The notes under the pieces: generated by a model
Seen by the model: the letters and a program-made list of their open reading frames with translations, nothing else
The model's database searches: none
What the model was told of the DNA's origin: nothing
DNA from: an archaeon
GTDB lineage: Archaea; Hydrothermarchaeota; Hydrothermarchaeia; JALTZZ01
Direction of reading: 5' to 3'
DNA length: 21,213 bases
Assembly: GCA_027051165.1 (NCBI GenBank)
Contig: JALTZZ010000034.1
Span: forward strand, 1 to 21,213
Made by a program: the position numbers and the translations under genes
Part shown: positions 1 through 21,213 of the stretch, one piece after another
Numbering within the stretch: the first letter of the stretch is position 1
How the letters are laid out: each line of letters starts with the position of its first letter

Positions 1-803
1 ATGTTATACGAATGTATTGATAAAATAATGGAAGTAAGGGAAGAATAAAAAATTAAATTTTTTTTCGAAAGTAAAATTTTCTATATTATATAGAAAGACT
101 TGTCCAAATAACGAAGTATTGGCACAACCATGCACATGGTAAAATATAAATAGGCAAGGGAGATGAAGTAAGAAGCATGAAGGTAGATATATTTAGCCAA
201 ATATTAAGTTTAAGGATATTTCAAAGGAATTTGGGAGCTAAAAATATTAGCGATAGCGAATTACATATTTATGAGCAGTTTTCGGAGAACGGCTAAGGTA
301 TTGTCCATTTTTAAAACTGCTGGGTTAAGAAGTTTAAGGAGAAGGTTAAGATAAGCATGGAAGCGAAAGATAGCGATCGACGATAGTAAAAATCAACGGC
401 AAGAAATTCTACTTATAGGTATCTTTGGGTGTAAAAGGAAATCAAATCGTCTTTATAAAAGTTTATTTAATGAAAAATTTCTTAACCTCGCTGATTTTGT
501 TAAAAAGTTTTTAAGTTCTGCAAAATCTTCGTCGTTGATAAAGCTCCTTGGTATAAAGGCGTTTTCGAAAGACCCGGCGTAAGTGTTATGAAAACGAAAC
601 CTTCGGTAGAAGAAATAGGGGTGAAACCCTCTTCTCCGTAATTATAAGAAGATTCGGCGATAGGGTCAAATCCCGCTCACCTAAGAAAAATCCTCCTCGA
701 ACTCCTGCTAACTGCAGCTTGCCGCAATGTGTATCTCTTCGCTTCCTCTTTTTTAGTTACTTTTTTATCCATATTTGTTTAAATTTACAACAGAGCAAAA
801 AAA

Positions 804-1766
804 TTAATAAAGAAAAGACTTATATTTACCTAATAGTTCAAAAAACCCTATTACATATTTTTCATGTGTATAACTACTCCTATAAAACTTCAAATTTACC
901 TTAAATAACAGGTTTCTTAAATTACTTATATTCTTCCATTTTTTACCATTTTTCTTTATCATTATATCTTTTAACCTGAGTTTAGCATGATATCTTCTAT
1001 TGACATCATTAAGATCGTCATTAAGAATGGTTTTATTTATACCAATCCTATATGCACTTATATTTAGCGGTACATAAAAATTTTTTGACATTATTCTTCC
1101 TACAATCCTCCATTTCCTTTTTTTCCATAAATTACTTGGATTAAATATTTTTTTAAATAGTACAATAAATCTATCATTCTCTAATAAAAATTTTTTCTCA
1201 AAAGTAAATCTATATATAAAAGCCTCGAGACTTATCGTATATTTTTTCGCTAAAATTTCTAATGTTTCATGTGAAAAATCTTTTTCTAATTCGTTTATAA
1301 TTTCGGATGCGTCGCTTTCTGTTATTAAAAGACATGAAGCAAAATAATCCGCAAAACGTTCTATCATATCAGTTAAATTATCTCCTAAACTTCTCAGGAG
1401 ATTTTTAATATTTTCATCTTTTATCATTATATAATGCCCAATTTCATGTGCACACGTAAAGTTTTTTCGTGGAACTGGATGATAACTGTTGACTACAATA
1501 AAATAACAATTATCTTTCTTTATAAGACCTCCAGCTGATGGTATTACATCTTCTTTTACTTTTAACCCTATTTTTTCAGCAACACGATAGGAAATTAAAT
1601 ATTTTTCAGAAACTTCTATATCATTCCTTAGTTCTTTTGCTTTTTCATCTAATAACTTATATATCTTAGCAATAATTCTCTTTTTATTTGAAGTTTTCAT
1701 TAAAGTTTTTATTCTTATGTTTAGTGATATTAAATTTATGTATCTAATAAACCTTGAAAATATCAT
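804..1766 (-). CDS. ImmA/IrrE-family (COG2856-like) zinc metallopeptidase; real start may be the internal Met near 1700
   Basis: 320-aa ORF with an FTCAHEIGHYIM HExxH zinc-binding motif in a DUF955/ImmA-like context; K/E/I-rich like its neighbours; same strand and 78 nt downstream of 1845..4085. Confidence 0.65.
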   Translation of the reverse strand: MIFSRFIRYINLISLNIRIKTLMKTSNKKRIIAKIYKLLDEKAKELRNDIEVSEKYLISYRVAEKIGLKVKEDVIPSAGGLIKKDNCYFIVVNSYHPVPRKNFTCAHEIGHYIMIKDENIKNLLRSLGDNLTDMIERFADYFASCLLITESDASEIINELEKDFSHETLEILAKKYTISLEAFIYRFTFEKKFLLENDRFIVLFKKIFNPSNLWKKRKWRIVGRIMSKNFYVPLNISAYRIGINKTILNDDLNDVNRRYHAKLRLKDIMIKKNGKKWKNISNLRNLLFKVNLKFYRSSYTHEKYVIGFFELLGKYKSFLY

Positions 1767-1844
1767 GATTATAGTATAATTAAATATAAAAAAAGAAGCT
1801 AAAAGGATTAGATAAACTACTAAATCAAAAAATAAAAAACAGAA

Positions 1845-4085
1845 TTATCTTCTTCTCTCGCCCCTTTTCGCAAGGTAGAATGCTGCTGCTAAAAGTATAA
1901 GCAGCACTGCACCGATAAGCGGAAGCGGCAGCTTCTTCTTCGGCTTTACCGGCGCTTTCTTGACCGCCTCCTTCACGGGCTTCGTTGCGTTTATGAGCTT
2001 CTCAAACTTTTCCACGGTTTTCTGCTCAGCGATTCCCAAGAACTGCTTTAACAGCTCTGGTGAATCGAGCAGTGCATATATCTTTTCCATTTCTCTGTCT
2101 TTCTCGCCCCACTTCTCCAGTTCATTGAGATACTCTTCTATATCTCTCTCAACGCTGAAGTTCCCGGTCATAATCTTGGCGATAATCTCCTCCCTCTTCT
2201 TCTTCAGCTCCGCTTTTCTTCTGTTAAGCTCGTCCAAGAAAATTCTTTTAGCCTTGGTTTCGTTGATTTTTTCCGCAAGCTTCAGAGCCTCTGCATACCT
2301 CTCTTCCTCTATTGCTCTTATTACGTTGGGATAGTAGTGCCTAAGGAAATCTCTGTATCTTTCGTATTCCGTGCTGTTGTGCTTTGTTTTCTCATAGTCT
2401 CTCAGCAGCTCAAGCGCCCTTCTCTCGTTTATTATTTCAGCTTCTTTTATCAGCGTTGAAACGTCAACATCTCTTTCTTCAAGGAAAGCTTCGTAGAGCT
2501 TCTCCTTTACGTATTCGTATAAGAAGTCCTTGTAAATCTGTTTGTATTCTTCGAAAGCCTTAATGAGTTTGACTCTCGGAATTGTGCAGTTTGGCAGTTT
2601 AATTTCATCCGGCAGCTTCTTAATTTCTGTTTCGTCAAAAGTTACAATTGCCTTATAGAGCGCCGTTGCATATCTGCTGTTAGGATTATCTGCAAGGTAG
2701 TTCGTTACAGCGAAGTGTAGTAGAGTTGTGTCTTCAGTTACAGCCCTGCAAAGAAGTCCGCTCGCATCGAGACTCATGTTTTCCCAGTCGTTCTTGAAGT
2801 AGTAGTAGAAAATTCTTGAATATGGTGTTTCATTCGCTGAAACTACTTTTCTGTCGAAGTAGTCCTTCAGGTTGTGAGCTCTGAACTCTATCGTATCCTT
2901 TTTATCGTAGAACAAAATTCTTACCGATACTGTTTGAGGCTTTGAAAAATCTATATCAGCAAGCTTTAAAACTGAACCTTCGAGCCTGAGATTCCCCCTG
3001 TGGTATATTATTCCGTTCTGGAAGTCGAATCCATCTCTTATCTCCTTTATAATCTTGTTCTTAACTGGTATCTCATAGTCAAGCGTATAGTTCACGTAGA
3101 ACCTCGGGAAGTATACGTATCCCTTGAGAAGGCTTATCTTTTCTGCGTATCCGAGCATATACTCTGTGCCTTCACCCTTTCTGTAGAGAACTCGCCTGAA
3201 CTGAAATCCTATCTCCTGCTTGAGGTTCCTCGGTTCGTTGCCTTCAAGCCCCCTTACAAAGTCTGGATCGCTGAAGGCTCTCCTCGCAAATTCGTTTCTA
3301 AAGTAGTTTACGCCCTTATTTATCACGTGAAGCTGTATGCCTCTGAGAACGCCCTCATCAACAGAAACCTCTCTTTCCTCATCTCCTATAATAACCCAAG
3401 TCTTCTCAACGATGACATCGCCCGGCTCAAGCTCATCTTTGAACAGAGCTTCCGGTTTGATTCTGTATTTCACTTTTACTGTATTCTGGTCGCTTGCGTT
3501 GCAGATGAGAGCCATGGTTCTGTTTCCGTATTTAACCTCGTATTCTAAAAGATAAGGACACTCTATCTGCTCAAACCCCTGTCTTTTTCCGAAGTTCGTA
3601 TACAGCGTGCACTTCAGCACCATTTCCTCTTCGAACTCAAGCTCCGGAATATCTGTTTTATAGACTAAAAGATCACCGGCTTTTATCGCATCCTGAACGA
3701 AAGTGTTGTTCCTGAAGCTTAACGCATAGCTGTCAAGGGTTACAAGTTCTGGATATATTTTGTAGTTCCTGTATAATTTCTGGAAGAATCTTTTTCCTTT
3801 TTCATAAGCTGTTTTGTATTTATCCTCTCCAGTGTAGTGGTGCATCACTGCAAGCTCCAGCAGTCTGCCAGCCATTATCGTTGTTTCTATAGCCTTGCTT
3901 TCCGCAATAGCACCGTTCGGTAGCTGGTTTTCAATGGACTTCTCTGCATTGTATTTTGTCGGGAAGTAGATGATTTTTCCGTAGTCCTCCTCCGGCTTAA
4001 TGGTTTGAGGAACCGTTTTTACTACGAGCCCGCTCACGCTGCCCAGCATCACCAACAGCACCGCTAAAACCGCTACCCACCTCAT
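1845..4085 (-). CDS. large secreted, C-terminally membrane-anchored (surface) protein, function unknown
   Basis: 746 aa; N-terminal signal peptide MRWVAVLAVLLVMLGSVSG; C-terminal hydrophobic helix LPLIGAVLLILLAAAFYLA followed by KRGERRR; start ATG 4085 lies about 30 nt after a palindrome plus A/T box on the minus side. Confidence 0.75.
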   Translation of the reverse strand: MRWVAVLAVLLVMLGSVSGLVVKTVPQTIKPEEDYGKIIYFPTKYNAEKSIENQLPNGAIAESKAIETTIMAGRLLELAVMHHYTGEDKYKTAYEKGKRFFQKLYRNYKIYPELVTLDSYALSFRNNTFVQDAIKAGDLLVYKTDIPELEFEEEMVLKCTLYTNFGKRQGFEQIECPYLLEYEVKYGNRTMALICNASDQNTVKVKYRIKPEALFKDELEPGDVIVEKTWVIIGDEEREVSVDEGVLRGIQLHVINKGVNYFRNEFARRAFSDPDFVRGLEGNEPRNLKQEIGFQFRRVLYRKGEGTEYMLGYAEKISLLKGYVYFPRFYVNYTLDYEIPVKNKIIKEIRDGFDFQNGIIYHRGNLRLEGSVLKLADIDFSKPQTVSVRILFYDKKDTIEFRAHNLKDYFDRKVVSANETPYSRIFYYYFKNDWENMSLDASGLLCRAVTEDTTLLHFAVTNYLADNPNSRYATALYKAIVTFDETEIKKLPDEIKLPNCTIPRVKLIKAFEEYKQIYKDFLYEYVKEKLYEAFLEERDVDVSTLIKEAEIINERRALELLRDYEKTKHNSTEYERYRDFLRHYYPNVIRAIEEERYAEALKLAEKINETKAKRIFLDELNRRKAELKKKREEIIAKIMTGNFSVERDIEEYLNELEKWGEKDREMEKIYALLDSPELLKQFLGIAEQKTVEKFEKLINATKPVKEAVKKAPVKPKKKLPLPLIGAVLLILLAAAFYLAKRGERRR

Positions 4086-4116
4086 ACAGAAGCATGATGA
4101 ATTTATAAATCAATTT

Positions 4117-4132
4117 CCTCACAGCTGTGAGG
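4117..4132. promoter_or_regulatory. palindrome module copy a: CCTCACAGCTGTGAGG
   Basis: 16-nt perfect dyad; minus side AAATTGATTTATAAA box then ATG 4085; plus side GTTTCGAAAGGCTTAAGAAG arm upstream of the SPFH gene. Confidence 0.6.
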
Positions 4133-4215
4133 TTTCGAAAGGCTTAAGAAGCGAATATCAAAGCTAAGATGTTCTGTGCATGAAATTTGAGGAAGCTGCT
4201 TGAGGAGAGGGTGGT

Positions 4216-5106
4216 ATGTGGGACGACGAAGACACGAAGAAGCATGAAGGGAGAAAGATTTTTGCAGGTATAGCGCTGCTGATACTGCTTGTGTTTTTCT
4301 TCGTTCTTTCGGCGGTATACACGGTTGATCAGACGGAAATGGCGGTTGTAAAGCAGTTTGGAAAGGTTCACAAGATAACTGGTCCGGGCTTGCACTTCAA
4401 GATTCCTGTAATACAGACCGTAGATAAATACTATGTTGGTGTAAGGACTCTTAATTTAGTCGGAAAAGAAGAGGTTGTGGCATTGAGCAATGACGGCTTA
4501 GAGATACACATGGACATAAGCGTTCAGACGGCTATAAAGCCAGAAATGGTTGAAACGATAGCAAAGACTTTCAGAAATCCGCAGTATCTCGAAACTTGGA
4601 AGATTGCAACTGTTAGAGCTACAATAAGAGATGTAATAGCGAAGTATCAGGCTACCGATTTATACGGTGAAAAGAGAAAGAGTGTTGAGGCTGATATAAC
4701 AAGGGAGCTTGAGAAGGAGCTCAGCAAATACTACTACGTTAAGGCTGTTTGGATAAGAAAGATTACTCTGCCGCAAAAGGTTAAAGAAGCCATCGAAGCT
4801 AAAATACAGGCACAGCAGGAAGCTGAGAGAATGAAGTATGTTGTTCAGAGGGAAAAGCTTGAAGCTGAGAGGAAGAAGGTTGAAGCTGAGGGCATAGCTC
4901 AAGCAAATGCAATTATAGGCGAAAGCTTGAGAAAAAACCCAGAATACATACAGTGGTATTTCATGAAGTCCTTAGAGGAGATGGCAAAGAATCCGAACAC
5001 AATTTTCTTGGTTGTCCCGATACCGAGCAGCTACTTCAGCTGGCAGGGCAATCTAACCCAGATGCCACAGATACCTGTGATAATACAGCCTCAACCAAGA
5101 AATTAA
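4216..5106 (+). CDS. SPFH/band-7 (prohibitin/stomatin/HflC-like) membrane protein
   Basis: 296 aa; N-terminal TM helix, then a typical SPFH core (VDQTEMAVVKQFGKV...GPGLHFKIPVIQTV) and a coiled-coil EAxxKxQAQQEAER tail; GGAGGAGAGGGTGG Shine-Dalgarno-like run before the ATG. Confidence 0.85.
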   Translation: MWDDEDTKKHEGRKIFAGIALLILLVFFFVLSAVYTVDQTEMAVVKQFGKVHKITGPGLHFKIPVIQTVDKYYVGVRTLNLVGKEEVVALSNDGLEIHMDISVQTAIKPEMVETIAKTFRNPQYLETWKIATVRATIRDVIAKYQATDLYGEKRKSVEADITRELEKELSKYYYVKAVWIRKITLPQKVKEAIEAKIQAQQEAERMKYVVQREKLEAERKKVEAEGIAQANAIIGESLRKNPEYIQWYFMKSLEEMAKNPNTIFLVVPIPSSYFSWQGNLTQMPQIPVIIQPQPRN

Positions 5107-5134
5107 CTCTTTTTTATTTTTGTGAAGTGATGCT

Positions 5135-5458
5135 ATGTGGGAAGATGTGAAAGGGATAATAGTAAGAGGTGTGAAAGAAGCAGAAGAATTTGCTGAATTT
5201 TGCAAAGAGAATGATCCAAGACTTCTTAAAAGGATTATCATGCAGAAGATTAGAGAAGCTGAGAAGTTGCTTGAAAAATCAGAAGATAAAATACCTGATG
5301 AATTTAAGGATGAGGTATTTGAGTTTATCAGCGGGTTGAAGTTTAAGTATCGGTGGCTCGGAATAGATGAGATCGAATTCTCCGACTACATCTTAATCAG
5401 CAGGTTGATTGAGAAGCTGAAAAAGCTTAAAAACATTTCCTGCAGATACAAAATCTGA
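5135..5458 (+). CDS. hypothetical 107-aa acidic protein
   Basis: ORF directly after the SPFH gene on the same strand; charged K/E-rich composition; stop overlaps the next small ORF (TGATG). Confidence 0.5.
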   Translation: MWEDVKGIIVRGVKEAEEFAEFCKENDPRLLKRIIMQKIREAEKLLEKSEDKIPDEFKDEVFEFISGLKFKYRWLGIDEIEFSDYILISRLIEKLKKLKNISCRYKI

Positions 5459-5616
5459 TGGGAAGAACAGATCTGCATGTGGAATTCGGAAATCTGATAG
5501 CCTCGGCGATAATATCGGTTTTCTTCATAGTATTGGGATTTTACACCGAAAAGTGGATATCCATCTTGGGGACTATTTTTTGCATCTTATTTATCATGAA
5601 AGGATACAAACACTAA
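5458..5616 (+). CDS. candidate 52-aa two-TM small membrane protein (below the 60-aa ORF-track threshold)
   Basis: ATG overlaps the stop of 5135..5458 (TGATG); translation MGRTDLHVEFGNLIASAIISVFFIVLGFYTEKWISILGTIFCILFIMKGYKH has two hydrophobic helices. Confidence 0.35.
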   Translation: MGRTDLHVEFGNLIASAIISVFFIVLGFYTEKWISILGTIFCILFIMKGYKH

Positions 5617-6215
5617 ACCTCAAAGACATAATCTCTCCACCCAAGTCCGTTTCCATGCGTTACCGATACAACTGCAGCGTTCTTTCCTATTTTCACTTCG
5701 ATGATTTTGTATCCCTTCTTTTTTCTTCTGTCCAAAGGAGCAAAATACTCTCCAATCTTTTCTTGAAAAACTTTTTCATCCGAATAATCAAAAAAGCCCT
5801 TATACTCCTTAGGCTCTACCCCCAACTCCTTAAGCAGATAACGGAGATAGTCCTCTAATTCAACCCATGGATAAACTATTACCGCGATCTCCGGAGTCGT
5901 GTAGCTTCTGCACCTGAAGCAGTATGTCTTTCCATCTTTTATTGACAATCTTCCCTTACATTTCGGGCACACCTCTATTCTTTCTTTCACAAGCTCGGTC
6001 TTCACACCTTTGGGATCTTCCTCCATTAGGAAATAATCTCTGTGTTCAGCATCATAAATGATGTAGAACTTTTCCCTGCAATAGTATACATCCTTAATTC
6101 TGCTTTCTTTCAGCAGAACACGCACTTCATCCTCATCTTTGGTTAGAAGCCTCGCCGGAATTCTCCCACCTTTAACAATTCTGCCTCCGATCCAGCTTGC
6201 CACCAAAACAGCCAT
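5613..6215 (-). CDS. zinc-ribbon protein (CPKC...CFRC), function unknown
   Basis: 200 aa; CxxC-x16-CxxC ribbon; GGAGGAG Shine-Dalgarno 6 nt before the ATG on the minus strand. Confidence 0.6.
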   Translation of the reverse strand: MAVLVASWIGGRIVKGGRIPARLLTKDEDEVRVLLKESRIKDVYYCREKFYIIYDAEHRDYFLMEEDPKGVKTELVKERIEVCPKCKGRLSIKDGKTYCFRCRSYTTPEIAVIVYPWVELEDYLRYLLKELGVEPKEYKGFFDYSDEKVFQEKIGEYFAPLDRRKKKGYKIIEVKIGKNAAVVSVTHGNGLGWRDYVFEV

Positions 6216-6430
6216 ACATTCTCCTCCTTTAAATTCGTTGACAACTTCATCATAAATTTCTATATGAGCTTAAACACCTTATAGTCCTACGGTATCAAAT
6301 AGATTATCCATACATTTTCACTCTTTTTAGCCCTAATATCTTGAATACGGTCACATGAATATCCTCTAACAAGCTCTTCCACCCTCATAATATTCGGCTG
6401 ATTCATCCTCTTATTTTACCCTTTCGCACA

Positions 6431-6445
6431 CTCACAGCTGTGAGG
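6431..6445. promoter_or_regulatory. palindrome module copy b
   Basis: CTCACAGCTGTGAGG followed by GAATTCCATTTTTAAGCTCTCTACT arm on the plus side. Confidence 0.55.
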
Positions 6446-6473
6446 AATTCCATTTTTAAGCTCTCTACTGTTC

Positions 6474-6650
6474 ATGCTCATAAGGTTTATAAAAGATAGA
6501 AGAGGAGGCTCGGGACTCTTTGAACTCATAATGGTTATTGCGATGATAGGAGTGGTGGCGGTAGTAGCCGCAGATTTTATGAACAAAGCGGTAGATCTCG
6601 GAAGCAAAGCAAAAAACGCAACGTTGAGCGTTGTCAACTCCACAGGATAG
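6474..6650 (+). CDS. candidate 58-aa hydrophobic small protein
   Basis: ATG about 21 nt downstream of a plus-oriented palindrome plus CATTTTTAAGCTC box; hydrophobic core LIMVIAMIGVVAVVAADF; competes with the low-complexity antisense ORF 6416..6712. Confidence 0.25.
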   Translation: MLIRFIKDRRGGSGLFELIMVIAMIGVVAVVAADFMNKAVDLGSKAKNATLSVVNSTG

Positions 6651-6880
6651 TGCCTCAACGCAACAGTGTATAGTTTCTCAATAAGAGATTGCAAAAATGT
6701 TCTTATTTTCACAAAATAGGAACGATTTGAGGCATCAAACTTGCACTGAAGCTGAGTGCAAGTATAACGGAAAACCGTTATAAAAAACTATACAGTGAAA
6801 AAGTTGCAGCGAAGATTGAAAAGTATATTTCGGAATAAAGAAATTAAGGAAGATTTGGAGAGGGTAAGTTGCACTCAGCA

Positions 6881-6894
6881 TCACAGCTGTGAGG
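6881..6894. promoter_or_regulatory. palindrome module copy c (slightly degenerate left arm)
   Basis: TCACAGCTGTGAGG then ATTTGATTTTAAAAAT box; ATG 6925 is 24 nt after the box. Confidence 0.55.
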
Positions 6895-6924
6895 ATTTGA
6901 TTTTAAAAATTAGTATTATATGAG

Positions 6925-7431
6925 ATGAAGGAGTATAAGCACTATAAAAGATTGGAGAAGTGGCTTGCATCTAAAGGATTCAGCATTTTTGAGAAGATTA
7001 GGTATGGAAAGCATGAATTCGATATAGTTGGAATAAATGATATTAAAACTATCAATGTAGAGGTAAAAGAGGTGTTTTTTCAAAGATTGATAGATCAGGC
7101 GAAGAAGAGGCTGGAGCTGAAGATTTTCGATTATGTGTATATTGCTTATCCTTTCAGGAAGAAGCCCAAGGTTGATTGGCTCGCTGAATACGGCATAGGT
7201 GTTATTGATTTATCTAATAACGAGATTGTTTTATCGGCTAAGAGGCTTGAGACCGACTTTAGAGAAAAGGAGAAGTTTATCAATTATTTGTTGAGAAAGA
7301 ATTTTGAAATATCTATTGAGCATGATGACTATTATTTTCTGAAAAGAAGATTGAAGAAAGAGGGGTTTAAGAGCGTTGAAGATTTTCTGATAAAATATGC
7401 TCGGTATGAGCTTGAGGTTTATAAACGCTGA
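6925..7431 (+). CDS. PD-(D/E)xK (restriction-endonuclease/Hjc-NucS-like fold) nuclease-like protein
   Basis: 168 aa; E..L...G...hhFDIVG (D) ... NVEVKE (ExK) motif order; leaderless-type promoter (palindrome 6881, TTTTAAAAAT box, ATG at 6925). Confidence 0.6.
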   Translation: MKEYKHYKRLEKWLASKGFSIFEKIRYGKHEFDIVGINDIKTINVEVKEVFFQRLIDQAKKRLELKIFDYVYIAYPFRKKPKVDWLAEYGIGVIDLSNNEIVLSAKRLETDFREKEKFINYLLRKNFEISIEHDDYYFLKRRLKKEGFKSVEDFLIKYARYELEVYKR

Positions 7432-7450
7432 TTCTCACAGCTGTGAGAAT
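7431..7450. promoter_or_regulatory. palindrome module copy d: ATTCTCACAGCTGTGAGAAT (20-nt perfect, variant outer arms)
   Basis: Begins at the stop codon of 6925..7431; acts as its terminator hairpin; pairs with copy e across a 72-nt iteron-bearing spacer. Confidence 0.6.
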
Positions 7451-7522
7451 TATCAATTAGTTGGCAATTCGTTGGCAATGACAACAAATAGCATTCTCAA
7501 TTAATTATCAATTAGTTGACAA
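7448..7522. repeat. iteron-like direct repeats between palindromes d and e
   Basis: AATTATCAATTAGTTGGCAA (7448-7467) repeated as AATTATCAATTAGTTGACAA (7503-7522); additional TTGGCAAT at 7472. Confidence 0.7.
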
Positions 7523-7540
7523 CCCTCACAGCTGTGAAGG
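7523..7540. promoter_or_regulatory. palindrome module copy e (one mismatch: CCCTCACAGCTGTGAAGG)
   Basis: Seen directly; 72 nt from copy d. Confidence 0.5.
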
Positions 7541-7544
7541 TAAG

Positions 7545-7650
7545 CTTATACATTTTTAAGCTTATACATTTTAATGTATAATTCTTTAAAAAAGCTTATA
7601 CAGCTGAATGTATAATCTTTTTTAAATGATTATCCAGCAGAATGTATAAA
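7545..7650. repeat. nested dyad array of TTATACA / TGTATAA half-sites
   Basis: Half-site 7545-7554; full palindromes TTATACATTTTAATGTATAA (7563-7582) and TTATACAGCTGAATGTATAA (7597-7616); half-site 7641-7650; overall symmetric around ~7595; followed by TGTAACTTAGTTACA palindrome 7666-7680. Confidence 0.65.
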
Positions 7651-7736
7651 GATAGGTTGCACCTGTGTAACTTAGTTACAGGGGTGTGACTTTACCATTT
7701 CCTTTATTCTTTAAGAAAATTCTTAAGAGCAAAAAA

Positions 7737-8135
7737 TCACACCTTCACAGCTGTGAGGAACTTTCTTTTATAGTAGTGGACGGTTGAAACCGGGATTCCG
7801 AGCCTTTTTGAAACCTGCTTAACGGTTAAACCCTTTTTGAGAAGCTCAATCACGGGCTTCGGATCTCTCCTTTTAGGTCTTCCCGGCATTTTGCACTCGG
7901 CAACAAGATCAACGCCCACCTTTTCCAAAGCTCTTTTTATCTTGCTCGGAACCGCTTTGTGCAGGCTCGGCGGAATGGAAATCTCTTTTATGTTCGGAGC
8001 CTTGGAAAGAATGTGGACGAGCACCGCGGTTGAAGGTCTTATGCTCAAATGAACCTTCTCGGTTTTTTCATCGAGCTTTTCCTCAATTTCGTGGAAAATT
8101 TCTTCAATGGTTTTAGCCTGCAGCTTCACTTCCAT
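7737..8135 (-). CDS. helix-turn-helix DNA-binding protein (C-terminal HTH), candidate regulator
   Basis: 132 aa; C-terminal GRPKRR...LTVKQVSKRLGIPVSTVHYY HTH resembling resolvase/transposase-N HTH; ATG 8135 sits about 30 nt after the GTTCGAAAATCTTAAGA arm of palindrome 8178. Confidence 0.7.
   Translation of the reverse strand: MEVKLQAKTIEEIFHEIEEKLDEKTEKVHLSIRPSTAVLVHILSKAPNIKEISIPPSLHKAVPSKIKRALEKVGVDLVAECKMPGRPKRRDPKPVIELLKKGLTVKQVSKRLGIPVSTVHYYKRKFLTAVKV
7742..7758. promoter_or_regulatory. palindrome module copy f (CCTTCACAGCTGTGAGG)
   Basis: 5 nt after the stop of minus gene 7737..8135; terminator-like position. Confidence 0.55.
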
Positions 8136-8177
8136 GGGGGAATCTCTTCAACATTCCACTCTTAAGATTTTCGAACT

Positions 8178-8192
8178 CTCACAGCTGTGAGG
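8178..8192. promoter_or_regulatory. palindrome module copy g, bidirectional promoter
   Basis: Plus side GAATTCGATTTTTAAGCTTTAAGGTTGCTGGTGGTGGGT then ATG 8231; minus side GTTCGAAAATCTTAAGAG then ATG 8135. Confidence 0.65.
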
Positions 8193-8230
8193 AATTCGAT
8201 TTTTAAGCTTTAAGGTTGCTGGTGGTGGGT

Positions 8231-8563
8231 ATGTATGTTGATAAGGAGAAGCAACTTCAGGGCTTAATTAAAAGCTACATGGTGTATGCTCAGAACTTGG
8301 GGATTTCGGAGAGGGAACTTTTGGATATGATATACTATGCGGCGAGAACGAGAGGGGATCAGTATAAGTGCCTGAACTGCGTTTACTCAAGGGCGCACAA
8401 AAGCATAAACGAGAAGAAAGTTGAAAAAGAGGGAAGGATAAGCATATACGCAAGGCAGTGCGTTTTCGGGATTTTCTACAGAGAGGACTGCCCGGTTCAG
8501 GTTCCCATAATCGAGAGGAAAAATGATGAGGCTTCTCTACGAGCTGAACAGGAAAGCGAGTGA
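8231..8563 (+). CDS. cassette gene A (copy 1): 110-aa Cys-containing protein (KCLNC ... QC ... DC), unknown
   Basis: ATG at 8231 (track start 8216 is TTG) 30 nt after GATTTTTAAGC box and preceded by GGTGGTGGGT; 80-90 % identical paralog at 20097..20414. Confidence 0.6.
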   Translation: MYVDKEKQLQGLIKSYMVYAQNLGISERELLDMIYYAARTRGDQYKCLNCVYSRAHKSINEKKVEKEGRISIYARQCVFGIFYREDCPVQVPIIERKNDEASLRAEQESE

Positions 8564-8885
8564 AACCATAAGGTTCAAAGCCCTTGCATTCTGGCTCGGA
8601 AACGCTGTTAGCATCGTTGAAAGAGGAAAAATAATCAAGGCAACGGTTTTCCTCGAAGGATATCAGAAAGCTCCAAATATTGTAGTTATAAACGAAGAGA
8701 GAATTTCGTGCACGAAGAAGGGAAGGAAGTGCGATTCCTTGAGAACGAACGGCGTGTGCTCCCACGTTCTTGCCGTCCTTTACGCCGTCTGCAGAACAAC
8801 CGGCTTCAGAGGTGAGGAGTATTGGAGGCTGAAGAAAAAAGCGCAGAATTTTCTGAAAAGCTGGAGTGCAAAAAGAAAGAGGTGA
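8523..8885 (+). CDS. cassette gene B (copy 1): SWIM-type zinc-finger protein
   Basis: 120 aa; ISCTKKGRKCDSLRTNGVCSHVLAVLYA fits the SWIM CxC..CxH signature (CSHVLAVL resembles the canonical CKHILAVL); overlaps the end of A; paralog at 20389..20751. Confidence 0.7.
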   Translation: MMRLLYELNRKASETIRFKALAFWLGNAVSIVERGKIIKATVFLEGYQKAPNIVVINEERISCTKKGRKCDSLRTNGVCSHVLAVLYAVCRTTGFRGEEYWRLKKKAQNFLKSWSAKRKR

Positions 8886-9124
8886 AGAATGCGATAATAT
8901 TTATAGGTGCGACCGCAATGTATCTATTTTACGTCGTTCTGCTGGCAACCTTCATGCTCGCATACGGGAGCGATGCGAAGCAGGTTGTCGTGGACGTGAA
9001 CGGCTTCGGAGAGGCGAAAATCGAATACATAATGCTGCTATTTCTCACTCCGCTGCTCACGCTTGCTTATTACTACATAGCCGAAGAAATGAGCTGCAGA
9101 AGGTGCAGAATCAGAAAATCCTGA
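8882..9124 (+). CDS. cassette gene C (copy 1): 80-aa two-TM membrane protein with C-terminal CRRC; start re-called to GTG overlapping the B stop (GTGA)
   Basis: track ORF 8822 begins at TTG; the in-frame GTG at 8882 overlaps the B stop, and the paralog has ATG at the identical position (ATGA at 20748); hydrophobic helices IIFIGATAMYLFYVVLLATFML and IMLLFLTPLLTLAYYYI. Confidence 0.55.
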   Translation: MKNAIIFIGATAMYLFYVVLLATFMLAYGSDAKQVVVDVNGFGEAKIEYIMLLFLTPLLTLAYYYIAEEMSCRRCRIRKS

Positions 9125-9260
9125 ACTCCCCCTTTCTCAGCTTTTCTTCAATCTTCTTCAGCTTTTTGTAATCGAGCCCGTATTTTTCCGCAGTCTCCTT
9201 CCATCTTCCGTTGCCCAGAAGAATTTGTATCATGTCGTGAAGCTTGATCACGATCTTCAT
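9111..9260 (-). CDS. cassette gene D (copy 1): convergent 49-aa protein, possible mini-HTH
   Basis: Not in track (<60 aa). MKIVIKLHDMIQILLGNGRWKETAEKYGLDYKKLKKIEEKLRKGEFRIF. Minus-strand palindrome 9289 plus GAATTCGATTTTTAAAATTTTATAAAAAT box, then ATG. 3' end overlaps C by 14 nt antisense. Paralog at 20977..21126. Confidence 0.45.
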   Translation of the reverse strand: MKIVIKLHDMIQILLGNGRWKETAEKYGLDYKKLKKIEEKLRKGEFRIF

Positions 9261-9288
9261 ATTTTTATAAAATTTTAAAAATCGAATT

Positions 9289-9303
9289 CTTCACAGCTGT
9301 GAG
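9289..9303. promoter_or_regulatory. palindrome module copy h
   Basis: CTTCACAGCTGTGAG; minus side GAATTCGATTTTTAAAATTTTATAAAAAT then ATG 9260 (gene D1). Confidence 0.55.
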
Positions 9304-9425
9304 TTCCTAAAAAAGCATCTGCAGCACATTCTGAGAATTTCGTTTACCCTGCAGCTCCACGTGCACTCAATGCAGCAGTTCTTTTCACAGCTCCTGCACC
9401 TTTTCAATCCTGCTTCCTCGCACAT
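9291..9425 (-). CDS. candidate 44-aa cysteine-rich peptide (10 Cys)
   Basis: MCEEAGLKRCRSCEKNCCIECTWSCRVNEILRMCCRCFFRNSQL; same strand, 46 nt after 9472..9786; stop lies inside palindrome 9289; could instead be an artefact of CTGCAGC repeats. Confidence 0.25.
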   Translation of the reverse strand: MCEEAGLKRCRSCEKNCCIECTWSCRVNEILRMCCRCFFRNSQL

Positions 9426-9471
9426 GACTCGTGTGCAAACACTAAAATTAATTTAATTTCTGGAGGAATCT

Positions 9472-9786
9472 TCATTTTTTAACCACCTTTTTCAGCTTTT
9501 CGTAGAATGCTTTCAGCTCCTCATCGGCTACAAACGCTTTCATCCATTTTTCAAGGTGCCGGAGAAGAAGCTCGGGCATGGGCTTCTCCGGAACGTATAA
9601 TCTATCTTTTTCTTCGAATCCACGTTCATAGCTTCTGCACATCCACTTTCCGCAGATTTTCTTCTTGCACGGATCTTCCGGCAGAGGGAACAGCCATCTC
9701 CAGTCGGGAGATTTCAAAACCGGGCATCCGAGCAAAGATTCTTGCTCCCACAGCTTTTCAAACACCTCGCAGGGGATTTTATTCAT
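9472..9786 (-). CDS. 104-aa Cys/Trp-rich protein, unknown; likely co-transcribed with the PAPS-reductase-like gene
   Basis: Start overlaps the 3' end of 9779..10633 by 8 nt; six Cys (CEV, GCP, CKKKICGKWMC). Confidence 0.5.
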   Translation of the reverse strand: MNKIPCEVFEKLWEQESLLGCPVLKSPDWRWLFPLPEDPCKKKICGKWMCRSYERGFEEKDRLYVPEKPMPELLLRHLEKWMKAFVADEELKAFYEKLKKVVKK

Positions 9787-10633
9787 GCGAGCATCCCCTG
9801 CCAGCTATATGAGGTAAAAAGCACTGACAGCTTATTTTTTCAAGCTTTTTAACCCTTTTAACTCCCTCTTTACCTTTTAAATCAGCCTTGCTGAAAATAT
9901 TCATCAGCCTTTCGTAATCCTCGGGAAAGAACCTCTTTATTTTCATGATCTTTTCCTCTGAGAGATCGTGGAGCATGCACATGCATTCCCCGCTCATAGA
10001 AATAGCTTTATACACGGGATTAACAGGCAGACTGGCAGCTTTTATGTATTCTTCAACCTTTTCTCTGTTCCAATCTAATATAGGACAGTAGCTGTATTCT
10101 TTGTGCCTTCCCTTATACACTTTGTTCGTCTTCAGATACTCGCCGTAAATCTCAAATCTCCTTGAGCTCTCGTGAATTCTTATCCCGTTCACCGACAGCT
10201 TCACACCGTTTATTGATTTTAAGAACTTGGACAGAGGCTGATACTTGAGAACACGGAAGCACCACCTGCATCTGCCGTGTAAAGGCACACCCCACCTTTT
10301 TAGTCCATCTTCAAAGCTCATCTCGGGCTTTAAAACCTTGAAGTCGAAGGGATACCTCTTAACGAACTCCCTGATAAACTGCTTGCATGCGGAGATTCCT
10401 ATTCCCGTATCAATGTGAATTATAGTTGCTTTTACGCTCAGCTTGGCGGTTTTGTAAAGCCTGTAGAAAACATCTAAAGCAACCATGCTGTCCTTACCGC
10501 CGCTGAAGAGAATGAAGATGTTTTTGGGCCTGTAAAGCTCAACAACCTTCTTTAAATTCTCAGCTTCCTCTAAAAGTCCAAATCTCCTTAATAAATCCGC
10601 TTCTTTAAAAAACTTCTGCAGAGTCATCTGCAT
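9779..10633 (-). CDS. PAPS reductase / PP-loop ATP pyrophosphatase family protein (CysH/DndC-like fold)
   Basis: 284 aa; FSGGKDS PP-loop; DWNREKVEEYIKAASLPVNPVYKA..SMSGECMCM aligns with the CysH-family DWxxxDVWxYIxxxxLPYNPLY..GYxSIGC motif; C-terminal Cys cluster; promoter is palindrome 10676 plus CTTTAAAAG box about 30 nt before ATG 10633. Confidence 0.85.
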   Translation of the reverse strand: MQMTLQKFFKEADLLRRFGLLEEAENLKKVVELYRPKNIFILFSGGKDSMVALDVFYRLYKTAKLSVKATIIHIDTGIGISACKQFIREFVKRYPFDFKVLKPEMSFEDGLKRWGVPLHGRCRWCFRVLKYQPLSKFLKSINGVKLSVNGIRIHESSRRFEIYGEYLKTNKVYKGRHKEYSYCPILDWNREKVEEYIKAASLPVNPVYKAISMSGECMCMLHDLSEEKIMKIKRFFPEDYERLMNIFSKADLKGKEGVKRVKKLEKISCQCFLPHIAGRGCSHE

Positions 10634-10675
10634 GTTAATCCCCTCTGAGACGGCTTTCTTTTAAAGCTTTCTGAA

Positions 10676-10690
10676 CCTCACAGCTGTGAG
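10676..10690. promoter_or_regulatory. palindrome module copy i
   Basis: Minus side GTTCAGAAAGCTTTAAAAGAAAGC then ATG 10633 (PAPS-reductase-like gene). Confidence 0.6.
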
Positions 10691-10753
10691 AAACCGAGTG
10701 CTCGGCATAAAGCATCAGAATGATTTTTTTCAGAGAAATAATGTATTCCGTGC

Positions 10754-11323
10754 TCACTTCTCCCCGCATATGAACTTCACTATGCTTTCAAGCTTCTTCT
10801 TCAGCTTTGAATCAGCTTCGAAGCTCTCTATGTCGTTTCTTATAAGCCAAGAATCGAGCTTCTTTATGTAGGGAATCCACTCTATAAGCTGCAAACCCAG
10901 CTCCTTGGCTACGCTCAAAGCCTCTTTTTCGCTGGCAGATAGATTTACCACGACACCTAAAACCCCGCATCCGCAGTTATAAGCAGTTTCGACGAGCTCC
11001 TTGGCTACGAGAACGTTGTGCCTGTGCGGCAGAGTTATCAAAACCAGATCCATCGGATTTTCCTTCAAATACAGGAAGCTCTGCTTCTCCCTCGGGAAGA
11101 CAACGATTCCCAATCCAGCTCCTTTCTTAGCCTTGTTGTATAGTTTTGTCAGCTTTCCGAGCTCGTCGAAGTCGTAAACTCTGATATCAAATTCTTTTGC
11201 TATTAAGCTTGCGATAGTGCACTTGCCTGAGTTGTTCTCTCCTATAAATCCCACCGGCTTGCTCAGAGAATAAACCTTCTCCTCCTTTTTCAAAAAGTCC
11301 TTAAGCATGTTGTCGAGGTTCAT
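10754..11323 (-). CDS. small P-loop NTPase (Walker A GENNSGKCT, Walker-B-like DLVLITL)
   Basis: 189 aa; leaderless-type start about 22 nt after CTTATAAGC box next to perfect palindrome 11351..11370. Confidence 0.65.
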   Translation of the reverse strand: MNLDNMLKDFLKKEEKVYSLSKPVGFIGENNSGKCTIASLIAKEFDIRVYDFDELGKLTKLYNKAKKGAGLGIVVFPREKQSFLYLKENPMDLVLITLPHRHNVLVAKELVETAYNCGCGVLGVVVNLSASEKEALSVAKELGLQLIEWIPYIKKLDSWLIRNDIESFEADSKLKKKLESIVKFICGEK

Positions 11324-11350
11324 GCCATACTTGTGAGCTTATAAGCTTGA

Positions 11351-11370
11351 TTCCTCACAGCTGTGAGGAA
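11351..11370. promoter_or_regulatory. palindrome module copy j: TTCCTCACAGCTGTGAGGAA (20-nt perfect), bidirectional promoter
   Basis: Plus side TTGATTTTTTAAG then ATG 11398; minus side CAAGCTTATAAGCTC then ATG 11323. Confidence 0.65.
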
Positions 11371-11397
11371 TTGATTTTTTAAGTTTAAGTTATCCTT

Positions 11398-12096
11398 ATG
11401 ATAGAGATAGAAGCCGCCGCCGACGATGAAAAAATTCGCGGGAGAGTTCATCTGCACATAGACAGAAGAGTGAAAAGCAGAGGGATCTATGTTAGACTTT
11501 TCGGAGCAGAAGAAGTTAGAATTGTCGATCGTGTTGATAAAAAACTTAGAAAAGCAAAAAACATAATAATAGATGAAATAAGGAAGATTAAAGATAAAGG
11601 AGAGCTCTTCGGCAGCTATACTTTAAGCTTTGAATTCAAACTTCCGGAGAATCGTCTGCCAACATACAGAGGGGTTTACGTGAATATATTTTACAAAGTG
11701 GCTACATGGATTGATATACCGTTCAGATTCGATATTAAAGCAGAAAAAGAAATTGAAATTTTGCCTAAGTGCAGCATGCCGTATAAATTACGGAAATCCT
11801 TCTTAAATAAGGCTGTATTTAGGAGAGGGGAAATTATAAGAGGGAGAATTGAAGGTAGAAGCAGGGTAAAGCTCGTTTGTGTTGAGAGTGCGGACACGAA
11901 GCATGTCAGCGCTAAAATAGCAGTTTACGAAAAAGAGGTTGACGTGCTTTCCGGAGGTTTTTCGATAAAGATACCGAATGATGCTCCCTTCAGCTATGCC
12001 GGGAAGCTTTCCTCTGTTGCGTGGTATCTTGTTGTCGGTGGTGAGCACATACCGATAGCCGTTCTTCCTCACAGCTGTGAGGAATTGATTTTTTAA
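11398..12096 (+). CDS. hypothetical 232-aa protein (beta-rich, arrestin/Spo0M-like impression only)
   Basis: ORF begins 28 nt after GATTTTTTAAG box of palindrome 11351; ends inside palindrome 12065 (PHSCEE encoded by the repeat). Confidence 0.55.
   Translation: MIEIEAAADDEKIRGRVHLHIDRRVKSRGIYVRLFGAEEVRIVDRVDKKLRKAKNIIIDEIRKIKDKGELFGSYTLSFEFKLPENRLPTYRGVYVNIFYKVATWIDIPFRFDIKAEKEIEILPKCSMPYKLRKSFLNKAVFRRGEIIRGRIEGRSRVKLVCVESADTKHVSAKIAVYEKEVDVLSGGFSIKIPNDAPFSYAGKLSSVAWYLVVGGEHIPIAVLPHSCEELIF
12065..12084. promoter_or_regulatory. palindrome module copy k (20-nt perfect)
   Basis: Overlaps the last codons of 11398..12096; plus side TTGATTTTTTAAGCTCTTTATTTGTTGGTGGTGCGGA then ATG 12122. Confidence 0.65.
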
Positions 12097-12121
12097 GCTC
12101 TTTATTTGTTGGTGGTGCGGA

Positions 12122-12439
12122 ATGGCGGGGGTTATTATTTTTGTAGATAGGATTGCGCTTTTAGTAAGTTTTGTTAAAAACGAGATAAAAAGCATCAGCA
12201 AAAACGAAACGGAAGCCGTTTTCAACGTTCTAAGCGTGGTTCATGAACTGCTGAGAGATGTAGAAGTGAAGGACGATGAACTGAAGAAAAAGCTGAGAGC
12301 TGTAAAAGATATAACGAGGGCTGAGATAGAGAGCATAGAGAAAAATCCGTTCTCAAAGGCGCTGGCGACAATTTACATTACAAAGGAGCTTTTGGAAGAT
12401 TTCCACAGCGAGGCAGAGCTTCTCGTAAAGCAGAGGTGA
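12122..12439 (+). CDS. hypothetical 105-aa protein, first gene of a coupled operon
   Basis: Starts in the conserved module tail GGTGGTGCGGAATGGCGGGG; stop overlaps the next start (GTGA). Confidence 0.5.
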   Translation: MAGVIIFVDRIALLVSFVKNEIKSISKNETEAVFNVLSVVHELLRDVEVKDDELKKKLRAVKDITRAEIESIEKNPFSKALATIYITKELLEDFHSEAELLVKQR

Positions 12440-13359
12440 GTTTCGTGGGTAGAACCTGCTACTACATTTTTTACGTGAAAAACAAGGTAAAAGCTTATCT
12501 TGTGAAGAGCGATTTCCTTGAAATGACGAGAAACAACGTATGGTTCTGCGAGACTCCAGATATCGGCATTAGAGAGCGGGAAAAAGTTGAAGAATACCTT
12601 CCAGAAATCTTTGAGCCTCCGAAGAGGTTCAAAGAGCTGGAGCTGATATACAACAACGGAACCACCAGCAAAATTTCTTATAAAGAATATAAAAAGTATG
12701 AAAGAAGCTACAATGTTCTGGACTACATAAGAAGACACGTAAAGAAGGTCAGAGTAATAAAAAGGCTTCCGGGGTATGAAGTTTACGGCTGGTGCAAGAC
12801 TGCAGAGTGCGATTTCGATGTTCTGTATCTGCTCAACGTTGCAAGGAAAATTTCGGAGAAATACGGAATCAGAGCAAGATTCGAGGATGAGGGCGAAATT
12901 TACTACGGTGATATCGTAAAAGGTGAGCTGAAGGGTATGGAAATAAGCGATGAGATTATAGCAGAGCTGAAAGAAAAGCACTTCAAAATACTTGAGGCAA
13001 GGATCCCGCTGAACATAGCAAAGTTCTTCAAGCAGTATCCGGACTGGATAGACTTCAGTATAAAAACTTTGACGGAGTTCCTTGCAACCGACGACGATTC
13101 TGTTGATATACTGTTCGGAAGGAAGAAAGGAAAGCTCAATGTTCCAGCTGGACTCTCCGCCGTAAAATTCAGCGAGAAAATGTATCCATTTGCAGCGCTG
13201 ATTCACGAAGAAACCTATGAAATGCTTGAGATCCTCAAGGGATCTCTCGACATGACGGAGGATGAGATACTTAAGCTTGCGTTTAGAGCGGTTGCAACGA
13301 AGTATAGTTACATGTTTGACAAATATATCAAAGAAGTTCCGGCGAGGTATCTGATATGA
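12436..13359 (+). CDS. hypothetical 307-aa protein
   Basis: GTG start overlapping the upstream stop; K/E-rich; ATGA overlap with the next gene; antisense ORF 12373..13401 judged spurious. Confidence 0.6.
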   Translation: MSFVGRTCYYIFYVKNKVKAYLVKSDFLEMTRNNVWFCETPDIGIREREKVEEYLPEIFEPPKRFKELELIYNNGTTSKISYKEYKKYERSYNVLDYIRRHVKKVRVIKRLPGYEVYGWCKTAECDFDVLYLLNVARKISEKYGIRARFEDEGEIYYGDIVKGELKGMEISDEIIAELKEKHFKILEARIPLNIAKFFKQYPDWIDFSIKTLTEFLATDDDSVDILFGRKKGKLNVPAGLSAVKFSEKMYPFAALIHEETYEMLEILKGSLDMTEDEILKLAFRAVATKYSYMFDKYIKEVPARYLI

Positions 13360-14015
13360 TAAAGTATAGATGTCTCGCAGTAACCAAAAATCCGGTAGCA
13401 CTTGAACATAAAATTAAAGCAGAAATTGAAAAGTATTCTTGGTATAGATTTAGACCAAGAATTTACAGACTTCCGTTCAGAATCGCTATAACCAAGAAAA
13501 AGCCGGTGAGATTCGCATTTGCCTATGCCTATACATCCTGGCAAAAATTTTACTGCTCATCGAGCGAGAATATACCAAACAGCTATAAATTCATTGAAGT
13601 TTATCACAAATCGAAGAAGTATTTCACAGTGGTCGTAAAAGGAGAGGGTTGCAATTTCAGTGCTTATCTCTGCGTCATAATTCTCAACAGACTCAGAGAG
13701 CTTTGGAAAGAAGCGTATATAATAATCAAAAGAAATGATGACTACAAATACGGAGAGCTGAAAGATGATATGGTTGTGGGCGAGGACGGAATTAAATATC
13801 TCATTGTTGAGGAGCTGTTCTTCGAGGAATACGAAAAGCATCTGAAAGAAATAGAAGTTCCAGAGCTTTTAGCCGAACGTCTGGATTTGATAGAAACAGG
13901 CATAGAGAGGCTTAAAACCAAGCTTATATTTCCGCCCGTGAGGAGAATAATAAGAATACGAGAAGCTCGCAGAGAAATACGGATCCTTCGAAAATGCAGT
14001 ATATCATATATTTAG
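13356..14015 (+). CDS. hypothetical 219-aa protein
   Basis: ATGA-coupled to 12436..13359; basic C-terminal tail RRIIRIREARREIRILRK. Confidence 0.55.
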   Translation: MIKYRCLAVTKNPVALEHKIKAEIEKYSWYRFRPRIYRLPFRIAITKKKPVRFAFAYAYTSWQKFYCSSSENIPNSYKFIEVYHKSKKYFTVVVKGEGCNFSAYLCVIILNRLRELWKEAYIIIKRNDDYKYGELKDDMVVGEDGIKYLIVEELFFEEYEKHLKEIEVPELLAERLDLIETGIERLKTKLIFPPVRRIIRIREARREIRILRKCSISYI

Positions 14016-14132
14016 AGCCGTTGCCGGCGATGAATACAGGCTCAGCGTCCCGGCGAGATATTTAATTTAGTTTTTTTGTTTATTTTTTAACGGAAAGTTT
14101 TATTATCGTGAAGGGTTAAATAGTATAACATT

Positions 14133-15143
14133 ATGATAACTGTGCTTGAATTGGAGAATTTTAGGGGAGTAAAAAAAGGCAGGATAGAATTAGCTCCGCT
14201 TACAATTCTCCTCGGTGGAAACAACTCCGGAAAAACAACAATCCTTGAAGCACTTTTCTTAGCTCCAAATCCCTTCCGTGGAGTTCCTTATTCTTTAAAA
14301 CCTTATAATGCAGCAGTAGCAGTCCTTCGTTATCTTCATGAAACTTTGGACAGCAAAGGTTATGCCTTCTTACTTTACAATTATATTTTAAACTCTGCTA
14401 AAATATCTTGCAGAGCTGATAATATGCATTACAGTCTCGTTTTTTCGAAGGAACAACCTTCACAAGACCTCATTTCAGTAATTTTAACCAAGCAAGATTC
14501 TTCTTGGACTGTAGGAAGATTATCAACTGTACATGATAATATCACTCCAATAAGTTCAGAATTGTATATGAAGAATACTCTTCTTATTTCCTCAAAACTC
14601 AGAGATTATGGATACCGATATATTGAGGAGAACTGGGCAGCCATTATAAACCTCGGAATATGCAGAAAAGTTGCAAAGGAAACTTCTGAGCTTGTTTCTG
14701 AAAATTATATAGATATAACCATGGAGCCTTTCCTTGGAGGACAACTTGCTATCTATGCATTTTTGGAGGACGGAAGGAGGATAAGGCTGGGAGATCTCGG
14801 TGAGGGTGTTCAGAACTACATACTTGCGAGAGTACTCTACGAAGTGGCAAAGCCAGAGACCCTTCTGTGGGATGACGTTGAGGCGCACTTTAATCCAAGG
14901 ATGCTCTTAAGAATTGCGGAATGGTTCTCCGAACTTATAGAGAAAAATAAACAGGTTATAGTTTCCACGCACAGCTTAGAAGCGGCTAAAATAATTGCTG
15001 GCATGGCTGAAGAAAAGGCAAGAATATACCTCACATCTTTAAAAGACGGTGAGCTTAAAGCTAAAAGCCTCACTCTTAAAGAAGTTGAAGAGCTACAGGA
15101 AGCCGGGATTGATGTAAGAGTTGCGGAGCCGATGCTGCTATGA
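14133..15143 (+). CDS. ABC-type / AAA_21-OLD-like ATPase (defence-associated ATPase family)
   Basis: 336 aa; N-terminal LENFRG...LTILLGGNNSGKTTILEAL Walker A; C-terminal LLWDDVEAHFNP (Walker B-like DD) and QVIVSTHSLE (H-loop); 117-nt AT-rich promoter region upstream; ATGA-coupled to the next gene. Confidence 0.8.
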   Translation: MITVLELENFRGVKKGRIELAPLTILLGGNNSGKTTILEALFLAPNPFRGVPYSLKPYNAAVAVLRYLHETLDSKGYAFLLYNYILNSAKISCRADNMHYSLVFSKEQPSQDLISVILTKQDSSWTVGRLSTVHDNITPISSELYMKNTLLISSKLRDYGYRYIEENWAAIINLGICRKVAKETSELVSENYIDITMEPFLGGQLAIYAFLEDGRRIRLGDLGEGVQNYILARVLYEVAKPETLLWDDVEAHFNPRMLLRIAEWFSELIEKNKQVIVSTHSLEAAKIIAGMAEEKARIYLTSLKDGELKAKSLTLKEVEELQEAGIDVRVAEPMLL

Positions 15144-15829
15144 GGCTGTATCCGCTTGATCAAACAAGTGGAACAGCAGGAAATCTACGTGAAATATCAA
15201 AAGAATTGAAAATAAAAATATTAACATTTTATGTTAGAGAAAGAATTACATCCCTAATAGTTTTAGCGGATGGTCGGCACGACGATATTGCAGTAGCCTT
15301 AATTGCACATCATCAAAACGGTAGATATACTGTCGGTATAGTTAAGCCAAAAGGTAAAACAAGATATGCGTGTATAGAAATTCTACCTTCGTATGTCAAA
15401 ATAGGTAATATTAGGAAAATAGCGTTCTTTATAGATCAAGAAGATGAGAGTTTGGAAAGTGTCTATCGAACAGCCGAGAACAAGCTAAGAAAGACTGTAA
15501 ATGACTTTGAGGTCTTAGATGAGCGGGAAAGAGTAAAAATATACAGATGCAACTACGGTGGAAAGGAATTCGATTTTATATTTGTTGTCAACGGTCTTAA
15601 CGATATTCCAGCAAGAAAACACTGTATAGAAGATCATTTTATCCATGTTGCTATGAATATAAACCCTTCCATAAACATTAGCAGTGAAATAGACCCTAAA
15701 GTATTTTGGAAACGGCTTAATGAAGATATTAAGAAAGATGTTCTGAAGCAGCTGAAGGGAAACAGAAGGCTTTTGAGGGATAATTTTCCCCAGCAGGTAT
15801 ACGGATGCGAACTGCTTGAAAAAGATTAA
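15140..15829 (+). CDS. 229-aa partner of the ABC-like ATPase; acidic LIVLADGRHDD motif (possible divergent Toprim/nuclease-like, unverified)
   Basis: ATGA overlap with the ATPase stop; conserved-looking acidic patches SLIVLADGRHDDIAV and EFDFIFVVNGLND; ends 12 nt before palindrome 15841. Confidence 0.6.
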   Translation: MRLYPLDQTSGTAGNLREISKELKIKILTFYVRERITSLIVLADGRHDDIAVALIAHHQNGRYTVGIVKPKGKTRYACIEILPSYVKIGNIRKIAFFIDQEDESLESVYRTAENKLRKTVNDFEVLDERERVKIYRCNYGGKEFDFIFVVNGLNDIPARKHCIEDHFIHVAMNINPSINISSEIDPKVFWKRLNEDIKKDVLKQLKGNRRLLRDNFPQQVYGCELLEKD

Positions 15830-15840
15830 TCTAAAATGCA

Positions 15841-15856
15841 CCTCACAGCTGTGAGG
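15841..15856. promoter_or_regulatory. palindrome module copy l (16-nt perfect), bidirectional terminator position
   Basis: Lies between convergent gene ends 15829 (+) and 15888 (-). Confidence 0.55.
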
Positions 15857-15887
15857 ATTAACCCGATGAAAGGAGGATTGAAAGAAA

Positions 15888-16205
15888 CTATTTGAATCCG
15901 CTTTTTAAAATAGCCTTAGCCAAATTTTCATCCCTCTGCTCAGAGAACTGATTTAGCCTTTCCCTCATTCTCGTAATAACGTTCTTAAGCTCTTCAATTT
16001 CCTTCTCTTTTCTTCTTATTTCTAAAAAAAGAGTTGTATTTTCATCTTTAAGCTCTTTTATCTGTTTCTTCAGCTTTGCGGTCTTCTTTTCCGTAAGCAA
16101 ACCTGAAAACACGAGCTCGCTGATAAAAGCTAAAATAAGAAAGATTATCATTGTGTTTAAATCTTCCTGCATTCCCGCAATAAAGGCGAAGACAACGCCT
16201 ATCAT
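15888..16205 (-). CDS. small membrane protein with N-terminal TM region and coiled-coil tail
   Basis: 105 aa; MIGVVFAFIAG...IIFLILAFISELVFSGLL then a K/E heptad-like region; ATGA-coupled to 16202..16546. Confidence 0.55.
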   Translation of the reverse strand: MIGVVFAFIAGMQEDLNTMIIFLILAFISELVFSGLLTEKKTAKLKKQIKELKDENTTLFLEIRRKEKEIEELKNVITRMRERLNQFSEQRDENLAKAILKSGFK

Positions 16206-16546
16206 GATGGTGTGTAGCCGAAGAACTTCTCGGCGAGGACTTTTATCAAATACGGACCTGCGAGCACGCCTATCGCGGTAATAGCTCCGGCTGCAATGAT
16301 CCCGGTTGCCATCGTGTCCATCCTCGCTCCTACCTCACCGGGCACCTTCTTGGCAAGCGATTTTACTATGAAACCTATTGCGGTGGCGAGCATTCCCAAA
16401 AAGAACCCTATTTTCTGAACTCCCTCAAGCCACTGTGCAAGTGCTGTAGCTATCTGGCTTAAGCTTGGTCCTGATATGGACTGTGCATGCACGGTATCAA
16501 GAAGTGCTAATACAGCCAAACCTATGAGCAGCATTCTCGGGTTCAT
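16202..16546 (-). CDS. secreted small hydrophobic protein, TrbC/VirB2-pilin-like architecture
   Basis: 114 aa; signal peptide MNPRMLLIGLAVLALLDTVHA|Q then two hydrophobic segments (IGFFLGMLATAIGFIV; GIIAAGAITAIGVLAGPYLI); promoter is palindrome 16573 plus TTTAAAAGC box then ATG. Confidence 0.55.
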   Translation of the reverse strand: MNPRMLLIGLAVLALLDTVHAQSISGPSLSQIATALAQWLEGVQKIGFFLGMLATAIGFIVKSLAKKVPGEVGARMDTMATGIIAAGAITAIGVLAGPYLIKVLAEKFFGYTPS

Positions 16547-16572
16547 GGCTTGTTGTCAGCTTTTAAACTGAT

Positions 16573-16592
16573 TTCCTCACAGCTGTGAGGAA
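16573..16592. promoter_or_regulatory. palindrome module copy m (20-nt perfect)
   Basis: Abuts the stop of 16593..17150 (-); minus side CAGTTTAAAAGCTGACAACAAGCC then ATG 16546. Confidence 0.65.
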
Positions 16593-17150
16593 TCAGCGGG
16601 GTCTGTAGTATTCTCTGTCTTTTCTTATCAATCGATTCTCAAACAACTCTGCAGTAGCTCTATACACTTCCTGCCTGCTCATGTCTAAATAGTTCATTAT
16701 CTGCGAAAAAGTCGCTCCGTTATTCTGTTTAATAAATTCATAAACCCTTCTTGCAGATTCGCTGAGATTTTTAGTTTTTTCTTCATCGGATTTCTGATAT
16801 TCTTTTCTTTCTTCTCTTCTTCTGATTTCGCTCTCATACTCTCGAAAGGATTGATTTTTTAACTCTTCGAGAATCTGCAGAATCAGATCTACTTTCCTTT
16901 CTATTTTATCGAGCTTTTCCAAGATTTCCGTGCTCTGACCTGCCGTGCTTATAGAGATTTTCTGCAGCATCTGCTTTGCAACATAGCTTCTCGCTCTCAT
17001 TATTTTTTCCTGTAGATCTGGGGCATTCTGATAGTCGTCCCTGTATTCCGCAAGCTCCTGCAGAAATTTTATTTTTTCCTCCTCACTCTTACCTTCCAAA
17101 GCCTTTTCTATAAACTTCTTAGCATCCTCTATAAACAGCTCGTCCATCAT
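16593..17150 (-). CDS. winged-helix transcriptional regulator with N-terminal coiled coil
   Basis: 185 aa; C-terminal ARRVYEFIKQNNGATFSQIMNYLDMSRQEVYRATAELFENRLIRK wHTH; bracketed by palindromes 16573 (3' end) and 17179 (promoter). Confidence 0.7.
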   Translation of the reverse strand: MMDELFIEDAKKFIEKALEGKSEEEKIKFLQELAEYRDDYQNAPDLQEKIMRARSYVAKQMLQKISISTAGQSTEILEKLDKIERKVDLILQILEELKNQSFREYESEIRRREERKEYQKSDEEKTKNLSESARRVYEFIKQNNGATFSQIMNYLDMSRQEVYRATAELFENRLIRKDREYYRPR

Positions 17151-17178
17151 GCCTTGTTAGGAGCTTTTAAATTAATTT

Positions 17179-17194
17179 CCTCACAGCTGTGAGG
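17179..17194. promoter_or_regulatory. palindrome module copy n, bidirectional promoter
   Basis: Plus side TTCAGCATTTTTAAGCTCTCTTATTTTTCGGTGTGAGGG then ATG 17234; minus side AATTAATTTAAAAGCTCCTAACAAGGC then ATG 17150. Confidence 0.65.
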
Positions 17195-17233
17195 TTCAGC
17201 ATTTTTAAGCTCTCTTATTTTTCGGTGTGAGGG

Positions 17234-17860
17234 ATGGCGGGGAGATTTGTAGATGCTTTTTTTAGGAAGTTCTATTTTGACAAGTGGGATGAGAAATGGC
17301 AAGAAAAAAGAGATTACTATATAATAAGCCATCAGCACGGAGATCACATAAGAAAACCAGAATACATACCAGAAGGAACTGAAATAATCGTTTCAGAGCA
17401 CAGATTTAAGAGATATACAGTATTCAGCAATTTCAAGCCAACGGTTATAAAAGAAAAAGAATTTGTAAGTTTTGGGGATTTTAAAGTTAGAATCATAAAT
17501 ACAACTTTACACAGCGATGTAATAGAAGTTATATGGAAAAATATAAGAGCATTGCTTTTTGGAGATATAAGCGCACACCAAACGGACAGTATCATTGATA
17601 TTCTGAAGAATGCTCAGCCCGACGTGGTGATGCTGCCGGTATATTCAAAGGGAAGCAAGCATATAGAAGAGGAAATATACTACAAAGACCTCAACAGAGC
17701 GGTAGGTGAAATTGTAAAAAGGCTTCATTGGAAAAGATTTTTCCCCAAAAGACCTTACATTGTTGCCCTGCAGCACAGCGACAATGCCAAAAAACCAAAG
17801 TGGGCAGATGCTTTCGTAAAAAAGTTCCCGACAGGATACTTTCGATTTAACAATTTTTAA
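17234..17860 (+). CDS. metallo-beta-lactamase-fold hydrolase
   Basis: 208 aa; HQHGDH (HxHxDH) motif; start embedded in the conserved GGGATGGCGGGG module tail downstream of palindrome 17179. Confidence 0.8.
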   Translation: MAGRFVDAFFRKFYFDKWDEKWQEKRDYYIISHQHGDHIRKPEYIPEGTEIIVSEHRFKRYTVFSNFKPTVIKEKEFVSFGDFKVRIINTTLHSDVIEVIWKNIRALLFGDISAHQTDSIIDILKNAQPDVVMLPVYSKGSKHIEEEIYYKDLNRAVGEIVKRLHWKRFFPKRPYIVALQHSDNAKKPKWADAFVKKFPTGYFRFNNF

Positions 17861-17907
17861 GTGTTTATGTTTTTTATTTTTTGCGAAGAAAAAAGAAAAA
17901 TTCTTAT

Positions 17908-18543
17908 TTAATTTTTTACCCTCCATAAACCAGCTTTTAAAGAAACATAATATCTTGCTCCCAGAGCATTAATACAAACATCGTCAAATATCTGTCTAAA
18001 ATACGGCTTCGCTAAGTCATAGTATCTGAAATATTTTTCCGCAGTTTTTAAAATTTTATCGTAAAATTTTTTCTTGCGCTCGGTGTTATTGTCCTTAGTT
18101 ACATAGGAGGCAAATACCAAACCGTAAATATTCTTTGATTTTGCGGATAAATCAACACGATAACCTCCGTGCTGATCGGGTGGTTTATACTTTAATTGCT
18201 TGTATAAATTCTTTAAGGTCGGAGAAATTTCGTCGTCGGCGCCGTGATCCAAAAATTTATGATTGTTCGTGATGTATTTCACTTCAATCATACCATAAAT
18301 AATCGGATCATCGAGCTGTCCCTTTAATAAACAAATATCTATTCTGTTTTCGTCTTTCTTTCCCAAATTCGGCAGTGCGAATACATTGCCTCCGCTGGTA
18401 CAGTAAACATGATACGTGAATTCTCTCACTAAATAATCCTCTATTTTGCCTGCAAGTTGGAGCATTGCGATTCTTTCTTTTTTATTCTTCAGATAATCTA
18501 AAAAAGAGTAATATAGTTCTATAACGCTGTTCATATTATTCAT
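17908..18543 (-). CDS. PD-(D/E)xK nuclease-like protein
   Basis: 211 aa; RIDICLL (D) ... MIEVKY (ExK) motif pair; ATGA-coupled to 18540..19046. Confidence 0.6.
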   Translation of the reverse strand: MNNMNSVIELYYSFLDYLKNKKERIAMLQLAGKIEDYLVREFTYHVYCTSGGNVFALPNLGKKDENRIDICLLKGQLDDPIIYGMIEVKYITNNHKFLDHGADDEISPTLKNLYKQLKYKPPDQHGGYRVDLSAKSKNIYGLVFASYVTKDNNTERKKKFYDKILKTAEKYFRYYDLAKPYFRQIFDDVCINALGARYYVSLKAGLWRVKN

Positions 18544-19046
18544 CCTCTCAGCAGATCAATTATTGAGTTCCATTTATCCTTATAGTTTTCTATATCCTTT
18601 AGCTTTATGACATGCACGTCCGGCTTTCTTTTCGTTTCTTTTTCCATTTTTAGCATTTCTTCAAATGTTGTGTTATGTTTTTCCTGATATTTCCGTATAT
18701 AACTCTCTATTCTCTCTATCATCAAATTTTTCATTTCTTCTTTTGTTAAAATGTAGTAATTTGGTTTTTCTAAGTTAGAGATGTCTACAAAAATGTATGG
18801 AGAAATTATTTTTTCTTTAATTTTTTCTTTGTAATTACTCCAATGTGAGGTGAGAATGGGAAACTCCCCTTTATCCGAGCATTTTACCTGAATGCCTATG
18901 GAAATGTTTGTATCTGGATTCAACGCAATTACATCGTAACCCTTGGTATTTCTCGATGTGGGCATGGCGATTAAATTTCTTTTTGAAAGTTCCGCACATA
19001 CTAAAAACACGCCAAGATTTCCCTTAAACTCCCTTTTAATTTTCAT
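18540..19046 (-). CDS. PD-(D/E)xK nuclease-like protein with an Hjc-resolvase-like N-terminal motif pattern
   Basis: 168 aa; VCAELSKRNLIAMPTSRNTKGYDVIAL...IGIQVKC resembles the Hjc ERE..VRIPTS..PDIFA..ECK order; GGTAGGAGGT Shine-Dalgarno 7 nt before ATG. Confidence 0.6.
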   Translation of the reverse strand: MKIKREFKGNLGVFLVCAELSKRNLIAMPTSRNTKGYDVIALNPDTNISIGIQVKCSDKGEFPILTSHWSNYKEKIKEKIISPYIFVDISNLEKPNYYILTKEEMKNLMIERIESYIRKYQEKHNTTFEEMLKMEKETKRKPDVHVIKLKDIENYKDKWNSIIDLLRG

Positions 19047-19106
19047 AAAATTTACCTCCTACCAAAGTTGCAAAAAACGTTGACGTTATAAAAAATTAAA
19101 AAATAA

Positions 19107-19448
19107 TTACAGCACAATTAATGGCTTCTTTTTCAGATTCTCTACAGTTATGTAGTTTTTGTCAAAGGTTACGTTTATATCGTCTCTTATAATAACTCTG
19201 AAATGCTCACCTCTCTTGAACTCTTCCTCGAAGTTCTCTGGATCAACAAGCTCTAAATCATCTGTTATCCTCTTAACTACGCCTTTCTCCATCAAAGGCT
19301 TCAATTCCTCAACGGAAAACTCTCCGCTCTCTGGAATAATGTGAATGACATCTGTATCTTCGTCTAAGTATTTCTCCCAATCCATAACGGATTTAACATC
19401 GGTTTCCAAACCGCCGTAATAAACCGTATGCTTAATCAGCTTATACAT
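19107..19448 (-). CDS. hypothetical 113-aa acidic protein (start re-called to ATG at 19448; track start 19457 is GTG)
   Basis: AGGAGGTGGT Shine-Dalgarno 4-5 nt upstream of ATG 19448. Confidence 0.55.
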   Translation of the reverse strand: MYKLIKHTVYYGGLETDVKSVMDWEKYLDEDTDVIHIIPESGEFSVEELKPLMEKGVVKRITDDLELVDPENFEEEFKRGEHFRVIIRDDINVTFDKNYITVENLKKKPLIVL

Positions 19449-19503
19449 GCTTACCACCTCCTTTAATTTTTTTCATAAATATTATCATAAAAATCAAAAA
19501 AGG

Positions 19504-19767
19504 CTAAAAGTTTCTTATTTTTACGGTATTTCCGTTGAAAATTGCTTTTATCTTCTTAAGCTCCTTCCTTTTTAAAATCTCCACCGCTCTTTCATCCCTG
19601 CAGATGCCGAGTATTGGTATTCTTGTATCCCTCATGAACTTAAGAAGTTCGAAAAGCTCTCTGACGTTCTCGCACTCAACCTCAACATACGGCTTTTCTT
19701 TCTTAACCTCCCTCCAGACCTCCCTTATCCTTAAAACATCTCCAATTCTGTAGCCGAAGACCCTCAA
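19504..19767 (-). CDS. hypothetical 87-aa protein (TTG start), first gene of a four-gene minus-strand operon
   Basis: GGAGGAGGGT Shine-Dalgarno-like run 5 nt before TTG 19767; no in-frame ATG until codon 45; preceded by a long GC-rich structured leader. Confidence 0.45.
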   Translation of the reverse strand: MRVFGYRIGDVLRIREVWREVKKEKPYVEVECENVRELFELLKFMRDTRIPILGICRDERAVEILKRKELKKIKAIFNGNTVKIRNF

Positions 19768-19780
19768 CGGCTACCCTCCT

Positions 19781-19856
19781 CCCCCAGCCCGCCGTTCAAC
19801 GAAGCCAATCCGAGGGAATCCTGTTGGGACTCCCCCGCCCTACTACGGGCTGGGGG
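19781..19856. other. GC-rich inverted repeat (11-bp perfect stem CCCCCAGCCCG / CGGGCTGGGGG enclosing 54 nt) in the leader of the 19767 operon
   Basis: Strongly GC-rich in an AT-rich intergenic context; adjacent to a GGAGGAGGGT Shine-Dalgarno; no tRNA cloverleaf could be built. Confidence 0.5.
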
Positions 19857-19958
19857 GAAAATTAGTCATCGCGGATGGCGGGGGAGTTTTGAACGCATGA
19901 CCGTAAACAGCTACTTTGATATAATCTGCAGCGAATACCGTTTAAAAATTTTTCGAAC

Positions 19959-19974
19959 CCTCACAGCTGTGAGG
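19959..19974. promoter_or_regulatory. palindrome module copy o
   Basis: Minus side GGTTCGAAAAATTTTTAAACGG box, then about 155-nt GC-rich leader, then TTG 19767. Confidence 0.55.
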
Positions 19975-20042
19975 AACTCAACTTCCCTAAGGTATCTACA
20001 ATGTTTTAATCATGAAAAAACTATTCATAAACTTTACTGCAT

Positions 20043-20058
20043 CTTCACAGCTGTGAGG
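20043..20058. promoter_or_regulatory. palindrome module copy p (CTTCACAGCTGTGAGG)
   Basis: Plus side GAATTCGGTTTTTAAATTCTAAGGTTTCTGGTGGTGTGT then ATG 20097 (paralogous to copy g arm). Confidence 0.6.
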
Positions 20059-20096
20059 AATTCGGTTTTTAAATTCTAAGGTTTCTGGTGGTGTGT

Positions 20097-20414
20097 ATGT
20101 ATGTTGATAAGGAGAAGCAGCTTCAGGGATTGATTAAAAGCTATATGGTGTATGCTCAGGGCTTGGGGATTTCGGAGAAGGAGATTTTAAATATGATATA
20201 CTTCGCCGCCCGTGAGAGGGGAGATAGATTCAAGTGCCTGAACTGCATATACAGCAGGGCTCACAAAAGCATAAACGAGAAGAAGGTTGAAAAAGAGGGA
20301 AGGATAAGCATATACGCAAGGCAGTGCGTATTCGGGATTTTCTACAGGGACGACTGCCCGGTTCAGGTGCCTATAATCGAGAGGAAGGATGAGAGGTCTT
20401 CTTCACAAGCTTAA
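20097..20414 (+). CDS. cassette gene A (copy 2)
   Basis: Paralog of 8231..8563 (about 85 % aa identity over the first 95 aa; C-terminal tails differ); ATG 20097 follows GGTGGTGTGT; track start 20088 is GTG. Confidence 0.6.
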   Translation: MYVDKEKQLQGLIKSYMVYAQGLGISEKEILNMIYFAARERGDRFKCLNCIYSRAHKSINEKKVEKEGRISIYARQCVFGIFYRDDCPVQVPIIERKDERSSSQA

Positions 20415-20751
20415 CAGAAAAGCGAGCGAAACAATAAGGTTCAAAGCGCTGGCATTTTGGCTCGGAAATGCGGTTAGCATCGTTGAAAAGGGGAAAACAA
20501 TTAAGGCAACGGTTTTTCTCGAAGGATATCAGAAAGCTCCGAACATTGTGGTTATAAACGAAGAGAGAATTTCATGCACGAAGAAGGGGAGAAAGTGCGA
20601 CTCTTTAAGAAGAAACGGCGTGTGCTCCCACGTTCTTGCAGTTCTGTATGCTCTGTGCAGAACAACCGGATACAGAGGTGAGGAGTATTGGAAGCTGAAG
20701 AAAAAGGCGCAGAGCTTCCTCAAAAGCTGGAGTGCAAAAAGAGTGAGATGA
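20389..20751 (+). CDS. cassette gene B (copy 2): SWIM-type zinc-finger protein
   Basis: Paralog of 8523..8885; same CTKKGRKCDSLRRNGVCSHVLAVLYA motif; a compensating indel pair at the A/B junction keeps the B start. Confidence 0.7.
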   Translation: MRGLLHKLNRKASETIRFKALAFWLGNAVSIVEKGKTIKATVFLEGYQKAPNIVVINEERISCTKKGRKCDSLRRNGVCSHVLAVLYALCRTTGYRGEEYWKLKKKAQSFLKSWSAKRVR

Positions 20752-20990
20752 AAAGAGATGTAATAATTATAGGTGCAACTGTAATGTTTATGTTTTACAC
20801 CGTCCTGCTGGCAACCTTCATGCTCGCATACGAGAGCGAGGCAAAGCAGGTTGTTGTGGATATCAATGCCTACGGAGAAGCCAAAATAGAATACATAATG
20901 CTGATGTTCACCACTCCGCTGCTCGTGCTCGCTTATTATTACATTATTGAAGAGTTAAGCTGCAGAAGATGCAAGCTTAAAAAATCCTGA
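20748..20990 (+). CDS. cassette gene C (copy 2): 80-aa two-TM membrane protein (ATG overlapping B stop, ATGA)
   Basis: Track start 20688 is TTG; ATG 20748 overlaps the B2 stop exactly where copy 1 has GTG; C-terminal CRRC conserved. Confidence 0.55.
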   Translation: MKRDVIIIGATVMFMFYTVLLATFMLAYESEAKQVVVDINAYGEAKIEYIMLMFTTPLLVLAYYYIIEELSCRRCKLKKS

Positions 20991-21126
20991 ACTCCCCCTT
21001 TCTCAGCTTTTCTTCGATCTTTCTCAGCTTTTTGTAATCGAGTCCGTATTTTTCAGCCGTCTTCTTCCATCTGCTGTTCCCAAGCAGAATCTCCATCAGG
21101 TCGTGAAGGTTCATCACGATCTTCAT
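20977..21126 (-). CDS. cassette gene D (copy 2): convergent 49-aa protein
   Basis: MKIVMNLHDLMEILLGNSRWKKTAEKYGLDYKKLRKIEEKLRKGEFRIF; 41/49 identical to copy 1; minus-strand palindrome 21154 plus AATTTAAAAGC box upstream. Confidence 0.45.
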   Translation of the reverse strand: MKIVMNLHDLMEILLGNSRWKKTAEKYGLDYKKLRKIEEKLRKGEFRIF

Positions 21127-21153
21127 GCATGCATAACAGCTTTTAAATTCTAT

Positions 21154-21170
21154 CCTTCACAGCTGTGAGG
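21154..21170. promoter_or_regulatory. palindrome module copy q, bidirectional
   Basis: Minus side ATAGAATTTAAAAGCTGTTATGCATGC then ATG 21126; plus side GTTTGTATTTTTAAGCTCTCTACTTATTGGTGGTGCGGATGG runs off the window end. Confidence 0.6.
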
Positions 21171-21213
21171 GTTTGTATTTTTAAGCTCTCTACTTATTGG
21201 TGGTGCGGATGGT

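Follow-up and report, generated by a model that had tools for sequence, protein, structure and literature searches.

The question raised by this locus is what function is served by one short perfect palindrome that recurs throughout the window, that is, the whole 21,213-nt stretch of DNA analysed. The 10-mer CACAGCTGTG was found in 17 exact copies in the window, against an expectation of 0.01, and this number was reached in 0 of 100 shuffles. What stays invariant is the 12-mer TCACAGCTGTGA, which also shows 17 exact copies, and no variants of it with one or two mismatches were found in the window. The span over which each copy remains a perfect palindrome varies: 12 nt in six copies, 14 nt in three, 16 nt in four, 20 nt in three and 22 nt in one, the span of the last copy (21158) being a reading by eye.

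An earlier note on this DNA had listed 17 copies, and our 10-mer starts agree with the starts it gave for the extended palindrome. However, the length of 16 nt that it assigned to the motif is only a consensus around the invariant 12-nt core, as only eight of the 17 copies are perfect over at least 16 nt, and we counted four copies perfect over at least 20 nt (starting at 7431, 11350, 12065 and 16573) instead of its five at 20 nt. Its statement that gene bodies are avoided holds: judged against ORF-based gene calls, 14 of the 17 copies are wholly intergenic, and the other three (7436, 7746 and 12070) reach into gene ends, where they touch only stop or last codons.

Table 1. Palindrome copies and duplicated module of the window (in the text, copies are named by the start of their 10-mer; box and ATG offsets are in nt from the dyad).
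Feature	Positions	Strand	10-mer start	Perfect span	Arms and surroundings
Palindrome copy 1	4117..4132	.	4120	16 nt	Left arm: box at offset 15, 746-aa surface-protein gene 1845..4085(-); right arm: variant box GGCTTAAGAAGC, SPFH gene 4216..5106
Palindrome copy 2	6431..6444	.	6433	14 nt	Right arm: box 15, ATG 36, opens 58-aa pilin/archaellin-like gene 6474..6650
Palindrome copy 3	6881..6892	.	6882	12 nt	Right arm: box 14, ATG 38, gene 6925..7431
Palindrome copy 4	7431..7450	.	7436	20 nt	Touches stop codon of 6925..7431; left edge of 300-bp non-coding repeat hub
Palindrome copy 5	7526..7537	.	7527	12 nt	Within non-coding hub 7440-7740
Palindrome copy 6	7745..7756	.	7746	12 nt	Overlaps last 6 codons (LTAVKV) of DUF1699_N+HTH gene 7737..8135(-); homology block with relative J65 stops 8 nt from dyad
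Palindrome copy 7	8178..8191	.	8180	14 nt	Left border of duplicated module 8179-9303; left arm: variant box, HTH gene 7737..8135(-); right arm long: box 15, GGTGGTG, ATG 46
Palindrome copy 8	9291..9302	.	9292	12 nt	Right border of duplicated module 8179-9303; left arm: box 15, ATG 36, 49-aa gene 9111..9260(-)
Palindrome copy 9	10677..10690	.	10679	14 nt	Left arm: box at 18 (GCTTTAAAAG), PAPS-reductase (BrxP/DndC-like) gene 9779..10633(-)
Palindrome copy 10	11350..11371	.	11356	22 nt	Middle of fully symmetric 74-bp divergent intergenic region; both arms: box 15, ATG 37, genes 10754..11323(-) and 11398..12096(+); mosaic junction with J65
Palindrome copy 11	12065..12084	.	12070	20 nt	Within last 10 codons of arrestin-like gene 11398..12096, codes its LPHSCEE; stop codon of that gene inside box; right arm long, gene 12122..12439; mosaic junction with J65
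Palindrome copy 12	15841..15856	.	15844	16 nt	Boxless on both arms; flanked by convergent genes; ends block 13356-15829 (219-aa protein, AriA/AbiL-like ATPase, 229-aa partner), missing from relative J65
Palindrome copy 13	16573..16592	.	16578	20 nt	0 nt past stop of wHTH gene 16593..17150(-); left arm: box 15, ATG 36, gene 16202..16546(-)
Palindrome copy 14	17179..17194	.	17182	16 nt	Divergent; short left arm, wHTH gene 16593..17150(-); long right arm, 17234..17860
Palindrome copy 15	19959..19974	.	19962	16 nt	First member of pair spaced 84 bp; right arm: variant box TTCCCTAAGG; mosaic junction with J65
Palindrome copy 16	20045..20056	.	20046	12 nt	Left border of module copy B; long right arm
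Palindrome copy 17	21157..21168	.	21158	12 nt	Divergent; right border of module copy B; short left arm, 49-aa gene 20977..21126(-); long right arm (box, GGTGGTG, ATG), gene truncated by contig end
Module copy A	8179..9303	+			Three + strand genes, 49-aa gene on - strand
Module copy B	20045..21169	+			Diverged duplicate of 8179-9303

Distribution of the motif and mosaic joints

Seven loci (134 kb, GC 35-55%), one of them from the Hydrothermarchaeota MAG JdFR-17, contain 86 exact copies of the 10-mer and about five decayed copies, which are one-mismatch relics of the 12-mer. A 746-aa protein is common to these loci, with 50-88% identity. The motif is conserved across an element family. In L077, all seven copies are confined to 8149-18974, and the flanks, with ribosomal protein L21e, Rpb4 and UbiA, contain none. 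The island contains defence-like and surface-protein genes, to which the relatives add ParA and a short TFB-like factor. The ParA/CbiA ATPase is among the few genes common to the distant relatives J65, L076 and L077 and shows the palindrome in its own promoter, while the mini-TFB genes of the relatives end ...NSQL, with their TGA falling within the palindrome. The earlier proposal of an accessory element, and not ordinary chromosome, is supported in the form of a patchwork island.

Comparison by blastn located 20 of 76 block ends within 10 nt of a dyad. A uniform null gives a binomial P of 4e-18 and an intergenic-only null one of 8e-4, where the HSP ends entering this count are not independent and some represent divergence inside genes instead of true junctions. 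The segments 8179-9303 and 20045-21169 are 84% identical, and all their ends lie no more than 6.5 nt from a dyad. Furthermore, one block has opposite orientations in the window and in L076, and about half of the window copies are inside colinear, unrearranged blocks. The palindromes form the joints at which modules have been exchanged, duplicated and inverted, a property absent from the earlier note.

Promoter-like arms

From the dyad outwards, each standard arm shows a half-site (offsets 0-6), a variable 8-nt spacer, a TATA-like second quasi-palindrome, GAGYTTWWAARCTC, and a start codon at about 37 or 47. The box is present on 69 of 171 arms, centred exactly 18.5 nt from the dyad. It starts 15 nt from the dyad centre, at times 14 or 18; a start at exactly offset 15 was found on 51 of 157 arms, and any other offset on at most five. 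An ATG opening an ORF of at least 40 aa follows 61 of the 69 box-bearing arms, at offsets of 36-38 (37 arms) or 46-47 (15 arms); among box-less arms, 18 of 102 have such an ATG and ORF, at scattered offsets. The A/T box beside the dyad with a start codon beyond it, which the earlier note had described, is thereby confirmed with stricter spacing, including fixed distances to the start codons. A half-site with box but without the whole palindrome is essentially absent (one relic), and the unit is therefore the whole palindrome and not the half-site. Among close relatives, identity is 99% in the half-site, 92% in the box and lowest, 81%, in the spacer. Five unrelated proteins have one and the same long arm as far as ATGGCGGGG, in line with the mosaic joints. 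The near-absolute invariance of the palindrome exceeds the usual strictness of transcription factor sites; an enzyme, for example a recombinase or a nuclease, would fit it too.

In the seven one-sided contexts inspected in the window, the box faces the start of the neighbouring gene. At least five copies had been proposed to drive divergent genes: 11356, 17182 and 21158 indeed show a standard box on either side, whereas 4120 and 8180 combine a standard box with a variant CTTAAGA box at offset ~18. The box itself is symmetric, so that it might fire in either direction. Copy 15844 lacks a box on both arms, which runs against the promoter reading that we favour below.

Archaeal activators act from sites directly upstream of the BRE (PMC5512572), and the archaeal TATA centre is placed at about -27 (PMC5316973). 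With this canonical distance the predicted start site falls at about +45 from the dyad, so that the dyad lies at about -45 and the outer edge of the palindrome 1-2 bp from the expected BRE. Such a start would suit the long arms as leaderless mRNAs. On the 37 short arms, the canonically predicted start lands 8-9 nt within the ORF, and their box-to-ATG spacing conflicts with the usual archaeal promoter geometry, although the short-arm ATG is genuine, as ParA begins MKIVVLESGKGGVGKS.

Candidate functions of the palindrome

The explanation we prefer, held at about even confidence, is that a dimeric DNA-binding protein docks at the 12-14 bp palindrome, just upstream of BRE/TATA, and that the palindrome is borne on portable promoter modules that recombine at this site. 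Sequence-specific recognition, which the earlier note had also suggested for the dyad, gives the best account of a 12-mer that stays invariant while the 746-aa protein falls to 50% identity and GC ranges between 35 and 55%. One sequence-specific, probably dimeric, protein would recognise (C)TCACAGCTGTGA(G). With a BRE/TATA-like box directly downstream of it on one arm or on both, this site would be the core of a portable promoter module, uni- or bidirectional. Being on nearly every transcription unit of the patchwork island, the module would place the entire island under one factor. The bound protein would most likely aid or gate TFB/TBP recruitment, and the position of the outer edge, 1-2 bp from the BRE, with the dyad near -45, suggests regulation that is most likely activator- or specificity-like and not that of a roadblock repressor. 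Because the palindrome is identical in all modules, copies could recombine with each other, so that gene modules would be exchanged, duplicated and inverted, and palindromes would double as joints of the mosaic. If so, the site of a single putative protein both controls and shuffles an island in uncultivated Hydrothermarchaeota-type archaea.

The joints could also be explained if the palindrome mainly served crossover in a site-specific recombination or gene-cassette system, with a function like that of integron attC or of the core sites of other recombinases, and with a secondary, cassette-borne promoter link. Block ends, duplication and inversion meet dyads within ~8 nt, ORFs end in the palindrome or box (at 12070 the arrestin-like gene, at 7746 the HTH gene, and in the relatives the mini-TFB genes), and the boxless copy 15844 ends a block missing from J65. 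Furthermore, the 12-mer is all-or-nothing, and a perfect palindrome without orientation suits modules in mixed direct and inverted order. We nevertheless regard this as unlikely: Pfam and PHROGs searches of the window proteins and of ten proteins from the relatives detected no integrase, transposase or other recombinase, and the precomputed Pfam hits listed for genes called in J65 (35.7 kb fetched) and in L076 include none either. In addition, colinear blocks hold around half of the window copies, recombination alone leaves unexplained the exact spacing of box and start codon kept across lineages, and the common promoter arms of 40-55 nt could yield the same junctions by homologous recombination. 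A centromere-like, packaging or uptake signal, with any effect on transcription secondary, as for the pSM19035 omega protein, a repressor and centromere binder in one, seems improbable. It might be a parS-type site bound by a protein that partners the conserved ParA ATPase, which J65, L076 and L077 have in common and whose own promoter carries the palindrome, or a DUS/USS-like tag; parS sites are typically many copies of perfect, highly invariant short palindromes, and uptake sequences are typically all-or-nothing invariant at about one copy per kb. However, ParB or another recognisable centromere-binding partner was not detected, the sites keep fixed spacing to boxes and start codons instead of clustering around par genes, and, unlike uptake sequences, they avoid gene bodies almost fully.

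The earlier note had favoured an RNA hairpin that, together with a T-run, ends the upstream transcript, the T-run serving as TATA box of the next unit; we consider this highly improbable. Copies 7436, 7746, 12070, 15844 and 16578 sit 0-15 nt downstream of a stop codon, T6 follows two of them on the sense strand (7746- and 12070+), and the hairpin of 16578 is stable (-17.8 kcal/mol, z = -4.6). However, of 63 gene-3'-end contexts, 16 have at least five consecutive T in the 45 nt beyond the dyad, which equals the base rate (48 of 172 arms), and five of six folded contexts have energies between -9 and -12 kcal/mol (37 C), no different from shuffles and weak for an organism of warm crustal fluids. 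As far as is known, archaeal termination requires oligo-T rather than a hairpin, whereas many boxes read TTTAAAAG or CTTAAAAG, and those of GC-rich lineages are mostly A-runs on the sense strand. Moreover, a hairpin would allow compensatory changes, but the 12-mer, including its loop AGCT, is invariant and does not covary.

While the terminator model of the earlier interpretation lacks support, its promoter link, accessory element and protein recognition are supported. Its named regulators, the three HTH proteins of the window (7737..8135, 16593..17150 and 9111..9260), are not conserved with the motif: their homologues are confined to the window and the relative closest to it, and the fetched portions of the motif-bearing L076, L077, L081, L084 and L057 contain none. 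L057 keeps three copies of the palindrome and yet has, within its 10-kb fragment, no protein in common with the other loci, which also counts against the docking-site reading; the putative factor may be the product of a gene elsewhere in the host genome.

An invariant palindrome in the window and in related loci

Seventeen copies of CACAGCTGTG were counted in the 21,213-nt window, compared with 0.01 expected from dinucleotide-preserving shuffles, and this recount agrees with the 17 positions listed in the earlier note. A 14-mer, CTCACAGCTGTGAG, allowing up to one mismatch, returned the same 17 places. The truly invariant unit is the 12-mer TCACAGCTGTGA, with 17 exact copies in the window and none with one or two mismatches; the repeated palindrome described in the earlier note is therefore real, its 16 nt being a consensus and not the invariant length. 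Perfect palindromy extends over 12 nt in six copies, 14 nt in three, 16 nt in four, 20 nt in three and 22 nt in one, which gives four copies perfect over at least 20 nt instead of the five 20-nt copies first counted. The copies, named here by the start of their 10-mer, are irregularly spaced at 84 to ~3,770 nt with protein-coding genes in between, and positions 1-4116 contain none. Judged on ORF-based gene calls, 14 of the 17 are fully intergenic, in line with the earlier claim that no copy lies inside a gene body. The other three overlap gene 3' ends only, as the earlier note had said of two of them (7436 and 12070): copy 7436 touches a stop codon, and copies 7746 and 12070 fall within the last 6-10 codons of a gene.

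Related contigs were reached via homologues of two window proteins (see table), and the same palindrome was found in every locus so reached (J65, L076, L077, L081 and L084), a comparison that the earlier note had proposed. Locus L080, an equivalent of L077, is MTME02000048.1 of assembly GCA_002011115, the MAG JdFR-17 named 'Candidatus Hydrothermarchaeota archaeon', whose source is Juan de Fuca Ridge crustal fluids (PMC5369317). The relatives J65 and L076 have 18-30 copies, and L077 shows seven, all between positions 8149 and 18974 of the 22 kb fetched; its flanks, encoding UbiA, ribosomal protein L21e and Rpb4, have none. Across 134 kb (window plus related loci) there are 86 exact 10-mers and ~5 one-mismatch relics of the 12-mer. 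A palindrome that remains identical despite proteins at 50% identity and a 20-point shift in GC is constrained directly and in a sequence-specific way, which would not be expected of a mere hairpin.

A literature search with the motif string returned unrelated eukaryotic primers and sites only. In viral contigs, the 14-mer gave single chance matches and the pattern of motif plus A/T box gave none, and an 18-mer scan of a genome-contig collection, from which the source genome and its low-GC relatives are missing or in which they are masked, found chance matches in bacteria only. The motif-plus-box scan of metagenomes produced 19 chance matches and one real locus, L057, which has three copies with the same architecture and no protein in common with the other loci.

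Coordinates of features in the window and extent of related loci
Sequence	Position or extent	Feature	Observation
Window	1-2000	Low-GC region	GC 29-31% compared with ~40%; no palindrome; looks like a separate insertion
Window	804..1766, - strand	CapP-like M78 peptidase gene	Within the low-GC region
Window	1845..4085(-)	746-aa protein gene	Surface protein common to relatives
Window	7440-7740	Non-coding hub, 300 bp	Between palindromes 7436, 7527 and 7746; homologous block in J65 (~18181-18360)
Window	7737..8135 (132 aa, DUF1699_N-HTH); 9111..9260 (49 aa); 16593..17150 (185 aa, winged HTH)	HTH proteins	
Window	8179-9303; 20045-21169	Duplicated module	Tandem-oriented; four genes (~110, 120, 100 and 49 aa); one copy in J65
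Window	9472-11323	PAPS-reductase-like gene (BrxP/DndC/SspD-like) and neighbours	The PAPS-reductase-like gene is the most conserved gene, 95% identical in J65; its constant neighbours are a Cys-rich 104-aa protein and a P-loop protein of 189 aa; possible DNA-modification module
Window	11324-11397	Divergent intergenic region, 74 bp	Around copy 11356
Window	12122; 17234; 21208 (cut gene)	Long-arm examples	Others in J65 and L076; shared upstream arm of 47 nt
Window	13356-15829	ATPase block	AriA/AbiL/NsnB-like ABC ATPase (14133..15143), overlapping 229-aa partner, 219-aa protein; probably an anti-virus system
Window	19959-20056	Palindromes exactly 84 bp apart	
L074	18449/18533	Palindromes exactly 84 bp apart	
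L076	8297/8381; 13264/13348	Palindromes exactly 84 bp apart	
L074	13812-14477	Mini-TFB	
L076	15015-15680	Mini-TFB	
L077	20555-21265	Mini-TFB	
L076	7104-8294	396-426-aa protein	Several predicted membrane spans; beside pilin-like small genes
L077	13285-14565	396-426-aa protein	As in L076
L081	6241-7482	396-426-aa protein	As in L076
J65	35.7 kb fetched of 43.7 kb	JBPLHO010000065.1	Low GC; protein identity to the window ~85%
L076	22 kb	Second element, same sample	Low GC; 746-aa protein 88% identical
L077 (also L078-L080)	22 kb fetched of 133 kb	JGI contig Ga0314848_000052	GC 51-54%; 746-aa protein 50-51% identical
L081	15 kb fetched of 62 kb	Second JGI contig, metagenome of L077	GC 47%; 50-51% identity
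L084	7 kb	GCA_027051235.1	GC 55%; 50-51% identity

Promoter-like arms and the position of start codons

Positions on an arm are counted from the dyad centre outward, the first base beyond it being offset 0. The half-site CTGTGAG occupies offsets 0-6 and is followed by a spacer of variable sequence and fixed length (offsets 7-14). A second quasi-palindrome, GAGYTTWWAARCTC, spans offsets 12-25 with its centre at 18.5, and its core, TTWWAA, is invariant in all 69 arms having it. In a first pass the TATA-like box started exactly at offset 15 in 51 of 157 arms, and at any other offset in five arms at most. In 61 of the 69 arms with a box, the box is followed by an ATG that begins an ORF of 40 aa or more, and these ATGs fall into two sharply separate groups: short arms (n = 37) have the ATG at offset 36-38, preceded by a pyrimidine, usually C, without a Shine-Dalgarno sequence, and long arms (n = 15) have it at offset 46-47 after a GGTGGTG-like sequence. 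Such an ATG was found in only 18 of 102 box-less arms, at scattered offsets.

By inspection, the box lies on the side of the adjacent gene start in each of seven one-sided contexts read in the window. A half-site with box but without the rest of the palindrome was met as a single relic, and since this combination almost never stands alone the whole palindrome is the unit. Conservation among close relatives is 99% for the half-site, 92% for the box and 81% for the spacer. Furthermore, the long arm is common, nearly base for base, to five unrelated protein families down to ATGGCGGGG, so that all five proteins begin Met-Ala-Gly and the shared module reaches three codons into the ORFs.

The archaeal TATA box is centred ~27 nt upstream of the start site, which is usually a purine preceded by a pyrimidine, and leaderless mRNAs have no Shine-Dalgarno sequence (PMC5316973). 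Canonical spacing from the box centre at 18.5 predicts a start at ~+45, which fits the long arms as leaderless mRNAs but puts their Shine-Dalgarno-like GGTGGTG upstream of the start, and misfits the short arms, whose ATG at 36/37 is only 18 nt from the box centre. The short-arm ATG is real, as ParA begins MKIVVLESGKGGVGKS with a Walker A motif at residue 9; from the C before the ATG and the missing Shine-Dalgarno sequence, short arms look leaderless. 'Crossing' promoters, in which a box would fire across the palindrome, would give divergent pairs canonical spacing; they were rejected as a general rule because of the box position in the seven one-sided contexts, and because, for nine of 39 short arms, nothing A/T-rich is present across the dyad. 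The 18-nt distance from box centre to start codon is the main unexplained feature of the system.

Archaeal activator sites (EarA at the fla promoter, TFB-RF1, Ptr2 and the Sulfolobus ara-box) lie directly upstream of BRE/TATA and recruit TBP or TFB (PMC5512572). The palindrome occupies the same position, since its half-site ends at offset 6 and the box starts at 15, leaving 8 nt for a BRE. It is most likely the docking site of a dimeric DNA-binding protein. Such a dimer would dock directly upstream of BRE/TATA, on a palindrome that standard promoter arms bring to many unrelated genes. The known sites, however, are degenerate and serve single promoters or small host regulons, whereas here an invariant palindrome recurs every ~1.2-1.5 kb across an island, symmetric between two boxes, and most units depart from canonical spacing between box and start codon.

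Gene content and candidate binding proteins

The window is a complete metagenomic contig, and a circular contig was rejected as it has no terminal repeat. An archaeal host is indicated by a protein with DUF1699_N and HTH domains, an archaellin/pilin-type signal peptide, GGTG-type ribosome-binding sites and BRE/TATA-like boxes. No match to phage or plasmid records was obtained with megablast or distant blastn, no tRNA was detected by the tRNA scan, and no Rfam family passed gathering thresholds. The cargo looks like that of an accessory or defence island: it includes an AriA/AbiL/Nsn-like ABC ATPase with its partner, a CapP-like M78 peptidase, a BrxP/DndC/SspD-like PAPS reductase, an SPFH protein, an arrestin-like protein and several HTH proteins. 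The low-GC end of the window is set apart because, beyond the 746-aa gene, the relatives carry different genes.

The three HTH proteins put forward as regulators in the earlier note have homologues in the window and J65 only. NCBIfam searches with candidate regulators gave sub-threshold matches only, including a weak Sta1-like winged helix in 16593..17150. The proteins common to distant relatives are the 746-aa protein, signal-peptide/TM-anchored, ParA, a multi-pass membrane protein, small proteins of 61-62, 112 and 118-125 aa, and a 221-236-aa TFB-like protein. The latter (mini-TFB) combines a zinc ribbon with one cyclin repeat in which the helix-turn-helix is retained; it is conserved in J65, L076 and L077 and absent from the window. 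In J65 and L076 its TGA stop codon lies within a palindrome (the protein ends ...NSQL). The mini-TFB is a candidate binder of the palindrome, as are the three HTH proteins and the conserved core proteins of 61-62 and 118-125 aa. Together with the 18-nt spacing, the mini-TFB points to possible non-standard archaeal transcription initiation. L057, with the palindrome but no shared protein, shows that the gene for the binder can lie elsewhere.

Viral contigs searched with the PAPS reductase, the 746-aa protein and a mini-TFB profile yielded nothing useful, and the AlphaFold2 model of the 746-aa core protein (seven homologues) was not good enough to look for similar folds (pLDDT 58, pTM 0.35). As regards a parS-type centromere, the relatives encode ParA, domain scans found no ParB-like domain, and the palindromes are dispersed at promoters. 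The conserved 396-426-aa membrane protein, in the core of three distant relatives, has no Pfam or PHROG match and might serve as platform protein in an apparatus resembling a pilus or a secretion system; a viral membrane protein is the alternative.

Module joints, alternative readings and comparison with known systems

The window, J65 and L076 were compared by blastn against each other and each against itself. Ends of homology blocks lie at most 10 nt from a dyad in 20 of 76 cases and at most 20 nt in seven more, with binomial P values of 4e-18 (uniform null) and 8e-4 (intergenic-only null), the ends not being fully independent. The duplicated modules of the window are 84% identical at the DNA level, and all four of their ends are at most 6.5 nt from a dyad. 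Between the ParA-like gene and a 105-aa gene, the window has the arrestin-like gene with palindromes 11356 and 12070 as bounds, and J65 has three different genes bounded by three palindromes. J65 lacks the ATPase block, which stops at copy 15844; no other window copy is without a box on both arms. Relative to the window, L076 carries one block in inverted orientation, and ORFs often run into a palindrome, stopping in it or in the box. The sequence common to arms suggests that the palindromes would act as seams of module exchange.

The main rival reading is that the palindrome is a dedicated recombination site. Approximately half of the window copies, however, lie within colinear blocks, so the site is kept even without rearrangement. 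Recombination and promoter docking are compatible roles for one site. The earlier note had seen in the palindrome a hairpin plus oligo-T terminator, and this reading failed as a general function. A run of at least five T within 45 nt past the dyad was found in 16 of 63 ORF-end contexts, which is the base rate (48 of 172 arms), and the boxes themselves are frequently TTTAAAAG or CTTAAAAG. Predicted hairpins are mostly weak: five of six folded contexts gave -9 to -12 kcal/mol at 37 °C, indistinguishable from shuffles, although copy 16578 reached -17.8 kcal/mol (z = -4.6). In addition, the 12-mer does not vary among the 86 copies, not even in its loop bases, and therefore offers no covariation. 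Copies 7746 and 12070 may individually be terminators. A restriction-site effect was rejected, since the central CAGCTG is rare outside motif copies (4-6 extra sites per 22 kb in the loci counted), and so was a CRISPR array, given the wide range of spacings and the genes between copies.

Among known systems, Streptomyces phage phiC31 uses conserved inverted repeats as multi-copy operators. These repeats and stoperators are alike to the present case in that one short motif is found in tens of copies through a mobile element, mostly intergenic and near promoters; theirs is read by a single element-wide regulator, which places most transcription units under one protein. The stoperators of cluster A mycobacteriophages are asymmetric 13-14 bp sites in one orientation, where a monomeric repressor blocks elongation (PMC9283540). 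In contrast, the element described here is a perfect, symmetric palindrome of 12-22 nt with no orientation tied to the direction of transcription, placed upstream of an archaeal TATA-like box at constant spacing and often serving two divergent units in an archaeal host; its copies also coincide with module junctions, and any cognate regulator among the encoded proteins is a candidate at most.

The separation of unrelated accessory genes by a repeated palindromic element that bounds swapped cassettes is reminiscent of integrons. Their attC sites are imperfect palindromes of 57-141 bp with little sequence conservation, recombined as folded single strands by the adjacent IntI integrase, and their cassettes are mostly promoterless and co-oriented. 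Here, unlike attC, the palindrome is perfect, 12-22 bp long and invariant in sequence, and, unlike integron cassettes, each unit has a promoter-like box and orientations are mixed. Neither the Pfam and PHROGs scans nor the precomputed Pfam matches of called genes showed a recombinase domain, IntI-type included, for the window, for 35.7 kb of J65 or for 22 kb of L076. REP/BIME elements, MITE-like palindromes and Neisseria DUS pairs are also short, extragenic, highly repeated and sometimes paired, but they are genome-wide and imperfect and keep no fixed distance to promoter boxes or start codons. All these repeats are sometimes credited with terminator or protein-binding roles, and REPs accompany RAYT transposases; no RAYT was found here. 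The palindrome system thus differs from stoperators, archaeal activator sites and integrons in the defining features of each.

A broader proposal, which we consider rather unlikely, is that of an undescribed archaeal gene-cassette system, in which unrelated accessory and defence genes would travel on portable promoter arms and the palindrome would be both the control site of an island transcription factor and the point of cassette exchange, duplication and inversion. The factor could be the island's short TFB-like protein, with non-canonical initiation at a start codon or start site 18 nt from the box centre.

If the main reading, that of a docking site on promoter arms, is right, this would be a clear case of an archaeal accessory island with many unrelated genes on one invariant control site, a counterpart of phage stoperator or CIR regulons whose control site doubles as a module-shuffling seam. 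Such islands, with their defence-like cargo, could then be recognised in uncultivated archaea by a simple sequence tag, and the system would also provide a testable model of common control over newly acquired genes and natural compact bidirectional archaeal promoter modules.

The palindrome pairs exactly 84 bp apart recur with a conserved spacer, in which a variant box, TTCCCTAAGG, replaces TTTTTAAG. The unit contains no convincing ORF; it might encode a small RNA, or be a promoter that is silenced or regulated. The non-coding hub shows three inverted repeats of the form TTATACA-N6-TGTATAA, all with AAGC in front, as well as four direct repeats of ATCAATTAGTTGRCAA and the hairpin CCTGTGTAACTTAGTTACAGGGG. 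Its TACAT core seems to resemble the EarA site TACATA, and the hub may represent a second set of operators, a region of origin or iteron type, or a non-coding RNA.

Follow-up and report, generated by a model that had tools for sequence, protein, structure and literature searches.

A phased triple-dyad array in a gene-free gap as a putative protein-docking site of an archaeal mobile element

We examined a gene-free gap between two convergent genes, G7 and G8, in a 21,213-nt stretch of archaeal DNA, which as a whole is called the window here. The original prediction had described a gene-free hub of 310 bp with three palindrome modules, iteron-like repeats and an array of dyads. All of the elements that it listed are present in their places, in numbers far above chance. 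The gap itself is real and measures 305 bp (7432–7736, with no ORF of 36 aa or longer), and the rightmost of the three palindromes lies inside the HTH gene. The gap is the sole repeat-rich non-coding stretch in the 21 kb. The features of the locus are listed below.

6925–7431, forward strand: G7, a nuclease-like gene (168 aa, PD-(D/E)xK-like) ending at PAL d, left gene of the convergent pair
7431–7450, no strand: PAL d, a perfect 20-nt palindrome, ATTCTCACAGCTGTGAGAAT, and a homology-block border
7451–7522, no strand: the d–e spacer, two units of about 44 nt made of 11-bp phased CAATTnGTTGG-type repeats
7523–7540 (core 7526–7537), no strand: PAL e, left border of the dyad-array cassette
7541–7572, no strand: a tandem duplication of 16 nt, TAAGCTTATACATTTT twice with a 100% match, which makes the left "half-site" at 7546–7552
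7562–7649, no strand: the triple-dyad array, TTATACA-N6-TGTATAA dyads at 7562–7581, 7596–7615 and 7630–7649
7660–7686, no strand: an imperfect hairpin, CACCTGTGTAACTTAGTTACAGGGGTG, containing the small palindrome TGTAACTTAGTTACA at 7666–7680
7687–7744, reverse strand: the 3' trailer of G8, with CTTAAG palindromes and with T6 on the coding strand (A6 at 7731–7736)
7737–8135, reverse strand: G8, a 132-aa HTH protein
7741–7760 (core 7745–7756), no strand: PAL f, a homology-block border

A search of the window found no tRNA or tmRNA in the gap, and no Rfam match at E ≤ 1 fell within it; the whole window gave one weak miRNA-like match, outside the gap. The sequence outside the dyads varies in the related element L027, which is not what a structured non-coding RNA gene would show.

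G7 has a canonical promoter at 6881, composed of PAL, the universal palindrome of this element family, and a TATA box. Its sole family match was phrog_12193 (E 1e-8), its homologs were confined to the window and L027, and a homolog search returned just G7 itself. G8 consists of an alpha/beta DUF1699_N domain, a disordered PGRPKRR arm or linker and a three-helix HTH of the Hin/resolvase type (HTH_7/HTH_23). It starts with MEVKLQAKTI and carries neither a Resolvase catalytic domain nor an RVS-type serine motif. The DUF1699 relatives of G8 are ordinary chromosomal genes, located in operons with housekeeping genes, and the family therefore looks like one of general regulators and not of dedicated centromere binders. 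Relatives of G8 were absent from the genome-contig and viral-contig collections searched, phage and plasmid collections gave no blastn or tblastn match to the gap region, G2 or G8, and a literature search on DUF1699 returned nothing relevant. The locus does carry a repeat-rich cis element beside the gene of a DNA-binding protein, as had been proposed, and this element is unique; the 3' end of G8 lies 88 bp from the third dyad.

The palindromes were analysed in the window and across the element family. Exact copies of TCACAGCTGTGA number 17 in the window, against 0.01 expected, and PALs d, e and f are three of these. In this family, PAL precedes the TATA box of almost all genes by about 10 nt, is often common to two divergent promoters and is also present at 3' ends. 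The promoter rule reads CACAGCTGTG, about 10 nt, a TTTWWAAGCT-type TATA box and then an ATG at +31/32, +41/42 or +44/45; it is obeyed by 44 of 110 PAL sides, and the link between PAL and promoter is conserved down to 50% protein identity. None of the six sides of PALs d, e and f leads to an ORF. With a promoter PWM made from the 44 bona fide promoters (median score 17.7 bits), the sides of these three PALs in the window scored between -6.7 and 9.4 bits, the best being the left side of PAL d.

PAL copies also coincide with breaks in homology. Six of 22 homology-block ends fall no more than 30 nt from a PAL, where 1.1 would be expected (p = 5e-4). The block shared by the window and L027 stops at 7447, at PAL d, and homology restarts to the right of PAL f, at 7759 or 7783 according to the BLAST settings. 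Short PAL-spacer-PAL segments are frequent in the family, and the second palindrome pair reported for the window was confirmed, at 19961 and 20045. PAL e is kept in L027 together with an 8-nt junction, AGGT(A/G)AGC, ahead of the first TTATACA. PAL f sits within the final codons of G8 (FLTAVKV*), where it encodes LTAVK, and a third G8 variant, in L029, lacks it. We conclude that PAL marks the ends of exchangeable cassettes besides promoters. Since PAL is found at nearly every gene and at cassette ends, the three palindrome modules are not specific to the gap; they are ordinary copies of a family-wide promoter and cassette-border motif. Binding of PAL by G8 was considered and rejected, as L039–L044 carry PALs without G8. 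Searches with exact PAL patterns (a 16-mer in viral contigs, a 20-mer in genome and metagenome contigs) gave isolated matches in unrelated contigs only, and no relevant report of the PAL sequence was found in the literature. Like the intergenic repeats of halovirus HF2, which carry promoters (PMC8707807), and the conserved regulatory motifs in archaeal virus promoters (PMC11065993), PAL is a short intergenic repeat tied to promoters; it differs from them in being a perfect palindrome of 12–20 nt, in its rigid distance to TATA box and ATG, in its sharing by divergent promoters and in its presence at 3' ends and mosaic breakpoints.

The d–e spacer holds the repeats that had been called iteron-like. 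The direct repeats are AATTATCAATTAGTTGGCAA (7448–7467) and AATTATCAATTAGTTGACAA (7503–7522), with TTGGCAAT at 7461 and 7472, and the autocorrelation of the spacer is 0.53 at lag 11 and 0.71 at lag 44. The repeats are therefore present and phased at 11 bp, but their sequence is unconserved: the spacer of L027 is 33 nt shorter, unalignable and built of different repeats, yet also phased at 11 bp. Repeats of this spacer were not found in the other loci fetched. To the right of the array, the small palindrome TGTAACTTAGTTACA is present as described, although it forms part of the longer imperfect hairpin. Where this hairpin lies, L027 has an intact PAL, with 10 nt between it and the outer half-site of dyad 3; judged by this position and by partial similarity, the hairpin is probably a decayed PAL and the former right border of the array cassette. 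The 7687–7744 trailer is probably the terminator of G8. It is unconserved in L027, where a cassette with a 333-aa gene is inserted.

The array itself consists of three dyads, TTATACATTTTAATGTATAA (7562–7581), TTATACAGCTGAATGTATAA (7596–7615) and the slightly degenerate TTATCCA-GCAGAA-TGTATAA (7630–7649), at a period of exactly 34 bp, or about three helical turns. The dyads are joined by mirror-image AT linkers, TTCTTTAAAAAAGC (7582–7595) and TCTTTTTTAAATGA (7616–7629), which place A6 (7588–7593) and T6 (7618–7623) on either side of dyad 2, so that the entire array is an imperfect palindrome of 88 bp centred on dyad 2. Its GC content is 24% and its single-strand fold has a z-score of -4.0. The heptamer TTATACA occurs 12 times in the window, against 2.6 expected, with six copies within 7546–7649; with up to two mismatches, TTATACA-N6-TGTATAA occurs three times, always in the gap, against 0.37 per shuffled window. 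Two full dyads with a half-site on each side had been proposed. The dyads are real and number three: the right half-site (7643–7649) is half of dyad 3, and the array is thus three units of 34 bp. The left half-site (7546–7552) is one copy of the 16-nt tandem duplication and is missing in L027. The CAGCTG in dyad 2, taken to be the core of the main palindrome motif, is coincidental and was rejected as a link to PAL, as it is unconserved in L027, where the centre reads TCTAAA.

We compared the array with that of L027. In this comparison, which like the co-occurrence described below rests on very few sequences because the window and L027 hold the only two independent array copies, changes affect 3 of 42 half-site positions, 4 of 28 linker positions and 9 of 18 centre positions (Fisher p = 4e-4); half-sites are 93% and dyad centres 50% identical. 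The 34-bp register is exact in both elements, and in both the dyad (with up to two mismatches) is confined to the gap. Conserved half-sites with scrambled centres look like the signature of a protein-binding array, and they are what operator arrays are expected to have. The array also has what is expected of a centromere: phased repeats, present at one place only, whose layout suits cooperative binding of a dimeric protein. From these sequence patterns, the array is probably a selected, putative protein-docking site.

The distribution of the array among related elements is patchy. G8 and the dyads occur together in the window and in L027, where the 333-aa gene lies between G8 and the array, and both are missing from L039 and L040–L044; conservation in related elements holds for L027 and fails for the others. 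L039, whose sample also yielded a 99.9%-identical fragment of the window, shares core genes at 87–98% identity yet lacks the array and G8. In its variable region by the shared G12–G14 block, L039 has a different array between PALs, about 22 TTATAA at an 11-bp period, which we read as a swapped specificity module. The distant integrated relatives L040–L044 have PALs and no comparable array; an AT-rich region with 38-nt repeats in L040 was rejected as a candidate, as it is a membrane-protein gene. Canonical ParA genes are found in L039 (at 19023) and L040 (at 19016), far from any array. No terminal repeats or circularity were detected in the contig.

Similar dyads were seen outside the family. 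The IMG/VR contigs L045–L047 have tandem TTATACA dyads at periods of 33, 41 and 35 bp, without PALs; these arrays are real but not known to be related, and we take them as look-elsewhere analogues and not as homologs. The unrelated tailed virus L038 has a GCTTATAAAT box ahead of a gene cluster, with two dyads of the same kind around the box at a spacing of 34 bp; its HTH protein has no significant similarity to G8 (E 0.065), and we keep the virus as a lead only.

Several characterised systems resemble parts of the locus. The centromere sopC of F is made of 43-bp repeats with 7-bp inverted arms and lies downstream of sopB. The array is like F sopC and P1 parS (type Ia) in its tandem units with paired 7-bp inverted arms and in being a unique non-coding cis site directly downstream of a gene for an HTH protein, and in both the phasing of the repeats would build a higher-order complex. 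It has three units of 34 bp, whereas sopC has 12 of 43 bp; G8 does not belong to the ParB/SopB family, no parA is adjacent, the host is archaeal and binding here is putative. In R1, parC consists of phased 11-bp iterons. The 11-bp phasing of the d–e spacer and of the TTATAA array of L039 is shared with parC of R1 and pB171 (types II and Ib), but the window repeats do not precede a par operon, an RHH protein of the ParR/ParG type was not identified, and the d–e repeats vary in sequence between sister elements. Three dyads about three turns apart, with conserved half-sites, free centres and overlap with TATA-like sequence, are also found in Ss-LrpB boxes 1–3, A. fulgidus MDR1 O1–O3 and lambda OR1–3. 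Those triple operators sit in gene control regions, whereas the array lies between convergent 3' ends with no downstream ORF, and the locus encodes no protein of the Lrp, DtxR or cI type.

We propose that the gap holds an exchangeable, non-coding array at which a protein of the element docks, a cis site other than a promoter. Taken loosely, this reading has a probability of about 0.4. The convergent transcription units meet at the 305-bp gap, in a mobile element of mosaic make-up whose host is an uncultured hyperthermophilic euryarchaeon. The gap is assembled from PAL copies, which delimit two short non-coding cassettes; the second of these holds the dyads. Dimers of an element-encoded protein would bind all three dyads with cooperativity, from about the same side of the helix. 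The Hin DNA-binding domain places a GRPR arm in the AT-rich minor groove beside a TTATCA-type half-site. By analogy in sequence, G8 is a tentative candidate for the binder and the likeliest one: its Hin-type HTH would read the 7-bp half-sites in the major groove and its GRPK arm the adjacent AT-rich minor groove. The resulting complex, spanning about 100 bp, could serve as a one-per-element cis "handle". Its likeliest use would be in segregation or incompatibility, as a centromere-like site of the sopC or parS kind, although this specific role, argued from analogy, is doubtful. The A6 and T6 linkers of dyad 2 may stop transcription from both convergent genes, so that the site would stay untranscribed.

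Several observations weigh against docking and partition. The partition site of the original prediction agrees with the unique phased dyad array, but no par operon is adjacent. The ParA of L039 is 17 kb from its array, and the only P-loop candidate of the window, G14, is not recognisably ParA (ParA/MinD structure match, E = 0.5). G8 is parted from the array by the 333-aa gene in L027, its DUF1699 relatives are chromosomal, and L040–L044 are without an array. A bolder form of the docking reading, which we regard as quite improbable, makes the array a swappable "specificity cassette" for centromere or incompatibility function, in a family of archaeal mobile elements that has yet to be described. 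PAL would then be both a promoter-upstream element and a recombination point, in an integron- or shufflon-like arrangement, and recombination at PAL would insert, delete, duplicate and invert gene and non-gene cassettes.

The docking reading is also challenged by the resemblance of the half-sites to the TATA boxes of the family, GCTTATAAGC. Since the half-sites are TATA-like and, in L027, a PAL and the outer half-site have the canonical spacing of PAL and TATA box, the array may instead act as a promoter or operator, which we consider unlikely. The array would then be a repressor platform over PAL-type promoters, with the outer half-sites doubling as TATA boxes, and bound dimers would block TBP, TFB and RNAP and in this way regulate a short transcript, either non-coding or antisense (to G7, for example). 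In L027, CTTATACA comes 10 nt after the PAL that lies on the right of the array, and this side scores 16.5 bits, near the promoter median, a score that is partly built in because the half-site is itself TATA-like. The counterpart of this half-site in the window reads TTTATACA, the linkers are TATA-like, and the left side of PAL d has a promoter-like module, TTTATAAAC, which points in the same direction, antisense into G7 (9.4 bits in the window, 12.6 bits in L027); the dyads of L038 upstream of genes agree with such a role. However, no ORF lies downstream either way, nothing downstream is conserved between the window and L027, and T5–T6 runs on both strands would end transcripts within about 50 nt. 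The PAL that gives the canonical geometry is decayed in the window, so that the geometry is canonical in L027 only, and the PAL e side, with its non-canonical spacing, scores -6.7 bits in the window and -13.3 bits in L027. The broader proposal of a master operator is contradicted, because the dyad is present at a single locus in the window and in L027 and at no gene promoter. A passive junction, in which a bidirectional terminator zone is combined with what cassette recombination left behind (promoter modules in decay, TATA-like duplications and borders made of PAL) and has no dedicated binder, is quite unlikely. It would account for the PALs at homology-block ends, the common PAL-spacer-PAL segments, the TATA-like half-sites, the unconserved d–e spacer and 7650–7744 region, and the slippage evident from the recent 16-nt duplication, and A6, the dyad 2 hairpin and T6 have the layout of a bidirectional terminator. 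It does not fit the difference in conservation between half-sites and centres or the exact register in both elements, and the other convergent junction of the window (15829–15888) has a single PAL and no dyad array.

A replication origin, in which the AT-rich symmetric array and the phased repeats would bind an initiator and melt the DNA, had also been predicted, and we regard it as very unlikely. Archaeal oriC regions (ORB plus DUE) and iteron origins resemble the array in being AT-rich, non-coding and symmetric, with repeated, partly inverted sites. The two-fold symmetry with AT tracts around the central site, the strong cruciform-type fold, the adjoining 11-bp phased repeats, the lack of any other repeat-rich non-coding stretch and the occurrence of the array once per element all agree with an origin. 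Nevertheless, no specific support for it emerged. Pfam and PHROG scans of the ORFs of the window, which is part of the element, revealed no Rep, Orc1/Cdc6, MCM or primase gene, and L039 encodes its ATPase_2/MCM-WH protein on an accessory cassette missing from L027. The array stands where two genes converge with their 3' ends and ranks only seventh in AT-richness among non-overlapping 100-bp windows, and the array and G8 are absent from close relatives that share the core genes at 87–95% identity. The proposed check by GC skew singled out nothing at the gap: the skew flips with each change of gene strand and is therefore uninformative as an origin marker. A recombination (res-like) or packaging (pac-like) site, the latter with a small-terminase-like HTH protein and either perhaps involving the nuclease-like G7, is highly improbable. 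Three dimer sites within about 90 bp beside a resolvase-like HTH protein, the adjoining G7 and a weak PHROG match to a small terminase subunit (E 0.01) point that way. Set against this, G8 lacks the catalytic serine signature and, being only 132 aa long, the E-helix; the evenly spaced, equal 20-bp sites of the array are unlike sites I–III of Tn3/gamma-delta res; no terminase large subunit or capsid genes were detected in the window; and the chromosomal DUF1699 relatives again do not fit.

To our knowledge, hardly any cis maintenance sites (centromeres, origins or copy-control arrays, for instance) have been described from the mobile elements of hyperthermophilic Euryarchaeota. A terminator zone with recombination leftovers would make the region routine. 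If the docking reading is true, about 90 bp of DNA and a 132-aa protein would form a compact, testable pair for the study of segregation and incompatibility and for shuttle vectors, and binding of the dyads by G8 would be the first function for the DUF1699 family. The PAL system may matter more, as a model for how the transcription units of archaeal mobile elements are wired and reshuffled.

The gap between the nuclease-like gene G7 and the convergent gene G8, which encodes an HTH protein, contains all the elements listed for it in the original prediction.

6925–7431, + strand: G7, nuclease-like gene, 168 aa
7431–7450: palindrome d, a perfect 20-nt palindrome, ATTCTCACAGCTGTGAGAAT
starts at 7448 and 7503: 20-nt direct repeat, AATTATCAATTAGTTGGCAA / ...GACAA, in the spacer between palindromes d and e
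same spacer: TTGGCAAT, doubled
core 7526–7537: palindrome e
7666–7680: small palindrome, TGTAACTTAGTTACA
7737–8135, − strand: G8, HTH protein, 132 aa
core 7745–7756: palindrome f, inside the last codons of G8

Because palindrome f lies within the G8 coding sequence, the gene-free gap is real but spans 7432–7736 instead of the 7431–7741 first given. The gap holds no ORF of at least 36 aa, no tRNA and no Rfam match. The dyad TTATACA-N6-TGTATAA, an inverted repeat with 7-bp half-sites as arms, had been described as two copies plus a half-site; there are three, the third being TTATCCA-GCAGAA-TGTATAA at 7630–7649, and the left half-site is present as the product of a 16-nt tandem duplication.

TTATACA occurs 12 times in the window versus 2.6 expected, with six copies inside 104 bp. 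Full dyads with at most two mismatches number three in the window, all in the hub (0.37 per shuffled window), and they follow an exact 34-bp period. The only sister element with a hub region is L027 (GCA_054046405.1, contig JBPLHO010000065.1; L028 is a read-assembly copy of it), which is syntenic with the window at ~87% identity. It has the order palindrome, three dyads with the same 34-bp period, palindrome, and carries dyads nowhere else. Between these two independent sequences, changes affected 3 of 42 half-site positions, 4 of 28 linker positions and 9 of 18 positions in the dyad centres (Fisher P = 4e-4), and the d–e spacer was unalignable. Conserved arms with free centres are the signature expected of a dimeric DNA-binding protein. 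The linkers mirror each other (TTCTTTAAAAAAGC and TCTTTTTTAAATGA), and the array therefore forms an 88-bp imperfect palindrome centred on dyad 2 (single-stranded fold z = −4.0), with A6 and T6 flanking this dyad, one on each side. The A6-dyad 2-T6 arrangement is the layout of a predicted bidirectional terminator for G7 and G8. Tandem dyad arrays are already familiar beside HTH genes; this one belongs to a family of archaeal elements not described before. A head-tail virus contig unrelated to the family (IMGVR_UViG_3300005265_000120) has two TTATACA-N6-TGTATA(A/G) dyads at 5568–5621, with the 34-bp spacing of the window. They flank a GCTTATAAAT box, and downstream of it lies a small cluster of genes, one of them for an 81-aa HTH protein; this dyad pair may be a convergent or distantly related operator.

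G8 matches the Pfam families DUF1699 (E = 1e-10), HTH_23 and HTH_7, and its AF2 model (pLDDT 81) has a four-stranded alpha/beta domain (residues 1–80) that a disordered PGRPKRR linker joins to a three-helix HTH. Its C-terminal half (GRPK...LLKKG...LGIPVSTVHYY) closely resembles the DNA-binding domain of Hin (GRPR...LLEKG...FGIGVSTLYRY). The Hin domain recognises a TTATCA-type half-site through the major groove, its GRPR arm reads the A/T tract alongside, and a Hin-like domain in G8 would, by resemblance, fit TTATACA beside AT-rich sequence. DUF1699 has 194 representatives at E ≤ 1e-3; the relatives looked up are chromosomal and lie within housekeeping operons, one of them directly after the topoisomerase VI genes in CP003534.1, which we take to be a Pyrococcus genome. 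At another chromosomal locus (L048, 2960–2981), an ACAATA-N10-TATTGT dyad spans the TATA box of the DUF1699 gene itself, which hints at autoregulation in the family.

Palindromes d, e and f, which had been described as modules of the hub, turned out to be ordinary members of a set. The palindrome TCACAGCTGTGA is present in 17 copies in 21 kb versus 0.01 expected, at 4119, 6432, 6881, 7435, 7526, 7745, 8179, 9291, 10678, 11355, 12069, 15843, 16577, 17181, 19961, 20045 and 21157. Comparison of all window copies and their flanks revealed a rigid order of CACAGCTGTG, AGGAAnnnn, the archaeal-type TATA box TTTWWAAGCT, starting ~10 nt past the palindrome, and ATG. The ATG lies at +31/32 (leaderless), at +41/42 (behind GGTGGTG) or at +44/45, and one palindrome often serves a divergent promoter pair. 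Of the 110 palindrome sides in the window and two close relatives, 44 are followed by an ORF of 45 codons or more. Copies were seen in the window, L027, L039 and L040–L044, and the palindrome-TATA module persists in relatives of 47–53% GC that share only ~50% identity in the large surface protein. These data identify TCACAGCTGTGA as the universal promoter-upstream palindrome of the family. None of the six sides of palindromes d, e and f reaches a gene; the most promoter-like one, the left side of palindrome d (9.4 bits), points antisense into G7. Three relatives encode a short TFB-like protein of 221–236 aa (L027, 18488–19153; L039, 15015–15680; L040, 20555–21265) whose TFIIB zinc ribbon is joined, in the copy scanned (that of L039), by one cyclin repeat, raising the possibility of element-specific promoter recognition together with the palindrome.

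The family had no match in phage or plasmid collections or in species-representative genomes. L040, one of the relatives with a ~50%-identical surface protein, lies within a contig of 133 kb that also carries ribosomal and RNA-polymerase genes and whose L21e protein is most similar to those of Pyrococcus, Methanocaldococcus and Thermococcus; on these grounds, we place the family among the mobile or integrated elements of hyperthermophilic Euryarchaeota that are uncultured. As to conservation of the hub in related elements, G8 and the dyads occur together in the window and L027, and both are missing from L039 and L040–L044. Even in L027, a 333-aa gene lies between the array and G8, so their adjacency is not strict. 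The close relative L039 (common core genes 87–98% identical) comes from an ENA sample in which a fragment matching the window at 99.9% identity was also present. Missing from L039 are G7, the hub, G8 and the three-gene cassette after G8, and a protein search found no G8 homolog on its contig. Beside the shared G12–G14 gene block, where the neighbourhood is variable, L039 instead carries a different type of phased array between two palindromes: ~260 bp (1292–1553) with symmetric ends, ~22 TTATAA hexamers at an 11-bp period, many reading GCTTATAAGC, the TATA-box sequence of the family, and two GTGTTCA-N7-TGAACAC dyads inside. Of the proposed iteron-like repeats, the 11-bp phasing is common to the window and L027, the sequence is not. 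The window d–e spacer has CAAT at 7454, 7465, 7476, 7498, 7509 and 7520 (autocorrelation 0.53 at lag 11 and 0.71 at lag 44), and its repeat was found in none of the other fetched loci; in L027 the spacer falls short of this length by 33 nt and has its own 11-bp repeats GGCAAGATTAA / GGAAAGATTAA.

Beyond the conserved dyads, our preferred reading, which we infer as a whole with a probability of roughly 0.4, is that the array is an untranscribed module, exchangeable between elements, on which a dimeric protein encoded by the element docks. This protein, most likely G8, would dock on the three dyads, and the docked array would act as a single handle per element, of partition or incompatibility type. 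The closest architectural analogue is sopC/parS, just downstream of the gene for its own HTH binding protein, as the array is to G8; the phasing in the d–e spacer and in the L039 array is reminiscent of parC iterons. The family also has ParA genes, which count towards a partition-type role. Two array types were found in one sample, the outcome that incompatibility avoidance would produce.

The proposed master operator is contradicted because the dyad is confined to one locus. A local operator over a promoter is possible, with a low probability: dyad 3 of L027 has its outer half-site at the canonical TATA distance from a palindrome (16.5 bits vs a median of 17.7), but nothing conserved and no ORF lies downstream of the array, T-runs would end transcripts within about 50 nt, and the palindrome at that side is decayed in the window. 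A passive junction would account for the linkers and the unconserved parts and leaves both the half-site conservation and the exact 34-bp register unexplained; we consider it unlikely. The replication origin first suggested for the hub gained no specific support. The array's symmetry, AT tracts and uniqueness would suit an origin; however, no initiator gene was found among the window genes, the site lies between convergent genes, the GC skew, put forward as a check, follows gene strand, AT-richness is not exceptional and close relatives lack the array, making this quite improbable. A res-like or pac-like site, suggested by the G8 fold, is very improbable given the regular dyad geometry and a G8 in which neither the Pfam resolvase catalytic domain nor an RVS-type serine motif was found.

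The dyad array sits among cassettes bordered by the promoter palindrome. Homology blocks against relatives end within 30 nt of a palindrome in 6 of 22 cases (1.1 expected, P = 5e-4); block ends versus L027 and L039 fall at 4167, 6431, 7447, 7783, 11368, 12069, 15891, 17242 and 20045. The hub holds two borders, one at 7447, 7 nt from the centre of palindrome d, and one just right of palindrome f, placed at 7759 or at 7783 according to the BLAST settings. Palindrome-bounded segments are inserted, deleted, duplicated and inverted among related elements: 8179–9291 and 20045–21157 each measure exactly 1112 bp from palindrome to palindrome, and the G12–G14 block of L039 is flipped relative to gene G2. 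The duplicated segment is a four-gene cassette (copies ~81–87% identical), whose fourth gene is an unannotated 49-aa ORF (9111–9260, minus strand, MKIVIKLHDM...) with a canonical leftward palindrome promoter and a second copy at about 21000–21126. A non-coding palindrome-spacer-palindrome module, 84 bp from palindrome to palindrome, occurs in the window (19961–20056) and twice in L039 (8297–8392 and 13264–13359) at ~80% identity and differing genomic positions; the L027 version (17942–18004) is shortened. The module is unrelated in sequence to the d–e spacer; a small RNA, a looping pair and an empty cassette are all conceivable. GC drops to 27–32%, versus about 40%, at the left end of the contig (1–1800), where an M78/ImmA-type metallopeptidase gene (804–1766) lies that sister elements lack; this end was probably acquired recently. 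At 14133–15829, the gene for an AAA_15/AAA_21 ATPase (336 aa) overlaps that of a 229-aa partner; the segment that holds both (13351–15890) is missing from L027, and the pair resembles an inserted module for defence or abortive infection. The border pattern suggests that cassettes are shuffled at the palindrome, either because promoter modules undergo homologous exchange or because a site-specific system acts there. A promoter palindrome that also serves as a cassette border is a more unusual finding than the dyad array.

Follow-up and report, generated by a model that had tools for sequence, protein, structure and literature searches.

SWIM zinc-finger domains (PF04434) are found, for example, in ZSWIM8, in Shu2/SWS1, in MuDR transposases and in bacterial SWI2/SNF2 ATPases. 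In the aspA-parB-parA partition cassette of Sulfolobus pNOB8, the first gene encodes a small site-specific DNA binder, genes for an adaptor and a Walker ATPase come next, and a palindromic site lies upstream. Some operator-controlled gene sets of archaeal viruses and plasmids are governed by a single small regulator, such as the ribbon-helix-helix proteins F55 of SSV1 and SvtR of SIRV1. To our knowledge, very little is known about the mobile elements of Archaeoglobi. Here, we describe a block of four small genes, designated A to D, that is present twice in the window, i.e., the complete stretch of 21,213 nucleotides that was analyzed. Gene B encodes a divergent relative of the SWIM proteins as judged by its structural model, and A, C and D represent three orphan protein families. 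Neither a tRNA nor any Rfam family was detected in the window.

Local alignment showed copy 1 (positions 8179-9303) and copy 2 (20045-21169) to be collinear and displaced throughout by 11866 nt, with 959 of 1116 identical nucleotides (85.9%) and with no indels other than small, compensating ones. This bears out the first-pass annotation, which had reported a four-gene cassette present twice, about 11.9 kb apart and about 85% identical, and which had also correctly described a 1-nt deletion and a 1-nt insertion, located within 5 nt of each other, at the A/B junction. The reading frames of A, B, C and D are intact in both copies, and conservation between the copies is lowest at third codon positions. 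The dN/dS ratio is lowest for B (0.07), followed by D (0.14), A (0.18) and C (0.28), at dS values of about 0.5-0.8 (0.52-0.76; Fisher p 1e-4 to 6e-18), far from the ratio of about 1 that is expected for a decaying duplicate. Comparison of the copies thus shows purifying selection on every gene of the block. A third, syntenic four-gene copy resides in another MAG (GCA_054046405.1), and both paralogue types recur in other assemblies, the copy 1 type in L001 and L003 and the copy 2 type in L002, P0005 and P0007. The two copies are old paralogues that are both maintained, neither of them being a recent or a decaying duplicate, and the earlier suggestion that the duplication is not inert is supported.

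At almost every promoter in the window, the palindrome TCACAGCTGTGA is located 9-10 nt upstream of the TATA box. It is present in 17 exact copies where none would be expected; start codons follow at a distance of 30-44 nt, and the same layout is seen at 15 gene starts. In front of the A-B-C genes of copy 1, the palindromic operator occupies positions 8179-8190 and is followed after 9 nt by the TATA-like box TTTTTAAGCT (8200-8209, plus strand), which ends 21 nt before the start of A. The same palindrome lies 43 nt from the start of a divergent DUF1699-HTH gene (7737-8135) on its left. The equivalent promoter of copy 2 (20045-20075, plus strand) consists of a palindrome at 20045-20056 and TTTTTAAATT at 20066-20075. 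In both cases the palindrome is followed by a TTTTTAA box, and A starts 40 nt past the palindrome; a palindrome module directly before each copy had been noted earlier. Both D genes have their own palindrome and TATA box, with the start codon 30 nt from the palindrome. The D promoter of copy 1 (9272-9302, minus strand) carries the TATA-like sequence TTTTTAAAAT at 9272-9281 and the palindrome at 9291-9302, and because of the short distance to the start codon the D transcript is probably leaderless. In copy 2, D and the next gene, whose ATG is found at 21209, share a bidirectional module (21138-21187) with one TATA box on the minus strand, the palindrome at 21157-21168 and one TATA box on the plus strand. 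The genes following copy 2 are paralogues of the region 12122-13359, as shown by L002.

The identical 12-mer with equal spacing to the TATA box was also detected in Geoglobus-type loci that differ greatly in GC content, among them arrays of five to six palindromes adjoining GGGGACAA iterons (L006, L007). It is absent from loci whose A protein is 57% identical or less. A scan of IMG/VR for palindrome pairs yielded one contig (L016). This is a coincidence, as the contig stems from a high-GC phage and the 12-mer lies inside a coding tandem repeat (VTAVT). A full-text literature search for the palindrome returned unrelated primer sequences only.

Gene A, the family's anchor gene, encodes 110 amino acids in copy 1 (8231-8563, plus strand) and 105 in copy 2 (20097-20414, plus strand), where the variable tail is shortened by an earlier stop. 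Four cysteines (C47, C50, C77 and C87) are invariant across relatives at 36-90% identity. Only A (69-73% identity) and D (about 30%) are detectably shared between the window and the palindrome-containing Geoglobus-type loci, and A is the only protein that is strongly conserved there. Pfam, PHROG, NCBIfam, PADLOC and PDB sequence searches gave no match for A, and neither Pfam, NCBIfam nor PDB sequence search revealed a recognizable DNA-binding domain. Relatives of A were encountered in only three GTDB and two JGI contigs. The protein was not found in IMG/VR, tblastn searches with A and B gave no match in PLSDB plasmids or INPHARED phages, and genes A to D are missing from all plasmid and virus records of INPHARED, PLSDB and IMG/VR. 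A 165-aa antisense open reading frame (8268-8765) is considered spurious because it is not preserved in copy 2. The 118-aa protein encoded upstream of the B-like gene in L010 looks A-like by eye. It is free of cysteines, and hhalign gave no significant alignment with A (E 0.19 over 14 columns).

Gene B (copy 1, 8523-8885; copy 2, 20389-20751; both plus strand) shares 41 nt with the end of A in copy 1 and encodes a 120-aa protein with a pI of 10.3, which is 90% identical between the copies. A programmed A-B frameshift fusion was considered and dismissed, as the overlap contains no conserved slippery site and copy 2 lacks the A-run of copy 1. The first-pass annotation had assigned a SWIM-type zinc finger to B. 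The SWIM signature reads CxCxnCxH with n usually between 6 and 16 (PMC5727457). In B, the invariant ligand candidates C63, C70, C79 and H81 form the motif C-x6-C-x8-C-x-H, and the canonical CxC...CxH is not present; the first candidate, C63, lies 6-11 residues before C70 on the preceding strand. Compared with PF04434, B reaches 13.3 bits (gathering threshold 19.6), confined to residues 76-89. None of the family members attains the gathering score, and the best E-value among the seven is 0.011. Modelling with AF2 on the basis of these seven sequences gave a good model, while a run with three near-identical sequences (pLDDT 58.6) was not used. The model features the beta-sheet packed on the CxH-bearing helix by which the SWIM fold is recognized. 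Thus, the fold agrees with the original assignment; of the signature, C70-x8-C79-x-H81 is present and invariant and the CxC dyad is absent. According to this model, B is a stand-alone, divergent SWIM-fold protein with four putative zinc ligands. Its family is a new, very rare SWIM branch with a rearranged ligand pattern: exhaustive HMMER searching of 1.84 billion representatives found five clusters, including four distant relatives. An indexed search of 5.8 billion proteins returned the two copies only, scans with back-translated B gave no hit in the GTDB genomes or in IMG/VR, and Foldseek with the B model found nothing significant in PDB or BFVD. The PDB sequence searches made for the cassette returned chance matches only, to myoglobin and to a helical barrel designed de novo.

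Gene C (copy 1, 8822-9124; copy 2, 20688-20990; both plus strand) specifies a protein with two hydrophobic segments and basic termini that ends in CRRCRIRKS in copy 1. Two transmembrane helices are predicted, in agreement with its earlier description as a small two-TM protein. Translation from GTG at 8882 in copy 1 or ATG at 20748 in copy 2 would yield 80 amino acids, and translation from TTG at 8822 or 20688 would yield 100. The proposed conserved stop-start coupling at the B/C junction, represented by GTGA in copy 1 and ATGA in copy 2, did not survive comparison with the third copy, which has ATAA at this position. The TTG codon, on the other hand, is kept in all three copies and is preceded by the Shine-Dalgarno-like sequence AGAGGTGAGGAG, so that C may be a 100-aa protein starting inside B. 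Relatives of C were not found outside the close family, and weak NCBIfam matches of C and D, far below the cut-offs, were disregarded.

Gene D (copy 1, 9111-9260; copy 2, 20977-21126; both minus strand) encodes a basic 49-aa protein (pI 9.9) and is convergent with C. Size, charge, orientation, the 14-nt overlap with C and the palindrome promoter of its own all agree with what had been read from the sequence at the outset. The overlap (TCAGAAAATCCTGA) measures exactly 14 nt in copy 1, copy 2 and the third copy (L003). It is explained by constraints on both protein C-termini, since the C-terminal G-x-F-R-I-F of D is conserved even where nothing overlaps. A weak resemblance to HTH_28 (E 0.014; 15.9 bits, cut-off 25) and a conserved hydrophobic pattern in common with 58-aa Geoglobus-type proteins hint that D might be a minimal helix-turn-helix protein. 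Element types with identical 12-bp operators differ in this putative recognition helix of D.

A, B, C and D occur together only in near relatives with 80-86% nucleotide identity. The four genes had been put forward as a conserved unit, but beyond these near relatives the block breaks up: distant relatives carry A and B, or D, A, X and archaeal MinD, or A alone, or B without A, and C and D do not travel together outside the close family. The distant L009/L018 lineage has A adjoining B with a 4-nt ATGA overlap. Geoglobus-type loci show the order D-like gene, A, gene for an 82-93-aa protein and archaeal minD (TIGR01969, 306 bits). In L017, A is flanked on one side by a homologue of the 746-aa protein of the window and on the other by a DUF927 primase-helicase gene. 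B occurs without A in L013 and probably in L010, and as A likewise occurs without B, the A-B partnership is not obligatory. A deviant-Walker-A ATPase is present in the Geoglobus-type A operon and absent from the A-B-C and D units of the window. A possible partner outside the cassette is a 189-aa P-loop protein (10754-11323, minus strand), encoded 1.5 kb from the block, which does not have the signature lysine and is weakly MinD/NifH-like in its C-terminal half. It has no significant similarity to the Geoglobus MinD. A 44% identical homologue is encoded 1.4 kb from the A-B pair of L009.

We propose, tentatively and at somewhat less than an even chance, that the block is part of the control or maintenance core of an undescribed mobile element and acts through a DNA-bound zinc-protein complex. 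The element would be an uncharacterized plasmid, integrated element or virus of Archaeoglobaceae (Archaeoglobus-type). The block comprises two convergent transcription units, the A-B-C operon and D, each with the standard promoter module of the element. A would be a sequence-specific DNA binder, most likely for the palindrome at promoters and at origin- or centromere-like arrays. The conserved adjacency of the genes suggests that B, whose translation would be coupled to that of A, serves as a partner or adaptor for A on DNA or protein. C, with both ends predicted to be cytoplasmic, would hold the complex at the membrane, as a tether or by sequestration; this role is a guess, because C has no relatives outside the close family. 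D would function as a co-regulator with an operator of its own. The likely output is control of transcription across the element, its partition or positioning, or both, because in sister elements A is the first gene of an operon that also encodes a small coiled-coil protein and archaeal MinD, and it is from this gene neighborhood that the link to partition is inferred. Note that the co-conservation of A and the palindrome may simply reflect the relatedness of the elements, and that the true operator binder could be a host factor, D, the wHTH protein or the DUF1699-HTH protein. In a more far-reaching version, which we regard as rather improbable, A-B-C would be a novel, ATPase-free device for membrane anchoring or partition of DNA, in which the palindrome acts as operator and centromere, B bridges A to C, the set is functionally interchangeable with X plus MinD, and the two copies provide two tethers or specificities.

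In principle, A-B-C may not be bound to DNA at all, but form a cysteine-rich metal or redox membrane complex or an accessory, with the operator being read by D, another HTH protein or a host factor. Conserved cysteines in A, B and C, the failure to detect a DNA-binding domain in A, a nearby PAPS-reductase gene and the availability of HTH proteins in the neighborhood, namely D, the DUF1699-HTH protein and the wHTH protein (16593-17150), are in line with this possibility. However, the putative recognition helix of D varies between element types sharing the same operator, and the other HTH proteins are undetectable or just 25% identical between them, whereas A retains its high identity. Furthermore, B is strongly basic, SWIM domains are known binders of DNA or protein, and elsewhere A neighbors MinD and a primase-helicase rather than redox enzymes. 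We consider this explanation unlikely. Even less probable is a third interpretation, in which B would belong to a Shu2/SWS1-like recombination or repair mediator with the 189-aa P-loop protein as a Rad51-paralogue-like partner. The latter is, albeit weakly, of the MinD/NifH rather than the RecA type, and its gene sits in a different transcription unit; moreover, the match of B with Shu2 is much weaker than that with ZSWIM8, and the Shu2 insertion domain is missing in B. Taken together, we deem such a mediator highly improbable.

The toxin or antisense-regulator flavor that had been ascribed to the cassette fared little better. As a toxin-antitoxin, abortive-infection or superinfection-exclusion module, it would comprise C as the effector, held in check by D or by an antisense transcript from the convergent D promoter. 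In its favor, C is small and has two TM segments, the convergent genes C and D overlap to the same extent in each copy without a strong terminator between them, and the element carries other defence-like cargo. Against it stand the absence of any PADLOC, Pfam, NCBIfam or PHROG match for A to D, with no toxin-antitoxin hit in PADLOC or Pfam, and the position of C as the third gene of an A-headed operon, where it is not separately controlled. In Geoglobus-type elements, D accompanies A in the same orientation and does so without C. The overlap requires no antisense account, given that the C-terminal motif of D is kept without it, and C is without relatives elsewhere. A defence function thus appears very doubtful. 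The idea that copy 2 is a decaying or assembly-derived duplicate without a function of its own draws its sole support from the existence of two copies in a metagenome-assembled contig. It is refuted by the selection data and conflicts with the whole reading frames in both copies and with the independent assembly of both paralogue types from other contigs and samples. An assembler would neither merge nor create copies that are just 86% identical, and we regard this idea as virtually untenable.

Should A, together with B, read the operator shared by the promoters of the element in which the cassette sits, this would provide a compact model, open to testing, of how transcription is controlled across a whole element in a hyperthermophilic archaeon. 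If the swap between A-B-C and A-X-MinD were functional, it would point to a new mode of DNA positioning in archaea. If neither is true, the finding is a well-supported annotation of four real genes.

Compared with SWIM domains of the PF04434 type, B has C-x6-11-C in place of the CxC dyad and, with its 120 aa, stands alone as a domain encoded by an archaeal mobile element. With type I and type II toxin-antitoxin systems employing small membrane toxins, the block has in common a small hydrophobic protein C and a convergent small gene D with overlapping 3' ends. It differs from them in that no family matches, C is translationally embedded in a three-gene operon and D goes with A. The Geoglobus-type operon of A, X and MinD is laid out like aspA-parB-parA of pNOB8, with DNA binding by A being putative. 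However, the sequences are unrelated to those of AspA and ParB, the operon in the window encodes the SWIM protein B and the membrane protein C instead of an ATPase, and the palindrome is also found at nearly every promoter. As in the gene sets of SSV1 F55 and SIRV1 SvtR, repeated operators lie next to the BRE/TATA elements of the promoters, A is a putative small regulator, and autoregulation is implied because the candidate regulator genes carry the operator themselves. F55 and SvtR are ribbon-helix-helix proteins, whereas A is a four-cysteine protein. At about 15 promoters its putative operator keeps a fixed position ahead of BRE/TATA, and in many cases one operator serves a divergent pair of promoters.

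Local alignment of positions 8179-9303 with 20045-21169 of the contig, which was analyzed over its entire 21,213 bp and stems from a metagenome-assembled genome, bore out the collinear duplication described in the first-pass annotation: the two copies share 85.9% identity at a constant offset of 11866, indels are small and mutually compensating, and four reading frames are intact in each copy. The same sequences are present in the ENA assemblies of sample REYS20-1. Gene A (8231-8563, 110 aa, in copy 1; 20097-20414, 105 aa, in copy 2) precedes gene B (8523-8885 and 20389-20751, 120 aa) and gene C, which ends at 9124 and 20990, respectively, and comprises 80 aa if read from GTG/ATG, or 100 aa if translation starts at a TTG further upstream. 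Gene D (9111-9260 and 20977-21126, 49 aa) resides on the opposite strand. A third complete copy with identical gene order was found on contig JBPLHO010000065.1 of assembly GCA_054046405.1 (L003), which matches the window collinearly over 20 kb at about 86% identity, swapped cargo genes excepted. All three copies keep the 14-nt overlap of C and D and a TTG after AGAGGTGAGGAG, located within B 60 nt upstream of the B/C junction. The stop-start overlap at this junction, previously taken as conserved, is not, as the sequence reads ATAA in L003.

Nei-Gojobori estimates gave dS values of 0.52-0.76 between the copies and dN/dS ratios well below 1 for all four genes (A 0.18, B 0.07, C 0.28, D 0.14). 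Neutrality was rejected for each gene (Fisher p ≤ 1e-4), and conservation is lowest at third codon positions. It follows that the duplication is old and that selection maintains both copies, in agreement with the earlier view that it is not inert; a decaying second copy is refuted by these values. The duplication also extends beyond the cassette. A 105-aa and a 307-aa gene (12122-13359; region 12069-13359) have paralogues directly after copy 2 (window end 21157-21213, continued in the related locus L002, 872-2183) with 71-82% nucleotide identity, while at copy 1 about 2.8 kb (9304-12068) lie between D and these genes.

Nearly every promoter in the contig bears the 12-bp palindrome TCACAGCTGTGA, usually extended to CCTCACAGCTGTGAGG, which occurs 17 times in the window (at 4119, 6432, 6881, 7435, 7526, 7745, 8179, 9291, 10678, 11355, 12069, 15843, 16577, 17181, 19961, 20045 and 21157) compared with none expected. 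It is followed, after 9-10 nt and on one or both sides, by a TTTTTAAGCT-like TATA box, and at about 15 genes its edge lies 30-44 nt from the start codon. Two divergent genes are often served by one palindrome (TATA, palindrome, TATA). Judged by sequence, this layout is that of an archaeal TATA promoter whose BRE is directly preceded by a putative operator. Separate promoter modules serve A-B-C and D, that of D in copy 2 being shared with the next, divergent gene, and the block thus reads as two predicted convergent transcription units. A 44-aa ORF with 11 cysteines (MCEEAGLKRCRSCEKNCCIECTWSC..., 9291-9425, minus strand) directly upstream of the D promoter is conserved in L003 (49 aa there); its stop codon falls inside the palindrome. 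Four occurrences of the 12-mer in an IMG/VR contig (L016, 7200-7352) lie inside a coding tandem repeat (KQVTAVTPFPDE) of an unrelated high-GC phage and were dismissed as coincidence.

The contig around the cassette is a mobile element, marked by the conserved 746-aa protein and the variable cargo described below, by uniform operator-bearing promoters and by an origin- or centromere-like non-coding region at 7420-7720. This region contains a 59-nt inverted repeat with the palindrome and CAATTAGTTGRCAA repeats in each arm, then four GCTTATACA / TGTATAA repeats and a GC-rich hairpin (CACCTGTGTAACTTAGTTACAGGGGTG). Neither tRNA genes nor Rfam families were detected in the window, and the element was not found in IMG/VR, INPHARED or PLSDB. 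A 746-aa protein (1845-4085, minus strand), 88% identical to its L003 counterpart and without family match, has a signal-like segment at its N-terminus and a membrane anchor at its C-terminus; it probably serves the element as a conserved surface protein. Five regions differ between the window and L003 (804-1766, 4216-5106, 9779-10633, 11398-12096 and 14133-15829). Here the window encodes a CapP/IrrE-like M78 peptidase, an SPFH/Band-7 protein, a BrxP/DndC-like PAPS reductase, an arrestin-N-like protein, and an AriA/AbiL/Gabija-like AAA_15 ATPase together with its 229-aa partner; of these, the peptidase, reductase and ATPase represent variable, defence-like cargo. The differing cargo of L003 consists of a CxxCxxCC protein and an SMC-like ATPase of 742 aa. 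Related elements encode TFB/TFIIB-like zinc-ribbon proteins (L003, 19622-20150; L018, 2317-2964), and a 200-aa protein of the window (5613-6215) yielded weak Rrn7/TFS4-like zinc-ribbon matches.

Past near relatives, A and B are extremely rare. Relatives of A are confined to two contigs of a Geoglobus MAG, one MAG labelled Hydrothermarchaeota and a few metagenome contigs. In the Geoglobus-type loci (L005-L008, L014), a D-like 58-aa gene is followed by A, an 82-93-aa coiled-coil protein and an archaeal MinD (TIGR01969, 306 bits); these loci lack B and C. At L017, A (57% identity) stands alone, flanked by a DUF927 primase-helicase gene and a divergently oriented, 51% identical homologue of the 746-aa protein. 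In loci L009 and L018, a TFB-like zinc-ribbon gene (directly upstream in L018) precedes an A-like gene (36-38% identity), which in turn overlaps the start of a B-like gene at ATGA. This B-like gene represents one of four further 50%-identity clusters of the B family among 1.84 billion representatives; the remaining ones have small AbrB-like genes as neighbours or belong to an operon in which no A is recognisable. By gene neighbourhood, the four genes form a unit in the close family alone, contrary to the idea of a conserved four-gene unit; the recurring pairs are A+B and D+A, with A as the common denominator.

Window (40% GC) and Geoglobus-type loci (55-60% GC) share an identical 12-bp palindrome at identical distance to the TATA box, and the only genes detectably shared over about 17 kb of the latter are A (69-73% identity) and D (about 30%). 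In the Geoglobus-type loci, five or six palindromes (L007 3950-4550, L006 3500-3760; spacings 37, 49 and 86 nt, AT-rich gap) lie beside GGGGACAA iterons, and these arrays likely constitute a replication origin or centromere. Loci with A at most 57% identical have other repeats instead of the palindrome. L017 (2400-2450) carries two direct repeats GACATAAGGGA flanked by a divergent pair of TATA boxes; these repeats may form a different operator, read by a diverged regulator. Unusual conservation is expected of a protein that must read many identical sites; A fits this expectation, but the putative recognition helix of D does not. We therefore tentatively propose A as binder of the operator or centromere. 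B would be its SWIM partner, C a membrane anchor and D a co-regulator, and the cassette may control transcription across the whole element, partition or position the element, or do both. Partition is considered because A elsewhere neighbours MinD and replication genes. This role of the cassette is suggested by sequence and neighbourhood comparisons.

A metal or redox complex not acting on DNA, with the operator bound by another protein, appears rather doubtful. The 189-aa P-loop protein encoded at 10754-11323 (minus strand) co-occurs with A-B in L009, as would suit a Shu2-like recombination mediator, but it looks MinD/NifH-like and not RecA-like, making this explanation very improbable. The toxin-antitoxin idea raised for C and D, or an exclusion module, is hardly probable either: no family match was obtained, C forms part of the A operon, and D accompanies A rather than C. 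In short, what the first-pass annotation had observed was confirmed, and its interpretation was supported in part.

The cassette thus consists of four real genes, of which three represent orphan families and one a new SWIM variant, and it belongs to the core of an undescribed archaeal mobile element. A, for which the libraries searched yielded no match, combines an N-terminal helical part with four invariant cysteines (C47-x2-C50 ... C77-x9-C87). In C, basic ends flank two hydrophobic segments, which probably places both termini in the cytoplasm; C also has a C-terminal CxxC. D is basic, matches HTH_28 weakly and can be aligned to the 58-aa proteins of the Geoglobus-type loci, with G-x-F-R-I-F at the C-terminus included. 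B is very basic (pI 10.3). Its AF2 model (seven sequences, pLDDT 91.7) shows two helices followed by a sheet of four to five strands and then by helices, one beginning at C79-S-H81, and C63, C70, C79 and H81 are invariant. The SWIM finger previously assigned to B is upheld by this predicted fold, but not by a canonical motif: C70-x8-C79-x-H81 fits the rule CxCxnCxH (PMC5727457), but the first cysteine is 6-11 residues away instead of one, and the Pfam SWIM model matches the helix part only, below threshold. B is therefore a SWIM protein in its modelled fold, with a variant motif.

Follow-up and report, generated by a model that had tools for sequence, protein, structure and literature searches.

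The window (the whole 21,213-nt stretch of DNA analyzed here) carried genes of an archaeal setting, including those for a histone, an A24 peptidase, a pilin-like protein and a HerA/TraG-like ATPase; its dyad and box recurred in a Geoglobus MAG, and no phage hallmark genes were found among its own genes. The element is best read as an unclassified, undescribed mobile element (plasmid, virus or integrated) of Archaeoglobales-type archaea. Nearly every transcription unit was headed by a module of ~60 bases, made up of a palindrome and a TATA-like box, to which one class adds a ribosome-binding site and Met-Ala-Gly codons, and ~40-65 nt of module sequence was repeated at almost all transcription-unit boundaries. 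The palindromic dyad TCACAGCTGTGA was present 17 times in the window, as a preliminary description of the sequence had counted, and all 17 copies were exact, compared with 0.77 expected with 2 mismatches allowed; the perfect palindrome was (CC)TCACAGCTGTGA(GG), 12-16 bp. The modules and associated features are listed below, where L or R after a dyad position denotes its left or right arm (17 dyads, 34 arms), alpha and beta are the two types of arm, classes A and B are the two spacings between box and ATG, and the offset of an ATG is counted from the box (SD, Shine-Dalgarno).

4085..4150: dyad 4119-4130; left arm alpha, box TTTATAAA 4102-4109, ATG 4085 16 nt off without SD (746-aa secreted protein); right arm beta, TTTCGAAAGGCTTAAGA, facing an SPFH gene at 4216.
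6406..6476: dyad 6432-6443; right arm alpha, box 6453-6460, ATG 6474 13 nt off (pilin-like 58-aa protein); left arm beta-like, GTGCGAAAGGGTAAAATAA, facing a 39-aa ORF.
6879..6927, plus strand: dyad 6881-6892; right arm alpha, box 6902-6909, ATG 6925 15 nt off (168-aa PD-(D/E)xK-nuclease-like gene).
7418..7773: three dyads (7435-7446, 7526-7537, 7745-7756) bracketing a 290-nt non-coding, repeat-rich stretch, none with a start codon behind it; dyads 7435 and 7745 in the 3' ends of convergent genes, with boxes 7418-7425 and 7766-7773.
8135..8233: dyad 8179-8190; right arm class B, box 8200-8207, GGTGGTG 8221-8227, ATG 8231 (MYVDKEK); left arm beta, GTTCGAAAATCTTAAG 8162-8176, leading to ATG 8135 of a DUF1699+HTH gene.
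9260..9304, minus strand: dyad 9291-9302; left arm alpha, box 9274-9281, ATG 9260 13 nt off (49-aa HTH-like ORF); right boundary of cassette 8179-9303.
10633..10691, minus strand: dyad 10678-10689; left arm TTCAGAAAG, then CTTTAAAA (10659-10666, displaced by 2 nt), with GAGGGGAT ahead of ATG 10633 (PAPS-reductase-like gene).
11323..11400, divergent double class-A module: dyad 11355-11366, palindrome widening to 28 bp; boxes 11338-11345 and 11376-11383; ATGs 11323 (minus) and 11398 (plus), each 14 nt off without SD.
12067..12130, plus strand, Met-Ala-Gly class-B module: CC-TCACAGCTGTGA-GG with core 12069-12080; 7-nt purine/AT spacer 12083-12089; box TTTTTAAG 12090-12097; 13 pyrimidine-rich nt; GGTGGTG 12111-12117; ATGGCGGGG 12122-12130; dyad and box overlap the final codons and stop of the upstream gene 11398-12096.
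15841..15856: dyad 15843-15854, box on neither side, between convergent genes 15140-15829 (plus) and 15888-16205 (minus); right-hand limit of an insertion of three genes, 13356-15829, present in the window and absent from the related element L010.
16546..16590, minus strand: dyad 16577-16588; left arm alpha, box 16560-16567, ATG 16546 13 nt off (114-aa membrane protein, conserved in L006/L007).
17150..17242, divergent double module: dyad 17181-17192, with 17178-17242 100% identical to L010 6442-6506; left arm box 17164-17171, ATG 17150 (minus) 13 nt off without SD (wHTH gene 16593-17150); right arm box 17202-17209, GGTGTGAGGG 17224-17233, ATGGCGGGG 17234-17242 (MBL-like gene).
19768..19925, minus strand: conserved GC-rich element, a leader or an RNA, ahead of the 87-aa gene 19504-19767.
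19940..19974, minus strand: dyad 19961-19972; left arm beta, GGGTTCGAA-AAATTTTTAAAC 19940-19958, pointing into the GC-rich leader.
20043..20099, plus strand: dyad 20045-20056; class-B arm, box 20066-20073, GGTGGTG 20087-20093, ATG 20097; left boundary of the duplicated cassette 20045-21169.
21126..21213, divergent double module: dyad 21157-21168; left arm box 21140-21147, ATG 21126 (49-aa HTH-like ORF); right arm box 21178-21185, GGTGGTG 21199-21205, ATG 21209, ending at the window edge.

Among more than 60 copies of the dyad, there were no variants that kept the pairing while altering the sequence, and the distance from dyad centre to start codon was either 36-39 or 47-50 nt. The window had the hallmark of operators, a repeated palindrome that keeps a fixed position at many promoters (17 of 17 copies exact, with a 9-nt register to the box). 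Some dyads sat apart from promoters (15843, 7526, L010 10462 and L010 2164); 15843 and the two in L010 had no promoter and lay between convergent gene ends at cassette edges. The stretch bracketed by the dyads at 7435-7756 may be an origin or centromere-like region. In L010, dyad plus box occurred 13 times in 18 kb. Further copies lay on a contig of a Geoglobus MAG and on five metagenome contigs whose GC content was 43-56%, the dyads numbering as many as 10 per 13 kb; L009 had five dyads inside 260 nt. A GTDB scan with one genome per species detected dyad plus box on two contigs only, the Geoglobus MAG contig (3 dyads) and one short, probably misbinned contig. IMG/VR yielded no matches to dyad plus box and 25 single matches, a chance level, to the 16-mer palindrome; INPHARED phages and PLSDB plasmids had no DNA similarity to window positions 11001-19000, and nothing relevant came up when the literature on archaea was searched for the palindrome. 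Avoidance of CAGCTG as a restriction site was ruled out, since CAGCTG was present outside the dyads as well.

A YTTWWAAR box stood exactly 9 nt past the dyad core (GG plus 7 nt) in 15 of the 34 window arms versus ~0.09 expected from a background of 0.0026 per position in the window (0.001-0.003 across loci), and in 27 of 60 arms of the other loci. The information profile of 42 non-redundant arms read GG-RA..GAG-YTTWTAAG-CTC, which is the arrangement of an archaeal BRE/TATA element, the box having purine-rich RA..GAG directly upstream. In relatives of 53-56% GC the box was the sole AT-rich element of the intergenic regions, and at sites between co-directional genes it invariably lay toward the downstream gene. 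This architecture was kept between lineages 14-18% apart in GC, whereas the sequence between box and SD was not, the orthologous promoters at window 12069R and L010 10086L matching at ~14 of 24 nt. The two arm types named in the preliminary description were both real, beta being the weaker. All eight of its alpha sites were correct, and seven alpha arms can be added (4119L, 7435L, 11355L, 16577L, 17181L, 21157L and 6881R), so that many dyads bear alpha arms on both sides. Beta arms carry G(T/G)TCGAAA or TTCAGAAA and then, displaced by 2-3 nt, a TA-rich box; they were confirmed at the three sites already described (4119R, 8179L and 19961L) and were also seen at 10678L and 6432L.

Two other promoter readings were set aside. 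A bacterial sigma-70 promoter, with the dyad as -35 and the box as -10, was ruled out by the archaeal gene content and by the lack of enrichment of sigma-70-like sites (18 versus 20.6 expected). A 'cross-dyad' promoter, in which the box would fire across the palindrome at the canonical 23 bp, was rejected, since at co-directional sites with a single box the box always lies toward the downstream gene, and it would leave a cluster of ATGs at 13-17 nt unexplained; the boxes at 7435L and 7745R, which point into genes, may nevertheless fire in this manner.

Box-to-ATG distances fell into two classes. In class A the ATG lay 13-17 nt past the box and 20 of 20 arms were without an SD motif, whereas in class B the ATG lay 23-30 nt past the box and 15 of 15 arms had an SD-like motif; no arm had a distance of 18-22 nt. 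The class-B motif, of GGTGGTG type, began at box +13/14 with the ATG ~10 nt further on. It preceded the ATG at 8221, 12111, 20087 and 21199 and took the form GGTGTGAGGG at 17224, and the SD-like GGTGGTG previously noticed in both copies of the duplicated cassette (8221 and 20087) is part of the class-B module. GGTGGT fits the ribosome-binding-site consensus GGDGRD of T. kodakarensis (PMC4247193).

Because the class-A ATG and the class-B SD both begin ~13-14 nt past the box, we infer that transcription would start there, ~10 bp nearer than the canonical archaeal TATA-to-start distance of ~23-28 bp given in two sources (PMC4247193; PMC8553660). The conflict has three possible readings: TBP does not bind the box, the spacing is exceptional, or transcripts start elsewhere. 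Promoters of non-canonical geometry, starting ~13 nt past a TATA-like box, are a possibility, and those class-B ATGs that lie 23-24 nt away could be reconciled with the canonical distance only by leaving the SD motifs untranscribed. Shifting the class-A starts downstream to suit a canonical transcription start was ruled out, given the absence of in-frame alternatives and N-termini conserved in homologues (RF.DRRG of the pilin-like protein, the PAPS reductase and signal peptides).

In a subset of modules the similarity continued via GGTGGTG into ATGGCGGGG. Identity was 77% over 66 nt between 12065-12130 and 17177-17242, and 72% over 97 nt between 17136-17232 and 21112-21208. The ORFs at 12122 and 17234 both begin with ATGGCGGGG, and the preliminary claim that they are unrelated proteins sharing a Met-Ala-Gly start was borne out, as the two proteins had no similarity. 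Because the module similarity reaches ATGGCGGGG, these two window genes and at least five in related contigs begin Met-Ala-Gly. Behind a module, ATGGCGGG opens the coding sequences of at least seven protein families, and it was enriched in the window (3 versus 0.23 expected), L010 (5 versus 0.13) and L006 (3 versus 0.56); starts of this type numbered four in L010, with one leader copy, and two in L006/L007/L008, with one extra copy. The shared start thus recurs in related elements, and the flanks are more alike than chance flanks would be. The conserved tail that had been ascribed to alpha arms in general is real at 12065-12130 and 17177-17242, but only 3 of 15 alpha arms bear it, most leading directly to an SD-less ATG 13-17 nt past the box. 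Similarly, a class-B module does stand at the window edge, where a truncated copy had been said to start a gene at 21204, but its ATG is at 21209 and reads ATGGT, not ATGGCG; the L010 counterpart reads ATGGCGGGT. Half of the class-B genes begin otherwise than Met-Ala-Gly.

The position of this start within homologous proteins was informative. The L006 protein MAGDLSL... aligned with its L010 homologue only from residue 67 of the latter, and residue 2 of the protein encoded at 17234 aligned with residue 13 of its L010 homologue (25% identity). At the DNA level, the stretch from the dyad through ATGGCGGGG at 17234 was identical to L010 at 65 of 65 nt, beside ORFs 25% identical. Judged from these alignments, the Met-Ala-Gly start is a property of the module and not of the proteins, grafted rather than homologous. 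A homologue search with the MBL-like Met-Ala-Gly protein returned itself as the sole match.

A further occurrence of the start sequence lies on the opposite strand of the GC-rich leader. The 'orphan' copy ATGGCGGGGGAGTTTTGA at 19875-19892 (plus strand) has ~14 nt in common with the tails only, and there is neither dyad nor box upstream on its strand. The stretch around it was ~95% conserved in L010, on the strand opposite to leader transcription, and an equivalent inverted copy was found in the distant GC-rich lineage; these observations refute the proposal that the copy, encoding MAGEF, is the footprint of an insertion. On its minus strand the leader carries 5'-ACUCCCCCGCCAUCCGCGAUGAC, which is exactly antisense to the start region GGAUGGCGGGGGAG that the modules share and whose complement is the 'orphan' ATGGCGGGGGAGTTTTGA; it also has an internal mimic, GGGCGGGGGAG, and a helix, CCCCCCAGCCCG/CGGGCUGGGGG. 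RNA made from the leader would thus run antisense to these starts. With its flanks, CCCCCGCCAU showed 10-13 nt of perfect complementarity to every ATGGCGGG start in the window, L010 and L006, so that a seed complementary to several start regions, as expected of an antisense RNA, is present. Seed/start duplex energies were -26 to -37 kcal/mol (6 of 7 at -31 or below) versus -5 to -25 for other starts, and the seed was unpaired in folds at 80 C. In four elements the leader element followed a dyad arm at much the same spacing, ~80-95 nt downstream. For RNA covariation the sole alignable pair consisted of two 95%-identical sequences, which had no compensatory changes. Against Rfam the GC-rich stretch had no hit at the gathering score, and relaxing E to 10 brought up noise only; a tRNA or att origin of the stretch or its GCGGGG motif was ruled out by ARAGORN (no tRNA) and Rfam. 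We suggest, tentatively and with more doubt than confidence, that AUG-GCG-GGG is a sub-regulon address, such that a leader or sRNA expressed from a dyad-controlled beta promoter would pair, through a conserved single-stranded stretch (5'-CUCCCCCGCCAUCC), with every 'MAG' mRNA from the SD to codon 3 and control its translation. As part of the same tentative suggestion, unrelated genes would gain this control by recombining behind a module, and the 'orphan' would be the antisense seed gene.

The modules also coincided with the limits of homology between related elements. Of the 10 ends of long homology blocks between the window and L010, five came no more than 10 nt from the centre of a dyad (p ~3e-7), a statistic that is somewhat inflated because BLAST blocks between relatives tend to stop in intergenic DNA anyway. 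Eight of the 10 lay within 60 nt, two stopping exactly after ATGGCGGGG, and the ends near dyads sat 5-9 nt from the centre. Entire cassettes were replaced between matching dyads when the window was compared with L010; L010 7505L and 6492L had ATGGCGGGGGTTAAR in common on either side of a two-gene insertion; a hicBA cassette in L008 stood between duplicated palindromes, with box and dyad both duplicated; and the dyad-bounded cassette 8179-9303 had a paralogous duplicate at 20045-21169. No target-site duplications were seen at the modules, and no integrase, transposase or serine/tyrosine recombinase was found among the window ORFs with Pfam, NCBIfam or PHROGs. The evidence, drawn from two well-sampled lineages, shows that gene cassettes have been exchanged between conserved modules of related elements. 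The earlier picture of a portable cassette therefore holds in that a promoter-like box, an SD-like motif and a start codon are combined ahead of unrelated genes, with breakpoints at the dyads, but the modules appear to stay while the cassettes are swapped, and hopping of the module itself is not supported (no target-site duplications or transposase).

Two proteins of the element were of interest as candidates for acting on the dyad. Of the DNA-binding candidates, only the wHTH protein encoded at 16593-17150 (coiled coil plus winged helix) spanned the AT-rich lineage (window, L010) and the GC-rich one (L006, L007). The genes for its L006, L007 and L010 homologues each lie behind a dyad, as does the window gene; it was not found in the partial contigs L005, L009 and L004. 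Its AF2 model (pLDDT 80) had a C-terminal H-H-H-wing arrangement, and its best fold match was a Sulfolobus DNA-binding protein (TM 0.86, with weak E-values of 0.009 or worse). We regard it as the best candidate for the dyad-binding protein. The 168-aa PD-(D/E)xK-like gene (6925-7431) was likewise conserved in both lineages, with dyads on its flanks. The L006 homologue of its product fell just below the cut-off for UPF0102 (YraN-type endonuclease), and the single-sequence structure (pLDDT 47) was too poor for use. A weak NCBIfam Sta1 match was also seen.

The observed architecture and spacing, the SD dichotomy, the recurrence in related elements and breakpoints that coincide with dyads lead us to think that the repeat probably combines operator, promoter and translation start in one composite module, belonging to an undescribed Archaeoglobales-type element. 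In the mechanism that we propose for what binds the palindrome, where transcripts begin, which way regulation runs and how cassettes recombine, a dimeric element-encoded DNA-binding protein, with the wHTH protein 16593-17150 as candidate, would bind (CC)TCACAGCTGTGA(GG). The arms would be promoter elements, with a BRE-like purine-rich 7 nt followed by the TATA-like box at a constant spacing that would set the regulator two turns of the helix upstream of the box, and alpha and beta would be two sequence versions of one layout. Class A would give leaderless mRNAs, as implied by an ATG 13-17 nt past the box with no SD, and class B would give SD-led mRNAs. A subset of class B would fix the first three codons, ATG-GCG-GGG, as a conserved cis-element, most likely the target of post-transcriptional or second-operator control. 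Since modules recur at nearly every unit boundary, they would be the places at which related elements recombine; cassettes would be replaced, inserted and duplicated there, and the Met-Ala-Gly start grafted onto unrelated proteins.

The findings that bear on recombination could also be read with the palindrome as chiefly an integron-like site of site-specific recombination or cleavage, acted on by an enzyme such as the 168-aa protein, with the promoters travelling with the cassettes. Such a site would suit breakpoints that lie 5-9 nt from the dyad centre instead of scattering over the arms, the promoterless dyads at cassette edges (15843, L010 10462 and L010 2164), the duplicated dyad of the hicBA insert, the dyad-to-dyad cassette duplication, the five clustered dyads of L009, and a dyad-flanked nuclease-like gene in both lineages. 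We consider it unlikely nonetheless, since Pfam, NCBIfam and PHROGs identified no integrase, transposase or serine/tyrosine recombinase, a spacerless palindrome of 12-16 bp is short compared with known recombinase cores, the nuclease assignment of the 168-aa protein is weak, and the exact 9-nt box register and 36-50 nt start-codon register favor a role in transcription. We also give little credence to a plain regulon, in which independent promoters are kept similar by selection (through the regulator, TBP/TFB and the ribosome), Met-Ala-Gly is a favored translation context, and the block ends are a side effect of intergenic divergence. Retention of the architecture, and not of the box-to-SD sequence, across a 14-18% GC difference is what such a regulon would predict, as are the class-B genes, one half, that lack the Met-Ala-Gly start. 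Selection on independent promoters would not readily account for 65 of 65 identical nt beside ORFs 25% identical, for Met-Ala-Gly at non-homologous positions of homologous proteins, for the shared ATGGCGGGGGTTAAR around the two-gene insertion of L010, or for cassettes replaced between matching dyads and a hicBA insertion with duplicated box and dyad.

It seems quite improbable that the palindrome acts as an RNA hairpin which, with the T-run of the box, terminates or insulates transcription, the promoter being a separate neighbor. A terminator-like scan of 11000-21213 did catch seven dyads with a T-rich stretch behind them, dyad 15843 lies between convergent genes, and PeSLs (promoter-early stem-loops) likewise join a terminator hairpin to a promoter. 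However, terminator-like sites were not enriched overall (11 versus 8.8 expected), the T-run begins 7 nt past the stem, the GC-rich lineage has CTTATAAG or CTTTTAAG in its place (2-4 T only), and a 6-bp stem would be marginal at Archaeoglobales growth temperatures; moreover, all 12 bases are conserved and not merely the pairing, which argues for recognition by a protein. Least credible, and already disfavored, is a selfish MITE-like miniature repeat that has spread across intergenic regions: its many copies, palindromic core and intergenic placement are countered by the absence of terminal inverted repeats past the core, of target-site duplications and of a transposase, by the exact start-codon register, and by the database scans, in which GTDB (one genome per species) had dyad plus box on two contigs and IMG/VR had single chance matches to the 16-mer.

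If the composite module reading is correct, the element family would be an archaeal counterpart of phage PeSL cassettes, in which elements swap toxin-antitoxin and defence-like ATPase genes under one regulator. It would supply ~40 natural promoters with identical operators, split between leaderless and SD-led, that would be useful for studies of archaeal initiation, as well as a possible departure from the canonical spacing of TATA box and transcription start and a regulatory address embedded in the start codon region, possibly read by antisense RNA. It would also bring to notice a family of mobile elements, from hydrothermal Archaeoglobales, missing from phage, plasmid and IMG/VR collections.

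Among known systems, the KorA and KorB operators of IncP plasmids RK2/RP4 are one or two short perfect palindromes present in about a dozen copies around a mobile element, mostly at fixed positions at many, often divergent, promoters and in a few cases far from promoters; the regulators are element-encoded and autoregulated and repress sigma-70 promoters, KorB being also a ParB. These operators are not known to reach into ribosome-binding sites or start codons or to serve as cassette junctions. The window modules resemble them in repeat number and promoter register and differ in being archaeal, in reaching start codons and in coinciding with cassette junctions. Within the archaea, Ptr2, Sta1, SvtR and F55 of SSV1 are dimeric (w)HTH or RHH proteins that bind a dyad beside the core promoter at several virus or plasmid promoters, and their sites are few and degenerate, whereas the window has 17 identical 12-mers in single-base register; compared with characterized archaeal systems, the putative box-to-start distance is also ~10 bp shorter.

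As in integron attC/attI arrays, accessory genes (toxin-antitoxin and defence-like ATPases) are swapped between repeated, partly palindromic sites. Integron cassettes, however, are usually promoterless and moved by the IntI tyrosine recombinase on folded attC, while the window has no integrase, a promoter of its own at each site and mixed gene orientation. Trans-acting antisense sRNAs, mostly bacterial with a few from archaea, use one seed to pair with the SD/AUG region of several mRNAs. The GC-rich leader shares with them a conserved, C-rich stretch of 10-13 nt past a regulated promoter that is perfectly complementary to the shared start region; unlike them, it is recognized here by complementarity alone, and in the AT-rich lineage the stretch lies in the leader of a protein-coding gene.

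A close parallel lies in the PeSLs of T4-type phages, which the sections consulted of two reports describe as a repeated intergenic unit running from an upstream stop codon through a stem-loop and promoter to an SD and start codon, concentrated at the borders of variable genes of mostly unknown function, holding insertion, deletion and replacement junctions between close relatives, and shown experimentally to form mini-circles (Arbiol et al. 2010, PMC2839356; Comeau et al. 2014, PMC4122927). As portrayed there, PeSLs have a sigma-70 promoter, a GC-rich terminator hairpin that varies in sequence and position, and fixed first codons do not figure in the description. The window modules instead have an archaeal-type promoter and a palindrome invariant in sequence and register, suggesting a protein operator; the sigma-70 early promoter of a T4-like myovirus has no equivalent. 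The window nonetheless shares with PeSLs an intergenically repeated composite of hairpin, promoter, SD and start codon, and its modules likewise coincide with junctions between close relatives.

The 21.2-kb window (~40% GC) contained 17 exact copies of the palindrome TCACAGCTGTGA, against 0.77 in shuffles even with two mismatches allowed. We aligned the 34 flanks on both sides of the 17 dyads outward from the 12-mer core (dyads are named by start coordinate, with L or R for the left or right arm) and found the box YTTWWAAR at exactly 9 nt past the core (GG plus 7 nt) in 15 of the 34 arms, where the background elsewhere in the window (0.0026 per position) would give ~0.09 arms at that offset. 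All eight sites that the preliminary description had placed in its alpha arm family were among these 15, and the seven alpha arms missing from its list were mostly on the minus strand, so that at many dyads both arms are of the alpha type. Its beta arm was likewise real (4119R, 8179L and 19961L, with 10678L and 6432L as further examples); in it, a G(T/G)TCGAAA-type stretch similar to the canonical archaeal BRE precedes a TA-rich box displaced by 2-3 nt. The consensus of 42 non-redundant arms from all elements was core-GG-RA..GAG-YTTWTAAG-CTC, which makes the box plus flanks itself nearly palindromic. Dyad and box also overlapped the final codons of upstream genes (12067-12096, 7745-7773 and 7418-7431; for example, ...PHSCEELIF* at 12096 and ...LTAVKV* at 7737), and the C-termini of unrelated proteins are thus also shaped by the module.

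Searching with the dyad-plus-box pattern returned one Geoglobus MAG contig and five metagenome contigs, and a protein search reached a closer relative, L010 (NCBI JBPLHO010000065, 36% GC), with 13 dyads in 18 kb. Three contigs of a GC-rich lineage, L006, L007 and L008 (53-56% GC), carried 10, 8 and 2 dyads, had five or six proteins in common with the window at 26-61% identity, and included genes for an archaeal histone, a HerA/TraG-like ATPase and an A24 prepilin peptidase. The 12-mer was invariant across all elements of the family. DNA of positions 11001-19000 had no match in a phage or a plasmid collection, IMG/VR had none for dyad plus box, and no viral hallmark proteins were found among the window proteins. 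Because these collection searches were empty and the dyad-bearing relatives have archaeal gene content, we assign the elements to a family of archaeal mobile elements that is so far undescribed and for which Archaeoglobales is probably the host group. One further contig, L004 (JALTWL010000019, binned as Micavibrio; 1.4 kb, 32% GC), had a perfect dyad whose arm GGAAATTAATTTAAAAG was identical to 17181L of the window; it probably derives from a related archaeal element and was misbinned. On contig L009 (55% GC), five dyads lay inside 260 nt of non-coding sequence (1096-1354; spacings 49, 123, 37 and 49), an arrangement that resembles iterons or a centromere, so the palindrome is used away from promoters too.

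Spacing between the box and the first ORF-opening ATG, scored in 43 non-redundant box-bearing arms (window and L004-L010), was bimodal: 13-17 nt in 20 arms (class A), with a Shine-Dalgarno (SD)-like motif in 0 of 20, and 23-30 nt in 15 arms (class B), with such a motif (GGTGGTG, GAGGTGGTG, GGAGGTG or GGGTGAT) in 15 of 15; none of the 43 arms fell at 18-22 nt. The pilin-like N-terminus RF.DRRG aligned with that of its L006 homologue, PAPS-reductase N-termini matched in length, signal peptides started at class-A ATGs and alternative in-frame starts were absent; on these sequence grounds, class-A translation genuinely starts at these ATGs. In class-B arms, the SD began at box +13/14, the position of the class-A ATG, after a pyrimidine-rich stretch. 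The simplest reading would place the transcription start ~13-14 nt past the box, so that class A would be leaderless and class B would have 10-15 nt leaders opening with the SD; GGTGGT matches the Thermococcus RBS consensus GGDGRD (PMC4247193). The canonical archaeal spacing from TATA to start is roughly 23-28 bp (PMC4247193; PMC8553660); the distance here falls ~10 bp below it and would reflect either a non-canonical geometry or a box that is not a TBP site. A box firing across the dyad failed on part of the data, and part of the data contradicted both a leaderless class B and misplaced class-A starts.

Three window arms (12069R, 17181R and 21157R) continued into a long tail of a pyrimidine-rich 13 nt, GGTGGTG or GGTGTGAGGG, and ATG, with copies 77% identical over 66 nt and 72% over 97 nt (repeat finder). 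GGTGGTG was also present at 8179R and 20045R, but there the start was MYVDKEK. Two window ORFs did share the start ATGGCGGGG, as had been described (12122 and 17234), and comparison of their proteins detected no similarity; the truncated copy at the window edge, previously said to start a gene at 21204, has its ATG at 21209, reading ATGGT. The window contained three copies of ATGGCGGG (0.23 expected), and behind class-B arms this sequence opened at least seven different proteins:

Window, 12122: 105-aa protein
Window, 17234: 208-aa MBL-like protein
L010: 100-aa orthologue of the 12122 protein; 112-aa protein; 209-aa MBL-like protein; 108-aa protein
L006/L007/L008: 519-aa AAA+ ATPase; 218-aa coiled-coil protein

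The L010 homologue of the L006 coiled-coil protein (MAGDLSL-SRIE...) was without the Met-Ala-Gly start and aligned only from its own residue 67. From the dyad through ATGGCGGGG, all 65 nt were identical at the 17234 gene and its L010 counterpart at 6450, despite a protein identity of 25% and an N-terminal offset of 11 residues. Adjacent L010 promoters 7505L and 6492L, on either side of a two-gene insertion, both read ATGGCGGGGGTTAAR. As judged from these alignments, the Met-Ala-Gly start is a property of the module and not of the proteins.

By BLAST, the window and L010 formed collinear blocks of 78-90% identity, whose ends lay within 10 nt of a dyad centre in 5 of 10 cases (binomial p 3e-7) and within 60 nt in 8 of 10; two homology blocks stopped exactly after ATGGCGGGG, at 17242. 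Matching dyads enclosed wholly different cassettes, with the window arrestin-like gene (11398-12096) in the place of an L010 region for a 742-aa SMC/AAA_15 ATPase. Two dyad-bounded units of the window were as follows:

13356-15829: three-gene block; 219-aa protein, AAA_15/AAA_21 ATPase with weak PtuA/MADS3-type matches, 229-aa partner
8179-9303 and 20045-21169: duplicated cassette of four genes; three plus-strand ORFs and a minus-strand 49-aa HTH-like ORF

The first, which looks like an anti-phage defence cassette, was not in L010 and was bounded by dyad 15843, which lay between convergent gene ends and had no promoter arms. The second had dyads at both ends of each copy (80-87% DNA identity; proteins 73-90%); L010 had a single copy, and that at 20045-21169 took the place of two other genes between the corresponding L010 dyads. 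In L008, two dyad copies enclosed genes for a HicB antitoxin and a HicA toxin (3381-3935), and the left arm was partly duplicated; the corresponding locus of L006 and L007 had one dyad only. The modules would thereby be recombination junctions, with genes exchanged between conserved modules. The earlier picture of a portable start cassette holds in that the unit reaches the start codon and is common to unrelated genes; the direction of events differs, since genes swap between conserved modules and there was no sign of a transposing unit. With the extra alpha arms, the edge ATG at 21209 and the orphan copy corrected, the observation as a whole was borne out.

The orphan tail copy (ATGGCGGGGGAGTTTTGA at 19875-19892), read as MAGEF-stop and taken for a footprint of cassette placement, lay in a region (19768-19925) that was ~95% identical in L010, above the conservation of its flanks. 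On the minus strand this region follows the beta arm of dyad 19961 and precedes an 87-aa gene having its own GGAGG SD, and its 5'-ACUCCCCCGCCAUCCGCGAUGAC is the perfect antisense of GGAUGGCGGGGGAG, common to the Met-Ala-Gly starts. L006 and L007, too distant for alignment across the leader, showed the same layout of dyad, AAATTTAAAT-type arm and inverted ATGGCGGGGG 86-95 nt away, and their homology block started exactly at the inverted ATGGCGGGGG. Given its conservation in L010, its antisense orientation and an equivalent inverted copy in L006/L007, the orphan is not a footprint.

Per element, every ATGGCGGG was a class-B start or the single inverted leader copy. The base before the ATG was G in the leader copy and 6/7 targets of the AT-rich lineage, and A in the leader copy and 2/2 targets of the GC-rich lineage. 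Predicted duplexes had -26 to -37 kcal/mol for Met-Ala-Gly starts (6/7 at -31 or below) and -5 to -25 kcal/mol for other starts, and in the fold at 80 C the seed was predicted to be unpaired, adjoining a stable GC helix. We regard it as a tentative and rather doubtful possibility that the start region embeds an antisense or second-operator 'address'. The antisense form is weakened by the lack of an Rfam family matching the leader, by a leader fold z-score of only -2.2 and by a T5 run ahead of the motif in L006/L007. A second DNA-binding protein recognising the motif would be about as good an explanation of the data.

The palindrome was perfect in >60 copies across lineages, its register with the box was fixed to a single base (~19 bp centre to centre), its centre lay 36-39 or 47-50 nt from the start codon, and 6 of 17 sites served divergent gene pairs. 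Because of this conservation, register, spacing and divergent use, it is likely bound by a dimeric DNA-binding protein acting on the adjacent promoters. The only DNA-binding candidate present in both lineages was the 185-aa protein encoded at 16593-17150, whose gene stood behind a dyad in every element. In its model (pLDDT 80), a long coiled-coil helix was accompanied by a winged helix at the C-terminus, which matched a Sulfolobus DNA-binding protein (TM 0.86 on target) and MarR/IclR-type domains; profile matches to Sta1, Sul7s and MarR were weak. At L006 7502R, a second full dyad lay between box and ATG, a position typical of repression; both binding and the direction of control, activation or repression, are what we infer.

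Other loci bear on the nature of the elements:

Window, 6474-6650: pilin-like protein, class III signal peptide
Window, 16202-16546: 114-aa two-helix membrane protein with signal peptide
L006, 3136-4338: HerA/TraG-like ATPase
L006, 6633-7184: A24 peptidase

Together these genes suggest a pilus or DNA-transfer apparatus, and the family may therefore be conjugative. A 290-nt non-coding stretch between convergent genes (7447-7736), with dyads 7435 and 7745 on its two sides and another inside at 7526, was packed with direct repeats (AATTATCAATTAGTTGRCAA three times, AAGCTTATACA three to four times) and inverted repeats with 59-nt and 41-nt arms, and resembles a replication origin or a centromere-like region. 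Dyads were absent from the first 4.1 kb (1-4100), possibly a different module or DNA of foreign origin; positions 1-2000 (27-32% GC) encode an M78 (ImmA/IrrE-like) peptidase, followed by a 746-aa secreted, C-terminally anchored protein.

The unit is best read, from sequence, as an operator-promoter-start module by which an archaeal mobile-element family, so far undescribed, would define its transcription units, and which would also be the junction for cassette exchange. Two features are unexplained, namely the short box-to-start distance and the start-codon-embedded ATGGCGGGG with its conserved antisense copy. By analogy, the closest known system is the PeSL of T4-type phages, which comprises an upstream stop codon, stem-loop, promoter, SD and start codon (PMC2839356); PeSLs cluster at variable genes and mediate modular shuffling (PMC2839356; PMC4122927). 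The window module differs in its archaeal-type promoter, in an invariant operator-like palindrome where the PeSL has a variable terminator hairpin and, judging by the cited PeSL text, in its fixed first codons. It is likened to plasmid global-operator regulons as well as to PeSL-like regulatory cassettes.

Follow-up and report, generated by a model that had tools for sequence, protein, structure and literature searches.

In the 21,213-nt stretch of archaeal DNA analysed here (the window), two overlapping genes, gene A and gene B, code for a compact ABC ATPase and a predicted Toprim-like protein. We read the pair as most probably a split, OLD/PARIS-like nuclease module of archaea under the control of its ATPase; it lies outside all named systems, and its role is probably defence or addiction. 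Both genes start with ATG and are read in different frames as two separate ORFs, and the ATGA coupling described in the initial annotation was seen in the sequence as a 4-base overlap. In the spacer preceding gene A, some 35-45 nt ahead of the ATG, lies a TATA-like stretch of the TTTTATTA type, a candidate for an own promoter of the pair; the palindrome CCTCACAGCTGTGAGG that recurs in the element (see below) was not found within this spacer. The pair and the main features of gene A are as follows:

14016..14132, + strand: AT-rich 117-nt spacer 5' of gene A, read from the sequence
14133..15143, + strand: gene A, compact 336-aa ABC ATPase of the AAA_15/AAA_21 (OLD-like) group
14214..14240, + strand: Walker A (P-loop) GGNNSGKTT, aa 28-36; G28, N30, N31 and K34 invariant in the family
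14415..14582, + strand: hypervariable β-rich insert, aa ~95-150, delimited from column frequencies and the model
14796..14813, + strand: ABC signature-like LGEGVQ, aa 222-227; G223, G225 and Q227 invariant
14859..14897, + strand: Walker B region TLLWDDVEAHFNP, aa 243-255; D247, H252, N254 and P255 invariant
14964..14975, + strand: H-loop STHS, aa 278-281; H280 and S281 invariant
15105..15119, + strand: C-terminal tail motif GIDVR, aa 325-329; G325, D327 and R329 invariant
15140..15143, + strand: ATGA shared by the gene A stop and the gene B start (translational coupling)
15140..15829, + strand: gene B, 229-aa Toprim-like (PH0156/DUF3226-like, OLD-nuclease-like) protein of an unannotated family

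The compact ATPase encoded by gene A

Gene A matched the Pfam models AAA_15 (8.4e-20, 72.1 bits; cut-off 32.1) and AAA_21 (1.2e-17, 65.4 bits; cut-off 27), and, among PADLOC models, the ATPases AriA, NsnB, AbiLi, PDC-M38A, mad3, Old, GajA and PtuA. The best PADLOC matches were AriA models, but these are as long as the generic AAA_15/AAA_21 Pfam models, so the match is unspecific. The AbiLi model was matched end to end (1-328 of 336 on 1-339 of 340, E 1.3e-15), and mad3 and PDC-M38A were matched at 8e-14 and 1.7e-14, respectively. The motifs noted initially (LENFRG, Walker A, hhhhDD and STHS) were all found where they had been placed, LENFRG at aa 7-12 and the Walker B stretch LLWDDVEAH at aa 244-252. 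In the predicted fold, the heads of SMC, Rad50, PtuA, RecF, GajA and AriA were better matches than transporter subunits. By its profile matches and motifs gene A is a bona fide AAA_15/AAA_21 ABC ATPase, and by its model the head is of the SMC/Rad50/RecF type and not a transporter nucleotide-binding domain. This agreed with the earlier assignment to the ATPase type of OLD, PARIS, Septu and Gabija, both Pfam models being above their cut-offs and the head fold fitting; the remark that the protein is unusually compact was equally borne out, its 336 aa falling within a family range of 330-390 aa.

Relatives of gene A numbered 435 cluster representatives at E<=1e-10, and the invariance of its motifs was judged over 48 homologues. 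The residue after the Walker B aspartate is Asp (D248), as in the 'DD' of RecF, and not Glu; the template of this region in AAA_15/AAA_21 proteins is 'DEPE..LHP'. The predicted model lacks a coiled coil. The site occupied by the coiled coil in SMC and Rad50, and by insertion sequences in AriA, is taken up in gene A by a hypervariable insert with a mean top-residue frequency of 0.29-0.42, versus 0.65-0.89 in the core; the model places strands there at 98-106, 113-120, 123-131 and 137-139, and long helices are absent from aa 88-152. This insert is a candidate sensing surface. The GIDVR tail is a candidate partner-docking element, and GIDLR is found at the C-terminus of the Methanocaldococcus jannaschii plasmid ATPase that precedes a DUF3226 gene (see below).

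The gene B protein and its relation to Toprim families

Gene B was compared with the profiles of Pfam, PADLOC, NCBIfam and PHROGs and gave no credible match, in line with the initial view that the partner has no clear family; the top Pfam match, Rh5 coiled-coil at E 0.014, was treated as noise. Relatives were nonetheless plentiful, with 182 cluster representatives at E<=1e-3, and an alignment of 103 family members was used for the conservation counts of gene B. The protein had been called acidic, which did not hold: its pI is 8.9, with 33 D+E versus 38 K+R, and only the conserved motifs are acidic. Those motifs, LADGRHDD (aa 42-49) and VNGLND (aa 150-155), are present as described and coincide with the best-conserved alignment columns. 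The conserved motifs of gene B are as follows:

15254..15286, + strand: motif I, LIVLADGRHDD, aa 39-49; a β-strand followed by [N/D/E]44-G45-x-x-[D/E]48-[D/N]49
15434..15442, + strand: motif II, D99-Q100-E101, directly after strand 93-99; D99 in 103/103, Q100 in 94/103, position 101 E86/D12
15590..15637, + strand: motifs III-IV, NGLND...KHCIEDH, aa 151-166, from column counts and the secondary structure of the model
15698..15709, + strand: motif V, K187-x-x-W190, in the C-terminal helical region; K187 in 102/103, W190 in 101/103
15785..15796, + strand: motif VI, FPQQ, aa 216-219; F216 in 93/103, Q218 in 98/103, position 219 H52/Q50

In Burkholderia pseudomallei OLD, the two-metal site and its lysine include E400...E404, T506/E508 and K562 (PMC6755086), and the motifs of gene B agree with these in order and spacing; the residue equivalences that follow were set by motif order and not by superposition. 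Motif I, which in the model comprises strand 38-42 and helix 46-58, is proposed as the counterpart of the Toprim glutamate motif 'hhhhEGxxD/E' (E400...E404 of OLD); its columns hold N50/D46/E7 at position 44, G45 in all 103 members and D91/E12 at position 48. Motif II may correspond to the Toprim DxD, and a non-significant hhalign alignment put it on the DQE of 'RDIDQE' in the M. jannaschii DUF3226 protein. Motifs III-IV (G152 in 100, H161 in 98, E164 in 102, D165 in 97 and H166 in 102 of the 103 members) are proposed as a second metal site comparable to T506/E508; in the model N151 and G152 close the last core strand, and H161, E164, D165 and H166 open the first C-terminal helix. K187 is proposed as the counterpart of K562. 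In Toprim proteins an invariant Glu follows β1 and DxD follows β3; at the candidate positions for these, the window protein itself carries D44, D48, D99 and E101. The suggestion of a divergent Toprim or other metal-dependent nuclease site gained ordered, invariant acidic, His and Lys residues in the partner, and gene B is predicted to be a metal-dependent nuclease effector.

The predicted models of both proteins were very confident, and that of gene B showed a Toprim fold with an attached helical domain. Comparison of this model with the PDB by Foldseek gave no match at E<=0.001, and no Pfam Toprim model was among the matches listed for gene B or its 103 relatives. When the profile of the 103 relatives was compared with PDB sequences, only de novo designed Rossmann/P-loop proteins were retrieved, and these were set aside as reflecting a generic α/β composition. 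The family was also compared with DUF3226: PH0156 is a DUF3226 protein in which the canonical Toprim EGxxD and DxD are seen in the alignment, and it has been reported as the best HHpred match of a lactococcal DUF4435 AriB (PMC11381338). Gene B and DUF3226 (PH0156) share the same fold and the same neighbourhood, with a compact ATPase directly upstream. Gene B did not match the DUF3226 profile (PF11536), one of the 103 relatives did so at E 5.7e-4, and hhalign of the gene B family against the M. jannaschii DUF3226 protein, alone or with PH0156, was not significant (probability <1%). At the level of sequence, then, the link of gene B to any Toprim family is not significant. Literature searches on DUF3226, PF11536 and PDC-M38 found no papers.

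Linkage, distribution and genomic setting of the pair

A homologous ATPase of 335–373 aa was found directly upstream of the partner in every locus with enough upstream sequence, the two homologues were always separate ORFs, and the 4-nt overlap was present at 32 of 34 upstream-ATPase junctions (33 locus ORF rows plus the window). This pairing is far beyond chance, and the order A then B with its 4-nt overlap is kept across distant archaea. The pair is common in uncultivated ANME-1/Methanophagales and other archaea, in a survey of genome loci that was seeded with a 6-sequence alignment and is biased towards ANME-1 because that alignment was the query. The loci included PIN/MazE toxin–antitoxin clusters, a methylase/SNF2/NOV_C (methylase/helicase) island, housekeeping neighbourhoods and, in the window, a mobile element, so that the pair stands alone as a unit in unrelated neighbourhoods; a conserved third gene was ruled out, synteny being only lineage-specific. 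Decayed copies or pseudogenes were found at some loci (L010-12, L025, L030 and L031). In ANME-1 many copies lie among housekeeping genes at conserved positions, the flanking genes being 91-94% identical versus 72% for gene A and 60% for gene B, and gene B alleles cluster differently from gene A alleles and from the flanks. Variable contexts, decay, allele incongruence and the hypervariable insert are features typical of conflict systems; the first three, together with carriage on a mobile element, are indirect indicators of antiviral defence.

No relatives of gene B were found in IMG/VR, phage records or plasmid records. A distant plasmid-borne analogue of the pair, consisting of an ATPase and a DUF3226 gene, was found on the M. 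jannaschii plasmid pDSM2661_1, where an ATPase reading frame of 334 codons, 27% identical to gene A over 98% of the latter's length, precedes a DUF3226 gene (WP_010890059.1).

The window copy is carried by a mosaic archaeal element that resembles a plasmid or virus; a sibling of this element encodes ParA, TFIIB and an Orc/MCM-like ATPase. The palindrome CCTCACAGCTGTGAGG occurs in 17 copies in the window (<=2 mismatches) versus 0 expected. Two of these copies bracket a five-ORF block, 12122..15829, that includes the gene pair, in agreement with the earlier description of an island bounded by palindrome modules:

12067..12082, unstranded: upstream copy of CCTCACAGCTGTGAGG, inside a 66-nt repeated promoter-like module 5' of ORF 12122..12439
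15841..15856, unstranded: perfect 16-nt palindrome CCTCACAGCTGTGAGG, 12 nt after the gene B stop codon

The 66-nt module constitutes family D1, with copies at 11351, 12065 and 17177. The three ORFs in 12122..14015 were ruled out as parts of the system, being absent from all other loci. The description of the surroundings as an island of nucleases had to be abandoned: the neighbours are mostly ORFans whose profile matches are only weak or non-defence, and none in the window gave a significant match to a defence model.

Comparison with known systems and proposed function

The pair had been said not to map cleanly onto a named system, and this was upheld by searches with AriB, AbiLii, mad4 and Toprim models, which gave no matches in the window protein or its 103 relatives; weak signals among the relatives were six to PDC-M38B models (E 1.3e-3 to 8e-3) and three to GajA models. 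PARIS resembles the pair in having an AAA_15/AAA_21 ABC ATPase gene with a second gene next to it for a Toprim-fold nuclease of some 230-300 aa, and in being often on mobile elements; its ATPase senses and scaffolds, and the Toprim protein that it releases serves as effector (PMC11464382). Release in PARIS depends on a trigger, and the effector cleaves tRNA. However, AriA is a protein of ~55 kDa (PMC11464382) whose helical insertions form a coiled-coil bundle and which assembles as a hexamer, whereas gene A has 336 aa, a β-rich insert and no coiled coil. AriB is a DUF4435 (PF14491) protein, and gene B and its 103 relatives match neither DUF4435 nor AriB models, even at E<=1. PARIS has been placed in 'class 4' of the OLD family, which is reported as restricted to bacteria (PMC12796447), whereas the gene A/gene B family is archaeal. 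The pairs with DUF3226 (PH0156 of Pyrococcus horikoshii, PDB 2P62, and pDSM2661_1) differ in that their partners have no significant similarity to gene B: DUF3226 has a canonical EGxxD at the extreme N-terminus together with RDxD, and the gene B family shows one more strand and helix at the N-terminus, with [N/D/E]-G-x-x-D and D-Q-E as its motifs.

Members of OLD classes 1-2 (P2 Old, the Thermus and Burkholderia OLD proteins and GajA) are single polypeptides of 500-700 aa, the ATPase and Toprim domains being joined throughout classes 1-3, and the pair is two genes; the proposed Glu position is N, D or E in the gene B family, and the window pair lacks a UvrD-type helicase partner. AbiL, MADS3-4 (mad3/mad4, DUF4276), RloA/RloB and PDC-M38 are, like the pair studied here, combinations of an ABC ATPase with a small Toprim-superfamily partner (PMC11464382, PMC12065111). 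Gene A matches AbiLi, mad3 and PDC-M38A, but gene B matches no AbiLii, mad4, RloB or PDC-M38B model, and methylation-system or type I R-M genes are absent beside the window pair. Cran1, the OLD-family ATPase-nickase of Sulfolobales, is likewise an archaeal OLD-type ATPase-nuclease, and shows that proteins of this type can serve outside defence, in roles linked to chromatin (PMC12796447). It differs in being a fused, essential protein with strictly vertical inheritance, whereas the two genes studied here are separate and patchily distributed, with some copies decayed and some carried by mobile elements.

The explanation that we favour, and consider reasonably likely, is that a coil-less SMC/Rad50/RecF-type ATPase and a Toprim-like nuclease form a self-contained, translationally coupled module, a split version of the 'ATPase + Toprim' design of OLD. 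By analogy with PARIS (AriA/AriB), Septu and Gabija, gene A would dimerise or oligomerise on ATP and keep gene B inactive, and its insert (aa ~95-150) would sense a signal from an invading virus or plasmid. Gene B would then be released or activated and cut nucleic acid (tRNA or DNA) by two-metal catalysis, with D44/D48, D99/E101, H161/E164/D165/H166 and K187 as the putative catalytic residues. Cleavage would stop the invader or the infected cell, and in the window the module may protect its element and its host against competitors. We infer this defence role from architecture and gene-context behaviour. More tentatively, and with slightly less than even confidence, the family may be an unnamed, archaea-specific class of split OLD-like immunity, composed of a coil-less ATPase, a β-insert sensor and a new Toprim-derived nuclease with a remodelled site ([N/D]-G-x-x-D, D-Q-E, H-x-x-E-D-H and K), which ANME-1 methanotrophs would keep at fixed chromosomal loci with recombining sensor/effector alleles and which ANME-type mobile elements would carry as a cassette.

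Several of the same observations could be read as addiction, with gene B as a nuclease toxin and gene A as its ATP-dependent antidote in a toxin-antitoxin-like unit that would mainly stabilise the carrier element or genomic islet and not detect viruses. The mosaic extrachromosomal-type element that carries the window copy (with the ParA, TFIIB and Orc/MCM-like ATPase of its sibling), the copies within PIN/MazE clusters, the plasmid-borne M. jannaschii analogue and the tight 4-nt coupling of an autonomous two-gene unit, typical of toxin-antitoxin pairs, are consistent with it. However, a classical type II antitoxin is small and labile, and the upstream protein here, an ABC ATPase of 336 aa that bears a hypervariable insert, fits a sensor better; many copies are chromosomal, in stable positions between housekeeping genes, and the comparable PARIS effector is only modestly toxic alone (PMC11464382). 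We regard addiction as unlikely. An equally low probability is given to a cellular DNA or chromatin system, either a housekeeping ATPase-nickase like Cran1 or an analogue of RecF (a coil-less SMC-like ATPase) with RecR (a Toprim protein). The conserved positions of ANME-1 copies among housekeeping genes would also fit such a role, and the patchy, sometimes decayed or mobile occurrence of the pair sets it apart from Cran1.

Gene B might also be a non-catalytic Toprim-like adaptor, as RecR is, the pair binding or clamping nucleic acid in an ATP-dependent manner without cleavage; the Asn found in 50 of 103 members at the position mapped to the catalytic Toprim glutamate, and the absence of Toprim profile matches, speak for this. 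Yet at least nine polar, charged or glycine positions (G45, D/E48, D99, D/E101, H161, E164, D165, H166 and K187) are at least 94% conserved, in an order that agrees with the OLD two-metal site, and conservation of this kind is hard to explain without catalysis; we consider the adaptor quite improbable. Finally, gene A could be an ordinary ABC transporter nucleotide-binding subunit next to an unrelated metabolic or accessory protein. Its C-terminal part does match models of transporter ATPases weakly (E 1e-4 to 1e-2, well short of the cut-offs), and at one distant locus a branched-chain amino-acid transporter operon happens to precede the pair. Against this, ABC_tran was matched at E 0.24, the fold is closer to SMC/Rad50 heads and no permease is encoded in the window, so that the transporter ATPase match with a nearby permease, named initially as the observation that would speak against a defence pair, was not found; as far as sequence analysis can decide, this explanation is refuted, and we give it a negligible probability.

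Few antiviral designs in bacteria are as widespread as the ATPase-plus-Toprim systems, which include OLD, Gabija, PARIS, retron effectors and AbiL. Cran1 is the only characterised archaeal OLD protein, it is not a defence protein, and the split form has been reported from bacteria only. If the split-module reading is right, archaea too would have a split form, made up of a minimal ATPase and of a nuclease family for which Pfam, PADLOC, NCBIfam and PHROGs lack a profile, and its sisters would be the equally unstudied pairs of ATPase and DUF3226 (PH0156) in Methanocaldococcus and Pyrococcus. Immunity has hardly been explored in ANME-1/Methanophagales and the other archaea that carry the pair. 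The small size of both proteins and their very confident models make the pair an attractive system for studying how an ABC ATPase controls a Toprim nuclease; and if its role were not defence, it would be the second case in which archaea have put an OLD-like machine to cellular use.

A compact ATPase and its linked partner gene

The two genes of the pair, with the ATGA overlap between them, were found as described in the initial annotation:
14133..15143, +, gene A, ATPase of 336 aa
15140..15829, +, gene B, partner of 229 aa

The ATPase motifs reported for gene A were also located (LENFRG, aa 7-12; GGNNSGKTT, 28-36; LLWDDVEAH, 244-252; STHS, 278-281), together with an additional signature-like LGEGVQ (aa 222-227). 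In Pfam, gene A matched AAA_15 (8.4e-20), AAA_21 (1.2e-17) and, weakly, DUF2813; in PADLOC, it matched AriA, NsnB, HEC-02A, AbiLi, PDC-M38A, mad3, Old, GajA and PtuA. The AbiLi model covered the protein end to end (1.3e-15), and the top match, to AriA, was considered unspecific since both AriA models are as long as the generic Pfam models. Comparison of the predicted model with known structures (higher figures being closer) gave the SMC head (21.0), Rad50 (20.3), PtuA (19.1; 22% identity), Retron Eco7 ATPase (18.5), RecF (18.1), GajA (16.1), AriA (15.7) and Thermus OLD (13.8). Transporter subunits reached at most 15.2 over about 200 aligned residues, and the E value against the Pfam ABC_tran profile was 0.24; identity as an ABC transporter subunit was refuted, with next to no probability left to it. 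The model has no coiled coil: a β-rich insert at aa ~88-152 replaces the coiled-coil segment of SMC/Rad50. Residues ~95-150 are by far the least conserved (top-residue frequency 0.29-0.42 vs 0.65-0.89 elsewhere), and an invariant G-x-D-x-R motif lies at the extreme C-terminus. The family comprises 435 clusters at E<=1e-10. The best 120 are 47-63% identical to gene A, with lengths of 329-388 aa, and among them the host is archaeal wherever the source names an organism (Methanophagales/ANME-1, Syntrophoarchaeum, Methanoperedens, Bathyarchaeota, Odinarchaeota, Thaumarchaeota and Thermoproteota).

Loci carrying homologues were collected by looking up identical proteins and by scanning GTDB genomes. 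Linkage of the two genes, like the identity of the components, was observed directly: a gene A homologue lies upstream of the partner in every examined locus with upstream sequence, intact upstream ATPases measure 335-373 aa, and 32 of the 34 tabulated junctions show a 4-nt overlap. No third gene was kept with the pair among the examined loci. In ANME-1, several loci occupy one or other of two syntenic housekeeping positions (archaeosortase/DUF1786/GatD, and downstream of CofD), and other loci lie in PIN/MazE clusters (L007-L012), in an island with a methylase, an SNF2 helicase and NOV_C in Methanoperedens, or in other housekeeping neighbourhoods (L036, L037). Decayed copies, in which the ATPase gene is split or the partner gene is in fragments, were found in L010-L012 (3386-4448 / 1331-2393), L025, L030 and L031; some of these are within PIN/MazE clusters.

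In a Thaumarchaeote the pair adjoins a histone-deacetylase-family gene directly downstream (L006, 3647-4396), and such a gene lies three genes downstream of the pair in ANME-1 (L001, 5048-6094; L003, 5969-7015). Cran1, an OLD protein of archaea that acts in the cell cycle, reportedly copurifies with a histone-deacetylase homologue; the parallel is possibly a coincidence. A further locus with ANME-1 synteny (archaeosortase, pair, DUF1786, GatD), on contig DATKXZ010000035.1 labelled Desulfobacteria bacterium, has genes 67-82% identical to those of ANME-1 loci; the contig is probably archaeal, and its assignment to a bacterial MAG a binning error.

Both genes of the pair have diverged faster than the flanking ones at the syntenic ANME-1 locus: pairwise identities average 74.5% (A) and 66.1% (B), as against 79.6% (DUF1786) and 82.9% (GatD). 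Between two ANME-1 loci, L001 and L003, flanks are 91-94% identical, A 72% and B 60%, and between L001 and L021 flanks are 79-82% identical, A 70% and B 85%. Since allele groupings of ATPase, partner and flanking genes are incongruent, this small sample of sequences suggests that recombination may exchange alleles inside the two-gene locus, even between A and B.

Fold and proposed active site of gene B

The partner had been described as acidic; gene B is in fact basic overall (pI 8.9, 33 acidic vs 38 basic residues). No credible match was obtained in Pfam, PADLOC, NCBIfam or PHROGs. An exhaustive HMMER search retrieved 182 cluster representatives (130 at E<=1e-10), those listed being ~205-250 aa long, apparent fragments aside.

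Near-invariant positions of gene B, counted in an alignment of 103 of the 182 representatives
44: N50, D46, E7
45: G103
48: D91, E12
99: D103
100: Q94
101: E86, D12
151: N84
152: G100
161: H98
164: E102
165: D97
166: H102
187: K102
190: W101
218: Q98

In the AlphaFold2 model, of very high confidence (pLDDT 97, pTM 0.92), a strand and a helix at the N-terminus precede a β-α-β-α-β-α-β core, which is followed by a β-meander and, at the C-terminus, by a helical bundle. The model's comparison figures were 12.0 for PH0156 of Pyrococcus horikoshii (2P62; 172 residues aligned), a DUF3226 protein, 8.7 for the class 2 OLD C-terminal Toprim and helical region (6NK8), 7.6 for Thermus OLD (6P74), 7.0 for GajA (8U7I) and 6.0 for Retron Eco2 (9I2F). 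PH0156, annotated 'TOPRIM domain of OLD nucleases', is also the best HHpred match of a lactococcal DUF4435 AriB (PMC11381338). The sequence link to DUF3226 is not significant: one of the 103 relatives matches (5.7e-4), with weak matches of six to PDC-M38B and three to GajA, and hhalign of the family profile against DUF3226 gave a probability <1%, with DQE placed on DQE and K187 on the PKD lysine in this sub-threshold alignment.

B. pseudomallei OLD binds metal A through E400, D455 and D457, and metal B through E404, T506 and E508, on the helical domain's first helix; K562, from the same domain, is directed at the scissile phosphate (PMC6755086). Gene B presents a strand followed by [N/D/E]44-G45-x-x-[D/E]48, a strand followed by D99-x-E101, H161/E164/D165/H166 where the first post-core helix begins, and, within the helical part, K187. 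In the window protein, the first two of these motifs supply D44, D48, D99 and E101. From the matching order and spacing, we hypothesize that these motifs correspond to the OLD two-metal site and lysine. In an alternative register, the N-terminal strand would be Toprim β1 and G45 the 'glycine after β2'.

The carrier element

The window is a complete metagenomic contig (21,213 bp, ~40% G+C) of mostly ORFans, without tRNA genes. The initial annotation placed the pair in an island of nucleases; in profile searches of the window the neighbouring ORFs were not demonstrably nucleases:
804..1766, -, IrrE/Peptidase_M78 protein
1845..4085, -, 746-aa ORFan, no family match
4216..5106, +, SPFH/Band_7 protein
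7737..8135, -, small winged-helix/HTH protein
9779..10633, -, PAPS-reductase-family protein (Pfam 1.4e-23; PHROG 'phosphoadenosine phosphosulfate reductase' 2.6e-34)
10754..11323, -, 189-aa P-loop-like ORFan adjoining the former
11398..12096, +, 232-aa protein with significant Arrestin_N (3.8e-13) and Vps26 (5.1e-8) matches
16593..17150, -, small winged-helix/HTH protein

A palindrome module immediately precedes the Arrestin_N/Vps26 gene, itself carried by an archaeal mobile element. The palindrome modules noticed earlier proved real: the perfect palindrome CCTCACAGCTGTGAGG, with variants of one or two mismatches also counted, has 17 copies against 0 expected, each of 16 nt:
4117, 6430, 6879, 7433, 7524, 7743, 8177, 9289, 10676, 11353, 12067, 15841, 16575, 17179, 19959, 20043, 21155

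Copies at 12067 and 15841 flank a five-ORF block (12122..15829) that includes the pair. Most of those checked (11-19.5 kb) are intergenic, 30-55 nt upstream of start codons, and lie inside repeated modules of ~50-70 nt with a TATA-like TTTTTTAAGCTC stretch. The palindrome probably serves a regulator encoded by the element as its operator, marks a junction at which cassettes recombine, or does both. Both winged-helix/HTH proteins, whose weak matches are to TrmB/MarR/IclR-type, DUF1699 and HTH_23 profiles, could be the regulators binding it. No copy occurs in the AT-rich spacer upstream of gene A (14016-14132), where a promoter belonging to the pair itself may lie.

The metagenome of the window also contains a sibling element (L034; ENA ERZ23495399 scaffold_2362) with genes for ParA, a TFIIB homologue and an Orc/MCM-like (Orc/MCM-WHD) ATPase. 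It shares window blocks 1821-5642 (88.6% identity) and 9296-11378 (92%), one of them inverted. The common core consists of the 746-aa ORFan and the SPFH gene; the PAPS-reductase-family gene and its adjoining ORFan are also kept. Homology ends at palindrome-bearing modules, which indicates a mosaic archaeal element with cassette shuffling. In addition, the 19.9 kb of L034 that were read (~6 kb being unread) contain no called AAA_15/21 gene. The pair thus appears to be a cassette carried as cargo by an archaeal element, plasmid- or virus-like and of mosaic make-up.

Relationship to known systems and proposed function

Among sequenced plasmids, the best tblastn match of gene A was in M. jannaschii pDSM2661_1 (27% identity, 98% of query; NC_001732.1 8158-9890). 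This ATPase reading frame has 334 sense codons, a C-terminal GIDLRG and a single in-frame stop, because of which it is annotated as two CDS; the stop may mean that the gene is a pseudogene, or else stem from sequencing or recoding. Two nt after it lies a DUF3226 gene, whose product matches PF11536 (1.1e-18) and PH0156 (1.4e-33); canonical Toprim motifs occur in both aligned DUF3226 proteins (IVEGKTD / LLEGITD; RDVDEG / RDIDQE). Genes for NurA, an ATP-binding protein, an AbrB/MazE protein and MCM lie close by. This layout indicated that archaea possess a 'compact ATPase + DUF3226' module, as yet unstudied, to which the window pair is a divergent sister, although at the sequence level the window pair falls outside DUF3226.

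As initially suggested, the pair does not fit any named system cleanly. It differs from PARIS in having neither DUF4435 nor a coiled-coil AriA, and belongs to neither AbiL nor MADS3-4. It also lies outside the fused OLD classes, yet by analogy would work like a split OLD-family system. Among partner models, only that of the PADLOC candidate PDC-M38 gave any matches, and these were weak.

The best-supported reading, which we hold with moderate confidence, is by analogy an ATPase-controlled Toprim nuclease module that would act like PARIS, Septu or Gabija. Following the PARIS mechanism (PMC11464382), in which AriB is a two-metal tRNase (PMC12409363), we infer that A and B would form a complex: gene A would bind ATP, oligomerise and restrain gene B, its variable insert would sense the invader, and gene B, then released or activated, would cleave RNA or DNA. 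Asn at position 44 in half of the aligned sequences is a caveat for catalysis via that position, and the reading of gene B as a non-catalytic adaptor seems to us improbable. Given the carrier, an addiction module of mobile elements was also considered, and we judge it rather unlikely; a small likelihood is likewise assigned to a cellular DNA/chromatin role like that of Cran1 (PMC12796447), or a RecF/RecR-like one.

For the nuclease module, the ATPase-plus-nuclease design principle is already well known. What is new is the combination of an archaeal lineage with a minimal ATPase and with a separate Toprim-like family for which the searched libraries have no profile. The pair thus represents a sizeable, unannotated archaeal family, prominent in ANME-1 and suited to structural work.

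Follow-up and report, generated by a model that had tools for sequence, protein, structure and literature searches.

A candidate cis-acting RNA leader that may modulate Shine-Dalgarno access upstream of an archaeal open reading frame

Very little is on record, to our knowledge, about cis-regulatory RNA structures in archaea, and next to nothing about those of archaeal viruses and plasmids. For AT-rich hyperthermophiles, a GC-bias approach is said to have been taken by Klein, Misulovin and Eddy in 2002, who reportedly described the Hgc RNAs. A GC-rich segment in the AT-rich DNA of a thermophile is regarded as a hallmark of structural RNA (see also PMC3124441 and PMC8632094). The fourU-type RNA thermometers of Salmonella agsA and others, reviewed in PMC6096418, are hairpins of the 5' untranslated region in which four U residues stand opposite the purines of the Shine-Dalgarno (SD) sequence, forming U·G and U-A pairs, beside a more stable helix. 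According to PMC11549558, a designed RNA thermometer was the first to be put to use in archaea; the same paper mentions sRNA154 of M. mazei, an example of an archaeal small RNA. Small antisense RNAs with C-rich seeds that mask ribosome-binding regions are represented by the S. aureus Rsa RNAs with a UCCC motif (PMC2790875).

Here, we report a computational analysis of the region upstream of ORF87, an open reading frame of 87 codons on an archaeal contig. We read this region, tentatively and at somewhat less than even confidence, as a cis-acting structured 5' leader in which a GC-clamped hairpin and its extension by a U4C tract would modulate access to the ORF87 SD sequence.

The window, by which we mean the whole stretch of DNA analysed, is an entire NCBI contig of 21,213 nt. 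Few of its genes are recognisable (those for an M78 peptidase, an SPFH protein, a PAPS-reductase-like protein, an arrestin-like protein and an AAA_15/21 ATPase), and PHROGs yielded nothing further for the window's genes. Phage and plasmid collections gave zero matches in a megablast search with the window and a blastn search with the leader region, and a 746-aa protein gave zero tblastn matches among phages. Related contigs derive from hydrothermal-vent-type metagenomes (REYS20-1 scaffolds, GCA_054046405.1 and SRR33956869). On one homologous scaffold, a tRNA-Arg gene close to the ORF87 cassette has stems made almost entirely of G-C pairs, which would fit a thermophilic archaeal host. We infer that the cassette is carried by an as yet uncharacterised mobile element of archaea, or else by a variable island, from thermophilic communities of hydrothermal vents.

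The palindrome CTCACAGCTGTGAGG occurs in about 17 intergenic copies in the window, adjoining archaeal-type TATA boxes, often on both sides; its pattern gave 33 strand-matches where 0.04 were expected. Operator-controlled promoter modules are known, as a general class, from archaeal viruses and plasmids, and the promoter of the leader resembles them in carrying the palindrome that is shared by about 16 other promoters of the contig. Approximately 25 other modules, found in the window and on related contigs, place the start codon 21-33 nt past the TATA start, which, given canonical archaeal spacing, suggests that the genes concerned have very short leaders or none. ORF87 departs from this arrangement in two respects: its start codon lies 182 nt past its TATA start, making it the sole module followed by a long leader, and its TATA box sits 2 nt further from the palindrome, with the TATA start 17.5 nt from the palindrome centre as against 15.5 nt in canonical modules.

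The cassette, read on the minus strand, begins with the operator-like palindrome CCTCACAGCTGTGAGG (19959-19974), which occupies the same place in the homologous loci L001 and L003. A BRE-like CGAAAA (19950-19955) precedes the TATA box TTTTTAAA (19949 to 19942), the position of which beside the palindrome is kept in all three loci and which presumably serves as the promoter. The TATA box of archaeal promoters is centred near position -26/-27 relative to the transcription start. With this usual spacing, transcription would start at 19917-19920, within an invariant UAUAUCA, and the leader would be about 150-153 nt long; the first-pass annotation of this DNA had proposed a promoter box near 19940 and a leader of about 155 nt. 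The 5' part of the leader (19862-19916) is AT-richer, highly conserved (55 of 58 positions identical between the window and L001) and free of stable predicted structure at 85-95 °C. It contains the block C1, CUCCCCCGCCAUCC (19873-19886), which is antisense to a gene start shared by other genes, GGAUGGCGGGGG, and has a perfect 10-bp partner in a second block, G1.

The U4C tract follows at 19857-19861, within the invariant block ACUAAUUUUCCC; it can pair with the GGAGG of the SD sequence, extending the main hairpin, P1, with A19780 bulged, and it is also a possible candidate for a weak oligo-U stop. Beyond it lie the 5' arm of P1, CCCCCAGCCCG (19846-19856), which forms an 11-bp stem with CGGGCTGGGGG, a 5-nt joint, UAGUA (19841-19845), and G1, GGGCGGGGGAG (19830-19840), which resembles the gene-start motif in sense orientation and recurs, as a direct repeat, in a further block, G2. 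The alternative partners of G1 lie within the inner hairpin P2 or in C1. P2 itself, GGGGGAGUCC-CAACA-GGAUUCCCUC (19812-19836), has 10 bp, two of them G·U, because of which it can form only on the minus strand; a 20-nt joint separates it from the 3' arm of P1, CGGGCUGGGGG (19781-19791), which is part of G2. This arm continues directly into the SD sequence AGGAGGG (19780-19774; core GGAGG, 19779-19775), one base past P1, as the first-pass annotation had noted. ORF87 (19504-19767; 87 aa, of no known family) opens with a TTG codon at 19767-19765, two codons downstream of an in-frame TAG stop (19773-19771). Straight after its own stop comes an oligo-T tract, T6-GA-T5 (19489-19501), which resembles an archaeal terminator.

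Relatives of ORF87 are scarce, with only three among billions of proteins, and an exhaustive HMMER search added nothing usable; in protein searches, ORF87, the 116-aa neighbour of its cassette and a 185-aa wHTH protein have only 2-4 relatives each. The comparison of leaders covers the window, L001 (from a 43.7-kb contig, and identical to L002) and L003 (on a 2.4-kb scaffold); a further ORF87 copy, P0011, on a 30,961-nt NCBI contig, was left out. The leader is absent from the related contigs L025, L028 and L029, and DNA-pattern scans of viral contigs (four patterns), genome contigs (one pattern) and metagenome contigs (one pattern) produced only chance matches, none of which carries the leader according to BLAST.

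In both homologous loci the order is the same as in the window, namely palindrome, TATA box, leader, GGAGGAGG and TTG-start ORF87, and the TTG start and SD sequence proposed for the window are conserved. The neighbours differ. In the window, a divergent module lies upstream and a 116-aa gene downstream of the cassette; in L001, these places are taken by a co-directional 282-aa gene and a 160-aa gene; in L003, the cassette is preceded, at a distance of 190 nt, by a tRNA-Arg(CCT) gene and followed by an inserted MazE/PIN pair. The tract TAG-C-T6-GA-T5 (C-T6/7-(G/T)A-T5 overall) follows ORF87 in each of the three loci. The same order, the differing neighbours and the shared oligo-T end together indicate that the conserved unit is a cassette of about 470 nt, apparently monocistronic, and the minus-strand operon of four genes, from 19767 to 17908, that had been proposed earlier is not borne out.

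The leader coincides with a compositional peak. On the whole contig, the five 100-nt segments with the highest GC content lie without exception at 19741-19880, with a maximum of 0.66 against a contig mean of 0.39; GC content is 0.68 at 19781-19856 and 0.65 at 19775-19886, close to the figure of about 70% originally given for the leader. The 11-bp perfect inverted repeat reported there is real (plus strand, cccccagcccg at 19781-19791 and cgggctggggg at 19846-19856); among 1000 mononucleotide shuffles of 19760-19960, two contained a perfect stem this long or longer, as did one of 1000 shuffles of the GC-rich core alone. As to whether the fold exceeds shuffled controls, the answer depends on the segment: over the full 201 nt (19760-19960) the excess is marginal (z -1.79 on the minus strand and -0.19 on the plus strand), whereas the 83-nt core reaches z -3.84.

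The z values of the core on the mRNA strand are almost the same in the three loci (-3.84 in the window, -3.89 in L001 and -3.87 in L003), as against -2.74, -3.15 and -2.97 on the opposite strand, and in each locus the mRNA strand is favoured by 8-12 kcal/mol; the energy of the window core is -48.7 kcal/mol at 37 °C. With parameters that are extrapolated at such high temperatures, the predicted structure at 85-95 °C retains only P1 and P2 in the window and L001, and only a short P1 in L003. Both the conservation with promoter and ORF in three neighbourhoods and the greater stability of the fold on the mRNA strand agree with the original assignment of the region as the 5' leader of a minus-strand gene.

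The combination of a sharp GC peak and a stable fold in AT-rich thermophile sequence is one that the Hgc RNAs of Klein and colleagues (2002) are also said to display. It is likewise found in ncRNAs of P. abyssi (PMC3124441), but the leader matches none of these RNAs, is attached to an ORF, lies on a mobile-element-like contig and is known from three metagenomic loci. Rfam contained no family matching any part of the window at the gathering threshold; with Rfam 15 at E<10, the segment 19650-20100 gave only sub-threshold miRNA and snoRNA matches, driven by hairpins. The leader is probably a new regulatory RNA leader of the structured-leader kind, without a relative in curated RNA families.

The base of P1 lies one nucleotide from the SD sequence and the stem can be extended by UUUUC, which suggests that the leader most likely acts in cis on ORF87 translation. 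Transcription from the operator/TATA promoter would, with the presumed start, produce a leader of about 150 nt before ORF87, the GC-rich part of which would fold in the mRNA into P1, a clamp hairpin of very high stability (11 bp and one further U·G) enclosing the apparently dispensable P2. The invariant UUUUC would lengthen P1 by pairing with GGAGG, and the ribosome-binding site would be hidden or exposed by this structure, setting ORF87 translation in cis; temperature or a bound factor might act as the modulator, and mRNA stability might be affected as well. We infer a regulatory effect of the leader on ORF87 on these grounds.

Several predictions bear on the extension. The pairs between U4C and GGAGG (U·G, U·G, U-A, U·G and C-G) are identical in the three loci, and the minimum free energy structures at 37 °C contain the extension of P1 by the U4C:SD helix. 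The predicted openness of the SD core is about 0.20-0.36 between 30 and 45 °C and climbs smoothly to about 0.5-0.64 between 85 and 95 °C, and the probability of pairing between the U tract and the SD sequence never exceeds about 0.6 and is at most 0.22 at 85 °C. The first-pass annotation had envisaged gating of the SD sequence by the C-rich 5' arm. The pairing predicted to cover the SD sequence is instead that of the invariant U4C (19861-19857) with GGAGG (19779-19775), not that of the C-run, and U4C:SD pairing is the better-supported form of the gating idea.

This arrangement is what invites comparison with the fourU thermometers: in all three loci, U19861-U19858 and C19857 of the window, or their equivalents, are predicted to pair with GGAGG (19779-19775) in a hairpin of the putative 5' leader, next to a more stable helix. 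By contrast, the stable helix here is a GC clamp of 11 bp, which suits very high temperatures, the predicted melting is gradual, the host is an archaeon, and the leader, known from sequence and folding predictions, has no sequence relation to the thermometer families of Rfam. A thermosensor, as proposed in the first reading of the sequence, would be conceivable on such a prediction, in which SD access rises with temperature, smoothly and with no cooperative switch.

Between the window and L001, the leader is 94% identical, as against 79% for the third codon positions of ORF87 (Fisher p=0.001) and 65% for the TATA-to-start spacer (p=0.0007). Within the 76-nt domain, the window and L001 differ at four positions, every one of them in a predicted loop (chance 0.04), and both differences in P2 sit in its apical loop. 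L003 lacks exactly 50 interior nt, corresponding to 19787-19836 of the window; the segment is flanked by the direct repeat GGGC(G/U)GGGGGAG, because of which its placement is ambiguous by 4 nt. P1 is kept in L003 as a stem of 10 bp, CCUCCAGUCC-GUAAUA-GGGCUGGGGG, and two C-to-U changes in the 5' arm, CCUCCAGUCC, give G·U pairs that would correspond to A·C mismatches on the opposite strand. No pair shows compensatory two-sided changes across the three loci, and RNAalifold, applied to a MAFFT alignment in which the L003 gap was misplaced, was uninformative for P1.

The leader might instead be a functionless relic of promoter-module recombination, composed of an inverted module tail (C1) and a local duplication (G1/G2), in which case it would be GC-rich only through the ATGGCGGGGGAG motif and its apparent conservation would reflect recent divergence or horizontal exchange. 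We consider this unlikely, though worth taking seriously. C1 is indeed the reverse complement of the module tail, and the orphan tail that had been noticed on the other strand is present (ATGGCGGGGGAG, plus strand, 19875-19886). G1 and G2 repeat each other almost exactly in direct orientation, and the loss of 50 nt between them is evidently tolerated in L003; slippage between these repeats would, without any selection, likewise leave P1 in place there. The three sequences are 83-95% identical overall, the excess of conservation over third codon positions is significant for the window/L001 pair only and not for the pairs with L003, and compensatory covariation is lacking. What a relic does not readily explain is that the leader stays intact with its promoter and ORF in three contexts where the flanking DNA is unrelated, that substitutions avoid the stems, that G·U pairs give the fold a strand bias, and that the TATA-to-start spacer has diverged so much further than the leader. 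A useless GC-rich hairpin in a 150-nt leader before an SD sequence would, moreover, be expected to be lost from compact elements.

The C1 block raises a different question, that of action in trans. The motif (G)GATGGCGGGG(G) opens unrelated module-driven genes at 12122 and 17234 in the window, at 3668, 6452, 7464 and 10045 in L001, and at 9227 and 11775 in L029, in each case with the start 31-33 nt past the TATA start. C1 is antisense to the start ATGGCGGGGG common to these other element genes, with 10-13 nt of contiguous complementarity, and shows the extended complementarity to translation start regions that is expected of an antisense small RNA. In RNAduplex predictions at 80 °C, set against a background of 8470 windows (mean -2.3, sd 1.9 kcal/mol), the gene starts at 12122 (-15.0 kcal/mol) and 17234 (-13.0 kcal/mol) rank first and second in the window, and in L001 module-driven gene starts make up five of the six best matches (3668, 6452, 13039, 10045 and 7464). 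C1 may work as an antisense seed that is masked internally, or it may be what is left of an inverted module tail.

In the former case, the leader would give rise to a dual-function or trans-acting antisense RNA, consisting of a 5' part of about 60 nt that perhaps ends at the UUUU before P1. C1, CUCCCCCGCCAUCC, would pair with the GGAUGGCGGGGG 5' ends of several probably leaderless mRNAs and block their translation, and the internal copy G1 would mask the seed intramolecularly. The top ranks of module gene starts among the duplexes of the window and L001 and the length of the contiguous complementarity fit such a role, as do the invariance of the C1 core CCCCGCCAUCC in the three loci despite the indels that flank the block and the spacing of the targets from their TATA boxes, which would put the motif at the 5' end of the mRNA. 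The perfect 10-bp helix between C1 and G1 (-5.6 kcal/mol) is also predicted to be more stable at 85 °C than P2 (-3.4 kcal/mol), with which it competes; since this helix crosses P1, it would form a pseudoknot. We nevertheless judge an antisense RNA quite unlikely: descent from an inverted copy of a promoter-module tail explains the complementarity equally well, the target motif is a repeated sequence so that the multiple duplex matches are not independent, UUUU is a weak archaeal terminator, and seed and targets show no co-variation across elements beyond the shared core.

The likeness to the C-rich-seed small RNAs lies in a C-rich single-stranded block complementary to the G-rich start regions of several mRNAs; the leader differs from them in its presumed targets, the 5' ends of mRNAs that are probably leaderless, and in the place of the seed, inside the leader of another gene. 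Less likely again is a combination of two linked activities, in which a GC-clamped, fourU-like helix would set ORF87 translation according to temperature and C1 would silence leaderless AUGGCGGGGG 5' ends, being masked and unmasked by switching between P2 and the C1:G1 helix.

A role at the level of DNA, either as a set of regulator-binding copies of GGC(G/T)GGGGGAG or as the core site of a recombinase, seems very unlikely to us. In the binding form, the three copies of the motif, two on one strand and one on the other, would be bound by a regulator that also acts on the ATGGCGGGGG gene starts; that the motif recurs at gene starts, and lies in this region in three copies and both orientations, is consistent with this. 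The cores of tyrosine recombinase sites have an arm-spacer-arm geometry. The recombinase form draws on the hairpin of L003, which has that geometry, with 10-bp arms and a 6-bp spacer (CCTCCAGTCC-GTAATA-GGGCTGGGGG), and on the tRNA-Arg gene that lies 190 nt away from the L003 cassette and is of a kind typically targeted by integration. P2 and the P1 of L003 depend on G·U pairs, however, and are therefore imperfect as inverted repeats of DNA; folding favours one strand, the region shares no stretch with the tRNA, no integrase was recognised in the window, and the position and orientation relative to ORF87 are always the same.

An independent gene for a stable small RNA of about 76-80 nt (P1 and P2) that merely lies upstream of ORF87 would account for a GC-rich, tRNA-sized and very stable fold (-48.7 kcal/mol at 37 °C, z -3.84), but it seems highly unlikely to us, as no Rfam family is reached at the gathering threshold and no tRNA is found, 19862-19916 holds no promoter of its own, no oligo-T lies between P1 and the SD sequence, and L003 keeps the cassette without two thirds of the supposed RNA.

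Other identities were considered and rejected. ARAGORN found no tRNA in the window, in keeping with the earlier failure to fold the region as one, and the region has no similarity to the tRNA-Arg of L003 that would suggest a tRNA-derived attachment site; a permuted tRNA, hinted at by the CUCCCCCGCCA end, has no T-arm, and an AAA indel removes the putative T-loop. For an H/ACA guide, P1 is followed by AGGAGG and not by ANA, the loop of P2 is CAACA, and there is no Rfam match. A K-turn or C/D box at CGAUGAC is not conserved; the only GAUGA-like motif, at 19867-19871, is not preserved in L001 or L003, which bears out the initial impression that good C/D boxes are lacking. The 50-nt indel does not have the form of a BHB intron, the splice sites of which pair as a 4-bp helix flanked by 3-nt bulges: its junctions are G-rich direct repeats (GGGC·GGGGGAG), which cannot pair with each other. 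In place of the tandem repeats of about 36 nt of a ToxI-like type III toxin-antitoxin RNA, there is only the 11-nt G1/G2 direct repeat, its copies 50 nt apart. A leader peptide could begin at the ATG at 19898, which opens 10-16 codons, but its frame is broken by a 1-nt indel in L003. In the 5' part of the leader, a stem between GUCAUGCG and CGCGAUGAC is broken in L001 and L003 by uncompensated changes, and a hairpin around the TTG start (GUAGCC/GGCUAC) is specific to the window and absent from both other loci. A bacterial-type intrinsic terminator is excluded by the order of its parts, the U-run preceding the hairpin instead of following it.

If the cis-acting leader is functional, it would be a compact and portable translational control element working at very high temperature, a useful genetic tool for hosts of the Thermococcales type, and it would give access to the regulation of a mobile-element family of vent archaea that is so far uncharacterised. 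Should the reading with two activities prove true, it would be the first natural archaeal RNA thermometer, or the first small RNA against leaderless mRNAs to be encoded by a mobile element. Even as a relic only, the leader would still record promoter-module recombination in these elements. Nearly all promoters of these elements share one operator, and several of their genes begin with the same codons.

The palindrome CTCACAGCTGTGAGG, the presumed operator, occurs at about 17 sites in the window, where it adjoins archaeal-type TATA boxes in nearly all intergenic regions, for example, at 4118-4131, 6431-6447, 8178-8194, 11354-11370, 12068-12084, 16576-16592, 17180-17196, 19960-19976, 20044-20060, and 21156-21172. 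Counted as strand-matches, 33 occurrences were observed against 0.04 expected. The TATA boxes often flank the palindrome on both sides, and sites with this arrangement are predicted bidirectional promoters. The related metagenome contigs L026 and L029 are filled with the same operator, and its recurrence there and across the window points to a single repressor or activator regulon spanning the whole element.

Unrelated genes associated with these promoters share the first codons ATGGCGGGG(G) (M-A-G-), located 31-33 nt past the TATA start. Such genes begin at 12122, 17234, and perhaps also 21208 in the window, at 3668, 6452, 7464, and 10045 in L001, a locus from a 43.7-kb contig carrying another ORF87 cassette, and at 9227 and 11775 in L029. 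Given that identical codons recur at this spacing, the start of the coding sequence itself seems to be part of the promoter module, and the corresponding mRNAs are probably leaderless. A promoter module and the 5' portion of a small gene make up each copy of a 300-nt direct repeat of 87% identity (8179-8478 and 20045-20344); the two genes (ORFs 8216-8563 and 20088-20414) are paralogous.

Repeats are densely clustered at window positions 7422-7650, a region that includes a 59-nt inverted repeat surrounding two operator palindromes, direct repeats of the AATTATCAATTAGTTGGCAA type, and inverted repeats AAGCTTATACA / TGTATAA. The cluster has the appearance of either a replication origin or a regulatory hub. 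In L029, an array of TTATAAGCTGGTTATAA-type repeats with operator palindromes on its flanks (11440-11740) similarly resembles an origin, and is adjoined by a partial copy, lacking the TATA box, of the promoter region of the ORF87 leader (minus strand, 11368 to 11310).

Two independent metagenome scaffolds, L028 and L029, both stop at window position 19559, inside ORF87, with 99.99% and 96% identity to the window in that part. This common end suggests a branch in the assembly graph, because the ORF87/leader cassette is common to several co-occurring elements. In L003, a 2.4-kb scaffold, a tRNA-Arg(CCT) gene lies 190 nt upstream of the cassette, as does the 3' end of an apparent host gene that we take, by eye from its translated C-terminus, to be Trm1-like. 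The spacer contains a tandem repeat TCGTTGGTAAC x2, resembling the TAGTTGGCAAT/TCGTTGGCAAT repeats at window positions 7459-7478, and this stretch of L003 (184-448) may mark a junction at which the element integrated.

A MazE/PIN pair is inserted behind ORF87 in L003. The window encodes an AAA_15/AAA_21 (AbiEii/OLD-like) ATPase followed by a 229-aa gene (14133-15829), and the corresponding place in L001 is occupied by a 742-aa SMC_N/AAA_15 protein (10480-12708). Together, these genes resemble cargo for defence or addiction that occupies variable slots within the element. A 232-aa protein encoded at 11398-12096 has a significant arrestin-N/Vps26-like match (E 4e-13), which is uncommon for a prokaryotic mobile element.
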